From Octopus sinensis (Eukaryota), in NCBI RefSeq assembly GCF_006345805.1, contig NC_042999.1:139686001-139750000 (forward strand): a DNA stretch of 64,000 nucleotides, in the 5' to 3' direction. Below the pieces are notes generated by a model. That model was not told the origin of the DNA. It searched no databases and worked only from the letters and a program-made list of their open reading frames with translations. Within the stretch, counting starts at the first letter, position 1. Each line of letters starts with the position of its first letter. Positions 1-64,000 of this stretch are shown here, piece by piece. A program made the position numbers and the translations under genes.

Positions 1-106
1 TTCCATCTGGAAGAACAAAGAACGTCTATCGCGAAGTGCTGTAACCATATTTCATCAACGACTATACTATATCGGCTATCTTATATTAACTGTGTTTATA
101 AATGAA

Positions 107-679
107 TCTATATATATAAAGCTGAAGTTGTCTGTGTGTGTGTGGCAGGTTTAGTGGCCTTCAACTAACACTATCTCCCCCGACACCCTGCAGTGCAAGT
201 TGACCAAAATTGAGAGTATAAGAGGTTTGCTAGTATATATTCCATAGAAGAAAAAATTCAAATTGGACCATGTTAAGACCAAAAATTACTTACATCAAAA
301 AGGTGCTTTTTTTCAATGAAAATTCCTATTTTTTAACGATTTTTTGACTGCTGTGTACTCTTTCTTAATGAATACTGTTGCAGCGTTAACTTCTTAATAG
401 ATTTTCAGTGCAGTTCGAAACTTGAGCTTCATTTTGCTTTAAATCTATGTGTAATTTTTTTCTCCATAATGCTAATAGAAGGAATATTAACCAACAATAC
501 CAACAATTGAAGTCGGCATTACACATTTGCAGCACATTCAAAGCAAACTCGAGCATCGCCACACTATACTTTTATTCATAGATTGAAACCATGTCAAAAC
601 TTTGTTAATGCGACATCTAAGTCTGCCATTTTAAGCACAACTAAAAAACAAACCTGAGCAATGCTGGGTTATACTGCTA

Positions 680-680
<1 letters not shown>
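107..680 (+). mobile_element. Non-autonomous Helitron-like element
   Basis: 5' TCTATATATATAAAG at 107. 3' end has an imperfect hairpin (aacctgagcaatgctgggtt, 651-670) followed by CTAG (677-680). Inserted between A and T with no TSD. Confidence 0.65.
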
Positions 681-722
<42 letters not shown>

Positions 723-879
723 AGGTTGGCCAAAAGTTTAATTCCAAGATTAAAACAAAATATTATTTTATATGAGAATTTGCTAATAAATAGACAAATG
801 TTGAAAAAAAATATATATATAGGGTACATATGAAATCAGAGTAAAAGTAAGGGTTCACCAAGGATCGGTCATCAGCCTC

Positions 880-1345
880 CTTTGGTCATCATAGTCCTTA
901 AGAGGAATTTAAGTCAGGCTGCCCCTGGGATCTCCTCTACACTGATGACCTTGTTCTTCTTGCTGTATGGACTGTATGATGCCTGTGTGCAAACAGCTGT
1001 GCTACATGGGCTGTGATAGGCTTGAAAGAAACAAAGCTAGCATGCTTCACTGGATGTGCACGTACAACAGAGTGTAAGCACCTTGAGAGAAATGTTGAGC
1101 ACAAGAGGCATCAGATGTGTGCAAGAGAGAAGACTGCAATGGTATAGTCATGTGATGCATAAGGACAAGGACAGCTGTATAAAGAAGTGCTGATCTCTAA
1201 CCATGGAGGGCATCTGTGGAAAAGGTAGACCCAGGAAGACATGGGACAAGGTGGTGAAGCATGATCTTCGAACAATGGGCCTCATGGAGGCAATGACTAG
1301 TGACCAAAACCTTTGGTGATATGCCGTGCTCAAGAAGACCCGTCA
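880..1345 (+). mobile_element. RTE-clade LINE 3' fragment (degenerate RT C-terminus)
   Basis: Decayed PWxLLYxDDLVL and LRWYGHV...GRPRKTW motifs with stops and frameshifts. Boundaries approximate. Confidence 0.7.
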
Positions 1346-1859
1346 AGTTAAGTGAAATCGTAGTTATGGCCGATGCCAGTGTCACATAATAAGCACCTGT
1401 TAAGCATTGGGCCTCACAGAGGCAATATGCCCGGTGCCAGTGTTGCGTAACTGGTACATCAAAGCACTTTTCGAGCATTAGGCCTAACAATGACACATGA
1501 CCAATACCTTTAGCAATATGCCATGCTTGAGATGCAGACGCACTGGTATCTTAACTACAATTTCCATTTGATGGTGTTGACGTACTTGACTCAATAGGTC
1601 TCCTCAAGTAGAGCGGATCACTCTACGATCCAAGGTCAGCACAGCAGGCCATCCTGCGAGCATGAGCTCACATCATTTGTCAGGTCTTCGCAGTCACAGC
1701 ATATCTCATAGGTCTCAGTCTTTCGTTATTTCCTCTGTGAGGCCCAATGTGCCACCGGCACAGGTATTACAACTAAAATAATCTATTTGATTTTTATTTT
1801 GATGTACTTGACTCAACAGGTCTCCTCAAGCACAGCAGGTTGCCCTAAAAACCAAGGTT

Positions 1860-3100
1860 AGCACAGCAGGCTGTCCTGCAAGACATGAACTCACTTCATT
1901 TGTCGGTTTTTGAAGTCACAGCATATCTCCAGAGGTCTTGGTCTTTCGTCATAGCCTGTGTGAGGCCCAGCGTACGGAGGTCATGCTTGACCACCTCATC
2001 CCGTCTTCTTGAGTCTACCTCTACCCAAGAATCCTTCAACAGTTTGGGAGTGGCACCTCTTCACACATCTCTCCTCATTCATCCATAGTACATGACCATA
2101 CCAACGCAAACGTCTCTCCTGCATGCCACATCTGATGCTTCTTATGTCCAACATTTCTCCCAGGGCACTTACGCTCTGTCGTACATGAACACTGACATTA
2201 CACATCCAGCGGATCGTGCTAGCTTCATTTCTTTTGAGCATACGCATGTCCTCCACAGTCACAGCCCATGTTTCACTGCCGTTAAGCATAGCAGTTCACA
2301 CACATGCGTCATACAATCTACCTTCACTCTGAGCGAGAGACCCTTTGTCGCCAGTAGGGGAAGAAGCTTTCTAAACTTTGCCGAGGCTATTCTAGTGGTA
2401 ACACTCTCTGAGCATCCATCCCCACTACTAACTTGGTCACCTAGGTAGCAGAAACTATCAACTACTTCTAGTTTCTACCCCCGGGAGTGTAATGGAATCT
2501 GTTTTCTGAATATCTGTGATGTCTCTTGCCCCTGTGCATCTGCCGCACACGAAAGCTATCTTCTCGGTTAATTTTCCTTTGATGTTGATGCACCTTTTAT
2601 GCATCCATAGCTTACACTGGGTACATCTTATGGAGTTTCTACCTAAACTTTTTCTACAGATCAAGCAGGGCCACTTACCTAAGGGGGTTGTTGTGAGTTT
2701 GCTTTCTACTTACTAGAACTTTGGTCTTTGCTACACTGACTCTAAGGCCTTTTGATTCTAAACCTAGCCTCCACACCCAAAATTTCTTTTCTAGTTCCAG
2801 TAGTGATTCTGCTAAGAGGGCTAGGTCATCAGCATAGAGGAGTTCCCAGGGGCAATCCGTCTTGAATTCCAGTTATTGCCTGGAGGTCTATGATGAATAA
2901 AAGAGGACTGAGGGCTGAACCATGATGGACGCCAACTTCTACCCAGAATTCTTCACTGTATTCATTGCTAATCCTAACCTAAAAGCCTCTCTGTAAATCA
3001 TCAATAGCCAGTTTCTGCATCGCCCACCAGACAAGGGATCGGGGGACCCTGTCAAAGGCTTTCTTCAAGTCCACAAAAGCTAAGTGTAGGGGTTTATTCT
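1860..3100 (-). mobile_element. RTE-clade LINE fragment (RT with Cys-rich insert)
   Basis: ORFs 1996-2289 (GSETWAV...RLRWYGHV) and 2458-2664 (CxxC/HxxC insert). GCPWELLYADDLA reads on the minus strand near 2820-2860 and AFVDLKKAFDRV near 3050-3080. Confidence 0.8.
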
Positions 3101-3632
3101 TTGGTCCTCACATTGCTGGACATTGGCAAACTTCTTTTCCACTTCAATCTTGGCTATGTATACCTGCCACCCAGCCTCCTTTTTGGCTGGGTAGCAGGTA
3201 TACATGCATATATATACACACACTTTTTTTATGAGTTAACAAGGCTACTAATGATTTCATGGAAAGAGGGATCGCTTAATTTTTAAGCTTGCTCCAAGGG
3301 AACATTAGCTTTTGCCTCTATTTTGGATGAGAATACATGAATTTACACAACACTGTACAGAATTTGGGGATAAATTTACAGATCATGGTAGATAACTTAT
3401 AAAGAAATCTTGTTTCCTCATAAACAGTTTGTGCAAAGGCTTTATAGATTTAGGTATTCTATAGAAAAATCCAACAACAAAGGAATCTGGTTGTTACCTA
3501 TAATTAAAATTTGTAAAGAGATTCTTACAAAACAGAAAAAGGGTTTTTTTTCAGAGAAATCAAACAAAACAATTATTTTGGAAATTTTTAATATACAAAT
3601 ATAATTATTTATCAAAATATAAATACTCAGTC

Positions 3633-3673
<41 letters not shown>

Positions 3674-3697
3674 ATCAAAAGATTAATTTTTATGGTG

Positions 3698-4588
3698 TCA
3701 AGTAAGGTCATTTGCTTTATATAAACTTATACTTTTGACGTTGGTAACTTGTGTTGATGATAATGGTAAACTGTCCCCTCCTGCTGTAAAAAGTCCTACA
3801 GGATAGACACCTTCATTGCTACCAGAAGTCACATTGCTGTCAATTGACTGAGTTGTTATAGTTTGATTGAGTGGTTTTGAAGGGTCTTCTCTTATGGGAC
3901 TGGACTGAGAACACATTTTCTCTACAATACATGATGCAGGGGATAAGTCAGAAACTAGAGAACTTTCAAATACATTAGATTTTAATTTAGCTGTTATTCC
4001 ATGTATTATATCTGTTGCTGCTTCATTTGAAACTGTAGATGTATCAAAATATTTATTCAGGTGACCATATTCGTCATCTTCAGGCCCAACAGGTTCAATT
4101 TTCACACCAGGGGCCATGCAAAAATTTTCAGAAAAGTTATTGTTTGTACTCAGTGATCCAATCTCAGAAGGCTCTTGTTTAATATCAAATGCTTGTGTAG
4201 TGATGGATGGAGTAGACTGAGATGTAACTGAAATGATAGATGATGATGGTAGAGGTGGTGGAACTGATAGTTTGGTCTGTGTGTTGTAATGGTCACCTAA
4301 GACAGTAGATGTTGAAATATGTGGTTGAGATTCTTCATATGGAAGGCGACTATCACACAGTTGTTCAAATTCTTTCATGTCCAAACGTTTTGCAATGATT
4401 TTCAACTGATGTAAAATATCTGGATCAAGATCTAATAATCCATTGTACATGTATTCAGCAAAGGCATTTAAAGCTTGTGTACTTACTTCCTCTGGAAAGT
4501 TAATTTCAAGAAAATTGCGAGAGGGGATATTTGTACTAAATACTGACAATAATTTTGGACACACAGCAGACAGGACAACTTTATGTAC
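3698..4588 (-). CDS. BTB gene C, constant terminal exon (C-terminal part of BTB/POZ plus Ser/Thr-rich tail)
   Basis: Acceptor tttcag|GTACAT at 4588 (phase 0). Reads VHKVVLSAVCPKL...AFAEYMYNGLL, the BTB core. Stop TGA at 3698-3700. Clear paralogue of 54681-55745 and 24188-25165. Confidence 0.9.
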   Translation of the reverse strand, partial: VHKVVLSAVCPKLLSVFSTNIPSRNFLEINFPEEVSTQALNAFAEYMYNGLLDLDPDILHQLKIIAKRLDMKEFEQLCDSRLPYEESQPHISTSTVLGDHYNTQTKLSVPPPLPSSSIISVTSQSTPSITTQAFDIKQEPSEIGSLSTNNNFSENFCMAPGVKIEPVGPEDDEYGHLNKYFDTSTVSNEAATDIIHGITAKLKSNVFESSLVSDLSPASCIVEKMCSQSSPIREDPSKPLNQTITTQSIDSNVTSGSNEGVYPVGLFTAGGDSLPLSSTQVTNVKSISLYKANDLT

Positions 4589-4786
4589 CTGAAACAAAGT
4601 AAATGATAAAACATGCTAATAACTTAACTTAAATCAAGGAGTAAGTCTTTATTCCTTGTTTTTCTCCCCAAAATATTCAATTCCAAACAGGAAAACAATT
4701 GTCTCTAATGAAAAATTAGTAAAATTCAAAAGTTATTTTGATTTGTGTATCTTTATTAGCAATTTGAAAAAAATTATATCAATATA

Positions 4787-5185
4787 GGCGCAGGAGTGGC
4801 TATGGTAAGTAGCTTGCTAACCAACCACATGGTTCCGGTTCAGTCCCACTGCGTGGCATCTTGGGCAGGCGTCTTCTGCTATAGCCCTGGGCAGACCAAT
4901 GCCTTGTGAGTGGATTTGGTAGACAGAAACTGAAAGAAGCCTGTCGTATATATGTATATATATATATGTATGCGTGTGAGTTTGTGTGTCTGTGTTTGTC
5001 CCCCTAGCATTGCTTGACAACCGATGCTGGTGTGTTTACATCCCCGTCACTTAGCGGTTCGGCAAAAGAGACTGATAGAATAAGTACTGGGCTTCCAAAG
5101 AATAAGTCCCGGGGTTGATTTGCTCGACTAAAGGCGGTGCTCCAGCATGGCCACAGTCAAATGACTGAAACAAGTAAGAAGAGTA
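4787..5185 (+). mobile_element. tRNA-derived SINE, family 1 (full length)
   Basis: tRNA-like head (ggcgcaggagtggc...ggttcagtccc), central microsatellite and ...gactgaaacaagtaa tail. Near-identical inverted copy at 42439-42828. Confidence 0.85.
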
Positions 5186-5654
5186 TATGATGTGCAGGTA
5201 ACTTTAAAAATCTTAAGAAACTGTTTGATAACTATTATAAAACACACTGAGAAAGATAAACTTGTTTACTGGACACTTGGAATATATAAACTGTCCTTTT
5301 TTACCAAAAAAAAAATGTTTCAAAAAGTTGGGCCTCCCATAAGCTTGTATTTTCTCCTATATTTTATTATTGTAATCATGTAGAATATTTTCACTAGCAT
5401 GATTCCTGAATTTCGGTTGAGTTGCACTGCTAACTTACTTTTTATATGCAGCGATTGTTTTCTGCTATAGCTAAAATATACTGTAATATATACTAGATTA
5501 CTTTAAATATTACATGCTTTTATCCACTAAAACTCTTTTTCTTGAATATGCACTATGGAAATTGTGGGGGGGGGGCATCTATTGCGACATCAAGTGCAGC
5601 AACTATGTTGGAGGCATTTCTAAATACTAAAGTTTTAAAAAGCAATATACTTAC

Positions 5655-5916
5655 CATCACAGCAGATGAACCATTACTAATACTAGCATCACACAGTTTT
5701 CTATTCCTCCACAGCGAAGCAATGTTAGACATCACACGGCGCTGATAATTAGCAATTACAAATATCTGTTTCCGTGGAGTTTTTTCCACAGGTTTTCTTT
5801 TAGACACTTTTATTTGAGATGTTTTGGCAACACTTGAATGTTGCTGGACTGTCATGTGAGAAGTATCCTGGATAGATTTTGCAGATACCTGAGATGCTGG
5901 AATGATATTTATTTGC
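5655..5916 (-). CDS. BTB gene C, constant exon 2 (N-terminal part of BTB)
   Basis: Acceptor ttttag|G at 5916 (phase 2). Reads ...VMSNIASLWRNRKLCDASISNGSSAVM. Donor ATG|GTAAGT at 5655 (phase 0). Confidence 0.88.
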
Positions 5917-6030
5917 CTAAAATGTAAAATTTGTAAATAATATAAATGAAATAATATAAATAATATTTGTAAATAATACAAATATGATGCAAATTTAATT
6001 ACCAAAATTCCAATTTTAATTACCACATAC

Positions 6031-6209
6031 CTATCATCTAATTGCTGATCATTGATCTGCCTTTTCTGGACTTTTGGTGCTGATGGTTGAAGAGGTGATT
6101 CATCTGCAATGTGCACAGTTGCAGAAGAGTTATTCACAATATACATCATTTTATTTTGCAATTTTTCAGTTTTTCCATAATGATCTTCCATTAAATTAGC
6201 TGTCTGCAA
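6031..6209 (-). CDS. BTB gene C, constant exon 1 (linker)
   Basis: Acceptor ttatag|TTG at 6209 (phase 0) and donor AG|GTATGT at 6031 (phase 2). DESPLQPSAPKVQKRQINDQQLDDR is homologous to gene A DDSPPQPSPAKIQKKQIDDRR. Confidence 0.82.
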
Positions 6210-6759
6210 CTATAAATAAAATTTTTTTTTTACTAAAATGAAAATTATTTGTATAACAGCAATACCCAAAACTTGATTTCAGACACATGAAAAAGTAAGA
6301 CATGAGATTCATAAACCAGGTTAAAACAGCTTATCTATGTAACGATGTGTTTATTGTAACACACACAAAATTAACATAACTTGATATCCATTTTCCATTA
6401 TGGCAGGTTTGAATAGTTCATTTGTCCCACTGTGTCATCTTGCAAAGAGCCTACAAAATGAGAAGAACAGAGAAAAATGACAAATTTTGCTGGTGTGTAT
6501 ATCTTACAGTGTGGAATAGCTGATTTTATTGTGCCACCGGCGCTACTGGGGTTTCCACATGTAGGGAGAACAAAAGTCTCTACCTCCTATATTCAGTTCA
6601 AATTAACAGTTATCAACTGTCTAAACAGGTAGCTCTGATGCAGGTTGCAGAGTCAACAATCTCAATCATATGCTTCAATTATTTGACATGGTTTCTACAG
6701 TCCAATGCCTGTCTTATCACCAACTCTCTTTCTCTTTATATATACATAAGCACCCATGC

Positions 6760-6980
6760 CAATGACATGTAAAAGGCACTCATGACAAGTGACATGTAAA
6801 AGGCACCCATGATGGTGACACAAAGGAACCTGTTCCAAAGACACTCTTGAAGTGGTTGGTGTTAGAAAAGGCAAAGCCAAAATCAGACTGGAGCCTGATA
6901 TAGTTCTCCGGCTTACCAGTTCTAGTCAAACCATCTAACTCATGCCAGCATGGATAACAGATGCTAAATGATGATGATGA

Positions 6981-6982
<2 letters not shown>
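6760..6982 (+). mobile_element. Interspersed repeat with (GAT)n tail (RTE-associated SINE/3' end)
   Basis: Contains taaaaggcacc sub-repeats, gtggttggtgttag and a catgccagcatgga...atgatgatg tail. Recurs at about 22300, 29600, 35040, 41405 (minus), 45675 and 49580. Confidence 0.7.
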
Positions 6983-7017
<35 letters not shown>

Positions 7018-7798
7018 TAGTTGAGAAAGGGGTTAAGTATCCATACAAATCAAAAGTTATAGTTAAAAAAATAAAGGTGGAAACAGCACAAAAGTATGTT
7101 TAAAGATTGTTTTATATTTGTTACGTTGAGGGACTTTTTATAAATGCACGTACGTGTGTAGCCCAAAAAATGATTACCTGCTTTGTTTCTCACAAATTTG
7201 CCATAATAAAAACTGAACAAAATGCTGAGGTTAATAAGCATGTCTCAACATGGTCAGCTCTGGTAGAAATTGTGGAGTTCCATCACACTGCTAATATGAC
7301 ATTTGTGAAACATCTGCTCCAGGGAGAACTAACTAATAGCACAAAAGGGTAAGGAAACATACAAGAGCAGGTTCTGCTCTTGTATGATTGCAGCCATAGT
7401 TAGAAGAGTGATGGAAGGCTGGGTGTTAGGAAGATGAGAGGTGAGAAAGATTTGATAGATTAGGTACAAGGGAAATATAGAAATACATTATTAGTCAAAT
7501 GAATATTTAAAATAAAATATCTGTAACCATATACTAAAAACAATATTGTTGAATACACCAACATTTATTGATACATAAAGATGCATGTATTTCAATACAG
7601 AAGTGAGCACACCAACACAAAAGTAATGCAACAGAAAGGCAAGTCTTACAATTCAAACAATAAGGAGACAACATTTTTCTTCATTATTATTCTAACAATC
7701 AACATGAGAGGAAGATTTGAACCATTACTTGAGGAACTGGAAATGATGAAAGTACAAGTTGTAATGTAACTGAGGGATACTTCATCTATTTAATTAAG

Positions 7799-8026
7799 GC
7801 GGCGAGCTGGCAGAAACGTTAGCACACCGGGCGAAATGCCTAGCCGTATTTCGTCTGCCGTTACGTTCTGAGTTCAAATTCCGCCGAGGTCGACTTTGCC
7901 TTTCATCCTTTCGGGGTCGATAAATTAAGTACCAGTTACGCACTGGGTCAATGTAATCGACTTAATCCCTTTGTCTGTCCTTGTTTGTCCTCTCTGTGTT
8001 TAGCCCCTTGTGGGTAGTAAAGAATA
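7799..8026 (+). mobile_element. tRNA-derived SINE, family 2
   Basis: B-box-like gagttcaaattcc. Flanked by the direct repeat tatttaattaag (7787-7798 and 8027-8038), read as a TSD. Decayed inverted copies at about 12730-12930 and 47065-47270. Confidence 0.85.
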
Positions 8027-8146
8027 TATTTAATTAAGATATCAGACTCTACACTTTTGTATTGAGTTCTTTTTTATCTTCTTCAATTTGACATTCGAAT
8101 TTTTACCCGAATAAGGTTACCAAACCAAAAGAAGAAGGAAACAAAC

Positions 8147-8425
8147 CAAATTTATTTCTGCTGCCTGTGTCAGTTGGATACATTTTGATGTCGGTTGTGA
8201 AGCTTCAGCTGCCCGTTTTTGTCGCTTTTTAATTCTGTCTAGGGTTTTTCGCCTAGAAGTCTTTTCAGGAGTTTCTGTTGCTCGTATCAGTTGCATTCTG
8301 ATTCTGTTTTTGGTCCTTCGTTCTGCAGTCTTCTCTGCCGTTTCTACTGCCCGCAAGCTTCGCATTCTTCTTGCACTGTCTTTCCGTCGTTGCTCAACAC
8401 TCGTAGATCGTGATCGAGGCATCAT
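8147..8425 (-). CDS. Variable first exon C-V2: STPR-like 23-aa repeat DNA-binding module (93 codons)
   Basis: ATG at 8425. Two exact 23-residue periods, RAVETAEKTAERRTKNRIRMQLI and RATETPEKTSRRKTLDRIKKRQK. Phase-0 donor TTG|GTTTGT at 8147 is compatible with acceptor 6209. Confidence 0.72.
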
Positions 8426-9504
8426 GAATGTTGAACGAAGGATTGTTAAGGGGTTTGGAATTAAAATTAAGAAAAAATAACATAAAATGAAGATTCTTCA
8501 CCAATTTTTCACTGAAGAATCATGCGTGTTGAAAAAAAACTTTGTATTTCAACAGTTTTACAGTGAAATGCTAAAATACGAGTTGACAAAGAAATTCAAA
8601 GGTTGTTGGAAAGTTCAACATAAAATTTGCATATGACTAAATAGATGATTTTTTAAATAATAATCATGGTTATGAAAAAGAAAGTGAACAAAATGAAATA
8701 CTTATAGAAAATAGTGCATAGAATTTGAATGATGGCAGGCGAATCAATCGTACTGTAGATCGTTGTAGGATATAAATAATATAAGCACTTGCTTATCGAG
8801 AAATTTGTAAGTTCGATTAAAAAAAAAAATTTTAAGTATCACTGTTACGAATTATAATATCCTATCATTAATTCCTTTCTACAATAGTAAATAATAGATA
8901 AAAATATAGATATCTTATTTTGTACTGAGTACGAAAATGCGGCATAATGTCAAATGACGTTGATAGATGGATACTGTCTATATAATATAATATATCATAT
9001 AATATAAAACAACGCGTCTAAGGCGTTGGACGGTAGGGCTTAACGAATTAGACGGCGAGCAGAAATAAAGTTTGAATACAATTTGTCATAAACCAGATAC
9101 CCATTTTCTGAAAGTTATGAGGGAAAAATGTAGTTATGCCACATAATACATGTTTTTATGTACTAGTAATAGAGTTTTGTGCTGAGAACATACCAAAACA
9201 ATGCATACCCTATGTGTACATAAATTCTTTTGCAAAATATCTGCAGAGTCAAAACATTTTGATTCACTGGTTTGCCAGTTTTGAAGATAATCAACCCAAA
9301 ATTAAATGAGCTCAAGCCATTCACCCAATGAATATTCCTGCCAAATTTGATGAAAATCTGTTCGGCCGTTTCTCAGTAATTTTGCAAACACACAAACAAA
9401 GATGAGCAACTACTACAATACCCTGCTTTCACCAACGCGTGCAAGGTATAATTGTTTTGGGATGTGGACTAAGATGTCTAATGTATGTAGCAACAGTATA
9501 ATTT

Positions 9505-10487
9505 TCTTGCAGGCGGAGGGAAAGGACATGGACCGCACTCCATTTCAATTTTTTTTTTTTTTTTTTTTTGCTTTTTTCTTCAGAAAGCCATTTTTCGACT
9601 GCGGGGAATCCGAATCTGCAAAAAATATCAACATTTCAAAATTTTAATTCACCCCCACCCCTACTCTCCAATTTTTCACCTTTTTTTAGAAATATTTTTT
9701 TTTTTGCCGAAATACATAGAAAATACGGAGATGATGATTCTGAAAAAAAAATTTGTAAAATTTCAATTTTTCAAAAATCAATGATCACCCCCTCCACTCT
9801 GCCAGCGCATCTGTGACAGAAAGTAAACATGTGGTTGAGGGTCTTTTGGGATTAAGAAAGGTATGTAAAAATTATTTTGTTTTGCACACACACGACAACA
9901 AAATGATATTTAAATTTTTTTTCTTTTTTGGTAATTCGTATTTAGTATGTGGATCTTCGGTTTGGCTTTTGTTTCTAGCTTGTCGGACTTTCCGGTTGGA
10001 GCGTATATAGAAATTGAAGATATTGAAAACCCCCAAAACATGTTTTCAAAATTTTAATTTTTCCCCTCTCCACCCCTCTGGCAAAGAAAAAAGGAGGTGG
10101 GGGAAATTAAAATTTTGAAAACGTGATTTATCGTTTAGCTGCTGTTTCTAGCAGTCGAGTTTAGATACTTTTTACGTCTGCTATTTTAGTACGAGAGGAG
10201 GGATGTTTATTATTATTATTTTTTATTTCTTGGAAAATTGAAATTTTACAAAATTTTTTTCAGAATCATAATCTCCTAATTTTTCTACGTATTTCGCAAA
10301 AAAAAAAAAAAAAAAAAAAAATCTGAAAAAAGTGAAAAACTGGGATTTGGGGTTAAAATTTTGAAATGCCGATTTTGGCTGGCAGATTCGGAATCTCTGC
10401 AGTCGAAAAGGTGGGTTTCTATAGAAAAAAAAACAAAAAACCGAAAGGGGGTGCGGTCCATGTCCTTTACCTCTGCCTTCAGAAAAA
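9505..10487. mobile_element. Foldback/MITE-like element with about 260-bp inverted arms
   Basis: 9505-9770 (aggcggagggaaaggacatggaccgcac...) is the reverse complement of about 10225-10487 (...gtgcggtccatgtcctttacctctgcct). Additional internal inverted repeat at about 10040-10125. Confidence 0.8.
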
Positions 10488-11650
10488 CCCAAGTCTTTGT
10501 GATGTAATTTTGCAAATGTTAGTTTATACATGTTTAGTTAACGCAAAAACTGTGAAATTTAAACTTTGAGTGTCTTTAAATGTTTAGTTACATGCTGTTG
10601 ATGTTTTGGAGATGTAGTGCGAGACTGTTTACTCAATATTTGTAACAATTGCATTTTGGTGTGCTGAAGGAAAGTAGATCACCATGTCCCTATGTGTATG
10701 TGATATGAATGCAGAAGATTGAAGAGAAGAAAGATACACTCATCATAAATGATTTATGTGTGTGCGAGAGAGTGGTTAGACATTGCTATAAGTAGGTCAT
10801 TAAAGTACAAAAAGAAGAATATAGGAGAAATAACCGAACCTTGAGGTACATCAGAGGTGGTAATGAGTCAATAACTTTGGCAACACTTCTGGTAATGTGG
10901 CAGTCCAAAAAGAAATTTTCAGTCTTAGAGATGAGACAAATGCAGTCCATAGGAGTAAACTTAAGTAGTTTTCACTTGAAGTATTTGCTGATGTCAATGG
11001 CAACAACATTGCTTACACCAAAGTTCTCAAGAGTGAGAGATGAGTAGTGTATTAAGTGGGAGCAGATGTCCAACAGATCTGGTTGTATGGAAACTGTGCC
11101 GGTAATCACTGAGAAAGGAAAGAAATTCAATATGATAAAAGAAAGTTTTCTCACCTTTCAGATATTGAAAGTGAGGGCGATTGGTTGAGTGCTTTTTATC
11201 AAGAAGACTTCTTTTATGATATTAATCCATAATCTAATCAGAAGAGTAAGCAATGAATCTAAAGGAGATTATACATGATTAAACTGACTTTTGTGAGCTT
11301 CAGCAGGCTCAGAATCTGTTAAATTCCTTAAAGTCCTGTGACAATTTTGAAATTACTAAACCACTTTTCTCCTAAGTTCACTTTGGCATACTTCAGTTAT
11401 TTCATTCAAATTGTGCCACCCCCAGAACTAATATCATTAACATCACTGAATTTGCCAGCAGGACAACTGAACAATCTATAATGTTCAACAGTTAGATAGT
11501 CTTATGCATCTGATAGATCTAATACTTCGATTTTCAGAAAGCCTGCAAGAGCCCTCACTGAACCCTTTTATCTACCTTCTTTTTCACTGGTTACATAGAA
11601 TCAGGGCCCAGCTGATTTCCACCTGGCATATTAAAGTTTTACATGACACC

Positions 11651-11752
11651 TGTCAAAATATTTTCGTCGCTTTGAGACTGCGACCTGTTCACTGACAAAA
11701 TACTGTGTCAGTGAATAAGTCGCGGTCTCAAAGCGACGAAAATATTTTGGCA
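11651..11752. repeat. Near-perfect 47-bp inverted repeat (hairpin)
   Basis: 11651-11697 pairs with 11706-11752, with 4 mismatches and an 8-nt loop. Confidence 0.9.
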
Positions 11753-13922
11753 AATTAAATTTTAATGTTGGAGTGAATCTAACGGTTTTTGTGTGTTTTT
11801 TAAACGGCTTATAAACACCTTCCACGCTGCAATTGTTTTCATTCCAGCACACGATCTCAGATCAGGTCACTTGCTATGCAAGAACATCTCCGTAATACAC
11901 ACACACACACACACGTATATATATATCAAGAGCAACCGTGTGACCATTCAATCCTTGTTAACTTTTTGTGATTTCAAAACAATTGTTGCTGTTCTGTGAG
12001 AATTAGACCATTAGCTAACTCCAAGGTGATTATCAAGGATTATGATGAAGACTGAGAATAAACAAAATGGGTATTACTGACTCTCATTTTGCTTTTAGCA
12101 AGTTCATTGTTGATCTAAACAGCTCCAACATATTATTATTTAGTACCCACAAGACTACATATTATTTTTCAGTACCCACAAGACTACAAAATGTTGCACA
12201 CTGTAAAAACCTTCCTTCAATAAACAAAGACAAAAAAGGGTCATCATAATCCTCATCATTTCAACGTCTACTTTTCCATGCTTGCATGAATCAGACAGAA
12301 TATACATCGAGGCAGATTTTCTAAAACTAGATGCCCTTCTTGTCACCAACCCTCACATGTTTCCAAACACAGCAATATTTCCTTATGTCCGGATATATTT
12401 TTCATGGAAGATTGTAAACAAATGACACCACTTGTACGACGACGACGACATTTGTTTACAACTATCGCGCTGTATCAAGATAGAGATACATGCACGCGCG
12501 AGGGTTGTACTGAAAGTGAGAATAAGCTTTTTATTAACTGATGTAGGGCGTTCAACTTGCACAGGCTGATAAAATAACACTTCCTCAGAGTAATTCTTCC
12601 TAAATACCCTGCTTCGTTATTTTTAATCATGCTATGTTATTAATCATATAGTACCTATTTTATATATCAGAGTTGAAGTTTGTTTAGCACACTCTGTTCA
12701 GTATCTATGGGTATGGCACGAATAAAAATAATAATGGTTTCTGATTTGGACACAAGGCTAAAAATTTCGAGGAGAGGGGTTTAGTAGATACCATCTACCT
12801 CAATATTTGACTGGTACATTATTTTATCGGCCCTGAAAGGACGAGAGGCATAGTTGATCCTAGTGGAATTGAACTCAAAATATAAAGAACAGGAAAAATA
12901 CTGCTAAGCATTTTTTTCTTGACGCTGATATGATTTTGGGGACAAACAAACATTAGAAACAATACTAAACACAAACAAGTAAACATGGGCACAAATTTTA
13001 CATTAAAAAATTGCAAGATTAAACAGGTGGATCGATGATTCTTTTCCATCTCAAACTGATGCTTACATTGTCTAATAACACTTTACATATAAAATCTTAA
13101 CAGCTGATTCATTCATAACAAAAACAGTATTCCCCAAAAGGGCTCGTATTTACAGAAGAGTGGGAGACGTGTGACTTTCACCTATTTTGTTACTAAAACT
13201 ATTTACACTTTTTCATAAGGTAGTAAGTAATGATTTATAATTTTTTTTAAAAGAGCAACTGTCACCGATTACTCAATGCTAATGAAACGAAAGCATCCGA
13301 ATTTTAGAATAACATTATGCAATCAAACATGAAAGCTTCTATTGAGAAGTTATGTTTTAAAATTTTACCCTACCTTCGATTATGCAAGGTGATATGGTGT
13401 TATCATTGTAAAGTCTTGTTGAGTAAACATTACAATTATTAATATTTAGAGTTAAGCTTTAACTGTAGATCGGCTAGTTAAATTCTTAGAAAACTAACGA
13501 ATAAGGAAAATGTCTCCACGAAAACAAATTTAATCGCATGAAAATATTCAGAGTACTTTTGGTTTCTTTTGATCACCCTCGTGTATGTACAAGCAAAAAT
13601 CTTCACCGTCTCAATAAATTGAAATCATTGACGTACATTTAAGCATAATGGAAATTACAAACCAATTTTTGAATGTAGGACTGCTTCCCCAAACATTGAA
13701 ACATAACTATATAATGTGAGAAATCCTGCAAAAGCATTTCGCTGACTTATCACAATTGAATGTAGATGTGGGCCAAATTATTTTAATGATTGTGGGTGGG
13801 ATATTTGGAAATTAGAACGAAAAACCAAAACTAAAACAAAAAGTGAAAGTGAGGAAGAGAGCATGAAACGTTAACCTCATATCTCTCTCTCTCTCTTGCC
13901 AGGACGTTAAGGTATACGTTAC

Positions 13923-14093
13923 CTTAATCTCGCCAGAACGTTTCTGTCGTCTTCTCTTTACAGCTGTTTTTCTCATTTGTTCTAGGCGCTTCTCTCTTTT
14001 TTCTACAGTTTCTCTCTCCCTTCTGTCCCTTGCTCTCAAGGCATCTGCCGCACGACGCTCTTCGTCTGTAGCATATTTCCTTGGCCTTCCCAT
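13923..14093 (-). CDS. Variable first exon C-V1: AT-hook plus STPR-like basic helix (57 codons)
   Basis: ATG at 14093. MGRPRK is AT-hook-like and RETVEKREKRLEQMR resembles an STPR unit. Phase-0 donor AAG|GTAACG at 13923. Confidence 0.72.
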
Positions 14094-15440
14094 TAAAGGA
14101 TCAGAAATGTTCAGTTTGACAGAATTTTGATACGGCGAGGATACTAAGCAAGTTATAGATTCAATATTAACTCGATATTGACTGTTTATTTTAAAGAATG
14201 ACTACAAAAAGAATAAATCGCTGATTCCTTGCTAGCATCTAAGTTAGCTTGTTTTGGGCACATACGCGCCGAATCAATGACAGGATGATAACAATGATGA
14301 TGATTTTAATATGTGAGTAGAAATTGACGAAACCAGCTAGCTGGTCCGACATTAAACATTGGAAATGGAGAAGATGGTAGCATTAGTGACAGTATTATTA
14401 GAGTAGTAGCGAAAAGAAGGGTTATGTTTGGAAAGGAGAAGGTAGTAAACAGCCACGTGATATTTATCTTGGGTTTTGTGTTTGTTCAAAATGAGGCGAC
14501 AGGTTGGTCACATGACGTATTTGCTATAGCAACAAAGTTAGGTATCTATAAACATGACTTAAATAAGTGCGAGTTATATCACCGTGATCTTCCCTTAGCG
14601 TAGCGACCGGTGTACAGCTATGATGTTGCTTAGCGCCAGATCAACTCCGATCGAGCAGACCCCACAAAAGGCTTTCCAGCCGTGACCACCTTGTTTTTCA
14701 TTAAGATTTTAAGGTATCTAGAACTGCGTTGTCTTCTCGCTCTTAGAGTGTAAAGCGCATTTCGAGGGGGACTTGGCTTTTTATACCCGCTAGATCCAAC
14801 GAAAACATAGAAGCCCAAAGTTGGCTCAAGTAAAATTCGATATTAGTATCACATATAGAATAACTAATGACATTGAAATGCAGCATTATTTCTCAATTTT
14901 GTCGACCTTTGAAACAATATAATTTTCGATATTCGCCTACTTGGAACTAAACTTCTGTTTACCTTCCCTCGTTTTAGTTTCCACATCCCCAGCAGAGAGA
15001 AAATACATAACAATCAACAGCAGAAGGTGTATGTGTGTAGAACACAAGTTGATATTTCCACTTCTTGCGAGAGAAAGAAAGAGAGGGAGAGCAAACGGCT
15101 TGTGGGATATTTTCCGTTTTTACATCTTTGAAAAAAATCAGATCTGATGTGCAAAACCGAAAAAATCCCATCTAGGTGCATCCTAAGTTGCATGACTTTT
15201 TTTTTTTTTTTACTGTAGAAAATTTTAAATCATCTGATAAAATGACAGTGTACTATTTAAAACAACACAAATCAAATGAAATCTCAAAGTAAAAACCTTT
15301 TTTACTTATTCTAAAGCAAAACAAAAACGGATCTTTTCAAAAACTTCTTTCGAAATTTTTAGAAAACCAACCTTAAAAAAATTTTGTCATTTACAAATTT
15401 GTTCTACAAAAAATGCCCCTATTTACTAGTGTCTTTAAAT

Positions 15441-15694
15441 CAGTGGCTCTGTACCAGGGTCTGTATGGCCTTTGGGGTCCATACAAGATTTTGTTGCTGA
15501 AATTTATCTGCAACAAATTGCTTATATTTCTACGTGACAAAATATATTAACAAACTTTTAATACAATTCCTAATATTTAATTATAAAAGTATAATGTGAT
15601 TTTTTAAACATTGGATGGCTATGAGGGTTCGGGTGAGTAAAATAGGAATCAAAGGGATCCATAGATAAAAAAAAAAAATGGTTGGGAAACATTG
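15441..15694. mobile_element. hAT-type MITE
   Basis: Imperfect TIRs (cagtggctctgtacc / ggttgggaaacattg). Exact 8-bp TSD ctttaaat at 15433-15440 and 15695-15702. Confidence 0.75.
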
Positions 15695-16098
15695 CTTTAA
15701 ATCGAGGCAAACTATTTCATTCACAAATTCGATATTTGTATGATTAAAGTATGTTTTGCTTTTCAATATTGGTATATAGATTAGGAATGTGCAGTACCTG
15801 TTACTTTTGCAGAATCCTGGATTGTTAATATCAGCTGATGTTCAGTTCAAATGTTTGTACGAAAGAACAGGAAGTTTGTAATCATTTAACCTACTAGAAA
15901 CAACAGCCAGACTCCCTCAAATTATTCCCAACCTCACTAGCTTATAATGAGAAAAGACACATTGCAGTTGTCTGCAAAAGACAAGATGAATCTAAGGCTA
16001 AGCAATATGACCCCGTGGGTTTGCTGACAAAAACAAGAAAGCCTCTATGTGATCTCTAAACCAGCAACAAATTGCATCTAAATTGCTATCAAACTATA

Positions 16099-17382
16099 TA
16101 AGGTGGTATCAAAAAATTCCCAGACTAGTTCTGTAGTGCATCCACAAGTCCCTGCTCACAGTTGTGTAGTGAGAGCTAGCAGTGTGCTAAGTAACATTGC
16201 TGTATTTACTTAACAAGTTGTGAAATTTATATTTTTGTGATCATGTGTTTGCTGTAGTCTGCAATTTTGTCATGGAGAGGAAGTTGCAGCAAAGAGCCAA
16301 AATGAAATTTTACATTAAACTTGGGAAGTCTGCTACAGAGACATTGAGCATGCTTCAGCAAGCTTGTGGCAATGAAGTAATGGGTTGTATGCAATGTTTC
16401 CAGGGGCCCAGATGCTTCAATAGTGGAAAAACTTTCCTGGAAGACGATGAGCAATCTGAAAGACCTGCCAGAAACATCATCCCAGAAATATGCAGAAAAT
16501 TCATCAGCTTGTGCATTAGGATCGTCAGAGGACTATCAACAACATTGCTGATGTTGTTGGTCTGTTGTATGGGTCCATGCAGGCAATCCTAAAGCCTGAA
16601 TTGAACATGCAGTGTGTCTCTGCCAAGTTTGTCCTCCACCTGCTGACCACTGAGCAGAAAGAACATGGCGTCAAAGTCTGTTAGGATTTCCGTCAGCATA
16701 CCACTAATGATCCATCTTTTATATTGAGGGACATCACCAGTGACAAGAGTTGGGTCTGGGTATGACCCTCAGACAAAGCGGCAGTCATTGCAATGGAAGA
16801 GCTCTTCATCTCCATGACCAAAGAAGGTGTGACAGAGCTGCAGCTCAGTCAAGATCATGCTCATCGTTTTTTTCAACATCTGCAGTACATCAAAAATTTG
16901 TCCCCCAGAGCCTGACCATCAATCAAGAATTCTACTGTGACGTTTTGAAGCATTTGAGTGGTGACATTCAAGAAAGACAACTGCATCTGTGGAAGGCAAA
17001 GAATTGGAATTTTCATAATGACAATGCACTCTGTCACTGAGCTCTCCTCACTCATGAGTTTCTCATCGAAAACATGGTATCACTTCTGTACCCGCTCTAT
17101 TCACCAGACTTAGCACCTGTGGGCTCCTATTTCTTCCCCAAGATCAAAAGCAGCGCAAAGGTTGTCATTTTAACATCACTGTCAAGGTCCACAGTGAATT
17201 GCAGAAGGTCCTCCACTCACAGAAAACGACTTCCAGGCTGGATTTCAAAAGTGGCAGGAATGCTTGGACCAGTGCATTGCTGTACAAGGTGACTATTTCA
17301 AAGGAGATTATGTTAAAACTTAGGTAAATAAGTTATTTTTTATTAAGTATAATTAGTCCTGGAACTTTTTGATACCACCTCA
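16099..17382 (+). mobile_element. Mariner-like DNA transposon, full length, pseudogenised
   Basis: TIRs (aggtggtatcaaaaaattcc / ggaactttttgataccacct) with TA TSD. Fragmented transposase (QRAKMKFYIKLGKSATET; FHNDNA; YSPDLAP). Confidence 0.9.
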
Positions 17383-17732
17383 TACTCTTAAGAAAAAATA
17401 TATAATCCAAGATAGTGGGAAAGGTGTAGCAAAAGATGAAATAGGCATGTGGACAACATCAAAGTAAATCAATGGGAAAACATCAGATTGTTGTTTAAAT
17501 AATTTATTTAAACAACACTTGCATTTACTTGTTGTATACAGCAAAAATCTCACATGACATTACCAACTTTACTTTGAGCTGACCAAGAAGAAATTAACAG
17601 AGTAAATACTATGTCATATGATAGGGTAGAACTGGACATGTTTTGTATGTGTGTGTGCATTGGTCATTCAGTGGTCTCTGTTTATGTTCTGTGACTGCTA
17701 CTGTGTTGGGTCGTTCATGTTGAATATTTAGA

Positions 17733-17989
17733 TCTTTGCGTTGCATTTTGATCTTGGGGAAGAAATGAGAGTCCACAGGTGCTAAATCTAGTGAATAGAG
17801 CAGGTACAGAAGTGATACCATGTTTTTGATGAGAAACTCATGAGTGAGGAGAGCTCAGTGACAGAGTGCATTGTTATTATGAAAATTCCAATTCTTTGCC
17901 TTCCACAGATGCAGTTGCCTTTCTTAAATGTTACCCCTCAAATGCTTCAAAACGTTACAGTAGAATTCTTGATTGATGGTCAGGGTCTG
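17733..17989 (-). mobile_element. Inverted partial copy of the adjacent mariner
   Basis: Reverse complement closely matches about 16905-17160. ORF 17609-17821 begins MVSLLYLLYSLDLAP versus MVSLLYPLYSPDLAP at 17074. Confidence 0.85.
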
Positions 17990-20016
17990 TTTAAAGGTTG
18001 AAGTTACTTGCTGGCCATCTTTCTCTCACTATCTCTGTCTCCGTGTGTGGCTATCACTCTCTCTGCTGTCCTTTGACAGATTGCTGTATATATAATGGCC
18101 GTGACAGCTAGAAGGACAGACATACCGCAGGAGAAATTCCTACCTATGTAGGTCACCTCCTGTCCATTTGAACCTTAAATGACATAACTGAGATTGAAGG
18201 TCGAAGGGAAACAATCCATCATTTTTTGACAGGACAAAGAAATTTCTTTCATACCTGTTTGGTAAATGGTGGTGGATCATGTGAGCAAGAATCCTTAGAT
18301 TCAGTTTCGAATCTCAGCTTGGAAAAAGGAAGTGTTAATTTTTACACACTGTGTCTGGTAAACAAAATGAAATAGAAACAATTGTTTAATCAAGGCTGCC
18401 CTGAGGTTAAACAACATCAACAGAGAAGGAATACTAGAATGCTACAGTAGTATGGAGTAGTGTTTGGATTATAATGTGATTACCATGAAATCTGGATAGG
18501 AGAAGACATAACATGTAGACTGCAAGAACAGATTGAGCTGGGATTGTCAGGTGTGAATGTTCTTCAACTGTAATCAAACAATTTCACTACCAAGTGCCTC
18601 TCTTTCAAATGCAGAAAATGAACATCAATGTGATACTTATTTTCTGCACCTGAACCCAATCAGTACTACCTGCAACATTTTTCCAATCAGACACAGAACT
18701 GCTACCTTTAATGTTGATACAGGATTGCTACCTTTAATGTTGATACAGTGAAGGGTACATCTGAATAGATTGTAGAGATGTTAAAGAGGAGATACAGATA
18801 TCAAACAAACTTATGGTTAAATGTGTTCTGGTGTTACCATTCTATCCTTTTTGTTTTAAACAGAGTATTTAGGACTAAGTTACTTCATAAACTCTACTAT
18901 TCAAACAATTTATGTATGTAAGAACTGTGTTCCTCCTTGGTTCATGAAAGCTCAGCTGAGTTCAGAGAGATATGATTTTTGCATGACCTGTTGATTTCTT
19001 TGCTTGAAAATAGAACATCTGAAATTACAGACCCACACAAATATATATGTGAAAATATGTATATAACATCTCTTTTACAAGACATATCTTGCATGATCCA
19101 TTGTATATGGTGGGTATTGGGGTGTAAATCACTTTGTTTTTAAGAACAAAAATCAAACTAGTGTTCATACACAGTTGCAATATTTTGCTCCACTTTGATG
19201 CTGTTTGAGAATGTATAGACATTGAATTTGTCCTCTGATTATAATAAAACATCTTAGTTGCCACCTCACCTGAAAACTGCAGCCAACTGCATCAGGAGTT
19301 TTTGAGGCAAAACAGAAAATGAAGATAGTTTACAAAAATATTTTAAATGGCTGACAGCTAGATGCCTTTCCTGATGCCAGCAACTTTACATGTACTGGGT
19401 GCTTTTCTTGTTGCACCAGCACTAGTTAAGTTGCTTTGCAGCTTACAAGACCTCAAACCTCAAGAGAAGAGGCTTTATGCAAGGAGATAAGGGGTTAAAG
19501 TATAAGAGAAAGGGACACAGCAGGACAAGTTTCTTGTTACAGAGGGGCTACATGACTACATTTTAGAAGGGTAGGGGTATTTGGAGTAAAGTTGGTGAGA
19601 TGAAAATAGTGGTGATAAGGTGTCTGGTAAGTAGGTGTCAAGGTAAGTAGAAGTGAGTGGAAACAGAAAAATCAGGAGTGTGCAGGTAGAGGTCGTAAGA
19701 GCATATTGAGGGATAGGAAATGCATAAGATGAATATAATGAACAAACAAATGCTGAGGGATGGTAAGAGAGGTAGGAAAGAGGTTACAACTATAGATTGG
19801 GTAGGGGTGGATGTAATGAATCATGGATAAGCAGTGAGGATGACCAATGATGTTTAGAATAAGAATCAGCAGAATAGTAATAAAAACACAGTAGACAGGG
19901 GAATAAGAGACAGAGAGATATGTGGTTGGGTAGGTTGCAACAGTGTGGAGAGAGATATAGGCAGGCACAGTGCATGGGGAGAGTGGTGAAAGAGAGCTCA
20001 TTTGGTGATCAATGTA

Positions 20017-20810
20017 TGAGGGGATACCCAAAAGAAACCAGAATTTTGCAATATTTTATTCACTTAGCTTTACATGTTTACACTTTTATCGCCTTCAAAG
20101 TATTCTCCATTTGAAGCAATGCATGTCCTGGAACTCGTGCAAAGTGATGCCTTTTGACGCCTCTAACGTTTATTCTTCACCCCTTCCACATTCAAATTCT
20201 GTAGCACCAGCTTTTGTTACCAGTCATGACTTCCAACTGCTCTTTCAGTTCACAACACATATTCAGTTGTGACTGCTTTTGATCCTCTGTGAGTAACCAA
20301 AGCACAAACTTCGCTGTAACTCTTTTCATTTGCAATTCCTCACTCAAAATTCGTTGGAAGGAGTTCCAGGACACACCAATCATATCAACAAATTCATTAA
20401 TTGTTTGGTAATGGTCCTCCAAGATCAGTTCATGAATTTTCATTTGTTCAGGAGGTCGACAGTCATCTTGAATGAGGTTGGTCTTCAAGTGACAAGTGAC
20501 TATTCCTGAAGCAAGGAAACCATTCATAAACTAGTATTTTGCTCTTGGCAGAGTCTTTGTCAGCTCTTTGAAGCACGACAACTGTTTTCCCCAGCAGAAA
20601 ACAGAATTTCCCGGAAGCATGTTCTTTCATTTCAGCCATCGCAAAAATCAACAAACTGGGAAGAAGCACTGCAAAACAAAGATGCACTATGTGACAGTAT
20701 GACCTCACTTGACACTACCAGTGAGCAGATTGATGCCTGAAGGTTGCATCAAGTTGTGGAACCCTCAACTACAAGTTTGTCCCACAGAGAAAGTTTCCTG
20801 TTACCACCTC
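20017..20810 (-). mobile_element. Internally deleted mariner-like element
   Basis: ORFs 20463-20708 and 20192-20527 give mariner motifs (VYEWF, LQMKRVTAKFVLWLLTEDQKQ, VMTGNKSWCY). Boundaries approximate. Confidence 0.75.
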
Positions 20811-20999
20811 ATCAAATGCAAATAAACAGGACGGTATTATGGATGAATATCAAGTAAGAAAATAATTTGTGTCAAAGAAAAGCTAAGGTTAGAGAAATAT
20901 GGGTGATCAGGGTGTCTTGAGGAAATTGAGTGAACGACCCAGTTGGGCACACATGCATGTGTGTGTGTGCACGCACAGTACTTCTAGAACTTAGTTTTG

Positions 21000-21600
21000 A
21001 TGAGTTGGGCGGGTCTTCTTGAGAACTGCATATCACCAGTCATCCCCATCTTGAGATCAACCTTCTTCACTTCATCCCATGTATTTCTGGGTCTCCCTTT
21101 TCTGCAAGCTCCACCTACGTTAAGCAATCAGCACTTTTTATGCAGTTGTTCCCAATCATACACATTACATCGGATTCTTCTTATGCCTAGTTTTACTCTC
21201 AGCACATTTGTACTATACCGTTCAGGTATACTTACTTTGCACATCCAACAGAGCATGCTCTTTTCATTTCTTTTGTTTTTTCTAGTCCTCTGCATTCAAA
21301 AACCATATCTCACAAACATACGGTATTACAGATCCAACACAGGCATCATACAATCTACCCTTCAGTTTTAGGGAAAAGACCTTTGTTGCCAGCAGCAGTA
21401 ATAGCTCCCTGAAAATAATACTTCAATCTGTTCTTACTGTCTACCATACCTGCAGAGGAATTCTCTCCCCTGCTAATCACATCTCCTAGGTAACAAAGGC
21501 TACTATTTCTGGTGTGCTCCAAGTACATAATGCTCCACTGCATGTCACATGCAAACCTTACATTCTGTTAGTCTGCTTGTAATTCCACTACAGCTTTCCT
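21000..21600 (-). mobile_element. RTE LINE fragment, heavily decayed
   Basis: Similar to 1860-2700 (CYLGDVIS; GRPRNTWDEV). Confidence 0.6.
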
Positions 21601-24187
21601 TCTCTTCATGTCCTTGATCACTTTAACATACTGTAATCATCTTGAATTGCTGATTCCCCCATAGAGTCAGCACGAGGTAGCTTTTTATCCCATACTCAAC
21701 ATTCAGCAACCTCTTGTAACTACACTTTTTTGTTTTCCATATCAATGGTGAATATGCTTCAATCATTCTATGCACACCTCTCACCAATCGTTCTGTTCTT
21801 TGGACAATTCTGACTGTGGGGTGTATGCAGAAGTAACTGTTGCTGTTGAGTGGCCTATAACTAGTCTTACCTGGTTAACATATATAAGTCACAGACAGAA
21901 GTGGAAGTTCTATAACTATTGTTACATAAGGCAATTGAATGATAGATAATTACACTCTCTTTATATATATATATACAAAAAACAATTAAACAAAACAAAC
22001 TTTTTGTGAAAATGTTTAATACAAAAATATAACTATTTATCAATGTTATAAAATTAAATTTGTTTGTTAATTCCAGATTTTATATATACTATATGTATGT
22101 TTATGTATATAAACATATATACATGTATATATTGTTTATTTAAGCTGATCTAGTGGCCTGTTATGCTGGAGTTTCACAAATGTGTAGAATTCCTTAGACG
22201 TGAGATCGCAGCCATAGCCAATACTAGTGTTGTATAACCAGCCCATTTAAAAGTACCCTTGAATATACTGAGTTTGAGAAGACCTGTTGAGTCAAGTGAA
22301 GTCATAGTCGTGGCTCGTGCCAGTGCTGCCTGACTGGCACCCATGCTGGTGGCATGTAATAAGCACCACTCAAGAGTGGGTCGATGCCAGAGCCACCTGA
22401 CTGGCTCCCTGTGCTGGTGGCATGTAAAAAGCACCATCCAAACCTGGTTGATGTCAGTGTGACCTGACTGGCTATCATGCCAGTGACATGTAAAAAGCAC
22501 CCATTACACTCTCAGAGTGGTTGGCGTTAGGAAGGGCATCCAGCTGTAAAAACTTTGCCAGATCAGACTGGAGCCTGGTGCAGCCTATTGGCTAGCCAGT
22601 CCTCAGTCAAACTGTCCATCCCATGCCAGCATGGAAAATGGACATTAAACGATGACAATGATGATATACTCTTTACTCTCTCTTTTACTTGTTTCAGTAA
22701 TTAACCCACAAGTACATTTCAGAGTTATACTTTTCTTGCATGTGATTTGAACTGAGACCATGTTGAAACTATACCCATCATATTGTGAAAGAGCCATTAT
22801 GGCTATCTAAAAAGATACAAAATCTGTTAAATTCACCTTTCATTTATTTCAAAATTCTACACACTGATAGGCACAGCCTCACAGTTACAGTTGAAGCAGG
22901 TCAATGACCAGGTCACAGTGATGCACGGTAAATTCTGACATCCTCATAAATTAAATGAAAAATGAATTTTTAGATACTTTTTGATGGGTATAAAGGCTTT
23001 TATCTTTTACTTCTTTCAGTCATTTTGACTGTGGCCATGCTGGGGCACCACCTTGAAGAACCTTAATTGAAATAATCAAACCCAGTACTTTTTTTTTAAG
23101 CCTGGTATTTATTCTATTGGTCTCTTTACCAAACTGTTAAGTTATAGGGATGTAAACACACCAACACTGGTTGTCAAGAAGTGGTGAAGGACTAAGGGAC
23201 AACCACAAAGGCACACACACATATATATATGACAAGCTTTTTTCCATTTCCATCTTCCAAACCCATCCACAAGGCTTTGGTTGGTGATAGTAAAAGACAC
23301 TTGTTCAAGGTGTCATGCAGTGGGACTGAACCCAGAACTTTGCGGTTGTGAAGCAAACTTATCACATAAATCTAATTTAATTTTATACACCCACACAAGA
23401 AAAACTTCCTTTTAATATCCATCCCTCATTTACCATTGACCACCTTCACTACCTATAAAGCTCTGATTACCTCCATATCTATTTCTGTTCGTTACTCACT
23501 ACCCAACACATACACTTGCAGCCTTTGTCCATCCTTTCTGATATTTCTGTCATTGCATTCTCTTCTTTTCATCTCCCTCAGACATTTTAACTTAAGTGTA
23601 AGCCGATTCCTTGTCATCATTATCTTCATGTCACTTTCTGGCACAACTCCTTCCATCTCCACTCATATATAACACGGAGTAGCCTTAAATCTCTTCCTAC
23701 TCAGCCTATCCCACATCCTCCTAATGACTATAATTCTCACTAATCCCTGACACCACCCTTATTTCCCTTTTATAACTCCTTCCTTGAACAGTCTCTGTTA
23801 TTGTCTCCACTATCATCCTCTGACATCAAATCTGTTCCAATCCTCACACTGTAACTCGCTCAAAACTTTACCTAAAGTCTCCAGTCACCGCCCTCTCTCC
23901 TACTCTCCCTCTTAGTCATGGAAGACTAGGGTCTTTAGTTTCACTAGTGCTGGTGCCATGTGGTTGATGATTGGAAGGGCAGCCAGCATAGAAACCATGT
24001 CAAAAATTGAGCCACAATAACAAGATGTGGTTTTCCAACCTGTTAGATCCCACTGAACCGTCCAGCTCATGGACATAAAATCATGATACACATACAAAAT
24101 AGCACATATACTTAAAAAAACTTGACATAATCCATTCTTTTTTCATGATATCAAGTAAGGTCATCTGTTCTATAGAAACCAGCATCT

Positions 24188-25165
24188 TCATACTGGCAGT
24201 TGCACTGATGATAATTGTTTTCTGTTCCTTCCAGCTGTAAAATGTCCTGCAGGATACACACTTTTATTGCCACCAGATGTCGCCATGTTATCAAATGACT
24301 GAATTGTTATAGTTCGATTTTGTGGTTTAGAAGGGTTTTCTCTTACAGGGTTAGATGGGAAACACATTTTCTTTTCAGTATGCAATGCAAATTCTAAGTT
24401 AGAATGTAAAGAGCTTTCAAATGTATTAGATTTTAACTTAGATGATGTTCCACGTGTCACATTTGTTATTGCTTTGCTGTGTGTGGTATCTAACAATGGT
24501 AAAACAAATTCTGAAGTGGATGCATCCTTACAGTTCAGCATGGTGCTTCGTGTCTGAGAACTGTTTGAAACTGGAATGGATGAATAGAACTTACTATGCT
24601 CATATCTGCTTTCCTCAGGTTCCATAGGTTCATTCTTCACTGTGGGAGCCATGACAAAATTACCAGAGGAATTGATATCTATGTTATCTAATAAGGCAAC
24701 CTCAGAGTTGTTTCCAAACAATGTAACTCTATTTTCTTTGGGTAATAATTCAGCTCTTGAAATCTTGTCATTAATACCACTGGATGATATTGAAAAGAAA
24801 CGTGGAGAAAGCTGAACTGGTGTTGTAACATTTTGTGACACAGATACATTATCTGTCATTGGGTTGGATGCAACAAATGCATTAGTAGCTGTAATAGGTT
24901 GCTGATGTGTTGTATTAGGCAGTTGACTATCACACAGTTGTTCAAATTCTTTCATTTCCAAACGTTTTGCAATGATTTTTAATTGATGTAAAATATTTAG
25001 ATCAAGATCTAGAATCCCATTATACATATAATCAGCAAAAGCATCTAAGGCTTTTGTGCTAACTTCCTGTGGTAAGTTAATGTGGAGAAAGTTCTGAGAG
25101 AGCATCTCTGCACCAAATACTGACAACAGTTTAGGACATACAGCAAATAAGACAACTTTATGTAC
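24188..25165 (-). CDS. BTB gene B, constant terminal exon
   Basis: Acceptor tttcag|GTACAT at 25165 (phase 0). Reads VHKVVLFAVCPKLL...AFADYMYNGILDL. Stop at 24188. Confidence 0.88.
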   Translation of the reverse strand, partial: VHKVVLFAVCPKLLSVFGAEMLSQNFLHINLPQEVSTKALDAFADYMYNGILDLDLNILHQLKIIAKRLEMKEFEQLCDSQLPNTTHQQPITATNAFVASNPMTDNVSVSQNVTTPVQLSPRFFSISSSGINDKISRAELLPKENRVTLFGNNSEVALLDNIDINSSGNFVMAPTVKNEPMEPEESRYEHSKFYSSIPVSNSSQTRSTMLNCKDASTSEFVLPLLDTTHSKAITNVTRGTSSKLKSNTFESSLHSNLEFALHTEKKMCFPSNPVRENPSKPQNRTITIQSFDNMATSGGNKSVYPAGHFTAGRNRKQLSSVQLPV

Positions 25166-26738
25166 CTGAAATATATAAAAAAAAAGATCTTGAGATTTAT
25201 AAAATAATTAATACCAGGGAAAATCTCTTAAAACATTTTTCACTTTTAACTATAAATCTTTTCTTTAATCAGAGTATAGTTATAAGTAAATACTTTCATG
25301 CATAGATACCTTTAGTTTTGGTGTTGTAATTAAATTCTATAGAGCATATCTAAAAGGATAAGAATTGGCCTAGTTTCAAAAATGAAACGATAATTCTCTC
25401 TATGAATTCTGTAGTTCATATTTTGCCAGAGCTGTGTTACAAATAGTCTGAAAAAATTTAAAGGATCAAAAATTTTTAATACAGCATTAGCACAAATTAG
25501 GTGACATAGCAACTGAAATGTCAGAATGTCTTCATGAAGTATGAAACACAATACATGATATAAGGATATTTTTATCTCAACTGAAATACTTTCTTAAACT
25601 TTTTTACTTTTTCCCCACCATCCCAATATTAAAATGTTTTTCATTATATCATTACCAGGCCAATAGTTGAGTGCATTTGCCTCAAGGCTATAGGCATATA
25701 ACAGACTTTTAAAGTAGTACAGATCAGGTTATATCAGTGTTTTTTTAAGTCAAAGAAAATAAGGAATGATTTTAAAAACAACAGCATGGAAAACGGACGT
25801 TAAACGATGATGATGATGAAATGGAACAGTCAATTTGAACACATGCACAACTTGTCCATATCCTTTTGTAGGTTTATTGAGCTGTTTGGGAAAATAATTG
25901 TTTTTTGAAAACTACTTACCAACTAAGGATTAGATATGAGAACTACCTGTAATAACCATACAGAAAATACGTGTTACTTCCCTTTAAATTCAGACTTAGA
26001 TAGAAATTAGGTAAATATCGCCATTTCCACCAACTACAACTGAATATTTTATGAAAACTTCGCCCCAGAGAATTCAGAAATGTTCATCATCAACATTTTA
26101 CATCCGAATTTCCATGCTGACATGGGCTAAATATAACCCACATAGGCTGGGTAGATTTAATCAATACTACTAGCCCTGGAGAGGATATCTGCAACATACA
26201 CTGTATCAGTTTTTATTGAGAGTTAACACTCCCCTGGAAGCTTTGTTTGTAGAGTTCATGCATCTTTCATTTTTCTTCTCACTTTTTTTTCTAGCATGAA
26301 TTTTGCAGTTGGATGCTGTTCCTTTAAAGAAACTTCATTTTGGGTTTATGGTTTATAGATACTTATCAATAAAATGTTGGAAAATTGTTTTACAATATTT
26401 TTTGGACTATTTACATATTTTTTAAAGATTTTTGTCTTGACAGCTCCATTGAAGACTTACACTTTAAACCTTTTCTGACTCTTCAATTTGTAGAATTGTA
26501 GAAAATATATTTTAAAAAATAAATATTTTTGAACGCAAGTACTAGCTTCAAAGCATCACAAACTCTTTAGGAAAATGGCTCTCTTTCATTATGATTGTTT
26601 TCAGTGAGCTTTCTGGTTTTTGTTCTAGCATTCTCAATTGAATTTTTTCAGGGTTATAAAGCTCAAAGAAAAACAGATATAGGAAAACATTAAAAAAGAT
26701 TAAAAAATTAACATAATAAAGTCTTTAATTAAACTTAC

Positions 26739-27033
26739 CATCACTGTAGATAAACCATTGTCAATACTAGCATCACATAATTTTCCACTCTTCCATAGCA
26801 ATGCCAGGCTGGACATTACATTTTTCTGATGATCAGCAAGAATAAATATTTTCTTCCCTTGAGGCTGTGGTATTTCAAAGGTCTTTGGTTGTGTAGTAGG
26901 TACTGGAACTGGAAAGGTAGAGAAATGAACTGGATCTGGCATATTTTCTGACTCCTCAACCACACAGATAAGGTTTTTGATTGAAGGTTTCTGAGAATTT
27001 TCAGCCATCTTAGAGATATGACCAATATTTTGC
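26739..27033 (-). CDS. BTB gene B, constant exon 2
   Basis: Acceptor tttcag|G at 27033 (phase 2). Reads DHQKNVMSSLALLWKSGKLCDASIDNGLSTVM. Donor ATG|GTAAGT at 26739. Confidence 0.88.
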
Positions 27034-27127
27034 CTGAAATTCATTGAGATAAAAATTATGATAAATGCATGAACTCAACAGAAAATACTTGCATAGTAAG
27101 AAGCTATGACAAAATTTATTTAGTTAC

Positions 27128-27327
27128 CTGTCAGTAAAATCATTTTCTTGACAATTTTTCTTTAATTTCAAATTTTCTTCCTGAAATTCCTTGGGAAAAG
27201 TCTGCTTCTTAGGAATTTTGGCAGGTGGAGATGGAGGATGGTCACTGTCTGAGATAAGAACTGTAGCAGGAGAGCTGGGAGGTTGCTTTTTTTTGTTTAA
27301 ATATAAGTTTTTATTTGATGATCCAGC
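27128..27327 (-). CDS. BTB gene B, constant exon 1 (not in the ORF track)
   Basis: Acceptor ttgtag|GCT at 27327 (phase 0). Translates openly as AGSSNKNLYLNKKKQPPSSPATVLISDSDHPPSPPAKIPKKQ..., homologous to gene A AGPSN...SPAKIQKKQ. Donor AG|GTAACT at 27128 (phase 2). Confidence 0.85.
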
Positions 27328-28419
27328 CTACAATAATAAAATAGATTCTTTAAGAACAGAAAACAGGTTTGAACTTTTATGCAGAAAAATATCTCTACAT
27401 TATGCAGAAAATGTCAAGTTTTATTAATTTCTAATGAAGTGAGAGAATATGACCTTAGATAAGCTTCATGAATCTGGTACAAACTAGCATCTTACTCAGA
27501 GTACAGCAATGTACCACTGATCAGTTGTGAATCAAAACCTTAGCCACAGGCTTGCACTTTGTTATAAAAGACAACAATTGTTTTTAGAGAAGAGTTCAAG
27601 TCTTAAATTATATTTTGATTACTAATTGTCAGACTCAAGTGAAACAGCTTGAGTCTGACTCTCAACTGTAAATATTTCACATCAATTACATTACTAATTC
27701 TCTTGCAAAAGGCATTGGTATCACACACTTCCTTTCCTACTACTCAACAAATTCTAGTATTTTATCCCTTTGCTGGATACTGTAGAATAACAGTTAGTAG
27801 CTAAGAAAGCTTGTCTATGACTTTGCTTAATTTTGTTGTAGCTATTTCACTTCATCAACATTTTAAAGTTTCTGAAAAAAGGCGTGAACATCATAAAATT
27901 TCTTTCTCATAGTCATACAAATCTGAAGCCACACACCCGAGTAAGAAATCCTTATTTATAGCTAAAGAGTAGTACAGCTTATAAAATAACCGAGCATAAT
28001 CTGACTCTACAGACCTACCAGTGATCAGTTTACTTGAATTCATGAACAATCAGTTACAGAAACATAATATATTTCATCATCAACAATAAGGCATGGTTTC
28101 AATTGCCACATGACTTTTTCAATCGGTAATTTTCATCAAGTTAAAATTTGTCATAACTACACCTGCAACTGTACAATATGGTTTGTTTATTTGTAGCAGC
28201 TTAACACCTCTTTCAACCAGTCCTGCCTCAAAATTTATTATCCAATGGTTTGCCAAAAATAGTTAGGATTATACTTGCAAGATTTATTTTTTTACAAAAG
28301 GGCTAAATGGTTTTAAGCATATTGATGTTATGAACATGAAACACATGGTTCTACATCAACAATCTAGCATACAAATACAAAAAGTATATAAGTACACAGA
28401 CAGAGAGAGAAAAGTGCAA

Positions 28420-29425
28420 ACATAGCTGTGTGGTTAAGAAGTTCACTTCCATGGTTTGGAATTCAATCCAACTGCATGGACTGGGCAAGTATCTCTCTAT
28501 AGCCAACCAAAGCCTTGTGAGTGGATTTGGTAGATGGGAACTGAAAGAAGCCCATTATATGTGTATGAGTTTGAGTCATGTCTTGGAATTGTAGGCTTAC
28601 CAATACCTTGTGAGTGAATTTGGTTGATGGAAACTGCATGGAAGCTTTTACATCTGTATACATGCACATATAAGTATGTGTGTGCACACAGTTATGTTTA
28701 CGTCTTGTCATTTGACAATTGTGTTTATTGGTGTCCTGATAATTTAGTAGTGAGACAAAAAGAGATGAATGATTGCAAAAGTTTGATGGTGACATCAGTT
28801 TACAATTAGAGCACAATAGCAGGACAAGAAGACACAAACACACACACATATTATGCTTGCTCTCTATGCACACATGAGCTGGATGGTTCAACAGGATCTG
28901 ACAGCTTGCTTCCTAACCACATATGGTTCTGGCTTCGGTCCCATGGCGTGGCACCTTGGGCAAGTGTCTTCTACTGTAGCTTCAGGCCAACCAAAGCTTT
29001 GTGAGTGGATTTGGTAGACAGAAACTGAAAGAAGCCCATTGTGAGTGTGTGTGAGAGGGTGTGTTTGTGTTCGTCCCCTACTACTGCCTGACGACCAGTG
29101 TTGATGTGTTTATGTCCCTGTAACATAGCAGTTTGGCAAAAGAGACTGATAGAATATGTACCAGATTTAATAAAAAAATTACTGGGGTTGATTCATTCAA
29201 CTAAAAATTTTTAGGGCAGTGCCCCAGTATGGCTGCAGTCTAATAACTGAAACAAGTAATAGAATACACACACACAAACAAACATAATAGGCTACATTCA
29301 ATTTCCTTCTATCAAATCGACCTACAAACTTTTGTTCAGTCTGAGGCTATTCCAGAAGATACTTGCACAAGGTGTCACACAGTGGGACTGAACCCAAATT
29401 CACATTGTTGTGAAGCAAGCCACTT
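28420..29425. mobile_element. Cluster of decayed family-1 SINE copies
   Basis: gtgagtggatttggtaga...aactgaaagaagccc cores at about 28520, 28610 and 29000, with an inverted fragment at about 29290-29425. Confidence 0.75.
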
Positions 29426-29979
29426 AACAAGAGTCATACCTGCACGCACACACATTTCTTCCAGAGAGTGACAAGTTCGAAAGAAGTTGTGTGTGGCCAC
29501 TTAGAATAAAGAAATCAAAGATAAGTCTGAGAGTGAATAAATCCATAATTGTTTGTCTGACAAAATATATTTTTCGAACTAACGATAGAGCACCTAATAC
29601 ACTTTGTAAAGTGGTTGGCGTTAGGAAGAGCATCCGACCAAAGCAGACAACAGAGCTTGGCACAGTCCTCTTGCTTGCTAGCTTCTGTCAAACGGCACAG
29701 ATCACGGCAGTATGGGAAACGGACGTTAAACGATGATGATAATGTACGTGTGTGTACATGCACACACATACACATTCATTTATTATTATTACTATTATTG
29801 TTATTATTATTAATCGGCAGAAGTTACAATGTGAGTCAAGGGCCGGGCGTTTCATGATGTCATTTACCAAACTGACAGTTTGATAAGTAGCATGCACGAA
29901 TCTCTCGAGCCTAGAGTCATTTCGTAACTCCTACTGATTAATATTAATAAATAATAATACTATATATATAATACACGCA

Positions 29980-30038
<59 letters not shown>

Positions 30039-30311
30039 AAATCATCATAACACCACATCCACGCATACAAAGAGTGTGTCTATATAAACTATTCTTGTGT
30101 GTTTGTATAAACAGACACTAGTTAACTAGTATATTTGGGTTTTAGAACAGCTTCGTAAAATGAAAACTAACCTAAAATGAATGTCTGAATTAGATTATTT
30201 ATTGGTTAATAACACGCGTGTTGATCGATTACCAACAGACCTGTTAGATATTGACGTGTCTCAAATCGATGCAACGTAGCATTTATTGACAAATATGGTG
30301 ATAGTACTTAC

Positions 30312-30749
30312 CAAGTTCGCAATTTCTGCTCTCTTTTTAAATTTATGAAACCAACCTTGACTAGCCTTAAATGGACGAATTTCGTAATCTGAACTACGGG
30401 GGAAGCTTTTCTTCACATGTTCATAAATCTCTAGGGCTTTTTCACGAATAACTTCCATATTTACTTGGTCCCCCTTCTTTTGCTTTTCCTTTATCCACAT
30501 TAACAAACGCTTCTCAACTTCGACTATGAAAGACCTGTTTTTAAAGACTCTGGTTGATTTATCAATTACCTTCACAGATTTTAGTCTTTCTTTTTGGGCA
30601 CATATGGTTGCAACAGTCGAAGGGGGAAGCCCGTATTCAGCACAAAGAACTCTTCTTTTAAAGCCTTGTTCGAATTTGTTGATAATTTCCTGTTTTTGTT
30701 GGATCGTTATGACTTTGCGCTTCGTCTTTGTTTTGGGTTTAGATGACAT
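30312..30749 (-). CDS. Variable first exon B-V2: CENP-B/Tigger-type DNA-binding region (HTH_psq plus HTH_Tnp_Tc5), 146 codons
   Basis: ATG at 30749. Reads KRKVITIQQKQEII...YGLPPSTVATI, EVEKRLLMWIKEKQ and FKASQGWFHKFKKR. No DDE domain follows. Phase-0 donor TTG|GTAAGT at 30312. Confidence 0.85.
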
Positions 30750-31286
30750 GACTATTCGAAAATTTATTTTGCAAAACAGAACAGAGACAAATTTTCAATG
30801 AGAGTTAAGTGGGGGGAAAAAAGCCTTAATTTTAACTCCAGTTACGTGAAGTTAACATTCAAGTAAAAACGTGATCTCGTACGGCTCTCGTTAATGTACT
30901 ATAAAGTGATGAACGTTAAACGAATTGTCGCGTCATGAAGAACTTGTTAACCGAAGTAGGAAAGAAACACACACTCACATATACATCAACATTCTGAGAA
31001 AACCGTTAAAAGAGATGGATAGTAAATGTCACTATTCCTATTCACATAAATAAACCTTATGAAAGAGGAGGAGTTTCGTCTCTAACCTTTGTCGTGAAAA
31101 TATGGGTGTAGGTTATATTTGACACTTCGTAAACAAGCCAACAGACGTAATATTTTTTGTCAAGACTGTGTCACCATTACGAGTTACACACGATCATGTA
31201 TTGATTCACAACTCAAAACAATTTATAAAGACAAAATACTATTTCCATGCCCTAAAATACAAGCGTTGTATAAACAATAATAGGTA

Positions 31287-32737
31287 TTGATTCTTTCACC
31301 CGCACGATTTTTACTAAGAAAAAAAAAACTCGGATTTTTTGCGTGGACTCAAGTACCCTGACCTCCTAATATACTGCAAACTCCTTTTTTTTTTGTTCGG
31401 AAAAAAAAGGATGGGGGGAAAACCGGACCTCCCACCTACCCACCCACATCCCGAAATCACTGGAAATTTTTTTTCATTGAGTAAATTCCGTTGACCTAAT
31501 ATGCTACAAAACCTTTTTTGGGGTCAGGAAAACGGGGTGGGGTGGAACCCTCGGAAATGTCACCCTCCTCCCCATTTTCAAATATGTTTTGCTATTTCTT
31601 TCTTTATCCATAATTTTAGATAACATTTTGCAGAAATACGATTTCGAGAGAGTGTGGATTACATTAGATTGAAAATTCAAAAAAGTTTGAAATGAATAAG
31701 TGAAAATGCAGAGGTTATAGAAGTTAGTGGTAACGAAGTGCGGAGAGATAAACGATGAATTCATCTTTAGAAAAACACGTTAGAGTTTTTGCATGTATGA
31801 GTGAAACGGAACAAAGTATAATATTAACAAAATATCTTAAAAATCACTGGATATAATACATATAATAATCCCGAATAGATTTTCCTGGCTTGCCAGTCTT
31901 GTCAAACCGTCCAACCCATGCCAGAATGGAAAGCGGACATTAAACGATGATGGTGATGATGATGTATAATGATATATATATATATAATTATGACAGATTG
32001 TTATCCATTCAATGTTTAAGTAAACTTCGTCACCCTCTCTCTCTCTCCACATAAAAATGAAACAAATTTCGGCGCCAAAAATTGCAAAGGGAAAATCTAT
32101 TTTTGGTGCCAAAATGTGTTTCATTTTTTTGTGTGGAGAAAACGTATTTCTGCAAAATATTATCTAAAATTAAGAGTAAAGAAAGAAATAGCAAAAATTA
32201 TTTGAAAATGAGGATGAGGTGAAATTTCCGAGGATCCCACCCAACTCCGTTTTCCAGACCCAAAAAAGGGTTTTGTAGCATATTAGGTCACCGGAATTTA
32301 GTCAATTAAAAAAAAAAAAAATTCCCAATGATTCTGAGATGGAGGATCCGGTTTTCCACACACCCTTTTTTCCAAACAAAAATAAGGGGTTTGCAGCATA
32401 TTAGGAGGTCAGGTTACTTGATTCCATGCAAAAAACCAGAGTTTTAGTTTTTCTTAGTGAAAATCATACAAGTGAAAAGATCAATGGAGGTGGGAGGTGA
32501 AATTTCTGGACCCAAAAACGGTTTTGTAGCATATTAGAAAGTCACCAGAATTCATTCAATGGAAGAAAAAATTTCCCATGATTCCGGGATATGGAGGGAG
32601 GGGTGACCGGACCTCCTTCCTTTTTCCAAATAAAAATAAGGAGTTTGCAGCATATTAGGTGGTCAGGGTACTTAATTCCATGCAAAAATTGTGAGGGTTT
32701 TTTTTCTGAGTGAAAATCGTGCGGGTGAAAGGATCAA
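31287..32737. mobile_element. Foldback element with long inverted arms; right arm partly tandem-duplicated
   Basis: ttgattctttcacccgcacgatttt at 31287 versus aaaatcgtgcgggtgaaaggatcaa ending at 32737. 31287-31645 is inverted at about 32140-32485 and again at about 32490-32737. Confidence 0.8.
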
Positions 32738-32879
32738 AATCTACTCAATAATATCAAGATGTTTAAAAGAATCATCTACATGAATACATGTGGAGTGGTA
32801 CATGTGAACATATTATCCTTATTTAGCTGTATATTGTGTTTTTTCACCTACTGAATAACAGAGAGCATATCCAATTGGA

Positions 32880-33215
32880 GATTTGTCAGGTCTCTTACAT
32901 TTAGAAGCCTTCAGACATCTGCATAAATTCTTATGTTGTCTTTGATGAAGTCAGTGATGTCATTAAAGTAAATTATGAATAGAAGGGAACCCGATATTGT
33001 GCCTTGTGGGACTCCACAAATGACTCTTACTGAGCTTGATCAAACATCATTGATCACCACATGCCGAGTATCGTTCACCAGGAAGCACTCAATCCACTTA
33101 ATAATTTCTCTCAGACTCCGATTTTGAATTGTTTCTCTAACAGGATGCTGCGATCAACCTTGTCAGAGGCCTAGCTGAGGCCAAAGTACATGACCTCTGC
33201 TTTGGAGCAGATATA
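32880..33215 (-). mobile_element. CR1/L2-type LINE RT fragment
   Basis: Minus strand reads CGVPQGTISGSLLFIIYFNDI and a degenerate DKVDR motif. Confidence 0.7.
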
Positions 33216-33574
33216 TTGTTGTAGTGAAAATGGTACTCCCCTTCCCATGTGACAAAGTGGTATGATAGACCACTATAAAGTCAGTCGTTGTAGGAGGTCA
33301 GTAATAGAAGAGTCATTGTATGAGTTCTCAGTTGGAGTTGGTATCAGTCACGTGTTACATAGACATTGAAAAAAGTTTTTTTCATGCAAACAACATTGAA
33401 AAATTTTTCATGTGGAAAAATTAAAAACTTGACACAGGAATAACAAACATTTTTGTTGTACATATTTTACAAAAAATCCATAAAATTATGGGAAACTTTT
33501 GCTCGACTAAAGGCAGTGCTCCAGCATGGCCGCATCAAATGACTGAAACAAGTAAAAGAGTAAAAGAGTAAAGG

Positions 33575-34750
33575 GTCTAGTTGAGTTGCAAAAACAAGAA
33601 CAACAAGTGTTACATCAACAACTGCTACAACTAATTAAGTTAGTAACAAAACTGGAAAATACATTTTCGCCAGACCAAGCAGCAAATTCAATAAATGAAT
33701 TTAAATATGACCCAAAAGAAGGAGTCACCTTCGATGCATATTACCAAAGATTTGAACAAATTTTTGAAAAATAATGCCAAGACTGGATGGACAAAATGAA
33801 AATGTATCTAATTCTGAGGAAACTGGCAATGACAGAGCATACTAAATACTGTAACTTTATACTGTCTAAAAAAAAGTTTCTGACATAAATTTCCTGGACA
33901 CAATTGACATTTTATGTAGGATGTTTAGTGAAAAAACATCATTGTTCAACACACATTGGAAGTGTTTGAACACCGAGAAAAGAGATGCCGAAGACTTTAC
34001 CACACATGTGGGTAGAAAACTGGATAAACCAACTCCAGACTTGTTCAAGTGTCTGATTTTTGCTCAGGGACTTACTGCTAAAAAGGACGCAGAAGTCAAA
34101 ATGAAAATTCTCACAAAGCTGGAAATGAACCAGGATATAACTCACCAGAAACTGCCAGAAGAGTGTGATATAATATTAAAAATAAGGCATGACACAGAAG
34201 AAATCCAACGCAGAGATTGTTTACAAATAAAACCAGTGTGGAAGAGTCAGATGGCTAAAGAATTTCACAAAAAACATGATATATAACAGGAGATAAGCCT
34301 ATGGATGGCATGCTTTTTTGAAAAGAGTGTTTGTTCAAAAAAGTAAAGTGTTTTCATTGAGGGAATACAGGACATATTAAATCGCACTGCAGAACTAAGA
34401 TGATGAAAAACTGGACCAATCAAAAAAAATAAATAGTTTGCCATCAGAGAAAAAAATTTGTACAACATTGAAAATTCATCAAGGTGAGAATCGAAACCAC
34501 TAGTGTCAAAATGCAATTAGACATGAGTAGTGACATCACCATCATAAATGAAGAAACATGGCAACAAATCAGTAAGCTGAAATTATTTAAATCAAATAAA
34601 GTAACATATGGTGTTACAGGAAAGAAATTATATTTCATCGGTGAATGTATTTGCAATGTTACTTTTCGAGGTGAAACAGAAAGGACAATCAGTTATGTGT
34701 TGAAAAAAATCACTAAACCTATTTGGCACAGAATGCATGGAGCAAAGCAA
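33575..34750 (+). mobile_element. Ty3/Gypsy LTR-retrotransposon gag-protease remnant
   Basis: FKYDPKEGVTFDAYYQRFEQIF, DLFKCLIFAQGL and a degenerate aspartic-protease motif MQLDMSSDITII, broken by stops and frameshifts. Confidence 0.7.
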
Positions 34751-35499
34751 CTTACAGGCTCTCTGAGACCAATGAGATTCATGCCATTAGTTTTCCTCTG
34801 GAATACTATATGTGATGCATATGGACAAGACCAGCTGTGTAAAGAAGTGCTAATCTCTAACTGTGAAGGGAACCTATGAAAGAGGTAGACCCAGAAAGAA
34901 ATGGGACAAGGTAATGGAGCACGATCTTCGAATGCTGGGATTCATGGAGGTAATAACAAGTGACAGAGACCTTTTGTGACATGCTGTGCTTGAAAAGACT
35001 CATCAAGCCAAGTGAAATTATAGTCGTGGCTGTTGCTGGTGTCATGTAAATGGCACCCATGAAATTGTAATTGTGACTGTTGCTAGTAACATGATATTCA
35101 AATGTTGGGCCTCACAGAGGTGATGAAAAGTGACTGAGACCTTGATGATATGCTGTGCTTGAGAAGACTCATCAAACCAAGTGAAACTGTAGCTGTGACC
35201 ATTACCAGTGTCATGTAGATGGCACCCATGAAATCGTAGTCACAGCCATTACCGGTATCATGTAAATGGCACTCATGCCAGTGGCACGTAAAAAGCACCC
35301 GTTACACTTTTGGAGTGGTTGGCATTAGGAAAGGTGCCCAGCTGTAGAAACCATGCCAAATCAGACTGGAACCTGATGCAACTCTCCAGCTTACACAGTT
35401 CCAGTCAAACAATCTAACCCATGCCAGCATGGAAAGCAGACATTAAATGATGATGGTGATGATGAAGTTAGTCAAATAGTCAGAGATTAAGAGAAATTT

Positions 35500-37135
35500 A
35501 TGGATGTATAACAAAGTGGTCAATTGGACATTCTTATGAGCTATAGATCAAATCTATGGCTGGCATAACATTCCAACCAGACAAAGGGTAATATAGTGGT
35601 GAAACAGTGAAGTAGAGAGAGCCATAAAAACAGACAGACAGGCTTGGAAAGGTTGGAAATATGGGGATAACAGATAATCACACCAGGTATAGAATAGAAG
35701 CTAGGTGACAGGTATATTTAGCAAGGGAGGAAGCAGAAGAGAAGATGTTTGCCAATATTCTAGTTTCAGAGGCATGAGGTGTTTTAGCTTGCAAGAAAGT
35801 GTATCAGACAGAATCAAGATGTGTGAAAGAAGTGTATATGAATGGATAATGGTTCACTTACATCTCGTGATTCTGGAAAGAAAGTATCACAGCAGTGTTA
35901 CTATGAAAGGCTATTAAACATGGAGAATGCATAGAAGAAACAGAGCCTTCCAAATGTGAACCTGATAACTGACAGCAGTATGATAGACAAAGCAATCAAG
36001 GGTTTGAAGACAGGGAAAGCCACTGGTCTATCAGGAATTACCTTCAATATGCTTAAACTATAGAGTGAAGTAGGATATTGTCAAGTCACTGTATAGTTAA
36101 TCCGGTTGTACAGGAAAGTATTATACCCAACAACTGGTGTAGTAGCATTATAGTCAACTTGTACAGGGGTAAAGGTGATGACTTAGGGAGGACTAATTAC
36201 AGTTGTATCAAATTGTTGAACCAGGTCTTAAAAGTTACAGAAAGAGTTCTAGCCCAACTACGTAAGAAGCAGGTGTGATGAGAGGAGATGCAATTTGATT
36301 TTGCGTTGGGGAGAAGTATCACTGATGTTCTTTTCATACTAAAGCAACTGCAGAAGTATTTAGCCCAAAATAAACCACTGTCCTTGGCTTTCTTCAGCCT
36401 GGGAAAAGCCTTCAGCAGGCGCCCTTGTCCCTTGGTCTGGTGATTGCTGTGGAAGCTAAGAGTAGATGAATGGCAAGTAAGAGCTGTGAAAAACATGTAC
36501 AGAGGCACTGTCAGTAATGTAAGAGTTAGCAATGAGTACAGTAATAAATTTAGTGTACAGGTTAAGACTTCATTAGGGCTCAGTTCTCAGTCCCACCTAT
36601 TTACCATAGAGGAGTTTGAAATCAGTTGCTTGTGTAAATTCTATGTGCCAGTGACCCTGTACTGGAATCTATAGTAGAATTAGAAAAGAAATTCTAAGTA
36701 TGGAAGAAAATCATGGAATCAAAGGGCTTTAAAGTTAACTTAAAAAAGTTCAAAGTCCAAGTAAGCAGGAAAACAGACAGCATGCTTATCTCTATGGTAA
36801 AATGGTCTTGTTTGACATATAGAAAAGGTATACATAGTAATTCTGTATGATGTATCCAGTGCAAACTATGAACACACAAGAAGTGTAATAGAATCACTGG
36901 AAGATTAACAGAAAAAAATAGACTGATTGTGGCAGATACACAAGAGCAGCGTAAAAGGCAGTACATAGTTTGTTACCTAGATGACTTAATTAACTGTAAA
37001 AAGTATAGTTGCTAGAATAAAAACTGGCTGCAGAAAGATCTCTGTTGGTAATTATTTATGTATGTGTGGAAACCTCAATAGTGCCGTTGTCCTCAGAGTG
37101 AAAGGCAGACTGTGTAATATTTGTGTAATAACTAT
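35500..37135 (+). mobile_element. RTE LINE, decayed RT region
   Basis: IPNNWCSSIIVNLYRGKGDDL..NYSCIKLL and LWKLRVDEWQVRAVKNMY. Confidence 0.8.
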
Positions 37136-37173
37136 AATCTTTTATCTTTCACTGGTTTCAGCCAGAGCTGAGG

Positions 37174-37392
37174 TCATGCTGATGCACTACCTGTAGTTAC
37201 TAAGTGTTGTTTCCAATATTGTTTTTGGTCAAGTAGCGAGTTGGACAGAGCTGCTTTTCTTTGCATCTCTTGCCGCAATGTGGGTTCATCTGGTATCTCA
37301 GATAGAAACCTGTCCAGACGTTCCTTGAAAACTTCCACATCAACACCATGTAGATATCTAAGGTTGCCTAGAAGGATGTTGAACAATTGCTA
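37174..37392 (-). mobile_element. CR1-type LINE ORF2 extreme 3' end
   Basis: LFNILL..LRYLHGVDVEVFKERLDRFLSEIPDEP...SNSLLDQ is typical of a CR1-group C-terminus. Confidence 0.65.
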
Positions 37393-37399
37393 CAGAATT

Positions 37400-40300
37400 A
37401 CAGCAAATGCAATGTTGAGCTCCTGAAGAATCTGCATGTAATCAAGCTATATGCATTGCACTTACAGAAACACATCTATCTTCAGGCATAAATGATGTGG
37501 AGATACACATACCAATGTATGCTATCTTCTGTAAGACAGAAGAAAAAGAAGTCACAGTGGAGTTGCAATGTACATCCGCAAAGTTGTCATACTATTAACC
37601 CTATTATTGAACTGAAACTCAGTGTGTGACACACTCATAGTACATCTAAAACAACTTGATATAGTGATATGCACACTATATTGCCCACCTGTTGCCTCAA
37701 ATCATGATGGAAAATTTGAGGAAAGCCTCAGTGCAATAAAAGAAGTACTAACACAATTGGATTAATGCACTACTATATTCCTGATGGGTGATTTCAACTT
37801 CCCCAACATCAGGTGGCCTGAGGGCAATATAACCCCAGGAATGATGCACAAAGAGTGAAATCAACAAGAATCTCAACCTGACCTTATGAGAAAGCTATTC
37901 ATGGAGCAGATCATACTCTCTTCAACCAGGCACAAAAATATCCTGGACCTCTGTTTAACAAACAATGTGGAAATTATCCACAATGTAAATATATCAGTCG
38001 ATATTCTCAGACCATAATATGATAGAACTGACAATGTATGGCCTGGAATTAACTAAAGATAAACTCTGCACAGATGATGCTCACACACTATCCAGCCTAA
38101 ATTTCTATGAGTTTGACTGGAAGTCACTTGAAAAACACACACTCCAGCAAGACTGGCCTAAAAGCCTCTCTATGCAAGACATAGATATGAAACTCAATAA
38201 ATTCATGTCAATAATGTGAGCCATATGCATTAAATATCAGGTCATCCCATAAGCTCTGTCCGAATTTTGAATAAAGAAAACAAGTGATCAAATGTTATAT
38301 TTAATTGAAATTTAATCAACGTAATTTCCTTGATTATCTATGACTTCATTCCATCTATTTACAAGCTTTTAAATCCCATCAATGTAAAACTCTTTTGGTT
38401 TCAAAGCGAAGAACTCTGAAATGTCAGTTTCGACCTCCTCCTGGCTTGCAAAAGTTATGTCCCCCAAATGATTCTGTAAACTACGAAACAAATGGTAGTC
38501 TGAAGGAGCAAGGTCGGGAGAGTAAGGTGGATGAGGAATTTTTCCCAACCAAGCTTTTCAATCTTCTGTGATGTGATCTTTGCAGTGTGGGGTCGCGCAT
38601 TGTCCTGATGAAACATCACTCCTTTTCGATTAACTAAAGCTGGTCTTTTTTTTCTTCAAAGCTTGGTTCAAACACTAATTGCTGATAGTAGACTTGAGCA
38701 TTGATTGTTGCATTAGATGAAAACAATTCAAAGTGAATTACTTCTTTGCAATCCCACCAGATATTGAGAAGAACCTTTTTCCCATGAAGGTCCCTTCTCG
38801 GTTGTGGTTGAGCTTTTTCCCTTTTACCAAGCCACTGTTTACGACATTTAATATTTTGATAGAAGATCCATTTTTCGTCACCAGTCACAAGTCTATCCAA
38901 AAAGGGTGAAAAGTGTTCATGAGAATGGAAAGAAGAGCAGATGGCAACTCGGGGTTTGCAGTTGCTTTCAGACAATTCATGAGGCACCCAGTTTCCAAGT
39001 TTAGGAACCTTTCCAAGTTGCTGAAGATGATGATGAACAGTTGTATTGTTTGAACTAAGCTTTATTGCCAATTCTTCAACTGATAATGCAGGATTTTCTT
39101 CAAGCAATGCCTCAAGGAGCTTATCATCAAACTCAACTAGACGTCCTGTTTGATCTTCAACTTCAAGGCTGAAATCTCCACCACTGAATTTTGCAAACCC
39201 TCTGCTGCAAGTTCTTTCATTCAAGCATTCTTTCCCATAAATTGAGCGTATGTTTCGAGTTGCTTTGGCTGCAGAGTTTCCTTTTTTGTACTCATAAAGC
39301 ATTATGTGCCTCAAGTGCTCTTTGGATACTTCCATGTTAGAAAGGGTTTTAATCAAAGAAATTTTAATTCTATTATTCTGTAAAATAATATTTAATAAGT
39401 TTAAATGTACACAAATGCATAAAAATAATTTTTAATTCCATTAGACATTCTAAAATACTATTAAATTTCATTCAAATTTAAAAAAGGTAAAATCAGACAG
39501 AACTTATGGGATGACCTGATATATTCCAGAGAAGAGAGCCAATACACAAAAAAACATTCCCCAAGACAGGAGAATACTCATGTTGCAGAGAATAAAGATC
39601 TTGAATAGTTTAAACAAACACCTTAATGACAGCTTGAAATCCCACTTGACAGAGGAGCTCTTCGAGAGACAAAATAAATTCAAACTCTCCCATGAAAAAG
39701 AGAAACCTGGGCAGTCGAAAATATAAAAAAGAAATCCTAAAGCCTTCTACACTTTGGTAAAGGAGTCTGCCTCAGTACGCTATGAGATAAAAAATGGCTC
39801 ACTAATTGCAGACCTGGGGAAGATAAGTAAAGCACTAAATAAACAATTCTGAAGTGTTTTCACTTCTCCACAGGAAAATATGCAAACAAACAAGCTGAAG
39901 GAGTTTTCGAATGTAATCAATCTATTCGGAAAAGAGGCAATAATCGATTACATCAACATAACAGAAGAGGATGTAATATCGACCATTGATGAGATGAGAT
40001 CAAACTCAGCAACAGGCCCAGATGGACTCGCAGCTGTTCTCTTAAAGACATGTGAAAAGGCTCTTGCAAAGTCACTGTAGATACTCTTTAGAGTTTCTTT
40101 GCATGTGACCAACTTCCCAACATGATAAAAGAGGGTATATGCCCTGTCCATAAAGGAGGGAACAGAGCAGATGCTAAGAACTACAAGCCCATCTCTCTGA
40201 CCTCACATGTTAGCAAGGCAATGGAATGCATTGTCAGAAAAAGGCTGATAACGCTCCTAGAAGAAAACAACCTTCTCACAAACATGCAACATGGCTTCCG

Positions 40301-40760
40301 TCCAGGGAGGAGCTGCCTCACACAGTTGCTGCAGTACTTTGACCGGGTACTGAAGTAACAACTAAACTAGTCAGCTACAGACATAATATACCTCGACTTT
40401 GCCAAGGCCTTCGACAAGGTTGATCATGGCATGACATGTCACAAACTGCGAAACCTTGGTATTACTGGGAAACTAAGAGTGGCTGCATGATTTTCTGAAG
40501 GGCAGGAGTCAGATAGTTGTAGCCAATAGTGCTCAGTCTGAAGAGACACCAATTCTCAGCGGAATTCCATAGGGAACTATACCAGGGCCACGATTATTCG
40601 TGATAGCCCTCTCAGACATGCTTTCCGCTGTCTGACCAGTTATGCTGACGACACAAAAGTATCACAGGCAGTTAGGAATCCGGAAGACATCATAAAACTG
40701 CAGAAAGACCTGAACAAAATCTACAAACAGGTTAACAAAAATAACATGCGGTTCAATTTT
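37400..40760 (+). mobile_element. CR1-type LINE ORF2 (APE endonuclease plus RT), decayed, interrupted by a mariner
   Basis: MGDFNFPNIRW, NILDLCLTNN, SDHNMI, SATGPDG, NYKPISLTSHVSKAME, QHGFRPGRSCLTQLL, YLDFAKAFDKVDH and YADDTK. Confidence 0.85.
38237..39519 (-). mobile_element. Mariner element (about 1.28 kb) nested in the CR1 LINE; transposase frameshifted
   Basis: TIRs tcaggtcatcccataag / cttatgggatgacctga with TA TSD (38235-38236 and 39520-39521). ORF 38634-39356 has WVPHEL and VTGDEKW. The downstream frame carries HQDNARPH and YSPDLAPSDYHLF. Confidence 0.92.
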
Positions 40761-41169
40761 AGGCATTCAAAGTATGAGTTTATTGTATTGGGACACACTT
40801 ATTAAATACGTTCTGGAATAAAAAATTTATGTATTGTTATCGAAAAACTGTAACTGGTAAAATGCAGAATTATCAGAGTTATGGACAATGAAAGTGTACA
40901 TGCATCAACAAAGTGCAACAATAAGGTTTAGCAGTTCAAAACTGTGAGTAGTGAAATGCAGAATTAGGTTCGCTGAATCTGGAATCAAAAATTATGTTCT
41001 GTCATCAGATATGTTTAACTGGAAAAATGCAGAATTATTGGAGTTATGGGCACTGAAAGTGTACATGCTACAGCAGAAGACACATGCCAAGTTACCACAC
41101 AGTGGGACTGAACTGAGGACCATGTGTCTTGGAACCAAGTTTGTTACCACACAGCCACACCTGCACCTA

Positions 41170-41350
41170 TGTATGTGTGTATATATGTGTGCATGTGTAT
41201 ATATGTGTACATATTACATGTACATCTATATATATATAAATCTATGCATACATGTATACATATACATACATGTATACATATATATATATACATCCATATA
41301 TATATATGTATGTATATATATATCTCCATATATACATCTATATGTATACA

Positions 41351-41405
<55 letters not shown>
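41170..41405. repeat. Compound (TA)n/(TACA) microsatellite
   Basis: Directly visible. Similar tracts at 681-720, 3634-3668, 29980-30038 and 42350-42440. Confidence 0.9.
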
Positions 41406-41407
<2 letters not shown>

Positions 41408-42438
41408 TCATCATCGTTTAACGTCCGTTTTCCATGCTAGCATGGGTTGGACGGTTCAACTGGGGTCTGGGAAGCCAGAAGACTGCGCCAGGCCCAGTCT
41501 GATCTGGCAATGTTTCTACAGCTGGATGCCCTTCCTAACGCCAACCACTCCGTGAGTGTAGTGGGTGCTTTTTACGTGCCACCTGCACAGGTGCCAGTTG
41601 AGGCTGGCAAACGGCCACGATTGGATGGCGCTTTTTACGTGCCACCGGCACAGGGGCCAGACGTGGCTGGCAACGGCCACAATCAGATGGTACTTTTTAC
41701 ATGCCACCGGCACTGGCAACATCCACGTTCGGACAGTTCTCTTATGTGCCACCGGCACTGGTATCACAGCTACAATTTCCATTGATGTTGATCAATTTCG
41801 ATTTTCACTTGCCTCAACAGGTCTTCAAAAGTTGAGTTTGTGTCACAAGAAGGAAAGGTATGCATAAGTGGACTGGCTACATCCCAGGTAGAGGCCACGG
41901 GTTATGGTAGAAGCCACTACCATAGATACATGGAAATTTAAATTAAAATTAATAAGGGTGAAAAATTGAATATTAATTTGATTAATATGAATTGAAACCC
42001 AGTGGTGTAGCACATAAGACCATAGCAGATCTTCTAGCAAAATGAATGTCCACTGTTAATGGTTCATCCCTCATATAAAATAGTTTCACTTTATTAGTTT
42101 CAGTGTTAAAGTGAAAGCATCTGGCATTACAATATAGAGATGTTTTTGTTTCACTTTTAACGTGTAATACTGAAATAGTGGAGAAGATATGATATTGCTG
42201 TGGGCTCGCCCTAGGCAAGAAGTTAAAAATTTTTTTTGCCAATGACACTATATGGACCCTAAGTAAGGCATGTGTAAAATTTGAAAGAAATTGGTTGTGT
42301 AGTTCTAAAGTTTAGGGATTCACACAGATAGACACACATTCTCAGTTTTATATATATAGATATATGTGTAATATATATATATATAATCTATATATGTAAT
42401 ATATATATATATATATATATACATATATACTTATATAT

Positions 42439-42828
42439 ACTCTTTTACTTGTTTCAGTCATTTGACTGCGGCCATGCTGGAGCACCGCCTTTAGTCGAGC
42501 AAATCGACCCCGGGACTTATTCTTTGTAAGCCCAGTACTTATTCTATCGGTCTCTTTTTTGCCGAACCGTTAAGTAATGGGGACGTAAACACACCAGCAT
42601 CGGTTGTCAAGCAATGCTAGGGGGACAAACACACACATGTATATATATATATATATACATATATACGACAGGCTTCCCTCAGTTTCCGTCTACCAAATCC
42701 ACTCACAAGGCATTGGTCGGCCCGGGGCTATAGCAGAAGACACTTGCCCAAGATGCCACGCAGTGGGACTGAACCCGGAACCATGTGGTTGGTTAGCAAG
42801 CTACTTACCACACAGCCACTCCTGCGCC
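42439..42828 (-). mobile_element. tRNA-derived SINE, family 1 (full length)
   Basis: Reverse complement of 4787-5185. Confidence 0.85.
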
Positions 42829-43074
42829 TATATATGTATATATAATATATATTATACATATTATATATATATATATATATATATAAATAATTTTTTCTAT
42901 GTTGTTTCAGCTCAAAGCTGTGGTCATGCTGGAGCATATATATATACATACCTGTACGTGCGTATATATACATTTAACCACACACATATATATATCTGAC
43001 AGACGCATCACTAACACCAGAAATTAGCAGGGACACTAAAGTGTAAGGTATATATATATATACACACATACAGA

Positions 43075-43275
43075 TATCTAAGTTAAGGTATATATATATA
43101 CATAAGTTAAGGTATATATATATATATATATATATAAGTTAAGGTGTATATATATATATAATATATATATATATATAAGTTAAGGTGTATATATATATAT
43201 ATAGTTAAGGTGTATATATATATATAAGTTAAGGTGTATATATATAAGTTAAGGTGTATATATATATATATATAC
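43075..43275. repeat. Minisatellite taagttaagg(tg)(ta)n
   Basis: About 7 copies with variable TA length. Confidence 0.85.
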
Positions 43276-43510
43276 TACAGACATACATAGAGGAGTGTGT
43301 GGTGAGGTCTCAATCCGTATAAGTATAAACACCGAATAATAAAAGTGTATATAATGTGAAGCAAGTTCTAAGAATTTTAAGCAAATATACAGCATTTTCA
43401 TTCAGCGTTTCAAACTGAAAGCTAAAGAAAATCGCTAACTTTCGTATTAGATTTGAGAGTGTGATAAAATACACAAATGATAATATAAAAACAAAAGTAG
43501 GTCTGTTTAC

Positions 43511-43885
43511 TTTGTTCGTTTGAAATATTTCCATTTGTCGCCATATCCTGTTTGGATTTTCGTTTTGGGGTAGGGAACTTGCTGTTTCTTGGGGGAAAGC
43601 TGGTGTACAATTCTCAGTTATTGTTCTCGCAACTTCTGTGTTGTTAGCTCCTGCTGTAATTTGTTGTATTGTTTTGAGAACAACGTTTCTACAGGCATCT
43701 TGTGGATGAGAATGTGGTGGTGGATCATACTGCAGAACATCATCAATTGTTTTGAGTCTTGCAGCGCATGTTTTTCTTTCTTCACATTTCCAGTATGTAA
43801 TATTATTTTTCTTCTTATCAACAGTATAAGCGTACCCATTATATAGTAATTTCCTGCCGCCACGTTTAGTAAGAGTGAATTCCAT
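43511..43885 (-). CDS. Variable first exon B-V1: FLYWCH zinc finger (125 codons)
   Basis: ATG at 43885. FTLTKRGGRKLLYNGYAY...YWKCEERKTCAARL...HSHP fits the FLYWCH consensus. No MULE catalytic domain follows. Phase-0 donor AAA|GTAAAC at 43511 (weaker consensus). Confidence 0.8.
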
Positions 43886-44595
43886 AGTCACAAAAAATGA
43901 TTGATGAATACGCTATATAAAATAATTCGGATGAACGTATGGTGTTGACCAACGTTGCATGTGTAAATTATACTGAATTAAATTCACGAGACAGTTGCAA
44001 ACAACTGTCTTTTTAATTACTGTGAATATCATGCAATGTCCAAGAGTCTTCGAAACTAAAGGCTATAAAATATAAGTACAATGAAAACGTGAAACCGAAA
44101 CGAAGAAATGAACTGTGTACGAAGTTTCTCAATATATGTAGAACACACCCACATACATATTAGTGTGTGCACAACAAAGTAAAAGGGTGGCTTATTAGCA
44201 ATTAGAACCTAAAGGCAAAATTAATAGAGGTCGCAAAAATGACGGAATATAGTGATTAGCACCGCTTATGCTAAAATAAGAGTTAAATTAACTCCAAACC
44301 CACTAAAGCACTATACTTAATGGCTGATGAAGAGAGGTAAGCCCCTAGAATATTTAGCCATATCGCGATTTCGAATTTTGGTGTAGACTACCTTAATTCT
44401 CATCAGCAGCCTAAGGTTAAATTCAACTTCCACTGGCAATCTTATTAGAAAAACAGTTGAAGATGGATAAACATAACTCCTAAACTAATCCCCTGGCCCT
44501 TTTTCATTTCACCACCTTTTTCACAACAGCCGTTGAAAGTTTATACTAATTCACCTCCAACAATAGAGAGCAGTCAGCATATTCCCTTCCTTATT

Positions 44596-44687
44596 GGCTA
44601 ACTCTGATGAGCATAAAGTTATATAATCAGTTTGTTACTTAACACCCCATTGCATTCTTTACGCGAAACCGATTGGTAAGATCAGCC
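44596..44687 (+). ncRNA. Candidate type I hammerhead ribozyme
   Basis: ggctaact-CTGATGA-gcataaag...ctttacgc-GAAA-cc gatt gg-TA-agatcagcc. Catalytic core intact, stems I and II imperfect, stem III minimal. Confidence 0.55.
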
Positions 44688-47399
44688 GTGACGGATATTT
44701 AATACATTCCGAATAATATACCCACTTTACTGACGGATATATGAATGCATCTTTTCCCTAACCTATGGTCTCTTAGAGGACTTACACGTGTGTATGTGTG
44801 TAAATATATATATAAATACAACAGGGTTTTTTCCAATTTCCATCTACCAAATATGCTCTCGTGGATTTGGTTGACCTGAGACTATCATAGATGACATTTG
44901 CCTGTGGAACAAGCTGCAAGACTGAACCTGAAACCATGTGGTTTGAAAGTGATATATACATCATCATCATTTAACATCCACCTTCCATGCTGACACATAC
45001 ATATGGCATCTATTGCTTTCTTTTACCAATTCTTTTCCATGCTTCCTCAACATTTTGCCAGTGTTTGTGATTTTCAACTCTCAAAAACTCATCTTTTTTC
45101 ACCAGTCTTGTATTAGAAAAAATTTTTCTCCAATTTTCCTCTTATTTTTTACTCACCTTTCTCTCCCTAAACTTGCACTCTCCACAGATGCTTTCTCTTT
45201 TTGTCTCACACTCATGACCATCGCTTAACTTCCATGCTTTCCTCACAATGTAATTACACATGCTAACACTTCAACATACCTACATATGAACACACTCAAA
45301 AAAAGACTTACACTATTCCTACCCCACTTATTCATTTGATGCACTCCTATACGCGTACATACATATCCAGCCCTCCTCCCTTCATAACTCTGCCATAGAA
45401 CAGCATTCCCACCTGATTCCTAAACCAACATTAATTTTGTTTTAACTTCTTCAATGCATTTCTCTTTTATTTATTTATTTACAAAAGACTGATGTTTGAA
45501 ACATTAATACACTTTCCCTTACTTTTAAGCATAAGCTAATACAGTATTTATTAAAACTTGTCCTTCTTAAGTTGTAATTTTCTTTCTTTTATTTTTCATT
45601 GCATTTACAAAATACAAACATATATATATTTATTGTTTAAAGAGCCAATAGAGGTAGAATCAACAAAAAGTACTCCATGCCAGCCTCGTCCGGCCCCCGT
45701 GCCGGTGGCACGTAAAAAGCACCATCCGATCGTAGCTGTTTGCCAGCCTCGTCTAGCACCTGTGCACGTGGCATGTAAAAAGCACCTACTACACTCACAG
45801 AGTGGTTGGCGTTAGGAAGGGCATCCAGCTGTAGAAACACTGCCTTATCAGACTGGGCCTGGCGCAGCCTTCTGGCTTCCCAGACCCAGTTGAACCATCC
45901 AACCCATGCTAGCATGGAAAATGGACGTTAAACGATGATGATGATGATGATGACATAACAGAAAGAGATGCTAACAGTTTCAAGCTCTTATGGTACTTGA
46001 ACAGGCATATTTATAAAATAAGCCACATATCTTGAAGCAATTTTTACATTTTTTAGCTGTAACTGGTTTCAGTTATTTCAGTGGCCATGGAGCACTGCTT
46101 TGAAGGGATTTTTAGTCAAACAAATCAACCCCAAGACTTATTTTTTAAAGCCTAGTACTTTTTCTGTTGAACACTTTTGCTGAACTGCTAAGTTACAGGG
46201 GCATAAACATACCAACATCTGTTGTCAAGCAGTGGTGGGGGACAAACACAGACATACATATATGACAGGCTTCTATCAGTTTCTGTCTACCAGATCCACT
46301 CACAAGGCTTTGGTCGACCTGAGGCTATGGTAGAAGGCACTTGCCTAAAGTGCCATGCAATGAGACTGAACCCAGAGTTTTTTAGGTCTACTAACTATTC
46401 ATAAATTTATGAGTATATATAACTTATCAATTTTTAGACAACTACACACACACATATATTGCATATACTTACAGAAATACGCAGCCACTTTGTGTGAATT
46501 TACTGTACAATTGTTTATTGCCTCCATCTGAGTCATGGCAAAATTATAAAATAAAAATGGACACTGCAATCTAGGTATGATGCCATTTGGAAAGCACTGT
46601 ACTTTACTGGCTTTTATCAGCTGCTCTCAGCTTGTTGTTCATTTGGGTCTTGATATCTTTGGCATTGCTGTTGTCCTTCAAGGTACAGGTGTAATTCTTC
46701 GCAAGGCATTGAATTTAATTCTCTTGGATTGTTGGCATCTCTGATGCCTGAATGCTGAAGATGAAATTTGAACATAGTCAAGTTCTAAAATTCTGAAAGA
46801 TTGACCATGTGACCATCTTTTCTAGTGAGCCGAAGGTTTTGCCATATCCCTTGGAAATGAGACTGAAAGTCTGGAAATGTTGAATCTGGATTTAGGAACT
46901 TTATTGTTCCAAAATTATCAAAGAAACTGATAGAAGAATCATGCAAAAATCTGTAGATCTGTAACAAAAAAGCAACAATTGGAACGTGTGTTCTGTGTTG
47001 TGTATACATATATTTTCATGATGGTTTTTGTTAAGCAGCATCGATTTTTACAATTCTGTAAATAATAATTCTTTCTACTATAGGCACAAAGCCTAAAATT
47101 TGTGGGAAAGGGTAGGGTCCCCAGTGTGTAACTGGTATTTATTTCATCAACCCCAAAAGGACGAAAGGCAAAGCAACCTCAGCAGAATTTCAACACAGAA
47201 CGCGAAGATAGATAAAATGCTGCTAAGCATTTTGCCTGGTGTGCTAACAATTCTGCCAACTTGCTGCCTCAAATAATAATTATTCAGTAAATAATAATAA
47301 TGGTATATTATAAACTTAAAGCTTATAAGTGATCACCATGCAATGACTAAAGAAAATAGTCCAATAATGGAGCATACAAACCTTTGATGTAAGTAGGTT

Positions 47400-47475
47400 T
47401 TCCCATACATGTGGGACTTGAACCCACATCTTTTTGATTTCGTGACAAGTGTGCTAACCATTTACAACAATGTAC
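47400..47475 (-). pseudogene. Degenerate tRNA-like sequence (tRNA pseudogene or SINE head)
   Basis: Minus strand reads ...aaatggttagcac...gtgggttcaagtcccac, giving D-loop and T-arm motifs. Acceptor and anticodon stems are poor. Confidence 0.45.
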
Positions 47476-48907
47476 AACCACACTTCTTTATCAGATTTAA
47501 GAACTAGAATTAGTTCGTAGTGTTGTTTTTTCAAACAAACTTTCATGTGTTTTTTCTGCAATGGTTTTTGTGAAGCAGCATCAATTTTATAAGTTTAAAG
47601 CTTATAAGTAGTCACCATGCAATGACTAATAAAAAAAAGTCTAATAATGAGGTATATAAGCCCTCAACATTGAATTTTTGTTGTTAGAATCAAAACAGGA
47701 GTTGTTTAATTCTTACATGTATTCACCTGATGAAAACAATATTTTTGCATGATGTAACACTTCTATTCATCAATAAAAAATACGTCTGCTGTAGTGACCC
47801 ACAATCCATTATTTGTATATGTGTGGTTTCAATCCCAGGACTGGGTGATGCATTGTGCTCTTGGGATAAACATTTCATTTCAGATTGCTCTAGTCCAATC
47901 AGCTGGTAAAAATGAGTAATCTAGTGATGGACTGGCATCCCATCCAGTGACAAATATATATGCCAGGGAAACCAGCCCTATACTCCTTACTGAGTAATGA
48001 AAACTAACCAACCAACCATATACATAAACATACACACACACATTTCATATTTAATAAATACAGGATTTAAATGTGTGAGCTACTATAAGTTTCATGCTCT
48101 GATAGTACAGTTATTGGACAAAGTTATATAACATGCTGTGTACTAACCTGCAATCATTCAGGAAGACAATAAATGTACATTTTGAACTTGAATGATTACA
48201 ATGGCTTATGATATTTATCTCTCATTTTTTTTTTTGTTAATCCTAACAGAACAGAACAGTACGCACATCATCATTGTTTAACATTCATGAAGCCATTCTG
48301 TCATGGGTTGGGCAGTGTGAAGAATCTGAGAGGTCCAAGGAATGCATTGTGCAATGCAATCTCTGCTTTCTATTATGGTATTTGCCGTTTATAATGGCTA
48401 AAGAGCTAGAAACATTGATGTCTGGGAATCCAACAAAAGGCAGCACTGGACAGATATTTTTTCTCCATGGTAACTAAAGTGAATTTGCTGTTAGCAGTTG
48501 AAATATGTCACAAACATATTTTAACCTAAAGTTTGCTAGAATGCTCACAAAGAGATTAATTTATAACAACTAGCTCAGTCCTCATATGAAGGCCCTTGCC
48601 TACTATGTGGCTCACAGTTATTACATTATCCATGTCCAACCAACACATTTATGCACTAGAGACCATTAATATCCTATGTCACCAGATCGTTTTAGTCACC
48701 CAGTAAGAAAGGATCATGCAATTGGAAATAGTCAAACCAGCACCACTAACATTGAATCCATTCTATATAGGCATTAACTGAACTGACATAACTCAGATAT
48801 GTATAGCACATATCTAATTTGTATCCTCCTGTAGGGACATCTATATCATGGTAATGCTAAGAACCAAAGAAGTAGCTAAAAACAAACAAAAAAAAACTAG
48901 TATTTAA

Positions 48908-49281
48908 CCCTTAGCATTAAGATATCAACTAATGTAATGCTTTTTGTTCATATTTGAATTAATCATGCATTATCTTGTAGCTTTGAGATGTTGATGATGT
49001 AATTGTTTATTTTTAGAATGACATTGTAGGTTAGGTGTGAGAGGCCAGATATGGCCAGTTTGAGTATAAAATAGGTAGAACATTTGGGCTGAATATGACC
49101 AGTTTAAATGCTAAAGGGTTAAACTAGCCAGGATCTAGCACTGTACACCTACCCTACAATGCCATTCTAAAATTAAATAATCACATAATCAAAATCTTGT
49201 AGTTTTGAGACAATGCATGATTAATTCAAAACTGAATGAACAAATATTAGATTTGATAGAGTTAACTGAATGCTAAAGGGT
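48908..49281. mobile_element. piggyBac-type MITE plus adjacent inverted partial copy
   Basis: TTAA-cccttagcatt (48904) ... aatgctaaaggg-TTAA (49122). About 49140-49281 is the reverse complement of about 48908-49060. Confidence 0.7.
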
Positions 49282-49763
49282 TGTTAGAGGAATTTCAAAG
49301 TGGAAGAAACTGATGCTCTCCACTTACTTTGGTGATTTCAAGCTATGGAAGATAAACGTATTAAACACTATCAGGTAATACAATAAAAGTAGCATACATG
49401 TAGACTTACACTTGTCTCCTCTCCAATGAAAAGAGTCACAGACGAAGGAGACGACAGCTGTCATTGGATTCAATGGACAACCATAAGAAACTGGATAAAA
49501 TGCACTCAGTTCATGCTGAAATAGAAAGCGCATCCAGTCATGGAAAAGATATTAAAAAATGTAACATTTTGTTACATGGCAATCTCACTAGTGCTGGTGT
49601 ATTGAAAAGAGCACTCAGTTATATGGTTAAAAAAGGGTGTCCAGCTGGAGAAATTATGCCAAAGCTGACGTTGAAACTGACAGAGCCTGCAGTTCACCTG
49701 ATCCTGTCAAACCATCCAATCCATGCCAGCATGGAAAATGATGATGATTATATATATATATAT

Positions 49764-50085
49764 ACTAGTACTATGACCCGGCAACGCTGGGTCATAGTGC
49801 TAGTGCATGCATATACAGCTGCGTGCATGCGAGTACTGTCCAAATCTCCGACCAATCACATACAGCTAGCTGGCATTCAATTGGTGTGTCAAGTTTCGGG
49901 CATTTTGATTGGGTTTTGGATAGAAAATTCACAAAAAAGTCACTTCTATTGATTTTTTAATGGCTTTGTGGGGTGACTGGGGAAATGTAAAGATGTGCAC
50001 GACCACCCTTGGACAGTTTTGAATGACCATGGAAAGTGCGAGCTCTCTAACTGAAAAATTGTGGATTTGTATAAAGGTCACACAC
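49764..50085 (-). mobile_element. Helitron-like non-autonomous element
   Basis: Terminal CTAG with a palindrome (actagtactatgacccggcaacgctgggtcatagtgctagt, 49764-49804) similar to the 3' end of the element at 107-680. Far boundary uncertain. Confidence 0.5.
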
Positions 50086-51087
50086 ACAAGGGAAAGTGGG
50101 CCTCCTCCTACATAGGATGTTGTCTATCAAAGTAGTCCTTCATGAGAAGCAGCAATTTCAGATGTCTTTACATTATGTTGTATATTTTTACACAACTCCT
50201 CCATATTTATCACATGCTCATACTGACAGGTCCTCTTTCTTGTGTACCACACCTGTCTCTTATTTTCAGTTTTATTCTCAGTTCATATGAGCATTATTCC
50301 TAACACAAGTATTACACATTTAGTCGAACATGCTTCATTTCATCCTAGTCTTAGTAAATTCTTTGCTCTGAAAGGCCTATGTCTTACTACTATGCTGCAC
50401 AGCACTGTGTAATCATCATATTCTAAGAGTAAGTCCTTTGTTTCCAGACAGGCTAAATAGCTCCTTGAACTATTCCTGACCACTACTTATTCAGAATACC
50501 CATTCCTACTGCTAATTTGGTTTTCTAGGTAACAAAAGGTATCAGTTGTTTCTAAAGACGGTACTGGAGAAAGTCTGTCTTGCATATGCTCTTAGTATTC
50601 ATTGCTTCTGCACACCTCTATTACATGGTATATACCTTCTCTGGTTAGCTTGCTTGTGTTCCTACTACATACTTTGTGTCAATAGCTTATGCTGGGTTAC
50701 CATATGGACATTCTTTTTAAACACCAAGCATGGCTATCTTAAGAGACTGTCTTTTCTTCTATTGACTCATGCTTTTAGCCTTTGCTAAGATTACTTTGAA
50801 ATCTCTCAATTTTAGGTTTTGTTTCCTGCCATATCTGGAAATATACATATGTAATATCATTTAATGTCTACTTTTCCATGCTTGCATAGGTCAGAGAGAA
50901 TTTGCCCAGGTAGATTTTCCATAGCTGCATGCCCTTCCTATAACCAGCCTTCACATTTCCAAACAAGGTAATATTTTCCCACAACTAATCGTGTTTTCGA
51001 AACTGGAAATGAACAACCCAGCTTGTATGACATCGATGCTCATTTACAATTATGTAGTGTCTAGACAAGGGTACACACAAATACATA

Positions 51088-51311
51088 CAGGGAGAGTCAA
51101 AAGTAGCGCCCAGTTTCTGGGAAGTCATGCCTTTGTTATTTTGCAGGTTATTACTGACAGTTTTAAGAGTAACTAAATCTGGATCATGTATCATGTTAAT
51201 ACTCTGATATTCCAACCTGTAAAACTATAGATGTAAGAAGTATCTCACAGTTGGGAAGTCATATATATCAACCCTAAAACAAGAGTTGGGCACTACTTTT
51301 GACTCCCCCTG
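51088..51311. mobile_element. Tc1/mariner-type MITE
   Basis: TA-cagggagagtcaaaagtagcgccca ... tgggcactacttttgactccccctg-TA. Confidence 0.8.
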
Positions 51312-53127
51312 TATTTGATTTCTCTCTGCTAAATCCACTCACAAAGCCTTGGTTGACATAGGCCCATAGGAAATACTAAAGATGTCATGCAGTGACTGAA
51401 TCCTAGCCTACATGGTTAGTCAGCAAGATTCTTAATCAGTCATAAGGTTACCATGTATTCCAACATCCTGGCTAGTTTGAAATTGTTCGTTTATTTTTTA
51501 AATCTGGAAAATTTTTATTTCATTATCATTTTTATTATGTTAGTTTCACAGAAAAGGTGAAAGGCATTGATACTTTAAGCTTTCTAGTACTTTATGAAAC
51601 AATAGTAGCAGGAAACCAGACATATGATCTTCGGGTTTCTCTCAGCCAAGACTTGATTATATTTAAAAAATTTTTAAACATTAGCATAAGTAGTGAAAGT
51701 AAATGCTCTTATAATTGCAATTATGCTTTTTTTTTTTTTCTTCTCCCCTAAAATGAATATTGCTGGCTGCAATAATGACTCCCTTCAATATCTGCTTTAA
51801 TATCCAGTTGGAGTGCTGAAGAAACTTCTACTTCAATCAAATCATTGGAGATTATTATTTAGCAAGTCATTTTCATCATCATCCTTTAGAATCTGTTTTC
51901 CATGCCAGCATGGATAAGACAGTTTGACTGGAGCTGTTAAGCCAGAGAGTTGCACTAGGATCCAGTCTCTTTTAGCTTTGTTTCTATGGTTGGATGCCTT
52001 CCATAATGCATACAGGGTGTCTTTTACATGCCACTAGCACAAGAACCTATGTGTCACTGGTATGAGTGCATTTTGGATCCAAATATCAGTTCTGTGAAAA
52101 ATATACCCTTACAATATAGGATAAATATATTTTTAGGGTACAATTTTGAGACATTTCAACTACCTCTATTTTACATTTTAAACATGTAGCTTCATCATCA
52201 TTTAACATCCGCTTTCCATGCTAGCATGGGTTGGAGAAAACATTAATAATCATATTATGAAGGTGGTGCTTAGATAGAAATGCTTGAATAATGGAAAAAA
52301 TTTCATGCAGTAGGAAGTTACAGCTATGTAACACATTGGCACCAACAATAAATTCTGGGATTGATAAAGTACCAAGCTATTGACAGAGAGATGAAACTAC
52401 TGTGTATGCTCCCACTCCAATTTGAGGCCTTGTGCCCATGTAAGAAAGAAATATAGTCAGCATACTGAATACTTCAAGTACACAATTGGCATTATATGGT
52501 GAAATGAAACTAATTATATGTAATAATGGTAATTTAAATAGTGTTGAAATTAATTTAGTCCTTATGTCCTAAGAAAGTGAGAGACAGTATTGTTACTACA
52601 ATTATTAGACTTATTAGGATCAAATGAGAAACATGAGATGAAAAAGAGCACAAGAATAAATATTCTATTAGCTGAGATGAGGAATCTACAGTAGGACAAT
52701 CCTTTTGCAGCAACTCTACCTGAAAACAGAATGATGATAGTGACAGAGCAGATTCTCAAAATACAAGTGTAAGAGAGAATATGGATAAAGAACTGGGTCT
52801 AGTGAAGGAAGTGAAAAAAATAAGTGATACTGTAAGTGAAGAGAGTAACAGTAAAATATACTGAAGATAAGATGATGTTGATGCGCAGGGTGGGAAGAGC
52901 TAGAGAGACATCGAAATATGCACAGCTTATACAGTTAGATGCCAGAGGGATGTGGGGTTGGATAAAACGAGTGGAGGGGGGAAAAAAAAGGTGAAGAGTC
53001 AAACATTTTGGAGATACTCACGCAGTGAACTAGTGATTGGTTTGTTGGAAACTAACTCATTGTTCACCAAATGCAATTTAAAAAATATCAATATTGAAGC
53101 ACCCTAAAATATTAAGTGCGAGATTAA

Positions 53128-54515
53128 CCCTTTCGTTACTAACCCGACCGAAAAAATTTTTTGTTCATAATACTAACCCGGCCGTGAGAACCTATTTTTA
53201 TTTAAATGTAAATTGGAACCCAAATCTCGTTGGTACATTCGTTAAAACATGTGATTTCACATTGTAAATAGTTAAGTTATAGTATTCGACATTGCTTGAA
53301 GTGATATCTCAACTCAGTGAATTTTGGGAGATTTTTTTCCACATCGATTTTTCTTCAACTTTGAAAATGGATAGGAGTTTCATGTTATCAAGCATTAATT
53401 CCGAATTTAAAGCTTTTTCAACAGAAAATGGGGAGAAATCGAGAAAAAGAATGAAATAGGTACTAAAGCACGTTGTGTACAAAATAATGAATATTTTTTT
53501 ATCTGAAAATGAAAGCAGCGCCTTCCGAAGAAACAAAGTGGCGATGGCGACAGCAACATCGGAACGAAGTAAAAAAAAACTTTAAAAATGTTTTTATTAG
53601 CAATTTTTCTGGGGAGATAGTTTATCTATAGTTTTTCTTAGGAAGCGAAACCGTTAGACTTTTATTTTTTTTAGTATGCTAGTTTGAAGCGATCACGTCG
53701 GAAACAAATTTACGCAGATTGTAAACAAACACAAAAGTTTGGAAAATTTGTGAAGTAAATACTGGGTACTGTTGTGGATTTAGTTTTTATACAGGGAAAC
53801 TAATGTTAGTCAGCATGGCTTAGGGTACGATGTGGTCTGGAAGTTATTGTTTGAAGCGATCAATGCGGAAACAAATTTACGCAGAATGTAAACAAAACAC
53901 AAAATGGGGGATCAAATTTCGGAAAATTTGTGAAGCAAAATACTGAGTACTGCTGTGGATTTAGTTTTTATACAGAGAAAATAATGTTAGTCAGCATGGC
54001 CTAGGGAACGATGTGGTCTGGAATTTATCACTTCCATACCATAACCATGGCCGTATATTATTTTTTGACCGATTTCTTTAGTTTGGTCAAACTTGTGGTG
54101 GATTCCAGTATTTCAGTTTATTCCACCTTTATGGTACACCTGTTGTGCATTAAATTCAACTGATGATCTAGTGATGTGCACAATTCTTCTTTATCAAAAT
54201 TTTGTTGCATACCCATTTGAATATTAGCTGATGATTCATCTTCTATGGTGATGTTTAAACAAAATTTTTATATTTTTACCTTTTGCTCAATTTACCTAGA
54301 TTTACCTGTAATTAAAGTCACTTTGAGACAAAAGTTATGCAATAGAATTGATTAAGAACCCTTTCTTTAATTATGTTCCAAATATCACATTAATATGTTG
54401 ATAAGTAAAAAAGTTACAGTTATTTAATGAAACAAGCCTAAATTCATGATTATTTTAGAATTTAATTGAAACTCATGAGGGGTGTATTTTGGTCAGAAAT
54501 ATAGTAACGAAAGGG
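53128..54515. mobile_element. Non-autonomous piggyBac element (about 1.39 kb)
   Basis: TTAA-ccctttcgttacta ... tagtaacgaaaggg-TTAA. Internal tandem duplication of about 170 bp (53682-53842 and 53849-54022). No transposase ORF. Confidence 0.85.
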
Positions 54516-54680
54516 TTAAAACAAAATTACCTAGTCATTGCACACTACTTTTCTTCAAAAACGAAATCAAGACAGATATTTGTGAAAATGTTTTTAATAC
54601 AAAAATACAACTTGATCCATCAAATATATATATATACACACACACGCATACACACAGAAGAAAATGTACTCTTTTTCATA

Positions 54681-55745
54681 TCAAGTAAGACCATCTGTTT
54701 TATATAAACCTATATTTTTGACACTGGTAACTTGTGATGATGATAATGGTAAACTGTCCCCTCCTGCTGTAAAAAGTCCTACAGGATAGACACCTTCATT
54801 GCTACCAGAAGTCACAATGTTGTCAATTGACTGAGTTGTTATAGTTCGATTTAGTGGTTTAGAAGGGTCTTCTCTTATGGGACTGGACTGAGAACACATT
54901 TTTTCTACAATACATGATACAGGGGATAAATCAGAAACTAGAGAGCTTTCAAATACATTAGATTTTAATTTAGACGTTCCTTGCAATACATTTGTAGTGT
55001 TGCTATCTGTGGTGTCTGAAAATGGTAAAACAAATTCTGAAGAGGACACAACCGTAGAATTCAAACCGGTACCTGGTATCCGAGAACTGATTGATACTGG
55101 AGTAGATGTGTAAGACTGATTATTCAGTTGACCATACCTGTCATCTTCAGGCCCTACAGGTTCAGTTTTCACACTGGGAACAATAACAAAACCACCAGAA
55201 GAATTGCCACTTTTACTAGCATCTAGTGAAGCAACCTCAGATTCCTGTCCAAAGACAGCTGCTGTATCTTTCTTAACTTGTGCTAATTCAGCCTCAGATA
55301 TCTCTTGTTTAACATCAATGACTTGTGTAGTGACAGATGGAGTAGAGTGAGATGAAACTGATGTGATGGATGATGAAGGCAGAGATGGTTGAACTGTTGG
55401 AACTGTAATACTGGGTGGGTTTGATAGAATGGTCTGCATCTGGCTGAGATCACCAAATACAGTAACCGTTGAAGCTGGTTGATGAGGTATTGTGCTTGGA
55501 AGACGACTATCACACAGTTGTTCAAATTCTTTCATGTCCAAACGTTTTGCAATGATTTTTAACTGATGTAAAATATCAGGATCAATATCTAATAGCCCAT
55601 TGTACATATATTCAGCAAAGGCATTTAAAGCTTCTGTGCTAACTTCTTCAGGAAAGTTCACTTGGAGAAACTTGTGAGAGAGGATATCTGTACTAAATAC
55701 TGACAACAGTTTTGGACACACAGCAGACAGGACAACTTTATGCAC
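54681..55745 (-). CDS. BTB gene A, constant terminal exon
   Basis: Acceptor tttcag|GTGCAT at 55745 (phase 0). Reads VHKVVLSAVCPKLLSVF...AFAEYMYNGLLDI...LKIIAKRLDMKEFEQLC. Stop at 54681. Confidence 0.92.
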   Translation of the reverse strand: MHKVVLSAVCPKLLSVFSTDILSHKFLQVNFPEEVSTEALNAFAEYMYNGLLDIDPDILHQLKIIAKRLDMKEFEQLCDSRLPSTIPHQPASTVTVFGDLSQMQTILSNPPSITVPTVQPSLPSSSITSVSSHSTPSVTTQVIDVKQEISEAELAQVKKDTAAVFGQESEVASLDASKSGNSSGGFVIVPSVKTEPVGPEDDRYGQLNNQSYTSTPVSISSRIPGTGLNSTVVSSSEFVLPFSDTTDSNTTNVLQGTSKLKSNVFESSLVSDLSPVSCIVEKMCSQSSPIREDPSKPLNRTITTQSIDNIVTSGSNEGVYPVGLFTAGGDSLPLSSSQVTSVKNIGLYKTDGLT

Positions 55746-56103
55746 CTGAAACACAAACACAAGGAATCGATTAGATAGGAGGGAAATATATGAACGGGAA
55801 ACAGAAAACATAAAAAAGTAAAACCATTTGCATATCTTAGAAATAAAAATACATTCCTTGGATCCTATATGGTTTTATAAAGTATCAGTATTGCAAATAA
55901 GTTAATTCAATAAATCATATTGATTTCCTTCAAGAAAAAGGTCAAGTCCCAAAGGAAGAACTTGATATTCTAATATTATTATCTTTGGAAGATTAGTCTG
56001 ATGGAAAACATGCATTCTTCATTTGTTTCATGAAATGTTCTTTAAATAGTCAGTAAATTAATTTGTAGCCAGAGAATATTAATGTTAAAAGCAATATACC
56101 TAC

Positions 56104-56407
56104 CATCACAGTAGATGAGCCATTACCAATACCAGCATCACACAACTTTCCACTTTTCCACAGAGATGCTAGATTGGACATGACACAACGCTGATGATCA
56201 GCAACAACAAATATTCGTTTTTCTCGTGGTCGAGGTTTTTCCACAGGCTTCGGTTTGGGTTCACTTATTTGAATTGGTGGAGCTAACACTTGAACAGGCC
56301 TTGTAATATTTTGAGAAACCTGGGCCACACTCATATGCTGCTGGACTGGCATTTGAGCTTGTAGTGTTTTTGCAGCCATCTGAGATACCTGAGTGTTAAC
56401 CATTTGT
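56104..56407 (-). CDS. BTB gene A, constant exon 2
   Basis: Acceptor tttcag|A at 56407 (phase 2). Reads DHQRCVMSNLASLWKSGKLCDAGIGNGSSTVM. Donor ATG|GTAGGT at 56104. Confidence 0.9.
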
Positions 56408-56494
56408 CTGAAATTAAAATTTACATTTTAGAAGATAATCACAAGTGATGTTCAAAATTAAGAGGCGAAAAGACCAATTAATCATCATACATAC

Positions 56495-56730
56495 CGCCGG
56501 TCATCAAATCGACGATTTTCGAACCTCCGTTCCTGGAAACGCTGCTCTTGGAAGCGTTGCTCATCAAAGCGTCGATCATCAATTTGTTTTTTCTGAATTT
56601 TTGCAGGTGAAGGTTGAGGAGGTGAATCATCTGGAATGAGCACTGGTGCAGACGAGACAGTGGCAGCAGCAATCTTTTTACGCCTAGGGTTCTCAGGCTT
56701 TCCGGAATATACTTGATTTGAAGGTCCTGC
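56495..56730 (-). CDS. BTB gene A, constant exon 1
   Basis: Acceptor ttacag|GCA at 56730 (phase 0) and donor CG|GTATGT at 56495 (phase 2). The three exons sum to 1605 nt, an open frame of 534 aa plus stop. Confidence 0.88.
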
Positions 56731-57353
56731 CTGTAAACACAAAGAGACTATTTGAAGAAAAATAACAATTGCAATTTCAGGGTGTACTAAAATGCCAAAA
56801 AGTTAAGCTTTGCCTTGCTTCTCTGAATGAATATGTCTATTTTGCAAAACAAACTTATAATATTCTTGTAGCCACTCATTCAGTAAGAAATAATTAGTTT
56901 AAACTATTATAACCCCTACTCCTATCCATAGCTAGTTTCCTTACCCAAGACCTCAAAGTTTTTTGAGAGATATTGACCCAATAATCTGACTGGTACTTAT
57001 TGTTATTAAACTAGCACTGAACAAACTACTTCACTATTCTTCACAGAAGATACACCTTTCCGTGAACAATTGAACATAAAACAAATGAAAAGTATAAAAA
57101 TAAAATGTTGGAATAAAAAAAAAAAAAGTTTATATCATAATCAAAAGCGAAATAAATTAGTCAACATCCATAGTGCAATGGAGAACAAATCTAAGTTCCA
57201 CGCCAGCAAATAAAAAAGAGAAATAGTGAGGAAAAAGCAGAGAACGGTAACTCTCTAAACAATAAAAATACATATATATGCAAGTTGTCTTAAAAAATAT
57301 GTTAATGTAAACTGAAGTCGACCATTCTTAATATCCTAATTGAAATTACTTAC

Positions 57354-57713
57354 CTTTAAACTTCGTGCTATACACTTGGAATGTAGTTCAGATTTCTCGT
57401 GCAGAAGAAGTTTACTCTTCCTATGGCTGGATCCCAAGTCAACACTACCTTGGACCCAAGCATTTTTTAAAGCAGACCTAGTGCTGGAGAACCAATACTT
57501 CTGGCAGACAGCACAGCTAGCTAGCGGATTTTGGTTTGGACGCAACTGTACCAGTAACCAAGGATAGGTTCTCTGAAGCTCGTTCAAAGAACTAAGCGAC
57601 GATTTCGTATACCTAACACTTTTGGGGATGAAATGAACACTACTTTTCTGTGCCAGGACTCCAGTGCTATACGTCGTGTTGTTATTAAATAGGAAACTCT
57701 CTGTATTGTCCAT
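57354..57713 (-). CDS. Variable first exon A-V4: TTF-type (hAT-associated) zinc finger, 120 codons
   Basis: ATG at 57713. YPWL...CAVC...AWVQG...KLLLHEKSELH fits the ZnF_TTF/C17orf113-like pattern. Phase-0 donor AAG|GTAAGT at 57354. Confidence 0.8.
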
Positions 57714-57995
57714 TTTCCTTGAATTCAAATTCAAAGACAAGCGTCCTATATAAAAATTGTTTCTGAGTTAAAAGGTAATAGAAGTGTGTTGATTTGTAAC
57801 TGCCATCTTCCTATCAACCCAAAGATTTACACAATAGAAAATAAAAATTTAAAAATAGATAAACACAGCAGCAATATTACTGAGGATTGTGTCAACAGAA
57901 TTCGAATTACGACGTAAAGAAATTATTTTGAAATTATTAAATTTCAATATTTAAGCTGTCAGATGAATATTATATATATATCCTTGACCACTTAC

Positions 57996-58448
57996 CAGGG
58001 GCAGTTTAATGGAATCGATCAGCGGCAAAGGTATGTGGCGAATCGTATTATCACAAACATTCCGAAGCAACCCGAACGGAGAATCTCCGTGGAATTCCGA
58101 GGTTGCAGTGAGGGTGGAGCTGGACGTCACACTCGTCTCATTCTGAAATCTGACACTGTTGACGACAGACTGTTCAAATTTGTCATCGGCATGAAATGTA
58201 CTAGAAGCACTGCTACTATTCGACCCGACTTTCTCCGGTAGATTTGTTTCACAAAAATCCTCAATGCCCTTAACACAATTCCTGATTCGACTTACAATCA
58301 ATTTCACGATAGGCTCATTAAATCTGTGCTTTGAACGTAAATGCTTCGGTAGGTTGCGAAATTTACTTAATACAGTTAAACACGATCGAACAGGGCACTG
58401 AACACTATCCTCAGAAGATGGGCCCTTAAACTTCCGAACAAAAACCAT
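57996..58448 (-). CDS. Variable first exon A-V3: single C2H2 zinc finger, 151 codons
   Basis: ATG at 58448. CPVRSC-x12-HLRSKH. Phase-0 donor CTG|GTAAGT at 57996. Confidence 0.75.
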
Positions 58449-59405
58449 CACAAATTACAAAATTTGCTTACTGCAGCGGGCGATTGAAGCTTTACTTATT
58501 GAATGAAGAGAAAGGGTGGAGGGAGGGAAAAGCAAGCTACAACTGAATGGTGAAAAACTAGTTTGATGAAGAATGGAGGGAAGCAAAATTTTAAAAAAAA
58601 GTGTAGAAGCTGGGACGGGCGAAATGGGGGGGAAAAAAAAACATTGAAAATATTCCATAAAAACGAGAACATTAAAATGGCGGCAGGTTGTGAACCTCGT
58701 GTTCATGAATTAGTGAGTGGGTATGCTATTAGATAGAAAGGAAGACTAGTTCTCTAGTAGGAAGACTGCTGCTGTGACTTGTCCACTGGCAAAGAAAGCA
58801 GTCTGAACAACCAATACGATAAGAGATCAGCTACTGACGACCGACCAACAGAAAGATATTAGAAAGGATATGCTACCTACATCTCATCATTGTGACAAAC
58901 CTAACACTGAGACAGGCCAGACGTCGACCACAATAGCGAAGAAAAGTCCTTTCAGCCCTAGAAGGTGAAACTCCTTTAACAATCTTACGCACAGCCGAAC
59001 AACACAGAAAACAACTTGTAATCCTACGCCAACTGGCAAGTGCACGAAGCTGCAAAGGGACCAGAGAAAAGCTTTGACAACGCCGCACTATATAATTTAA
59101 TTAGTGATTTTATTTCCAACCAAGTTGTGAACAAACCCACCTCTGATCGAAATGGAATAGCTCCGCTGCTCCCGAATATAATAAAACAACTCTTCTTTAA
59201 TTTGCGAGCACGTCATTTTGTATGTAATTATATATACACGCACACAATTATTAAACAAAATTACAAAAAAATGAAAGTTTCATGACAAAACAAAAGTACA
59301 AAAACAAATTGTCATAAATATTTACAAAGCAAGAATGTGATAGTCTTTAATAACATTACTAAATGTGAGAAACTCCTGAAACTGACAATATTTTTACCAA
59401 CCCAC

Positions 59406-60407
59406 CTGCAGTAAATATGATATTCCTGATTGTTGAGGTAAGTCCATATTATAAATCCTTAACGTAGAAATTTGCGTGGTTCGCAGACAATGATTTGTGT
59501 AGATCTGAGAACAACCAGCCTCTCGAGAAATCTCTTTCATTCGAGTTCCGAGAGTGTTTTTACCAATTGGCATGTTATCATACCATGGAACTTCATCTGG
59601 ATTCACATTCTGCTTACTTCTTTGCCAAAAAGCATCACAGAGTGGATTTAAGAGGTTAATGTATTTTTTGAAAGAAGTCAGCGGGCACCATTTATTACCG
59701 GGTATTTCATACATGCGTACTTCATTAACAGGAGGATCCCCATTGCTGTTCAGCTCAGCTCCAACCCGAAAGGTAACATATTGCAGACCCTGAGGTGATA
59801 ATTCAATACTGAAGTCTCGTTTCGAAATCTCCCGCAGATTATCGCGCCCGCGGCTACACATATGCAACATTAAATCCATGAATACCTTATTTTGCAAACC
59901 TCGTGGTTTGTCCTGATCCAGAGCGGACGATAGCATAATTTTCTGTATATCTTCCTCTGTAATAGGATTCTTACGCTTAATAGCATCCTTGCCCATTGCC
60001 CTCAATTTCATCAAAATTACACTGAACACTTCATTGGCTTCAATGAATTCGTCATCTGTTATAATATCTAAATGCGACATTCTCTTGAAGTGACGCTGTA
60101 AACCGTAACGCAACGTAATCATCGATTTCCGAGCATAGAGTTTACCACTAACTTGGCGCACCTCTGTGTAGAACTTTTGCAGAAATCGGCTTAATTGTTG
60201 AGCAGGCTTTTTTTCTAATAAAGATAAAGTAGTGTGTTGAGTTCTACAATAGTCCTTTAGAATTTTGACAGCACTTTTGATAATATTTTGAGTTCGTAAC
60301 GATTCATCTAAATCGATAAGCTCCACACCGTTCATACGGTTTGGAGAAACACATGCTTTAGGGTCTTGTGCTTCTGGTTGAGAATCGCCTAGGCTGTTGG
60401 ACGCCAT
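59406..60407 (-). CDS. Variable first exon A-V2: DUF3504 / Crypton tyrosine-recombinase-derived domain (KCTD1/ZMYM/QRICH1-like), 334 codons
   Basis: ATG at 60407. Reads FLQKFYTEVRQVSGKLYARKSM..LRYGLQRH, GLQNKVF, RGRDNLR, CPLTSFKKY, WYDNMPIGKNTL and YTNHCLRTT. Phase-0 donor CAG|GTGGGT at 59406. Confidence 0.87.
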
Positions 60408-60590
60408 GTTGAGTGACAGAATTAAAAAATAATTATATAATGAAATCTATGAGCATTCAGCAATAACTGCTAGCTTTTGACTAAATATAGAACCATACAG
60501 TGCAATAAAATCGGCTGCAGTAACGTGTGTAAAGAATTACGTTAATGATACTATGATGCAAAAGCTGTTTCCACTCTCATATTTCTCCCA

Positions 60591-60730
60591 CCGCCATTTT
60601 CCTGTATTACACTTATTTCCCATGGGGAACAGTAGACTATTGACCGACAGTAGTAAGTCCACGTGAGATGCACTAGCCAATGAGAACATCCGTAGTCATA
60701 GTTCTAGCTATTACACTATTACATGGCAAC
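60591..60730 (-). promoter_or_regulatory. Putative promoter of exon A-V2
   Basis: YY1 consensus CCGCCATTTT (60591-60600), E-box CACGTG (60660-60665), CCAAT (60677-60681) and a half X-box ATGGCAAC (60723-60730), all 180-330 bp upstream of the ATG. Confidence 0.45.
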
Positions 60731-60925
60731 TAATAGCTAGGTAATAGCAAGAGGAAGATCGAGAATTAAGCTACCGCGAAACAATATATTTCGAGAAGCC
60801 AATTACTGAATAGCAGACTCATCCAATCGAAAAAATCGCAGCAGATGTTACAATGTCTCTAGAAAACAAAAACAAACAATACAAAAGAAAAAAAAAATAA
60901 ATTAAAAAAAAAAGAAGCAATTAAC

Positions 60926-61198
60926 CTGGTAACAATCCAATAGCGGTATAGGGTCAGGGTGCTCCGGAGTGGGGCCGTTCTTACCAATAAAATGCAAGCT
61001 ACATAAATATGTCCATGGTTTGATGTTATTAACAGTGAAGTATAATCGACCGCAAGCTTTCACCCAACGCTGACACTTCGCTAAGTCTTTGTGTGGTTTA
61101 GGGAATGGAATCCACCAGACCCCTTTCATTTGCGGTCGGTTAGGATAGCGGCTATCACTTTTACAGGTACCATAGCTACAATGACGATTGGCCGGCAT
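60926..61198 (-). CDS. Variable first exon A-V1: THAP zinc finger, 91 codons
   Basis: ATG at 61198. CSYGTC...IPFPK...RWVKAC...LCSLHF...PDPIP gives the C2CH THAP signature with P, W, F and P. Phase-0 donor CAG|GTTAAT at 60926. Confidence 0.87.
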
Positions 61199-61768
61199 TT
61201 TGTGTATAAAGTCGTTAAAAATTATTTCGTCCTTCCACAAGATTCATCAGAACTTCAACAGATCCATGCAGCAATGCGAAAAAAAAAAAACCCAGTCATT
61301 TATATTCACTATTAAATACATCAAACATGTTCGAAAAATGCTGGTCACGAGGTTGAATAGAATATTATGCTGTCTAAAGTAAATGTAGCACTAGGATTTA
61401 TTGATTACCGTCATCTTATGATAACAGTAACTTCCCGAAAAATTGAACAACAGCGAGTGTTTTCTAAATCCTATTTAATTTTTAGCACAAAGTTAAATAT
61501 ACAGAGTAAAAGTGAGGGAAAAAAAGCAGGCACTTCGCTTTGATAAACTGCTTAAGTATGGCGGACAATAATCGTAGTCACAAACATAGTTTGTCCTATA
61601 AAATATACAGTAATCTACACATGATAAAACCTGCTGTTAACTCAGACATAGCAGCAGCAGTGGAAGGAGGGAAATAGCAGCAGCAGTGAAAGGAGGGAAA
61701 GAAGTCAGATAAGGAGAATCAACACAGACAAGTTCAACACGTCAGTAATAGCAGTAGCAGTAGTGAGT

Positions 61769-61782
61769 GTTACCATGGCAAC
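61769..61782. promoter_or_regulatory. RFX X-box motif
   Basis: GTTACCATGGCAAC matches the X-box consensus GTNRCC-N(0-3)-RGYAAC, about 570 bp upstream of the THAP exon ATG. Confidence 0.4.
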
Positions 61783-63626
61783 GACCAGGAAAAGAGCTCT
61801 CTTTAACATGTCCTAAATACAGCAGTAGATTCAGGTAGTGGGCAATGCAAGTTAGCTATTTTACTATTTTTTTTTCTGTCTCCATCGTACAATAGCAATC
61901 ACTAGTTCTATTTACAGACGCCTTGTACTCTTCAGACACCACATCAACACAGAACCCTTATTTCTGACCCCATATCAAAACGAATATTTGCGGAAGAGGC
62001 AGCTCTAGTAATCGCCCCGCTTTAAAATATATAGTAAGATAATTTAGAAAATAATGTGAAAGGATGCCAACAATGAGAACAAAAATAGAAAAGAAACTTT
62101 TTGGATCTTGCAACTACAAAGTTACCCCCTTATCGAACATGCTTTATGGGCTCAAGGAATAGTTACTATGACCTTCCTATTATCCAAGATTCATTCTTAG
62201 CACAGTATGATTGTATCGAAGTTAGTAGATCAAGCAAACACACAGGTACCCAAATTTAGACATCGGTAGGCAGCCCTCATGATTAAGCTACAAGATGGTG
62301 AGAAAGAGTAATGAAAACAATAGAAAAGTGATTGGCTTCCTTTCGAATCAATAAGAGGGACTGAAACACTTGCCAGTAAACGAAACATTCTCAATACTGG
62401 CGTTGCAGAGAAGAATCGAACCATGGCACATGTACCGGATGATTATGAAACAGTTTGGGAGGGGTTGGTGGGTGGATAGAAATTAGACAATAAAGATCGA
62501 GGAAACAACATAACGTAAAGAGAAAATATCTTAAATATTGAAATAAATCAGTCACTAAATATGGTGTATAGCGATTGCTAACTAGCTCACCTGCAAAAGT
62601 AGCATAGACTTTTTTTATTTCCGTAACTTACTCCAGCCATTCGTTTGCAAGAACATTACAACCTCTGAAGTTGGATTATAAACCATTTTCACTCTAACTT
62701 GCTCAAACAACCGATGCATCCTTGAACTTAACATAAAAGACGAGGGAGCCTTTAGTCACTTAACGGTACTAGAAATAAGTCAAACCCCTCCAACTCCACT
62801 CCTACAAAAAAAACAAAAAAACTTGACTAATACAGCAGTGTAAACTTCAGGCAATCTACTGTATGTGTTCCCGACGGGGACACACACAGGATGAATCCCG
62901 AACGAGATTCGTGGAAAATCCGAAGGTGAAGACACCAATGCAATTTGGTTAAATGCCAATATAATTTAATAGTGTATTTAATGCGGAATTCGACCAATGC
63001 CAGAAAGAATTAGGGGCGACACACAAATATATATATATCCTAGATAGTTTGTACCGCACGCTTGCAGTGTGACTGAGTAGATGCTTGTCAGTAGCAACAG
63101 TTACTGTTCTACTGCATCCTGCCACCCTTGATGTTGAATAGTGGAAAAAATATCAAGGGTAGCAGTTTTGTGATGGGAGCTGAAGTATATTATTAAAATA
63201 TTCACAGTTCTTCAGATTAATGAAAAACAGCACACGCCACTTAACCTGAAGTGCATATACAAAGAAAAAATTTATATATAAACATCTTCCAACTCGGCAC
63301 TGTCGATATATACACACCAAACTACACACAACTAATTTTCTAGTTAGCAATAAGTTTAGTATGATTTTACAGTTGATTAAAAACAGCCGAAAGCTGCTGT
63401 GGTAATTATTGCAGTTACGTGTTTTAAAGATACATTGACTACATTGTCTGATGAGGGAGAAAAAGATTCAACTTACGATACACCCTAAAACCCCGAGTAT
63501 TTATCACTTATTTACATCTATATTTATAACAAGCTTCAGCAACGTGAAAGTTTCTTTCGGGCTTTTATTAGTGAGTAGCTTGTTTTCTCGCTGTCAACTC
63601 CACATAGTGATGAGTGATTTGAACAA

Positions 63627-63902
63627 AATATCTAGATCCGCACCCGGTGGAAAAAATGGAAACTAAAATGTGTAACAGTTGTAAGGCATCGTATATTGAC
63701 GGAATAAGACGGAAAAAAAGCGCGCTGACAAACGGGGTTGGGGGTGGGGGGCTCGGGAAATTCCCAGGATCAACCGTAGAGGATCATGGAAAAAAATATG
63801 TGTAACAGGTGTAAGGCATCGTATTAACTAGTTGGTTAATATCTAGATCCGCACCCGGTGGAAAAAATGGAAACTAAAATGTGTAACAGTTGTAACCAAC
63901 TA
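63627..63902. repeat. 58-bp exact direct repeat with a partial middle copy
   Basis: aatatctagatccgcacccggtgg...cagttgtaa at 63627-63684 and 63838-63895, with a partial copy at 63799-63825. Confidence 0.85.
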
Positions 63903-64000
63903 TAATCCTTTTTATAAAATGTTTCAAAATTGCAGTAGAAAAAAGAGCGAGGCACTTTATAGTGTTAAATAAATTGGTCAAGAATGTTCGAAAATTGTAG

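Follow-up and report, generated by a model that had tools for sequence, protein, structure and literature searches.

Octopus BTB genes with alternative DNA-binding first exons, several of likely transposon origin

How do DNA-binding domains typical of several transposon superfamilies come to lie ahead of a BTB gene in the octopus, and what would the fused proteins do? The window (the whole 64,000-nucleotide stretch of Octopus sinensis DNA analyzed here; NC_042999.1, positions 139,686,001 to 139,750,000) had been read in a preliminary description as one BTB locus that captures transposons landing upstream and could turn them into repressors of their own kin. All exons named there were confirmed in place on the minus strand (Table 1), and isoforms and contig joints bore out that transposase-type domains at the N-terminus are spliced in frame to a BTB body. 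A single gene was ruled out, as the variable exons of the window belong to three tandem BTB genes, and a C2H2-like exon of gene 1 had been left out of the earlier list. The BTB gene family of octopus and cuttlefish carries alternative first exons with different DNA-binding domains on a common body, one gene thus likely giving rise to dozens of transcription factors, and several of these domains are likely ancient transposon acquisitions.

Table 1. Coordinates of gene parts and of one transposon copy in the window
Feature	Gene	Position	Strand	Evidence
THAP zinc finger, variable first exon, 91 aa	1	60926..61198	-	PF05485 E 1e-7
DUF3504, variable first exon, 334 aa	1	59406..60407	-	DUF3504/QRICH1 E 6e-4 / 2e-5, below cut-off
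Single C2H2-like finger, variable first exon, 151 aa	1	57996..58448	-	RefSeq P0004 join to E1
C17orf113/TTF-type zinc finger, variable first exon, 120 aa	1	57354..57713	-	PF25431 E 8e-4 (below cut-off), Atlas 0.94
Constant exon E1, linker, phase-0 acceptor	1	56495..56730	-	joints and loose ends at 56730
Constant exon E2, BTB start with N-terminal extension	1	56104..56407	-	E1-E2 and E2-E3 joints in 4/4 runs
Constant exon E3, BTB core, S/T-rich tail and stop	1	54681..55745	-	PF00651
FLYWCH (Mutator type), first exon	2	43511..43885	-	PF04500 E 5e-13; RefSeq P0011/P0065
Whole decayed mariner, 34-nt TIRs and DDE core, sense, variable region	2	38234..39522	-	candidate exon at most
CENP-B_N and HTH_Tnp_Tc5 (pogo/Tigger type), first exon	2	30312..30749	-	E 6e-9 / 1e-14; RefSeq P0048
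Constant exon E1b, phase-0 acceptor	2	27128..27327	-	sequence; P0011
Constant exon E2b	2	26739..27033	-	sequence; P0011
Constant exon E3b, BTB core and tail	2	24188..25165	-	PF00651
STPR-like, candidate first exon, 57 aa	3	13923..14093	-	duplicate of gene 1 exon, window-equivalent 73340
STPR-like, first exon, 93 aa	3	8147..8425	-	RefSeq P0051, join to 6209 acceptor
Constant exon E1c	3	6031..6209	-	sequence; P0051, P0059
Constant exon E2c	3	5655..5916	-	sequence
Constant exon E3c, BTB core and tail	3	3698..4588	-	PF00651 E 2e-8

Splicing, promoters and the BTB body

Gene 1 (RefSeq LOC115209932 / LOC106877732), the main gene and the largest, has 29 located variable exons across ∼185 kb, most of them beyond the window. 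Ten domain types were distinguished; 14 of the 29 exons are THAP exons, which are partly duplicated in place. RefSeq isoform numbers go up to X36. Every located exon lies on one strand and upstream of the gene 1 constant exons, which makes cis-splicing sufficient. The exons are arranged in four tiers, and donor phase fits the common exon of the respective tier throughout: phase 0 in tiers 1 (10/10), 2 (9/9) and 4 (4/4), and phase 1 in tier 3 (6/6), where the common acceptor is also phase 1. The isoforms converge on E1. Within the window, each variable exon opens with an ATG and ends, between codons, at a GT that fits the phase-0 acceptors. For several variable exons, the donor in use differs from the top-scoring GT. 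The in-phase donor is the second-best scoring GT both for the FLYWCH exon, where it is fixed by P0011/P0065, and for THAP 61198, whose junction is a candidate.

Twenty-five of the 29 gene 1 junctions are present in RefSeq-type isoforms, which are gene models, and one further is a contig joint; phase alone supports the other three (THAP 61198, STPR 73340 and Brinker 182696). The contigs are transcript-like, come from source runs without an RNA label, and do not reveal where transcription starts. The joint from the C17orf113-type exon (called "TTF" in the preliminary description) to E1, 56729-57353 with GT..AG ends, was found in three of four runs. Loose ends at 56730 fit common exon C0a and THAP 65855, with 30/30 letters explained (next pair, 24), and two contigs end at 59405, next to the DUF3504 exon, with 26 letters left unplaced. 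In three Octopus species that exon is part of RefSeq isoform X3 (P0002, P0021 and P0022). Pfam and Atlas leads for the C2H2-like exon are weak. Neither STPR-like exon has a Pfam match, and no isoform was found to carry 13923-14093; Pfam does match STPRs in first exons of paralogous genes. Some variable exons are not strictly first: psq 240118 is internal, and in model P0045 a further small exon precedes the THAP one.

The DNA upstream of 36 candidate exons is rich in CpG (median observed/expected 0.92 versus 0.33 for the background, p 1e-11; above the background median in 34/36), with values of 0.13-0.67 at constant exons. In those cDNA starts that were compared with the genome by eye, 5′ UTRs were colinear and no common leader was seen. 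This CpG profile and the colinear starts suggest that each variable exon likely has a promoter of its own, which in the preliminary description would come from the transposon. High CpG is also typical of young transposon copies, a Tc1 in the array having 0.84.

The BTB domains of the family match PF00651 only. Their closest solved relatives are IVNS1ABP, ZBTB18, SLX4 and BCL6; among the 28 solved matches, the BTB of Drosophila CG6765 came 28th and no KCTD chain occurred. No BACK or Kelch match followed the BTB in any family member scanned. The gene 1 BTB is predicted to form a homodimer (score 0.84 versus 0.01 for the best control; contacts agreeing by at least 87%, pLDDT at least 85), with the dimer as the sole assembly modelled and a mark that is reached by 17/29 eukaryotic solved pairs and 0/30 single chains. 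The score may reflect the model's memory of solved BTB dimers.

Origin and age of the variable exons

The window CENP-B exon clusters with decayed pogo copies (support 96/91), as the association in the preliminary description had it, in a tree whose transposon copies were chosen by likeness to one exon and from which host CENP-B/TIGD/Jerky genes are absent; a pogo origin is thereby supported. The closest genomic relatives of the FLYWCH exon are decayed MULEs with MULE remnants, which likewise supports a Mutator origin. Both exons end soon after the binding module, and no catalytic-domain remnant was found beside either with 15 catalytic or full-length queries. TIR-like arms were not found around the window exons, whose flanks show just AT-rich chance pairs, again as described. 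The claim of a removed catalytic part does not hold for the DUF3504 exon, which is the body of a Crypton tyrosine recombinase itself, with R-H-R kept and only the catalytic Tyr lost: it stops 29 residues past the His of HxxR and has no aligned GH..Y motif, unlike a free Crypton copy on C12, which retains that motif.

Of the proposed superfamilies, pogo, Mutator and Crypton are supported, and P element, hAT and Helitron are not: genome searches yielded no direct evidence for the latter three in the window exons, and THAP (one of the 14 exons searched), STPR-like, C17orf113-type and C2H2 exons had no transposon relative in the genome. Nor is an independent landing supported for each exon. THAP 61198 has as its sole genomic relatives four split-THAP exons from its own array, STPR 14093 has one exon of gene 1, and the C17orf113/TTF exon is single copy. 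Among the closest DUF3504 relatives are exons adjoining other BTB paralogs on other contigs (31-34% alike), compared with 21-22% identity for free Crypton-like copies, so the DUF3504 exons may trace to few old events.

All 22 exons compared are 87-100% identical to those of O. bimaculoides, and dN/dS is 0.08-0.16 in the five of ten duplicate pairs with unsaturated dS (0.16 for STPR-like 14093 versus its gene 1 duplicate 73340). The design also occurs in argonaut and cuttlefish. In the cuttlefish-type proteins P0186 and P0314, THAP or FLYWCH precedes an identical body of 698 aa, with 96% identity to Sepia P0305, and octopus and cuttlefish types share 82% (THAP) and 78% (DUF3504) identity. Judged from these comparisons, the variable exons are old, and purifying selection acts on them.

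Two young TIR-bearing elements with open DNA-binding frames lie in sense orientation inside the gene 1 array. One of them, a whole Tc1 at window-equivalent 209.3-210.8 kb, has preserved its DNA-binding half together with an in-phase donor. Differences number 12/420 in that half versus 52/598 behind it (p 1e-4), a ratio of 0.33, as against 0.49-1.35 in those control copies (17 of 23) whose tails are intact. At the donor place, 9/24 rows share one common GT donor context, and the version in the array copy is stronger; a transposon-supplied splice site was examined in this candidate alone, the fixed exons being too old. The array Tc1 may be a capture in progress.

Explanations for the locus

The locus probably represents an old coleoid BTB family in which alternative DNA-binding first exons, likely with their own promoters, are fused in frame to a linker-BTB-tail body, many factors likely arising per gene. 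Contigs and RefSeq models show one variable exon joined to the common body, and promoter choice would determine the isoform. The predicted BTB dimer is strand-swapped, which could let isoforms pair and unite two specificities. New domains would have come in with sense insertions by various superfamilies of DNA transposon, an in-phase donor removing the catalytic part, and the array would then have expanded largely via local exon and gene duplication. The proteins may now act mainly on host targets, like the mod(mdg4) variants, and not on living transposons. That the isoforms are artefacts of annotation, or read-through noise that ties separate small genes and remnants of transposons to a BTB gene, is very improbable and largely refuted already: the downstream tandem array does contain spurious-looking RefSeq models (P0013 starts in a repeat-like frame, and P0051 jumps to a neighbouring BTB unit), but phase agreement is tier-specific, four THAP half-exons depend on C0a for their last zinc ligand, and contig joints, purifying selection and the design shared with argonaut and cuttlefish all argue against it. 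It is also unlikely that the variable exons (THAP, C2H2, psq, CG-1, FLYWCH and CENP-B-like types are meant) stem mostly from host transcription-factor genes via exon shuffling and duplication, their transposase likeness being ancient family history. C2H2 and CG-1 first exons do occur in the family, THAP exons make up half of the array, some as local subfamilies, and the DUF3504 exons beside BTB paralogs are closer than free Cryptons; against this stand the pogo and MULE relatives, CENP-B-type exons that form one clade in 0% of 200 bootstrap trees, and a paralog with a near-whole IS630/Tc1 transposase exon including DDE_3 (P0082/P0083/P0156). Transposase 5′ ends are usually single intronless frames, as are all located variable exons but one.

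An active trap, in which each DNA-binding domain would guide a repressive BTB protein to the inverted repeats of the transposon family it was taken from, appears improbable as well. Four KRAB-transposase fusions silence reporters with cognate TIRs (bioRxiv 2020.05.07.082677), some mod(mdg4) variants repress HeT-A (bioRxiv 2022.01.16.476534), and the two young sense elements and the mutations spared in the Tc1 DNA-binding half would suit a trap. However, the age, slow evolution and cuttlefish sharing of the fixed exons argue against an arms race with cognate transposons, and their nearest mostly-aligned relatives are distant (∼40-50% identical; CENP-B at most 44%, FLYWCH at most 50%, HTH 72324 54%), with free Crypton-like copies more distant still. 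For THAP 61198, TTF, STPR 14093 and CENP-B 156128, the genome search gave no close relative beyond the locus, and Tc1 and mariner are putative exons, candidates for splicing only. The proposed repression of cognate transposons is therefore disfavoured. More tentatively, several coleoid BTB loci could be a still-working capture platform for sense transposon 5′ ends, with Tc1 capture ongoing and a promoter and dimer code regulating transposon-derived sites; such capture requires an in-phase donor, and the code would consist of combinatorial, cell-type-specific DNA-binding pairs.

The old-family explanation would make transposase capture a reusable gene design, beyond scattered single events. One site offers a graded series, from cuttlefish-shared exons through to a whole Tc1 that is maybe under capture, and the birth of transcription factors and their binding sites becomes testable by RNA-seq, ATAC and CUT&Tag in an animal of brain-evolution interest.

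Comparison with known systems

No description of the locus was found in the literature. The same proteins are, however, included by Mukherjee & Moroz 2023 as "Octopus THAP/CENPB/Psq/FLYWCH-BTB" entries (PMC10027918), whose supplement names LOC106877732 11 times and XP_014782 accessions 18 times. The entries are treated as separate genes (Thap1-13, Psq1-2), with expansions derived from "BTB/POZ transposons", and the main text lacks the word "isoform" (PMC10027918). Part of this published "THAP/Psq/CENPB expansion" consists of isoforms of one gene, which alters the cephalopod transcription factor count.

Unlike Cul3-adaptor BTB-BACK-Kelch proteins, the octopus family lacks BACK and Kelch, and unlike an active Crypton recombinase, the DUF3504 window exon has an incomplete R-H-R-Y tetrad. 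Clustered protocadherins and UGT1 have tandem variable first exons with their own promoters, spliced to constant exons. The octopus genes share the tandem first exons spliced to constant ones, and likely the separate promoters. In those clusters, however, the first exons are paralogous to one another and encode a single domain of a membrane protein or enzyme, whereas the octopus domains bind DNA by type and are mutually unrelated, the scaffold is of nuclear type, and common exons come in between. In the lola locus, as in mod(mdg4), the BTB is common, N-terminal and of the multimerising Tramtrack type, and the variable exons are C-terminal. For Drosophila mod(mdg4), 31 variants, 27 with FLYWCH, show variant-specific binding (bioRxiv 2022.01.16.476534). 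In both animals a single BTB gene yields about 30 isoforms, each with a separate exon of DNA-binding type; in the octopus, the order is reversed (variable part N-terminal, BTB behind), choice is likely by promoter versus 3′ or trans-splicing, and ten unrelated domain types in four nested tiers contrast with mostly FLYWCH. The octopus design has apparently arisen independently, as a mirror image.

In vertebrate KCTD1 isoform b, a single-exon Crypton DUF3504 upstream of a BTB gene yields an N-DUF3504/C-BTB protein whose catalytic Tyr is lost, and KIAA1958 a/b use two alternative DUF3504 exons (PMC3212892). The octopus DUF3504 exon also precedes a BTB and has also lost the Tyr; one or two events there compare with 29 exons of ten types here, and the octopus BTB is of the PF00651 type, with no KCTD match, unlike KCTD1/KCTD15. 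In KRABINER, SETMAR and PGBD3-CSB, a transposase DNA-binding domain is spliced to a host regulatory domain and kept by selection; among tetrapod fusions the acceptor lies ahead of the transposase in 8/9 cases, with one event per gene, and "BTB" is absent from the main text of that report (bioRxiv 2020.05.07.082677). The octopus CENP-B/pogo, FLYWCH/MULE and DUF3504/Crypton exons are similarly spliced in frame to a host domain, BTB, under purifying selection, but their donor lies within or after the DNA-binding part, and captures pile up in one gene.

Three BTB genes and a tiered exon array

The feature is real: coleoids have a family of BTB genes with tiered, variable first exons, which sample several transposon superfamilies. 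In this window of a 2.7-Gb genome, sequence and Pfam matches delineated three BTB units with three constant exons apiece (E1–E3 in gene 1), the features described lying on the minus strand unless stated otherwise (see the table). Across the genome, the BTB exon found 24 matches: 12 in the tandem run here, 5 at C3:141.9 Mb (C3 is NC_042999.1), and the remainder as singles on C23, C14, C24, C16, C2, and C11. Thus, what the preliminary description treated as one locus is three genes of one family.

Coordinates of the BTB genes, shared exons, and transposons (positions above 64,000 are window-equivalent coordinates on C3)
Feature	Position	Strand	Remarks
Gene 1 constant exons	E1 56495-56730; E2 56104-56407; E3 54681-55745	-	From sequence and Pfam
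Gene 1 exons upstream of E1	within the window	-	THAP, DUF3504, C2H2-like, C17orf113-type
Gene 2 constant part	24-27 kb	-	FLYWCH and CENP-B exons ahead
Gene 3 constant part	3.7-6.2 kb	-	Two STPR-like exons ahead
Shared exon C0a	80684-80779 (L032:6684-6779)	-	Tier boundary
Shared exon C0b	~151064-151113	-	Tier boundary; phase-1 acceptor
Shared exon C0c	~207863-207902	-	Tier boundary
Whole decayed mariner	38234-39522	- (sense)	HTH_48, Transposase_1, 34-nt TIRs at 91%
Internally deleted mariner with TIRs	85.8-86.6 kb (L033:1770-2560)	-	Open DUF4817 frame
Whole Tc1	209.3-210.8 kb (L060:5300-6800)	-	235-nt TIRs, frameshifted DDE half

Mapping of RefSeq isoform N-termini, together with an open-frame scan, showed that the array of gene 1 (LOC115209932/LOC106877732) reaches ~240,000. 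It contains 29 variable exons: 14 THAP, 3 CENP-B/Tc5, 3 DUF3504, 2 Brinker, 2 psq, and 5 singles (FLYWCH, IS630/Tc1-type HTH, C17orf113, C2H2, and STPR-like); another two candidates are whole transposons. The shared exons C0a, C0b, and C0c divide this array into four tiers, and donor phase tracks tier across all 29 variable exons: the donors of tiers 1 (10/10), 2 (9/9), and 4 (4/4) are phase 0, those of tier 3 (6/6) are phase 1, as is the tier 3 acceptor on C0b. The junctions were assigned from RefSeq-type isoforms for 25 exons, from a contig joint for one (the C17orf113-type, or TTF, exon at 57354–57713), and from phase alone for three. Four THAP exons end past the third zinc ligand, and the last His comes from C0a, which is similar to the end of the THAP exon in the window. 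C0a provides four alternative THAP half-exons with their last zinc ligand, so those fingers are assembled by splicing. For the C2H2 exon, an Atlas search yielded leads only, and within the 514 kb searched there was no counterpart of the THAP exon that O. bimaculoides has in isoform X4 (P0043). Two open frames were kept outside the 29: one at 167844, with low CpG and no fitting Pfam match, and one at 143553, with no noteworthy donor and no match. The latter (L053:8804–9553, at 142.8–143.6 kb on the minus strand inside gene 1) is 250 aa long and contains LERDLEKW-like repeat units; Pfam had no match to it.

Other family loci have small arrays of their own. The one on C16, for instance, has frames for three FLYWCH domains, two DUF3504 domains, and a CENP-B-like domain, and further loci carry CG-1, ZSWIM3/FAR1, STPR, and a near-whole IS630-type transposase. 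At L036:8707–9870 (C3:141.87 Mb), a near-whole IS630/Tc1-type transposase (HTH and DDE_3), the first catalytic Asp of which is apparently replaced, serves one BTB paralog as an internal exon in RefSeq models P0082, P0083, and P0156. In the next paralog downstream (models P0049/P0060), an STPR-like frame at L030:4836–5381 continues without an intron into an E2-type BTB start.

Transcript evidence came from four aligned sequencing runs, their status as RNA being guessed or unknown and none being on record as such. In the contigs with listed joints, E1-E2 and E2-E3 junctions with GT..AG ends were present in 4/4 runs and the TTF-E1 junction, likewise with GT..AG ends, in 3/4. In two runs, the loose contig ends at the E1 acceptor matched C0a; in another, a mixed line at this acceptor was accounted for by C0a plus THAP 65855 in 30/30 letters (the next pair reached 24). 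Two contigs ended at the DUF3504 donor, with 26 letters unaligned.

In the 700-bp stretches preceding 36 candidate ATGs, the median CpG observed/expected ratio was 0.92, versus 0.33 for a background of 3,000 random windows. It exceeded the background median in 34/36 candidates, all except one dropped frame and a psq exon that is internal; in the constant exons, it was 0.13–0.67. Given the mosaic methylation of invertebrate genomes, the high upstream CpG may be read as unmethylated promoters within a methylated gene body. Where cDNA starts given by PMC10027918 (supplement) were compared by eye, each ran colinearly with the genomic sequence in front of its exon, and no common leader was seen among them. 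Model P0045 has a short exon upstream.

Origin of the variable exons

The preliminary description held that the variable exons derive from several transposon superfamilies, which is supported for CENP-B/pogo and FLYWCH/MULE and finds no support for THAP 61198, STPR 14093, and TTF, which lack relatives outside the locus. Aligned over most of the exon, the best other matches of CENP-B 30749 were ≤44% identical; many contained stops, and DDE_1 followed in both relatives inspected closely. In a 33-row tree without host genes, the transposon rows of which were chosen by likeness to CENP-B 30749, this exon grouped with 16 pogo copies and one other exon (support 96/91); the ten CENP-B/Brinker-type exons needed five changes and were never a single clade across 200 bootstrap trees (0%). 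For FLYWCH 43885, the best near-full matches were 41–50% identical, with MULE-like remnants recognizable by eye in 3/4 of those inspected and a weak Pfam MULE match in one. The seven nearest relatives of DUF3504 60407 (28–34%) comprise two exons of the gene 1 array, four that precede BTB matches (C23, C16, C2), and a C24 sequence matching BTB isoform P0221, versus 21–22% for free Crypton-like copies; the exon retains R-H-R and stops before the Tyr. HTH 72324 and its O. bimaculoides counterpart are 100% identical, the nearest near-full copy being 54% identical with four stops. THAP 61198, STPR 14093, TTF, and CENP-B 156128 have relatives confined to the locus, or none. Origins of THAP 61198 from a P element and of TTF from hAT were set aside, neither exon having a genomic relative beyond the locus; so was derivation of the STPR-like exons in the window from Helitrons, as these exons matched no Helitron frame of the window and have no relative beyond the locus. 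Consistent with the earlier reading, no catalytic remnant or TIR was found beside the window's exons. Taken exon by exon, these relatives indicate that several superfamilies contributed, yet a large share of the array arose by duplication in place.

Farther downstream, at C3:139.60–139.65 Mb, three decayed Helitrons (L022, L024, L026) precede, in sense orientation, three BTB paralogs with STPR-like first exons, to which the Helitron N-termini are similar by eye; as a sign of Helitron origin, this arrangement is circumstantial only. Two near-identical, long Crypton-like frames (L191, C12:31.14 Mb; L192, C4:133.65 Mb), the C12 copy retaining an R-H-R-Y-type tetrad, suggest a recent Crypton family in this genome.

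Transposons within the array

The preliminary description further proposed that the locus works as a trap, in which a transposon landing upstream donates its DNA-binding exon to the BTB body. The Tc1 at 209.3–210.8 kb, one of >150 genomic matches, bears on this. Its DNA-binding half is an open frame of 140 codons ending at a phase-0 GT, and the surrounding tier is also phase 0; a GT donor context at this point is common to 9/24 rows. Splicing from this donor (C3:139,895,623) to C0c would, by exon lengths, give an isoform of 736 aa. Measured against a column yardstick, 12/420 sites differ in this half and 52/598 behind it (p = 1e-4), a ratio of 0.33 that is below those of all 17 control copies with intact tails (0.49–1.35; 6/23 copies were dropped for broken tails). 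Synonymous and nonsynonymous changes (6/6 versus 170/547) differed marginally (p = 0.045), the comparison copies having been chosen by likeness to the array copy, which favors the latter. This Tc1 is a candidate exon whose capture may be in progress. The DUF4817 mariner, just upstream of a psq exon and with C0a as its prospective partner (from about C3:139,771,970), is stop-free with the fewest changes among 19 rows; with 9 synonymous and 15 nonsynonymous changes (p = 0.15, not significant) and a weak donor, it is a candidate only, and a weaker case than Tc1. The whole mariner in the window separates the FLYWCH and CENP-B first exons of gene 2. The region upstream of gene 2 also holds, on the plus strand, a fragment resembling LTR-type gag/protease (33870–34876) and a LINE reverse transcriptase-like fragment (40092–40802; RVT_1 match at 40092–40355). 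With one live candidate, a trap is plausible as the entry of new domains; that the old exons yield repressors of their cognate transposons is disfavored.

Conservation, the shared body, and known systems

All 22 exons compared (22/22) are 87–100% identical to those of O. bimaculoides, comparable to the constant exon (98%), and duplicate pairs have dN/dS of 0.08–0.16 in the 5/10 with unsaturated dS. A THAP isoform common to Argonauta and octopus is 94% identical. Of two cuttlefish-type proteins, P0186 has THAP and P0314 a domain that is FLYWCH-like by eye; both have the same 698-residue body, which is 96% like Sepia P0305. Octopus and cuttlefish types are 82% identical in the THAP N-terminus and 78% in that of DUF3504; by sequence, the cuttlefish-type proteins are of the same design. 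Octopus and cuttlefish split ~270 million years ago. Among 10 representative matches, non-cephalopod names occurred in 5 clusters, and a similar internal BTB outside cephalopods was found only in a Lymnaea protein, which has no Pfam DNA-binding domain. This protein (P0207, Lymnaea stagnalis) has a distant internal BTB and an N-terminal extension resembling paralog P0221/P0231, and may be a gastropod relative of the family's ancestor. P0221 itself was rejected as a non-cephalopod relative, being another cephalopod paralog.

The BTB domain resembles those of IVNS1ABP, ZBTB18, SLX4, and BCL6, and neither BACK nor Kelch was present in the family members scanned. Residues 474–602 of P0002, a family protein, scored 0.84 as a modeled dimer versus 0.01 for the best control, with at least 87% contact agreement between runs, pLDDT of at least 85, and contacts (479–481/564–566) consistent with a strand swap. 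The dimer mark was reached by 17/29 eukaryotic solved pairs and 0/30 single chains; because BTB dimers are well solved, the pass may reflect solved structures already familiar to the predictor. Across paralogs, the tail has, by eye, several V/I-K-x-E motifs and a YPVxL-like end motif; SUMO-linked repression by the shared body is a guess.

In the open-access literature searched, no published account of the locus was found, and the octopus BTB proteins of gene 1 are entered as separate genes in PMC10027918. A domain co-occurrence screen listed the combination of BTB and an integrase zinc finger for vertebrates, without mention of molluscs (PMC12062965). In mod(mdg4), there are 31 variants with an N-terminal BTB, 27 of them with FLYWCH ends (bioRxiv 2022.01.16.476534). 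In tetrapod host-transposase fusions, the acceptor mostly precedes the transposase, and repression at cognate TIRs is reported for four KRAB fusions (bioRxiv 2020.05.07.082677). KCTD1b originated from a Crypton insertion upstream of a BTB gene (PMC3212892).
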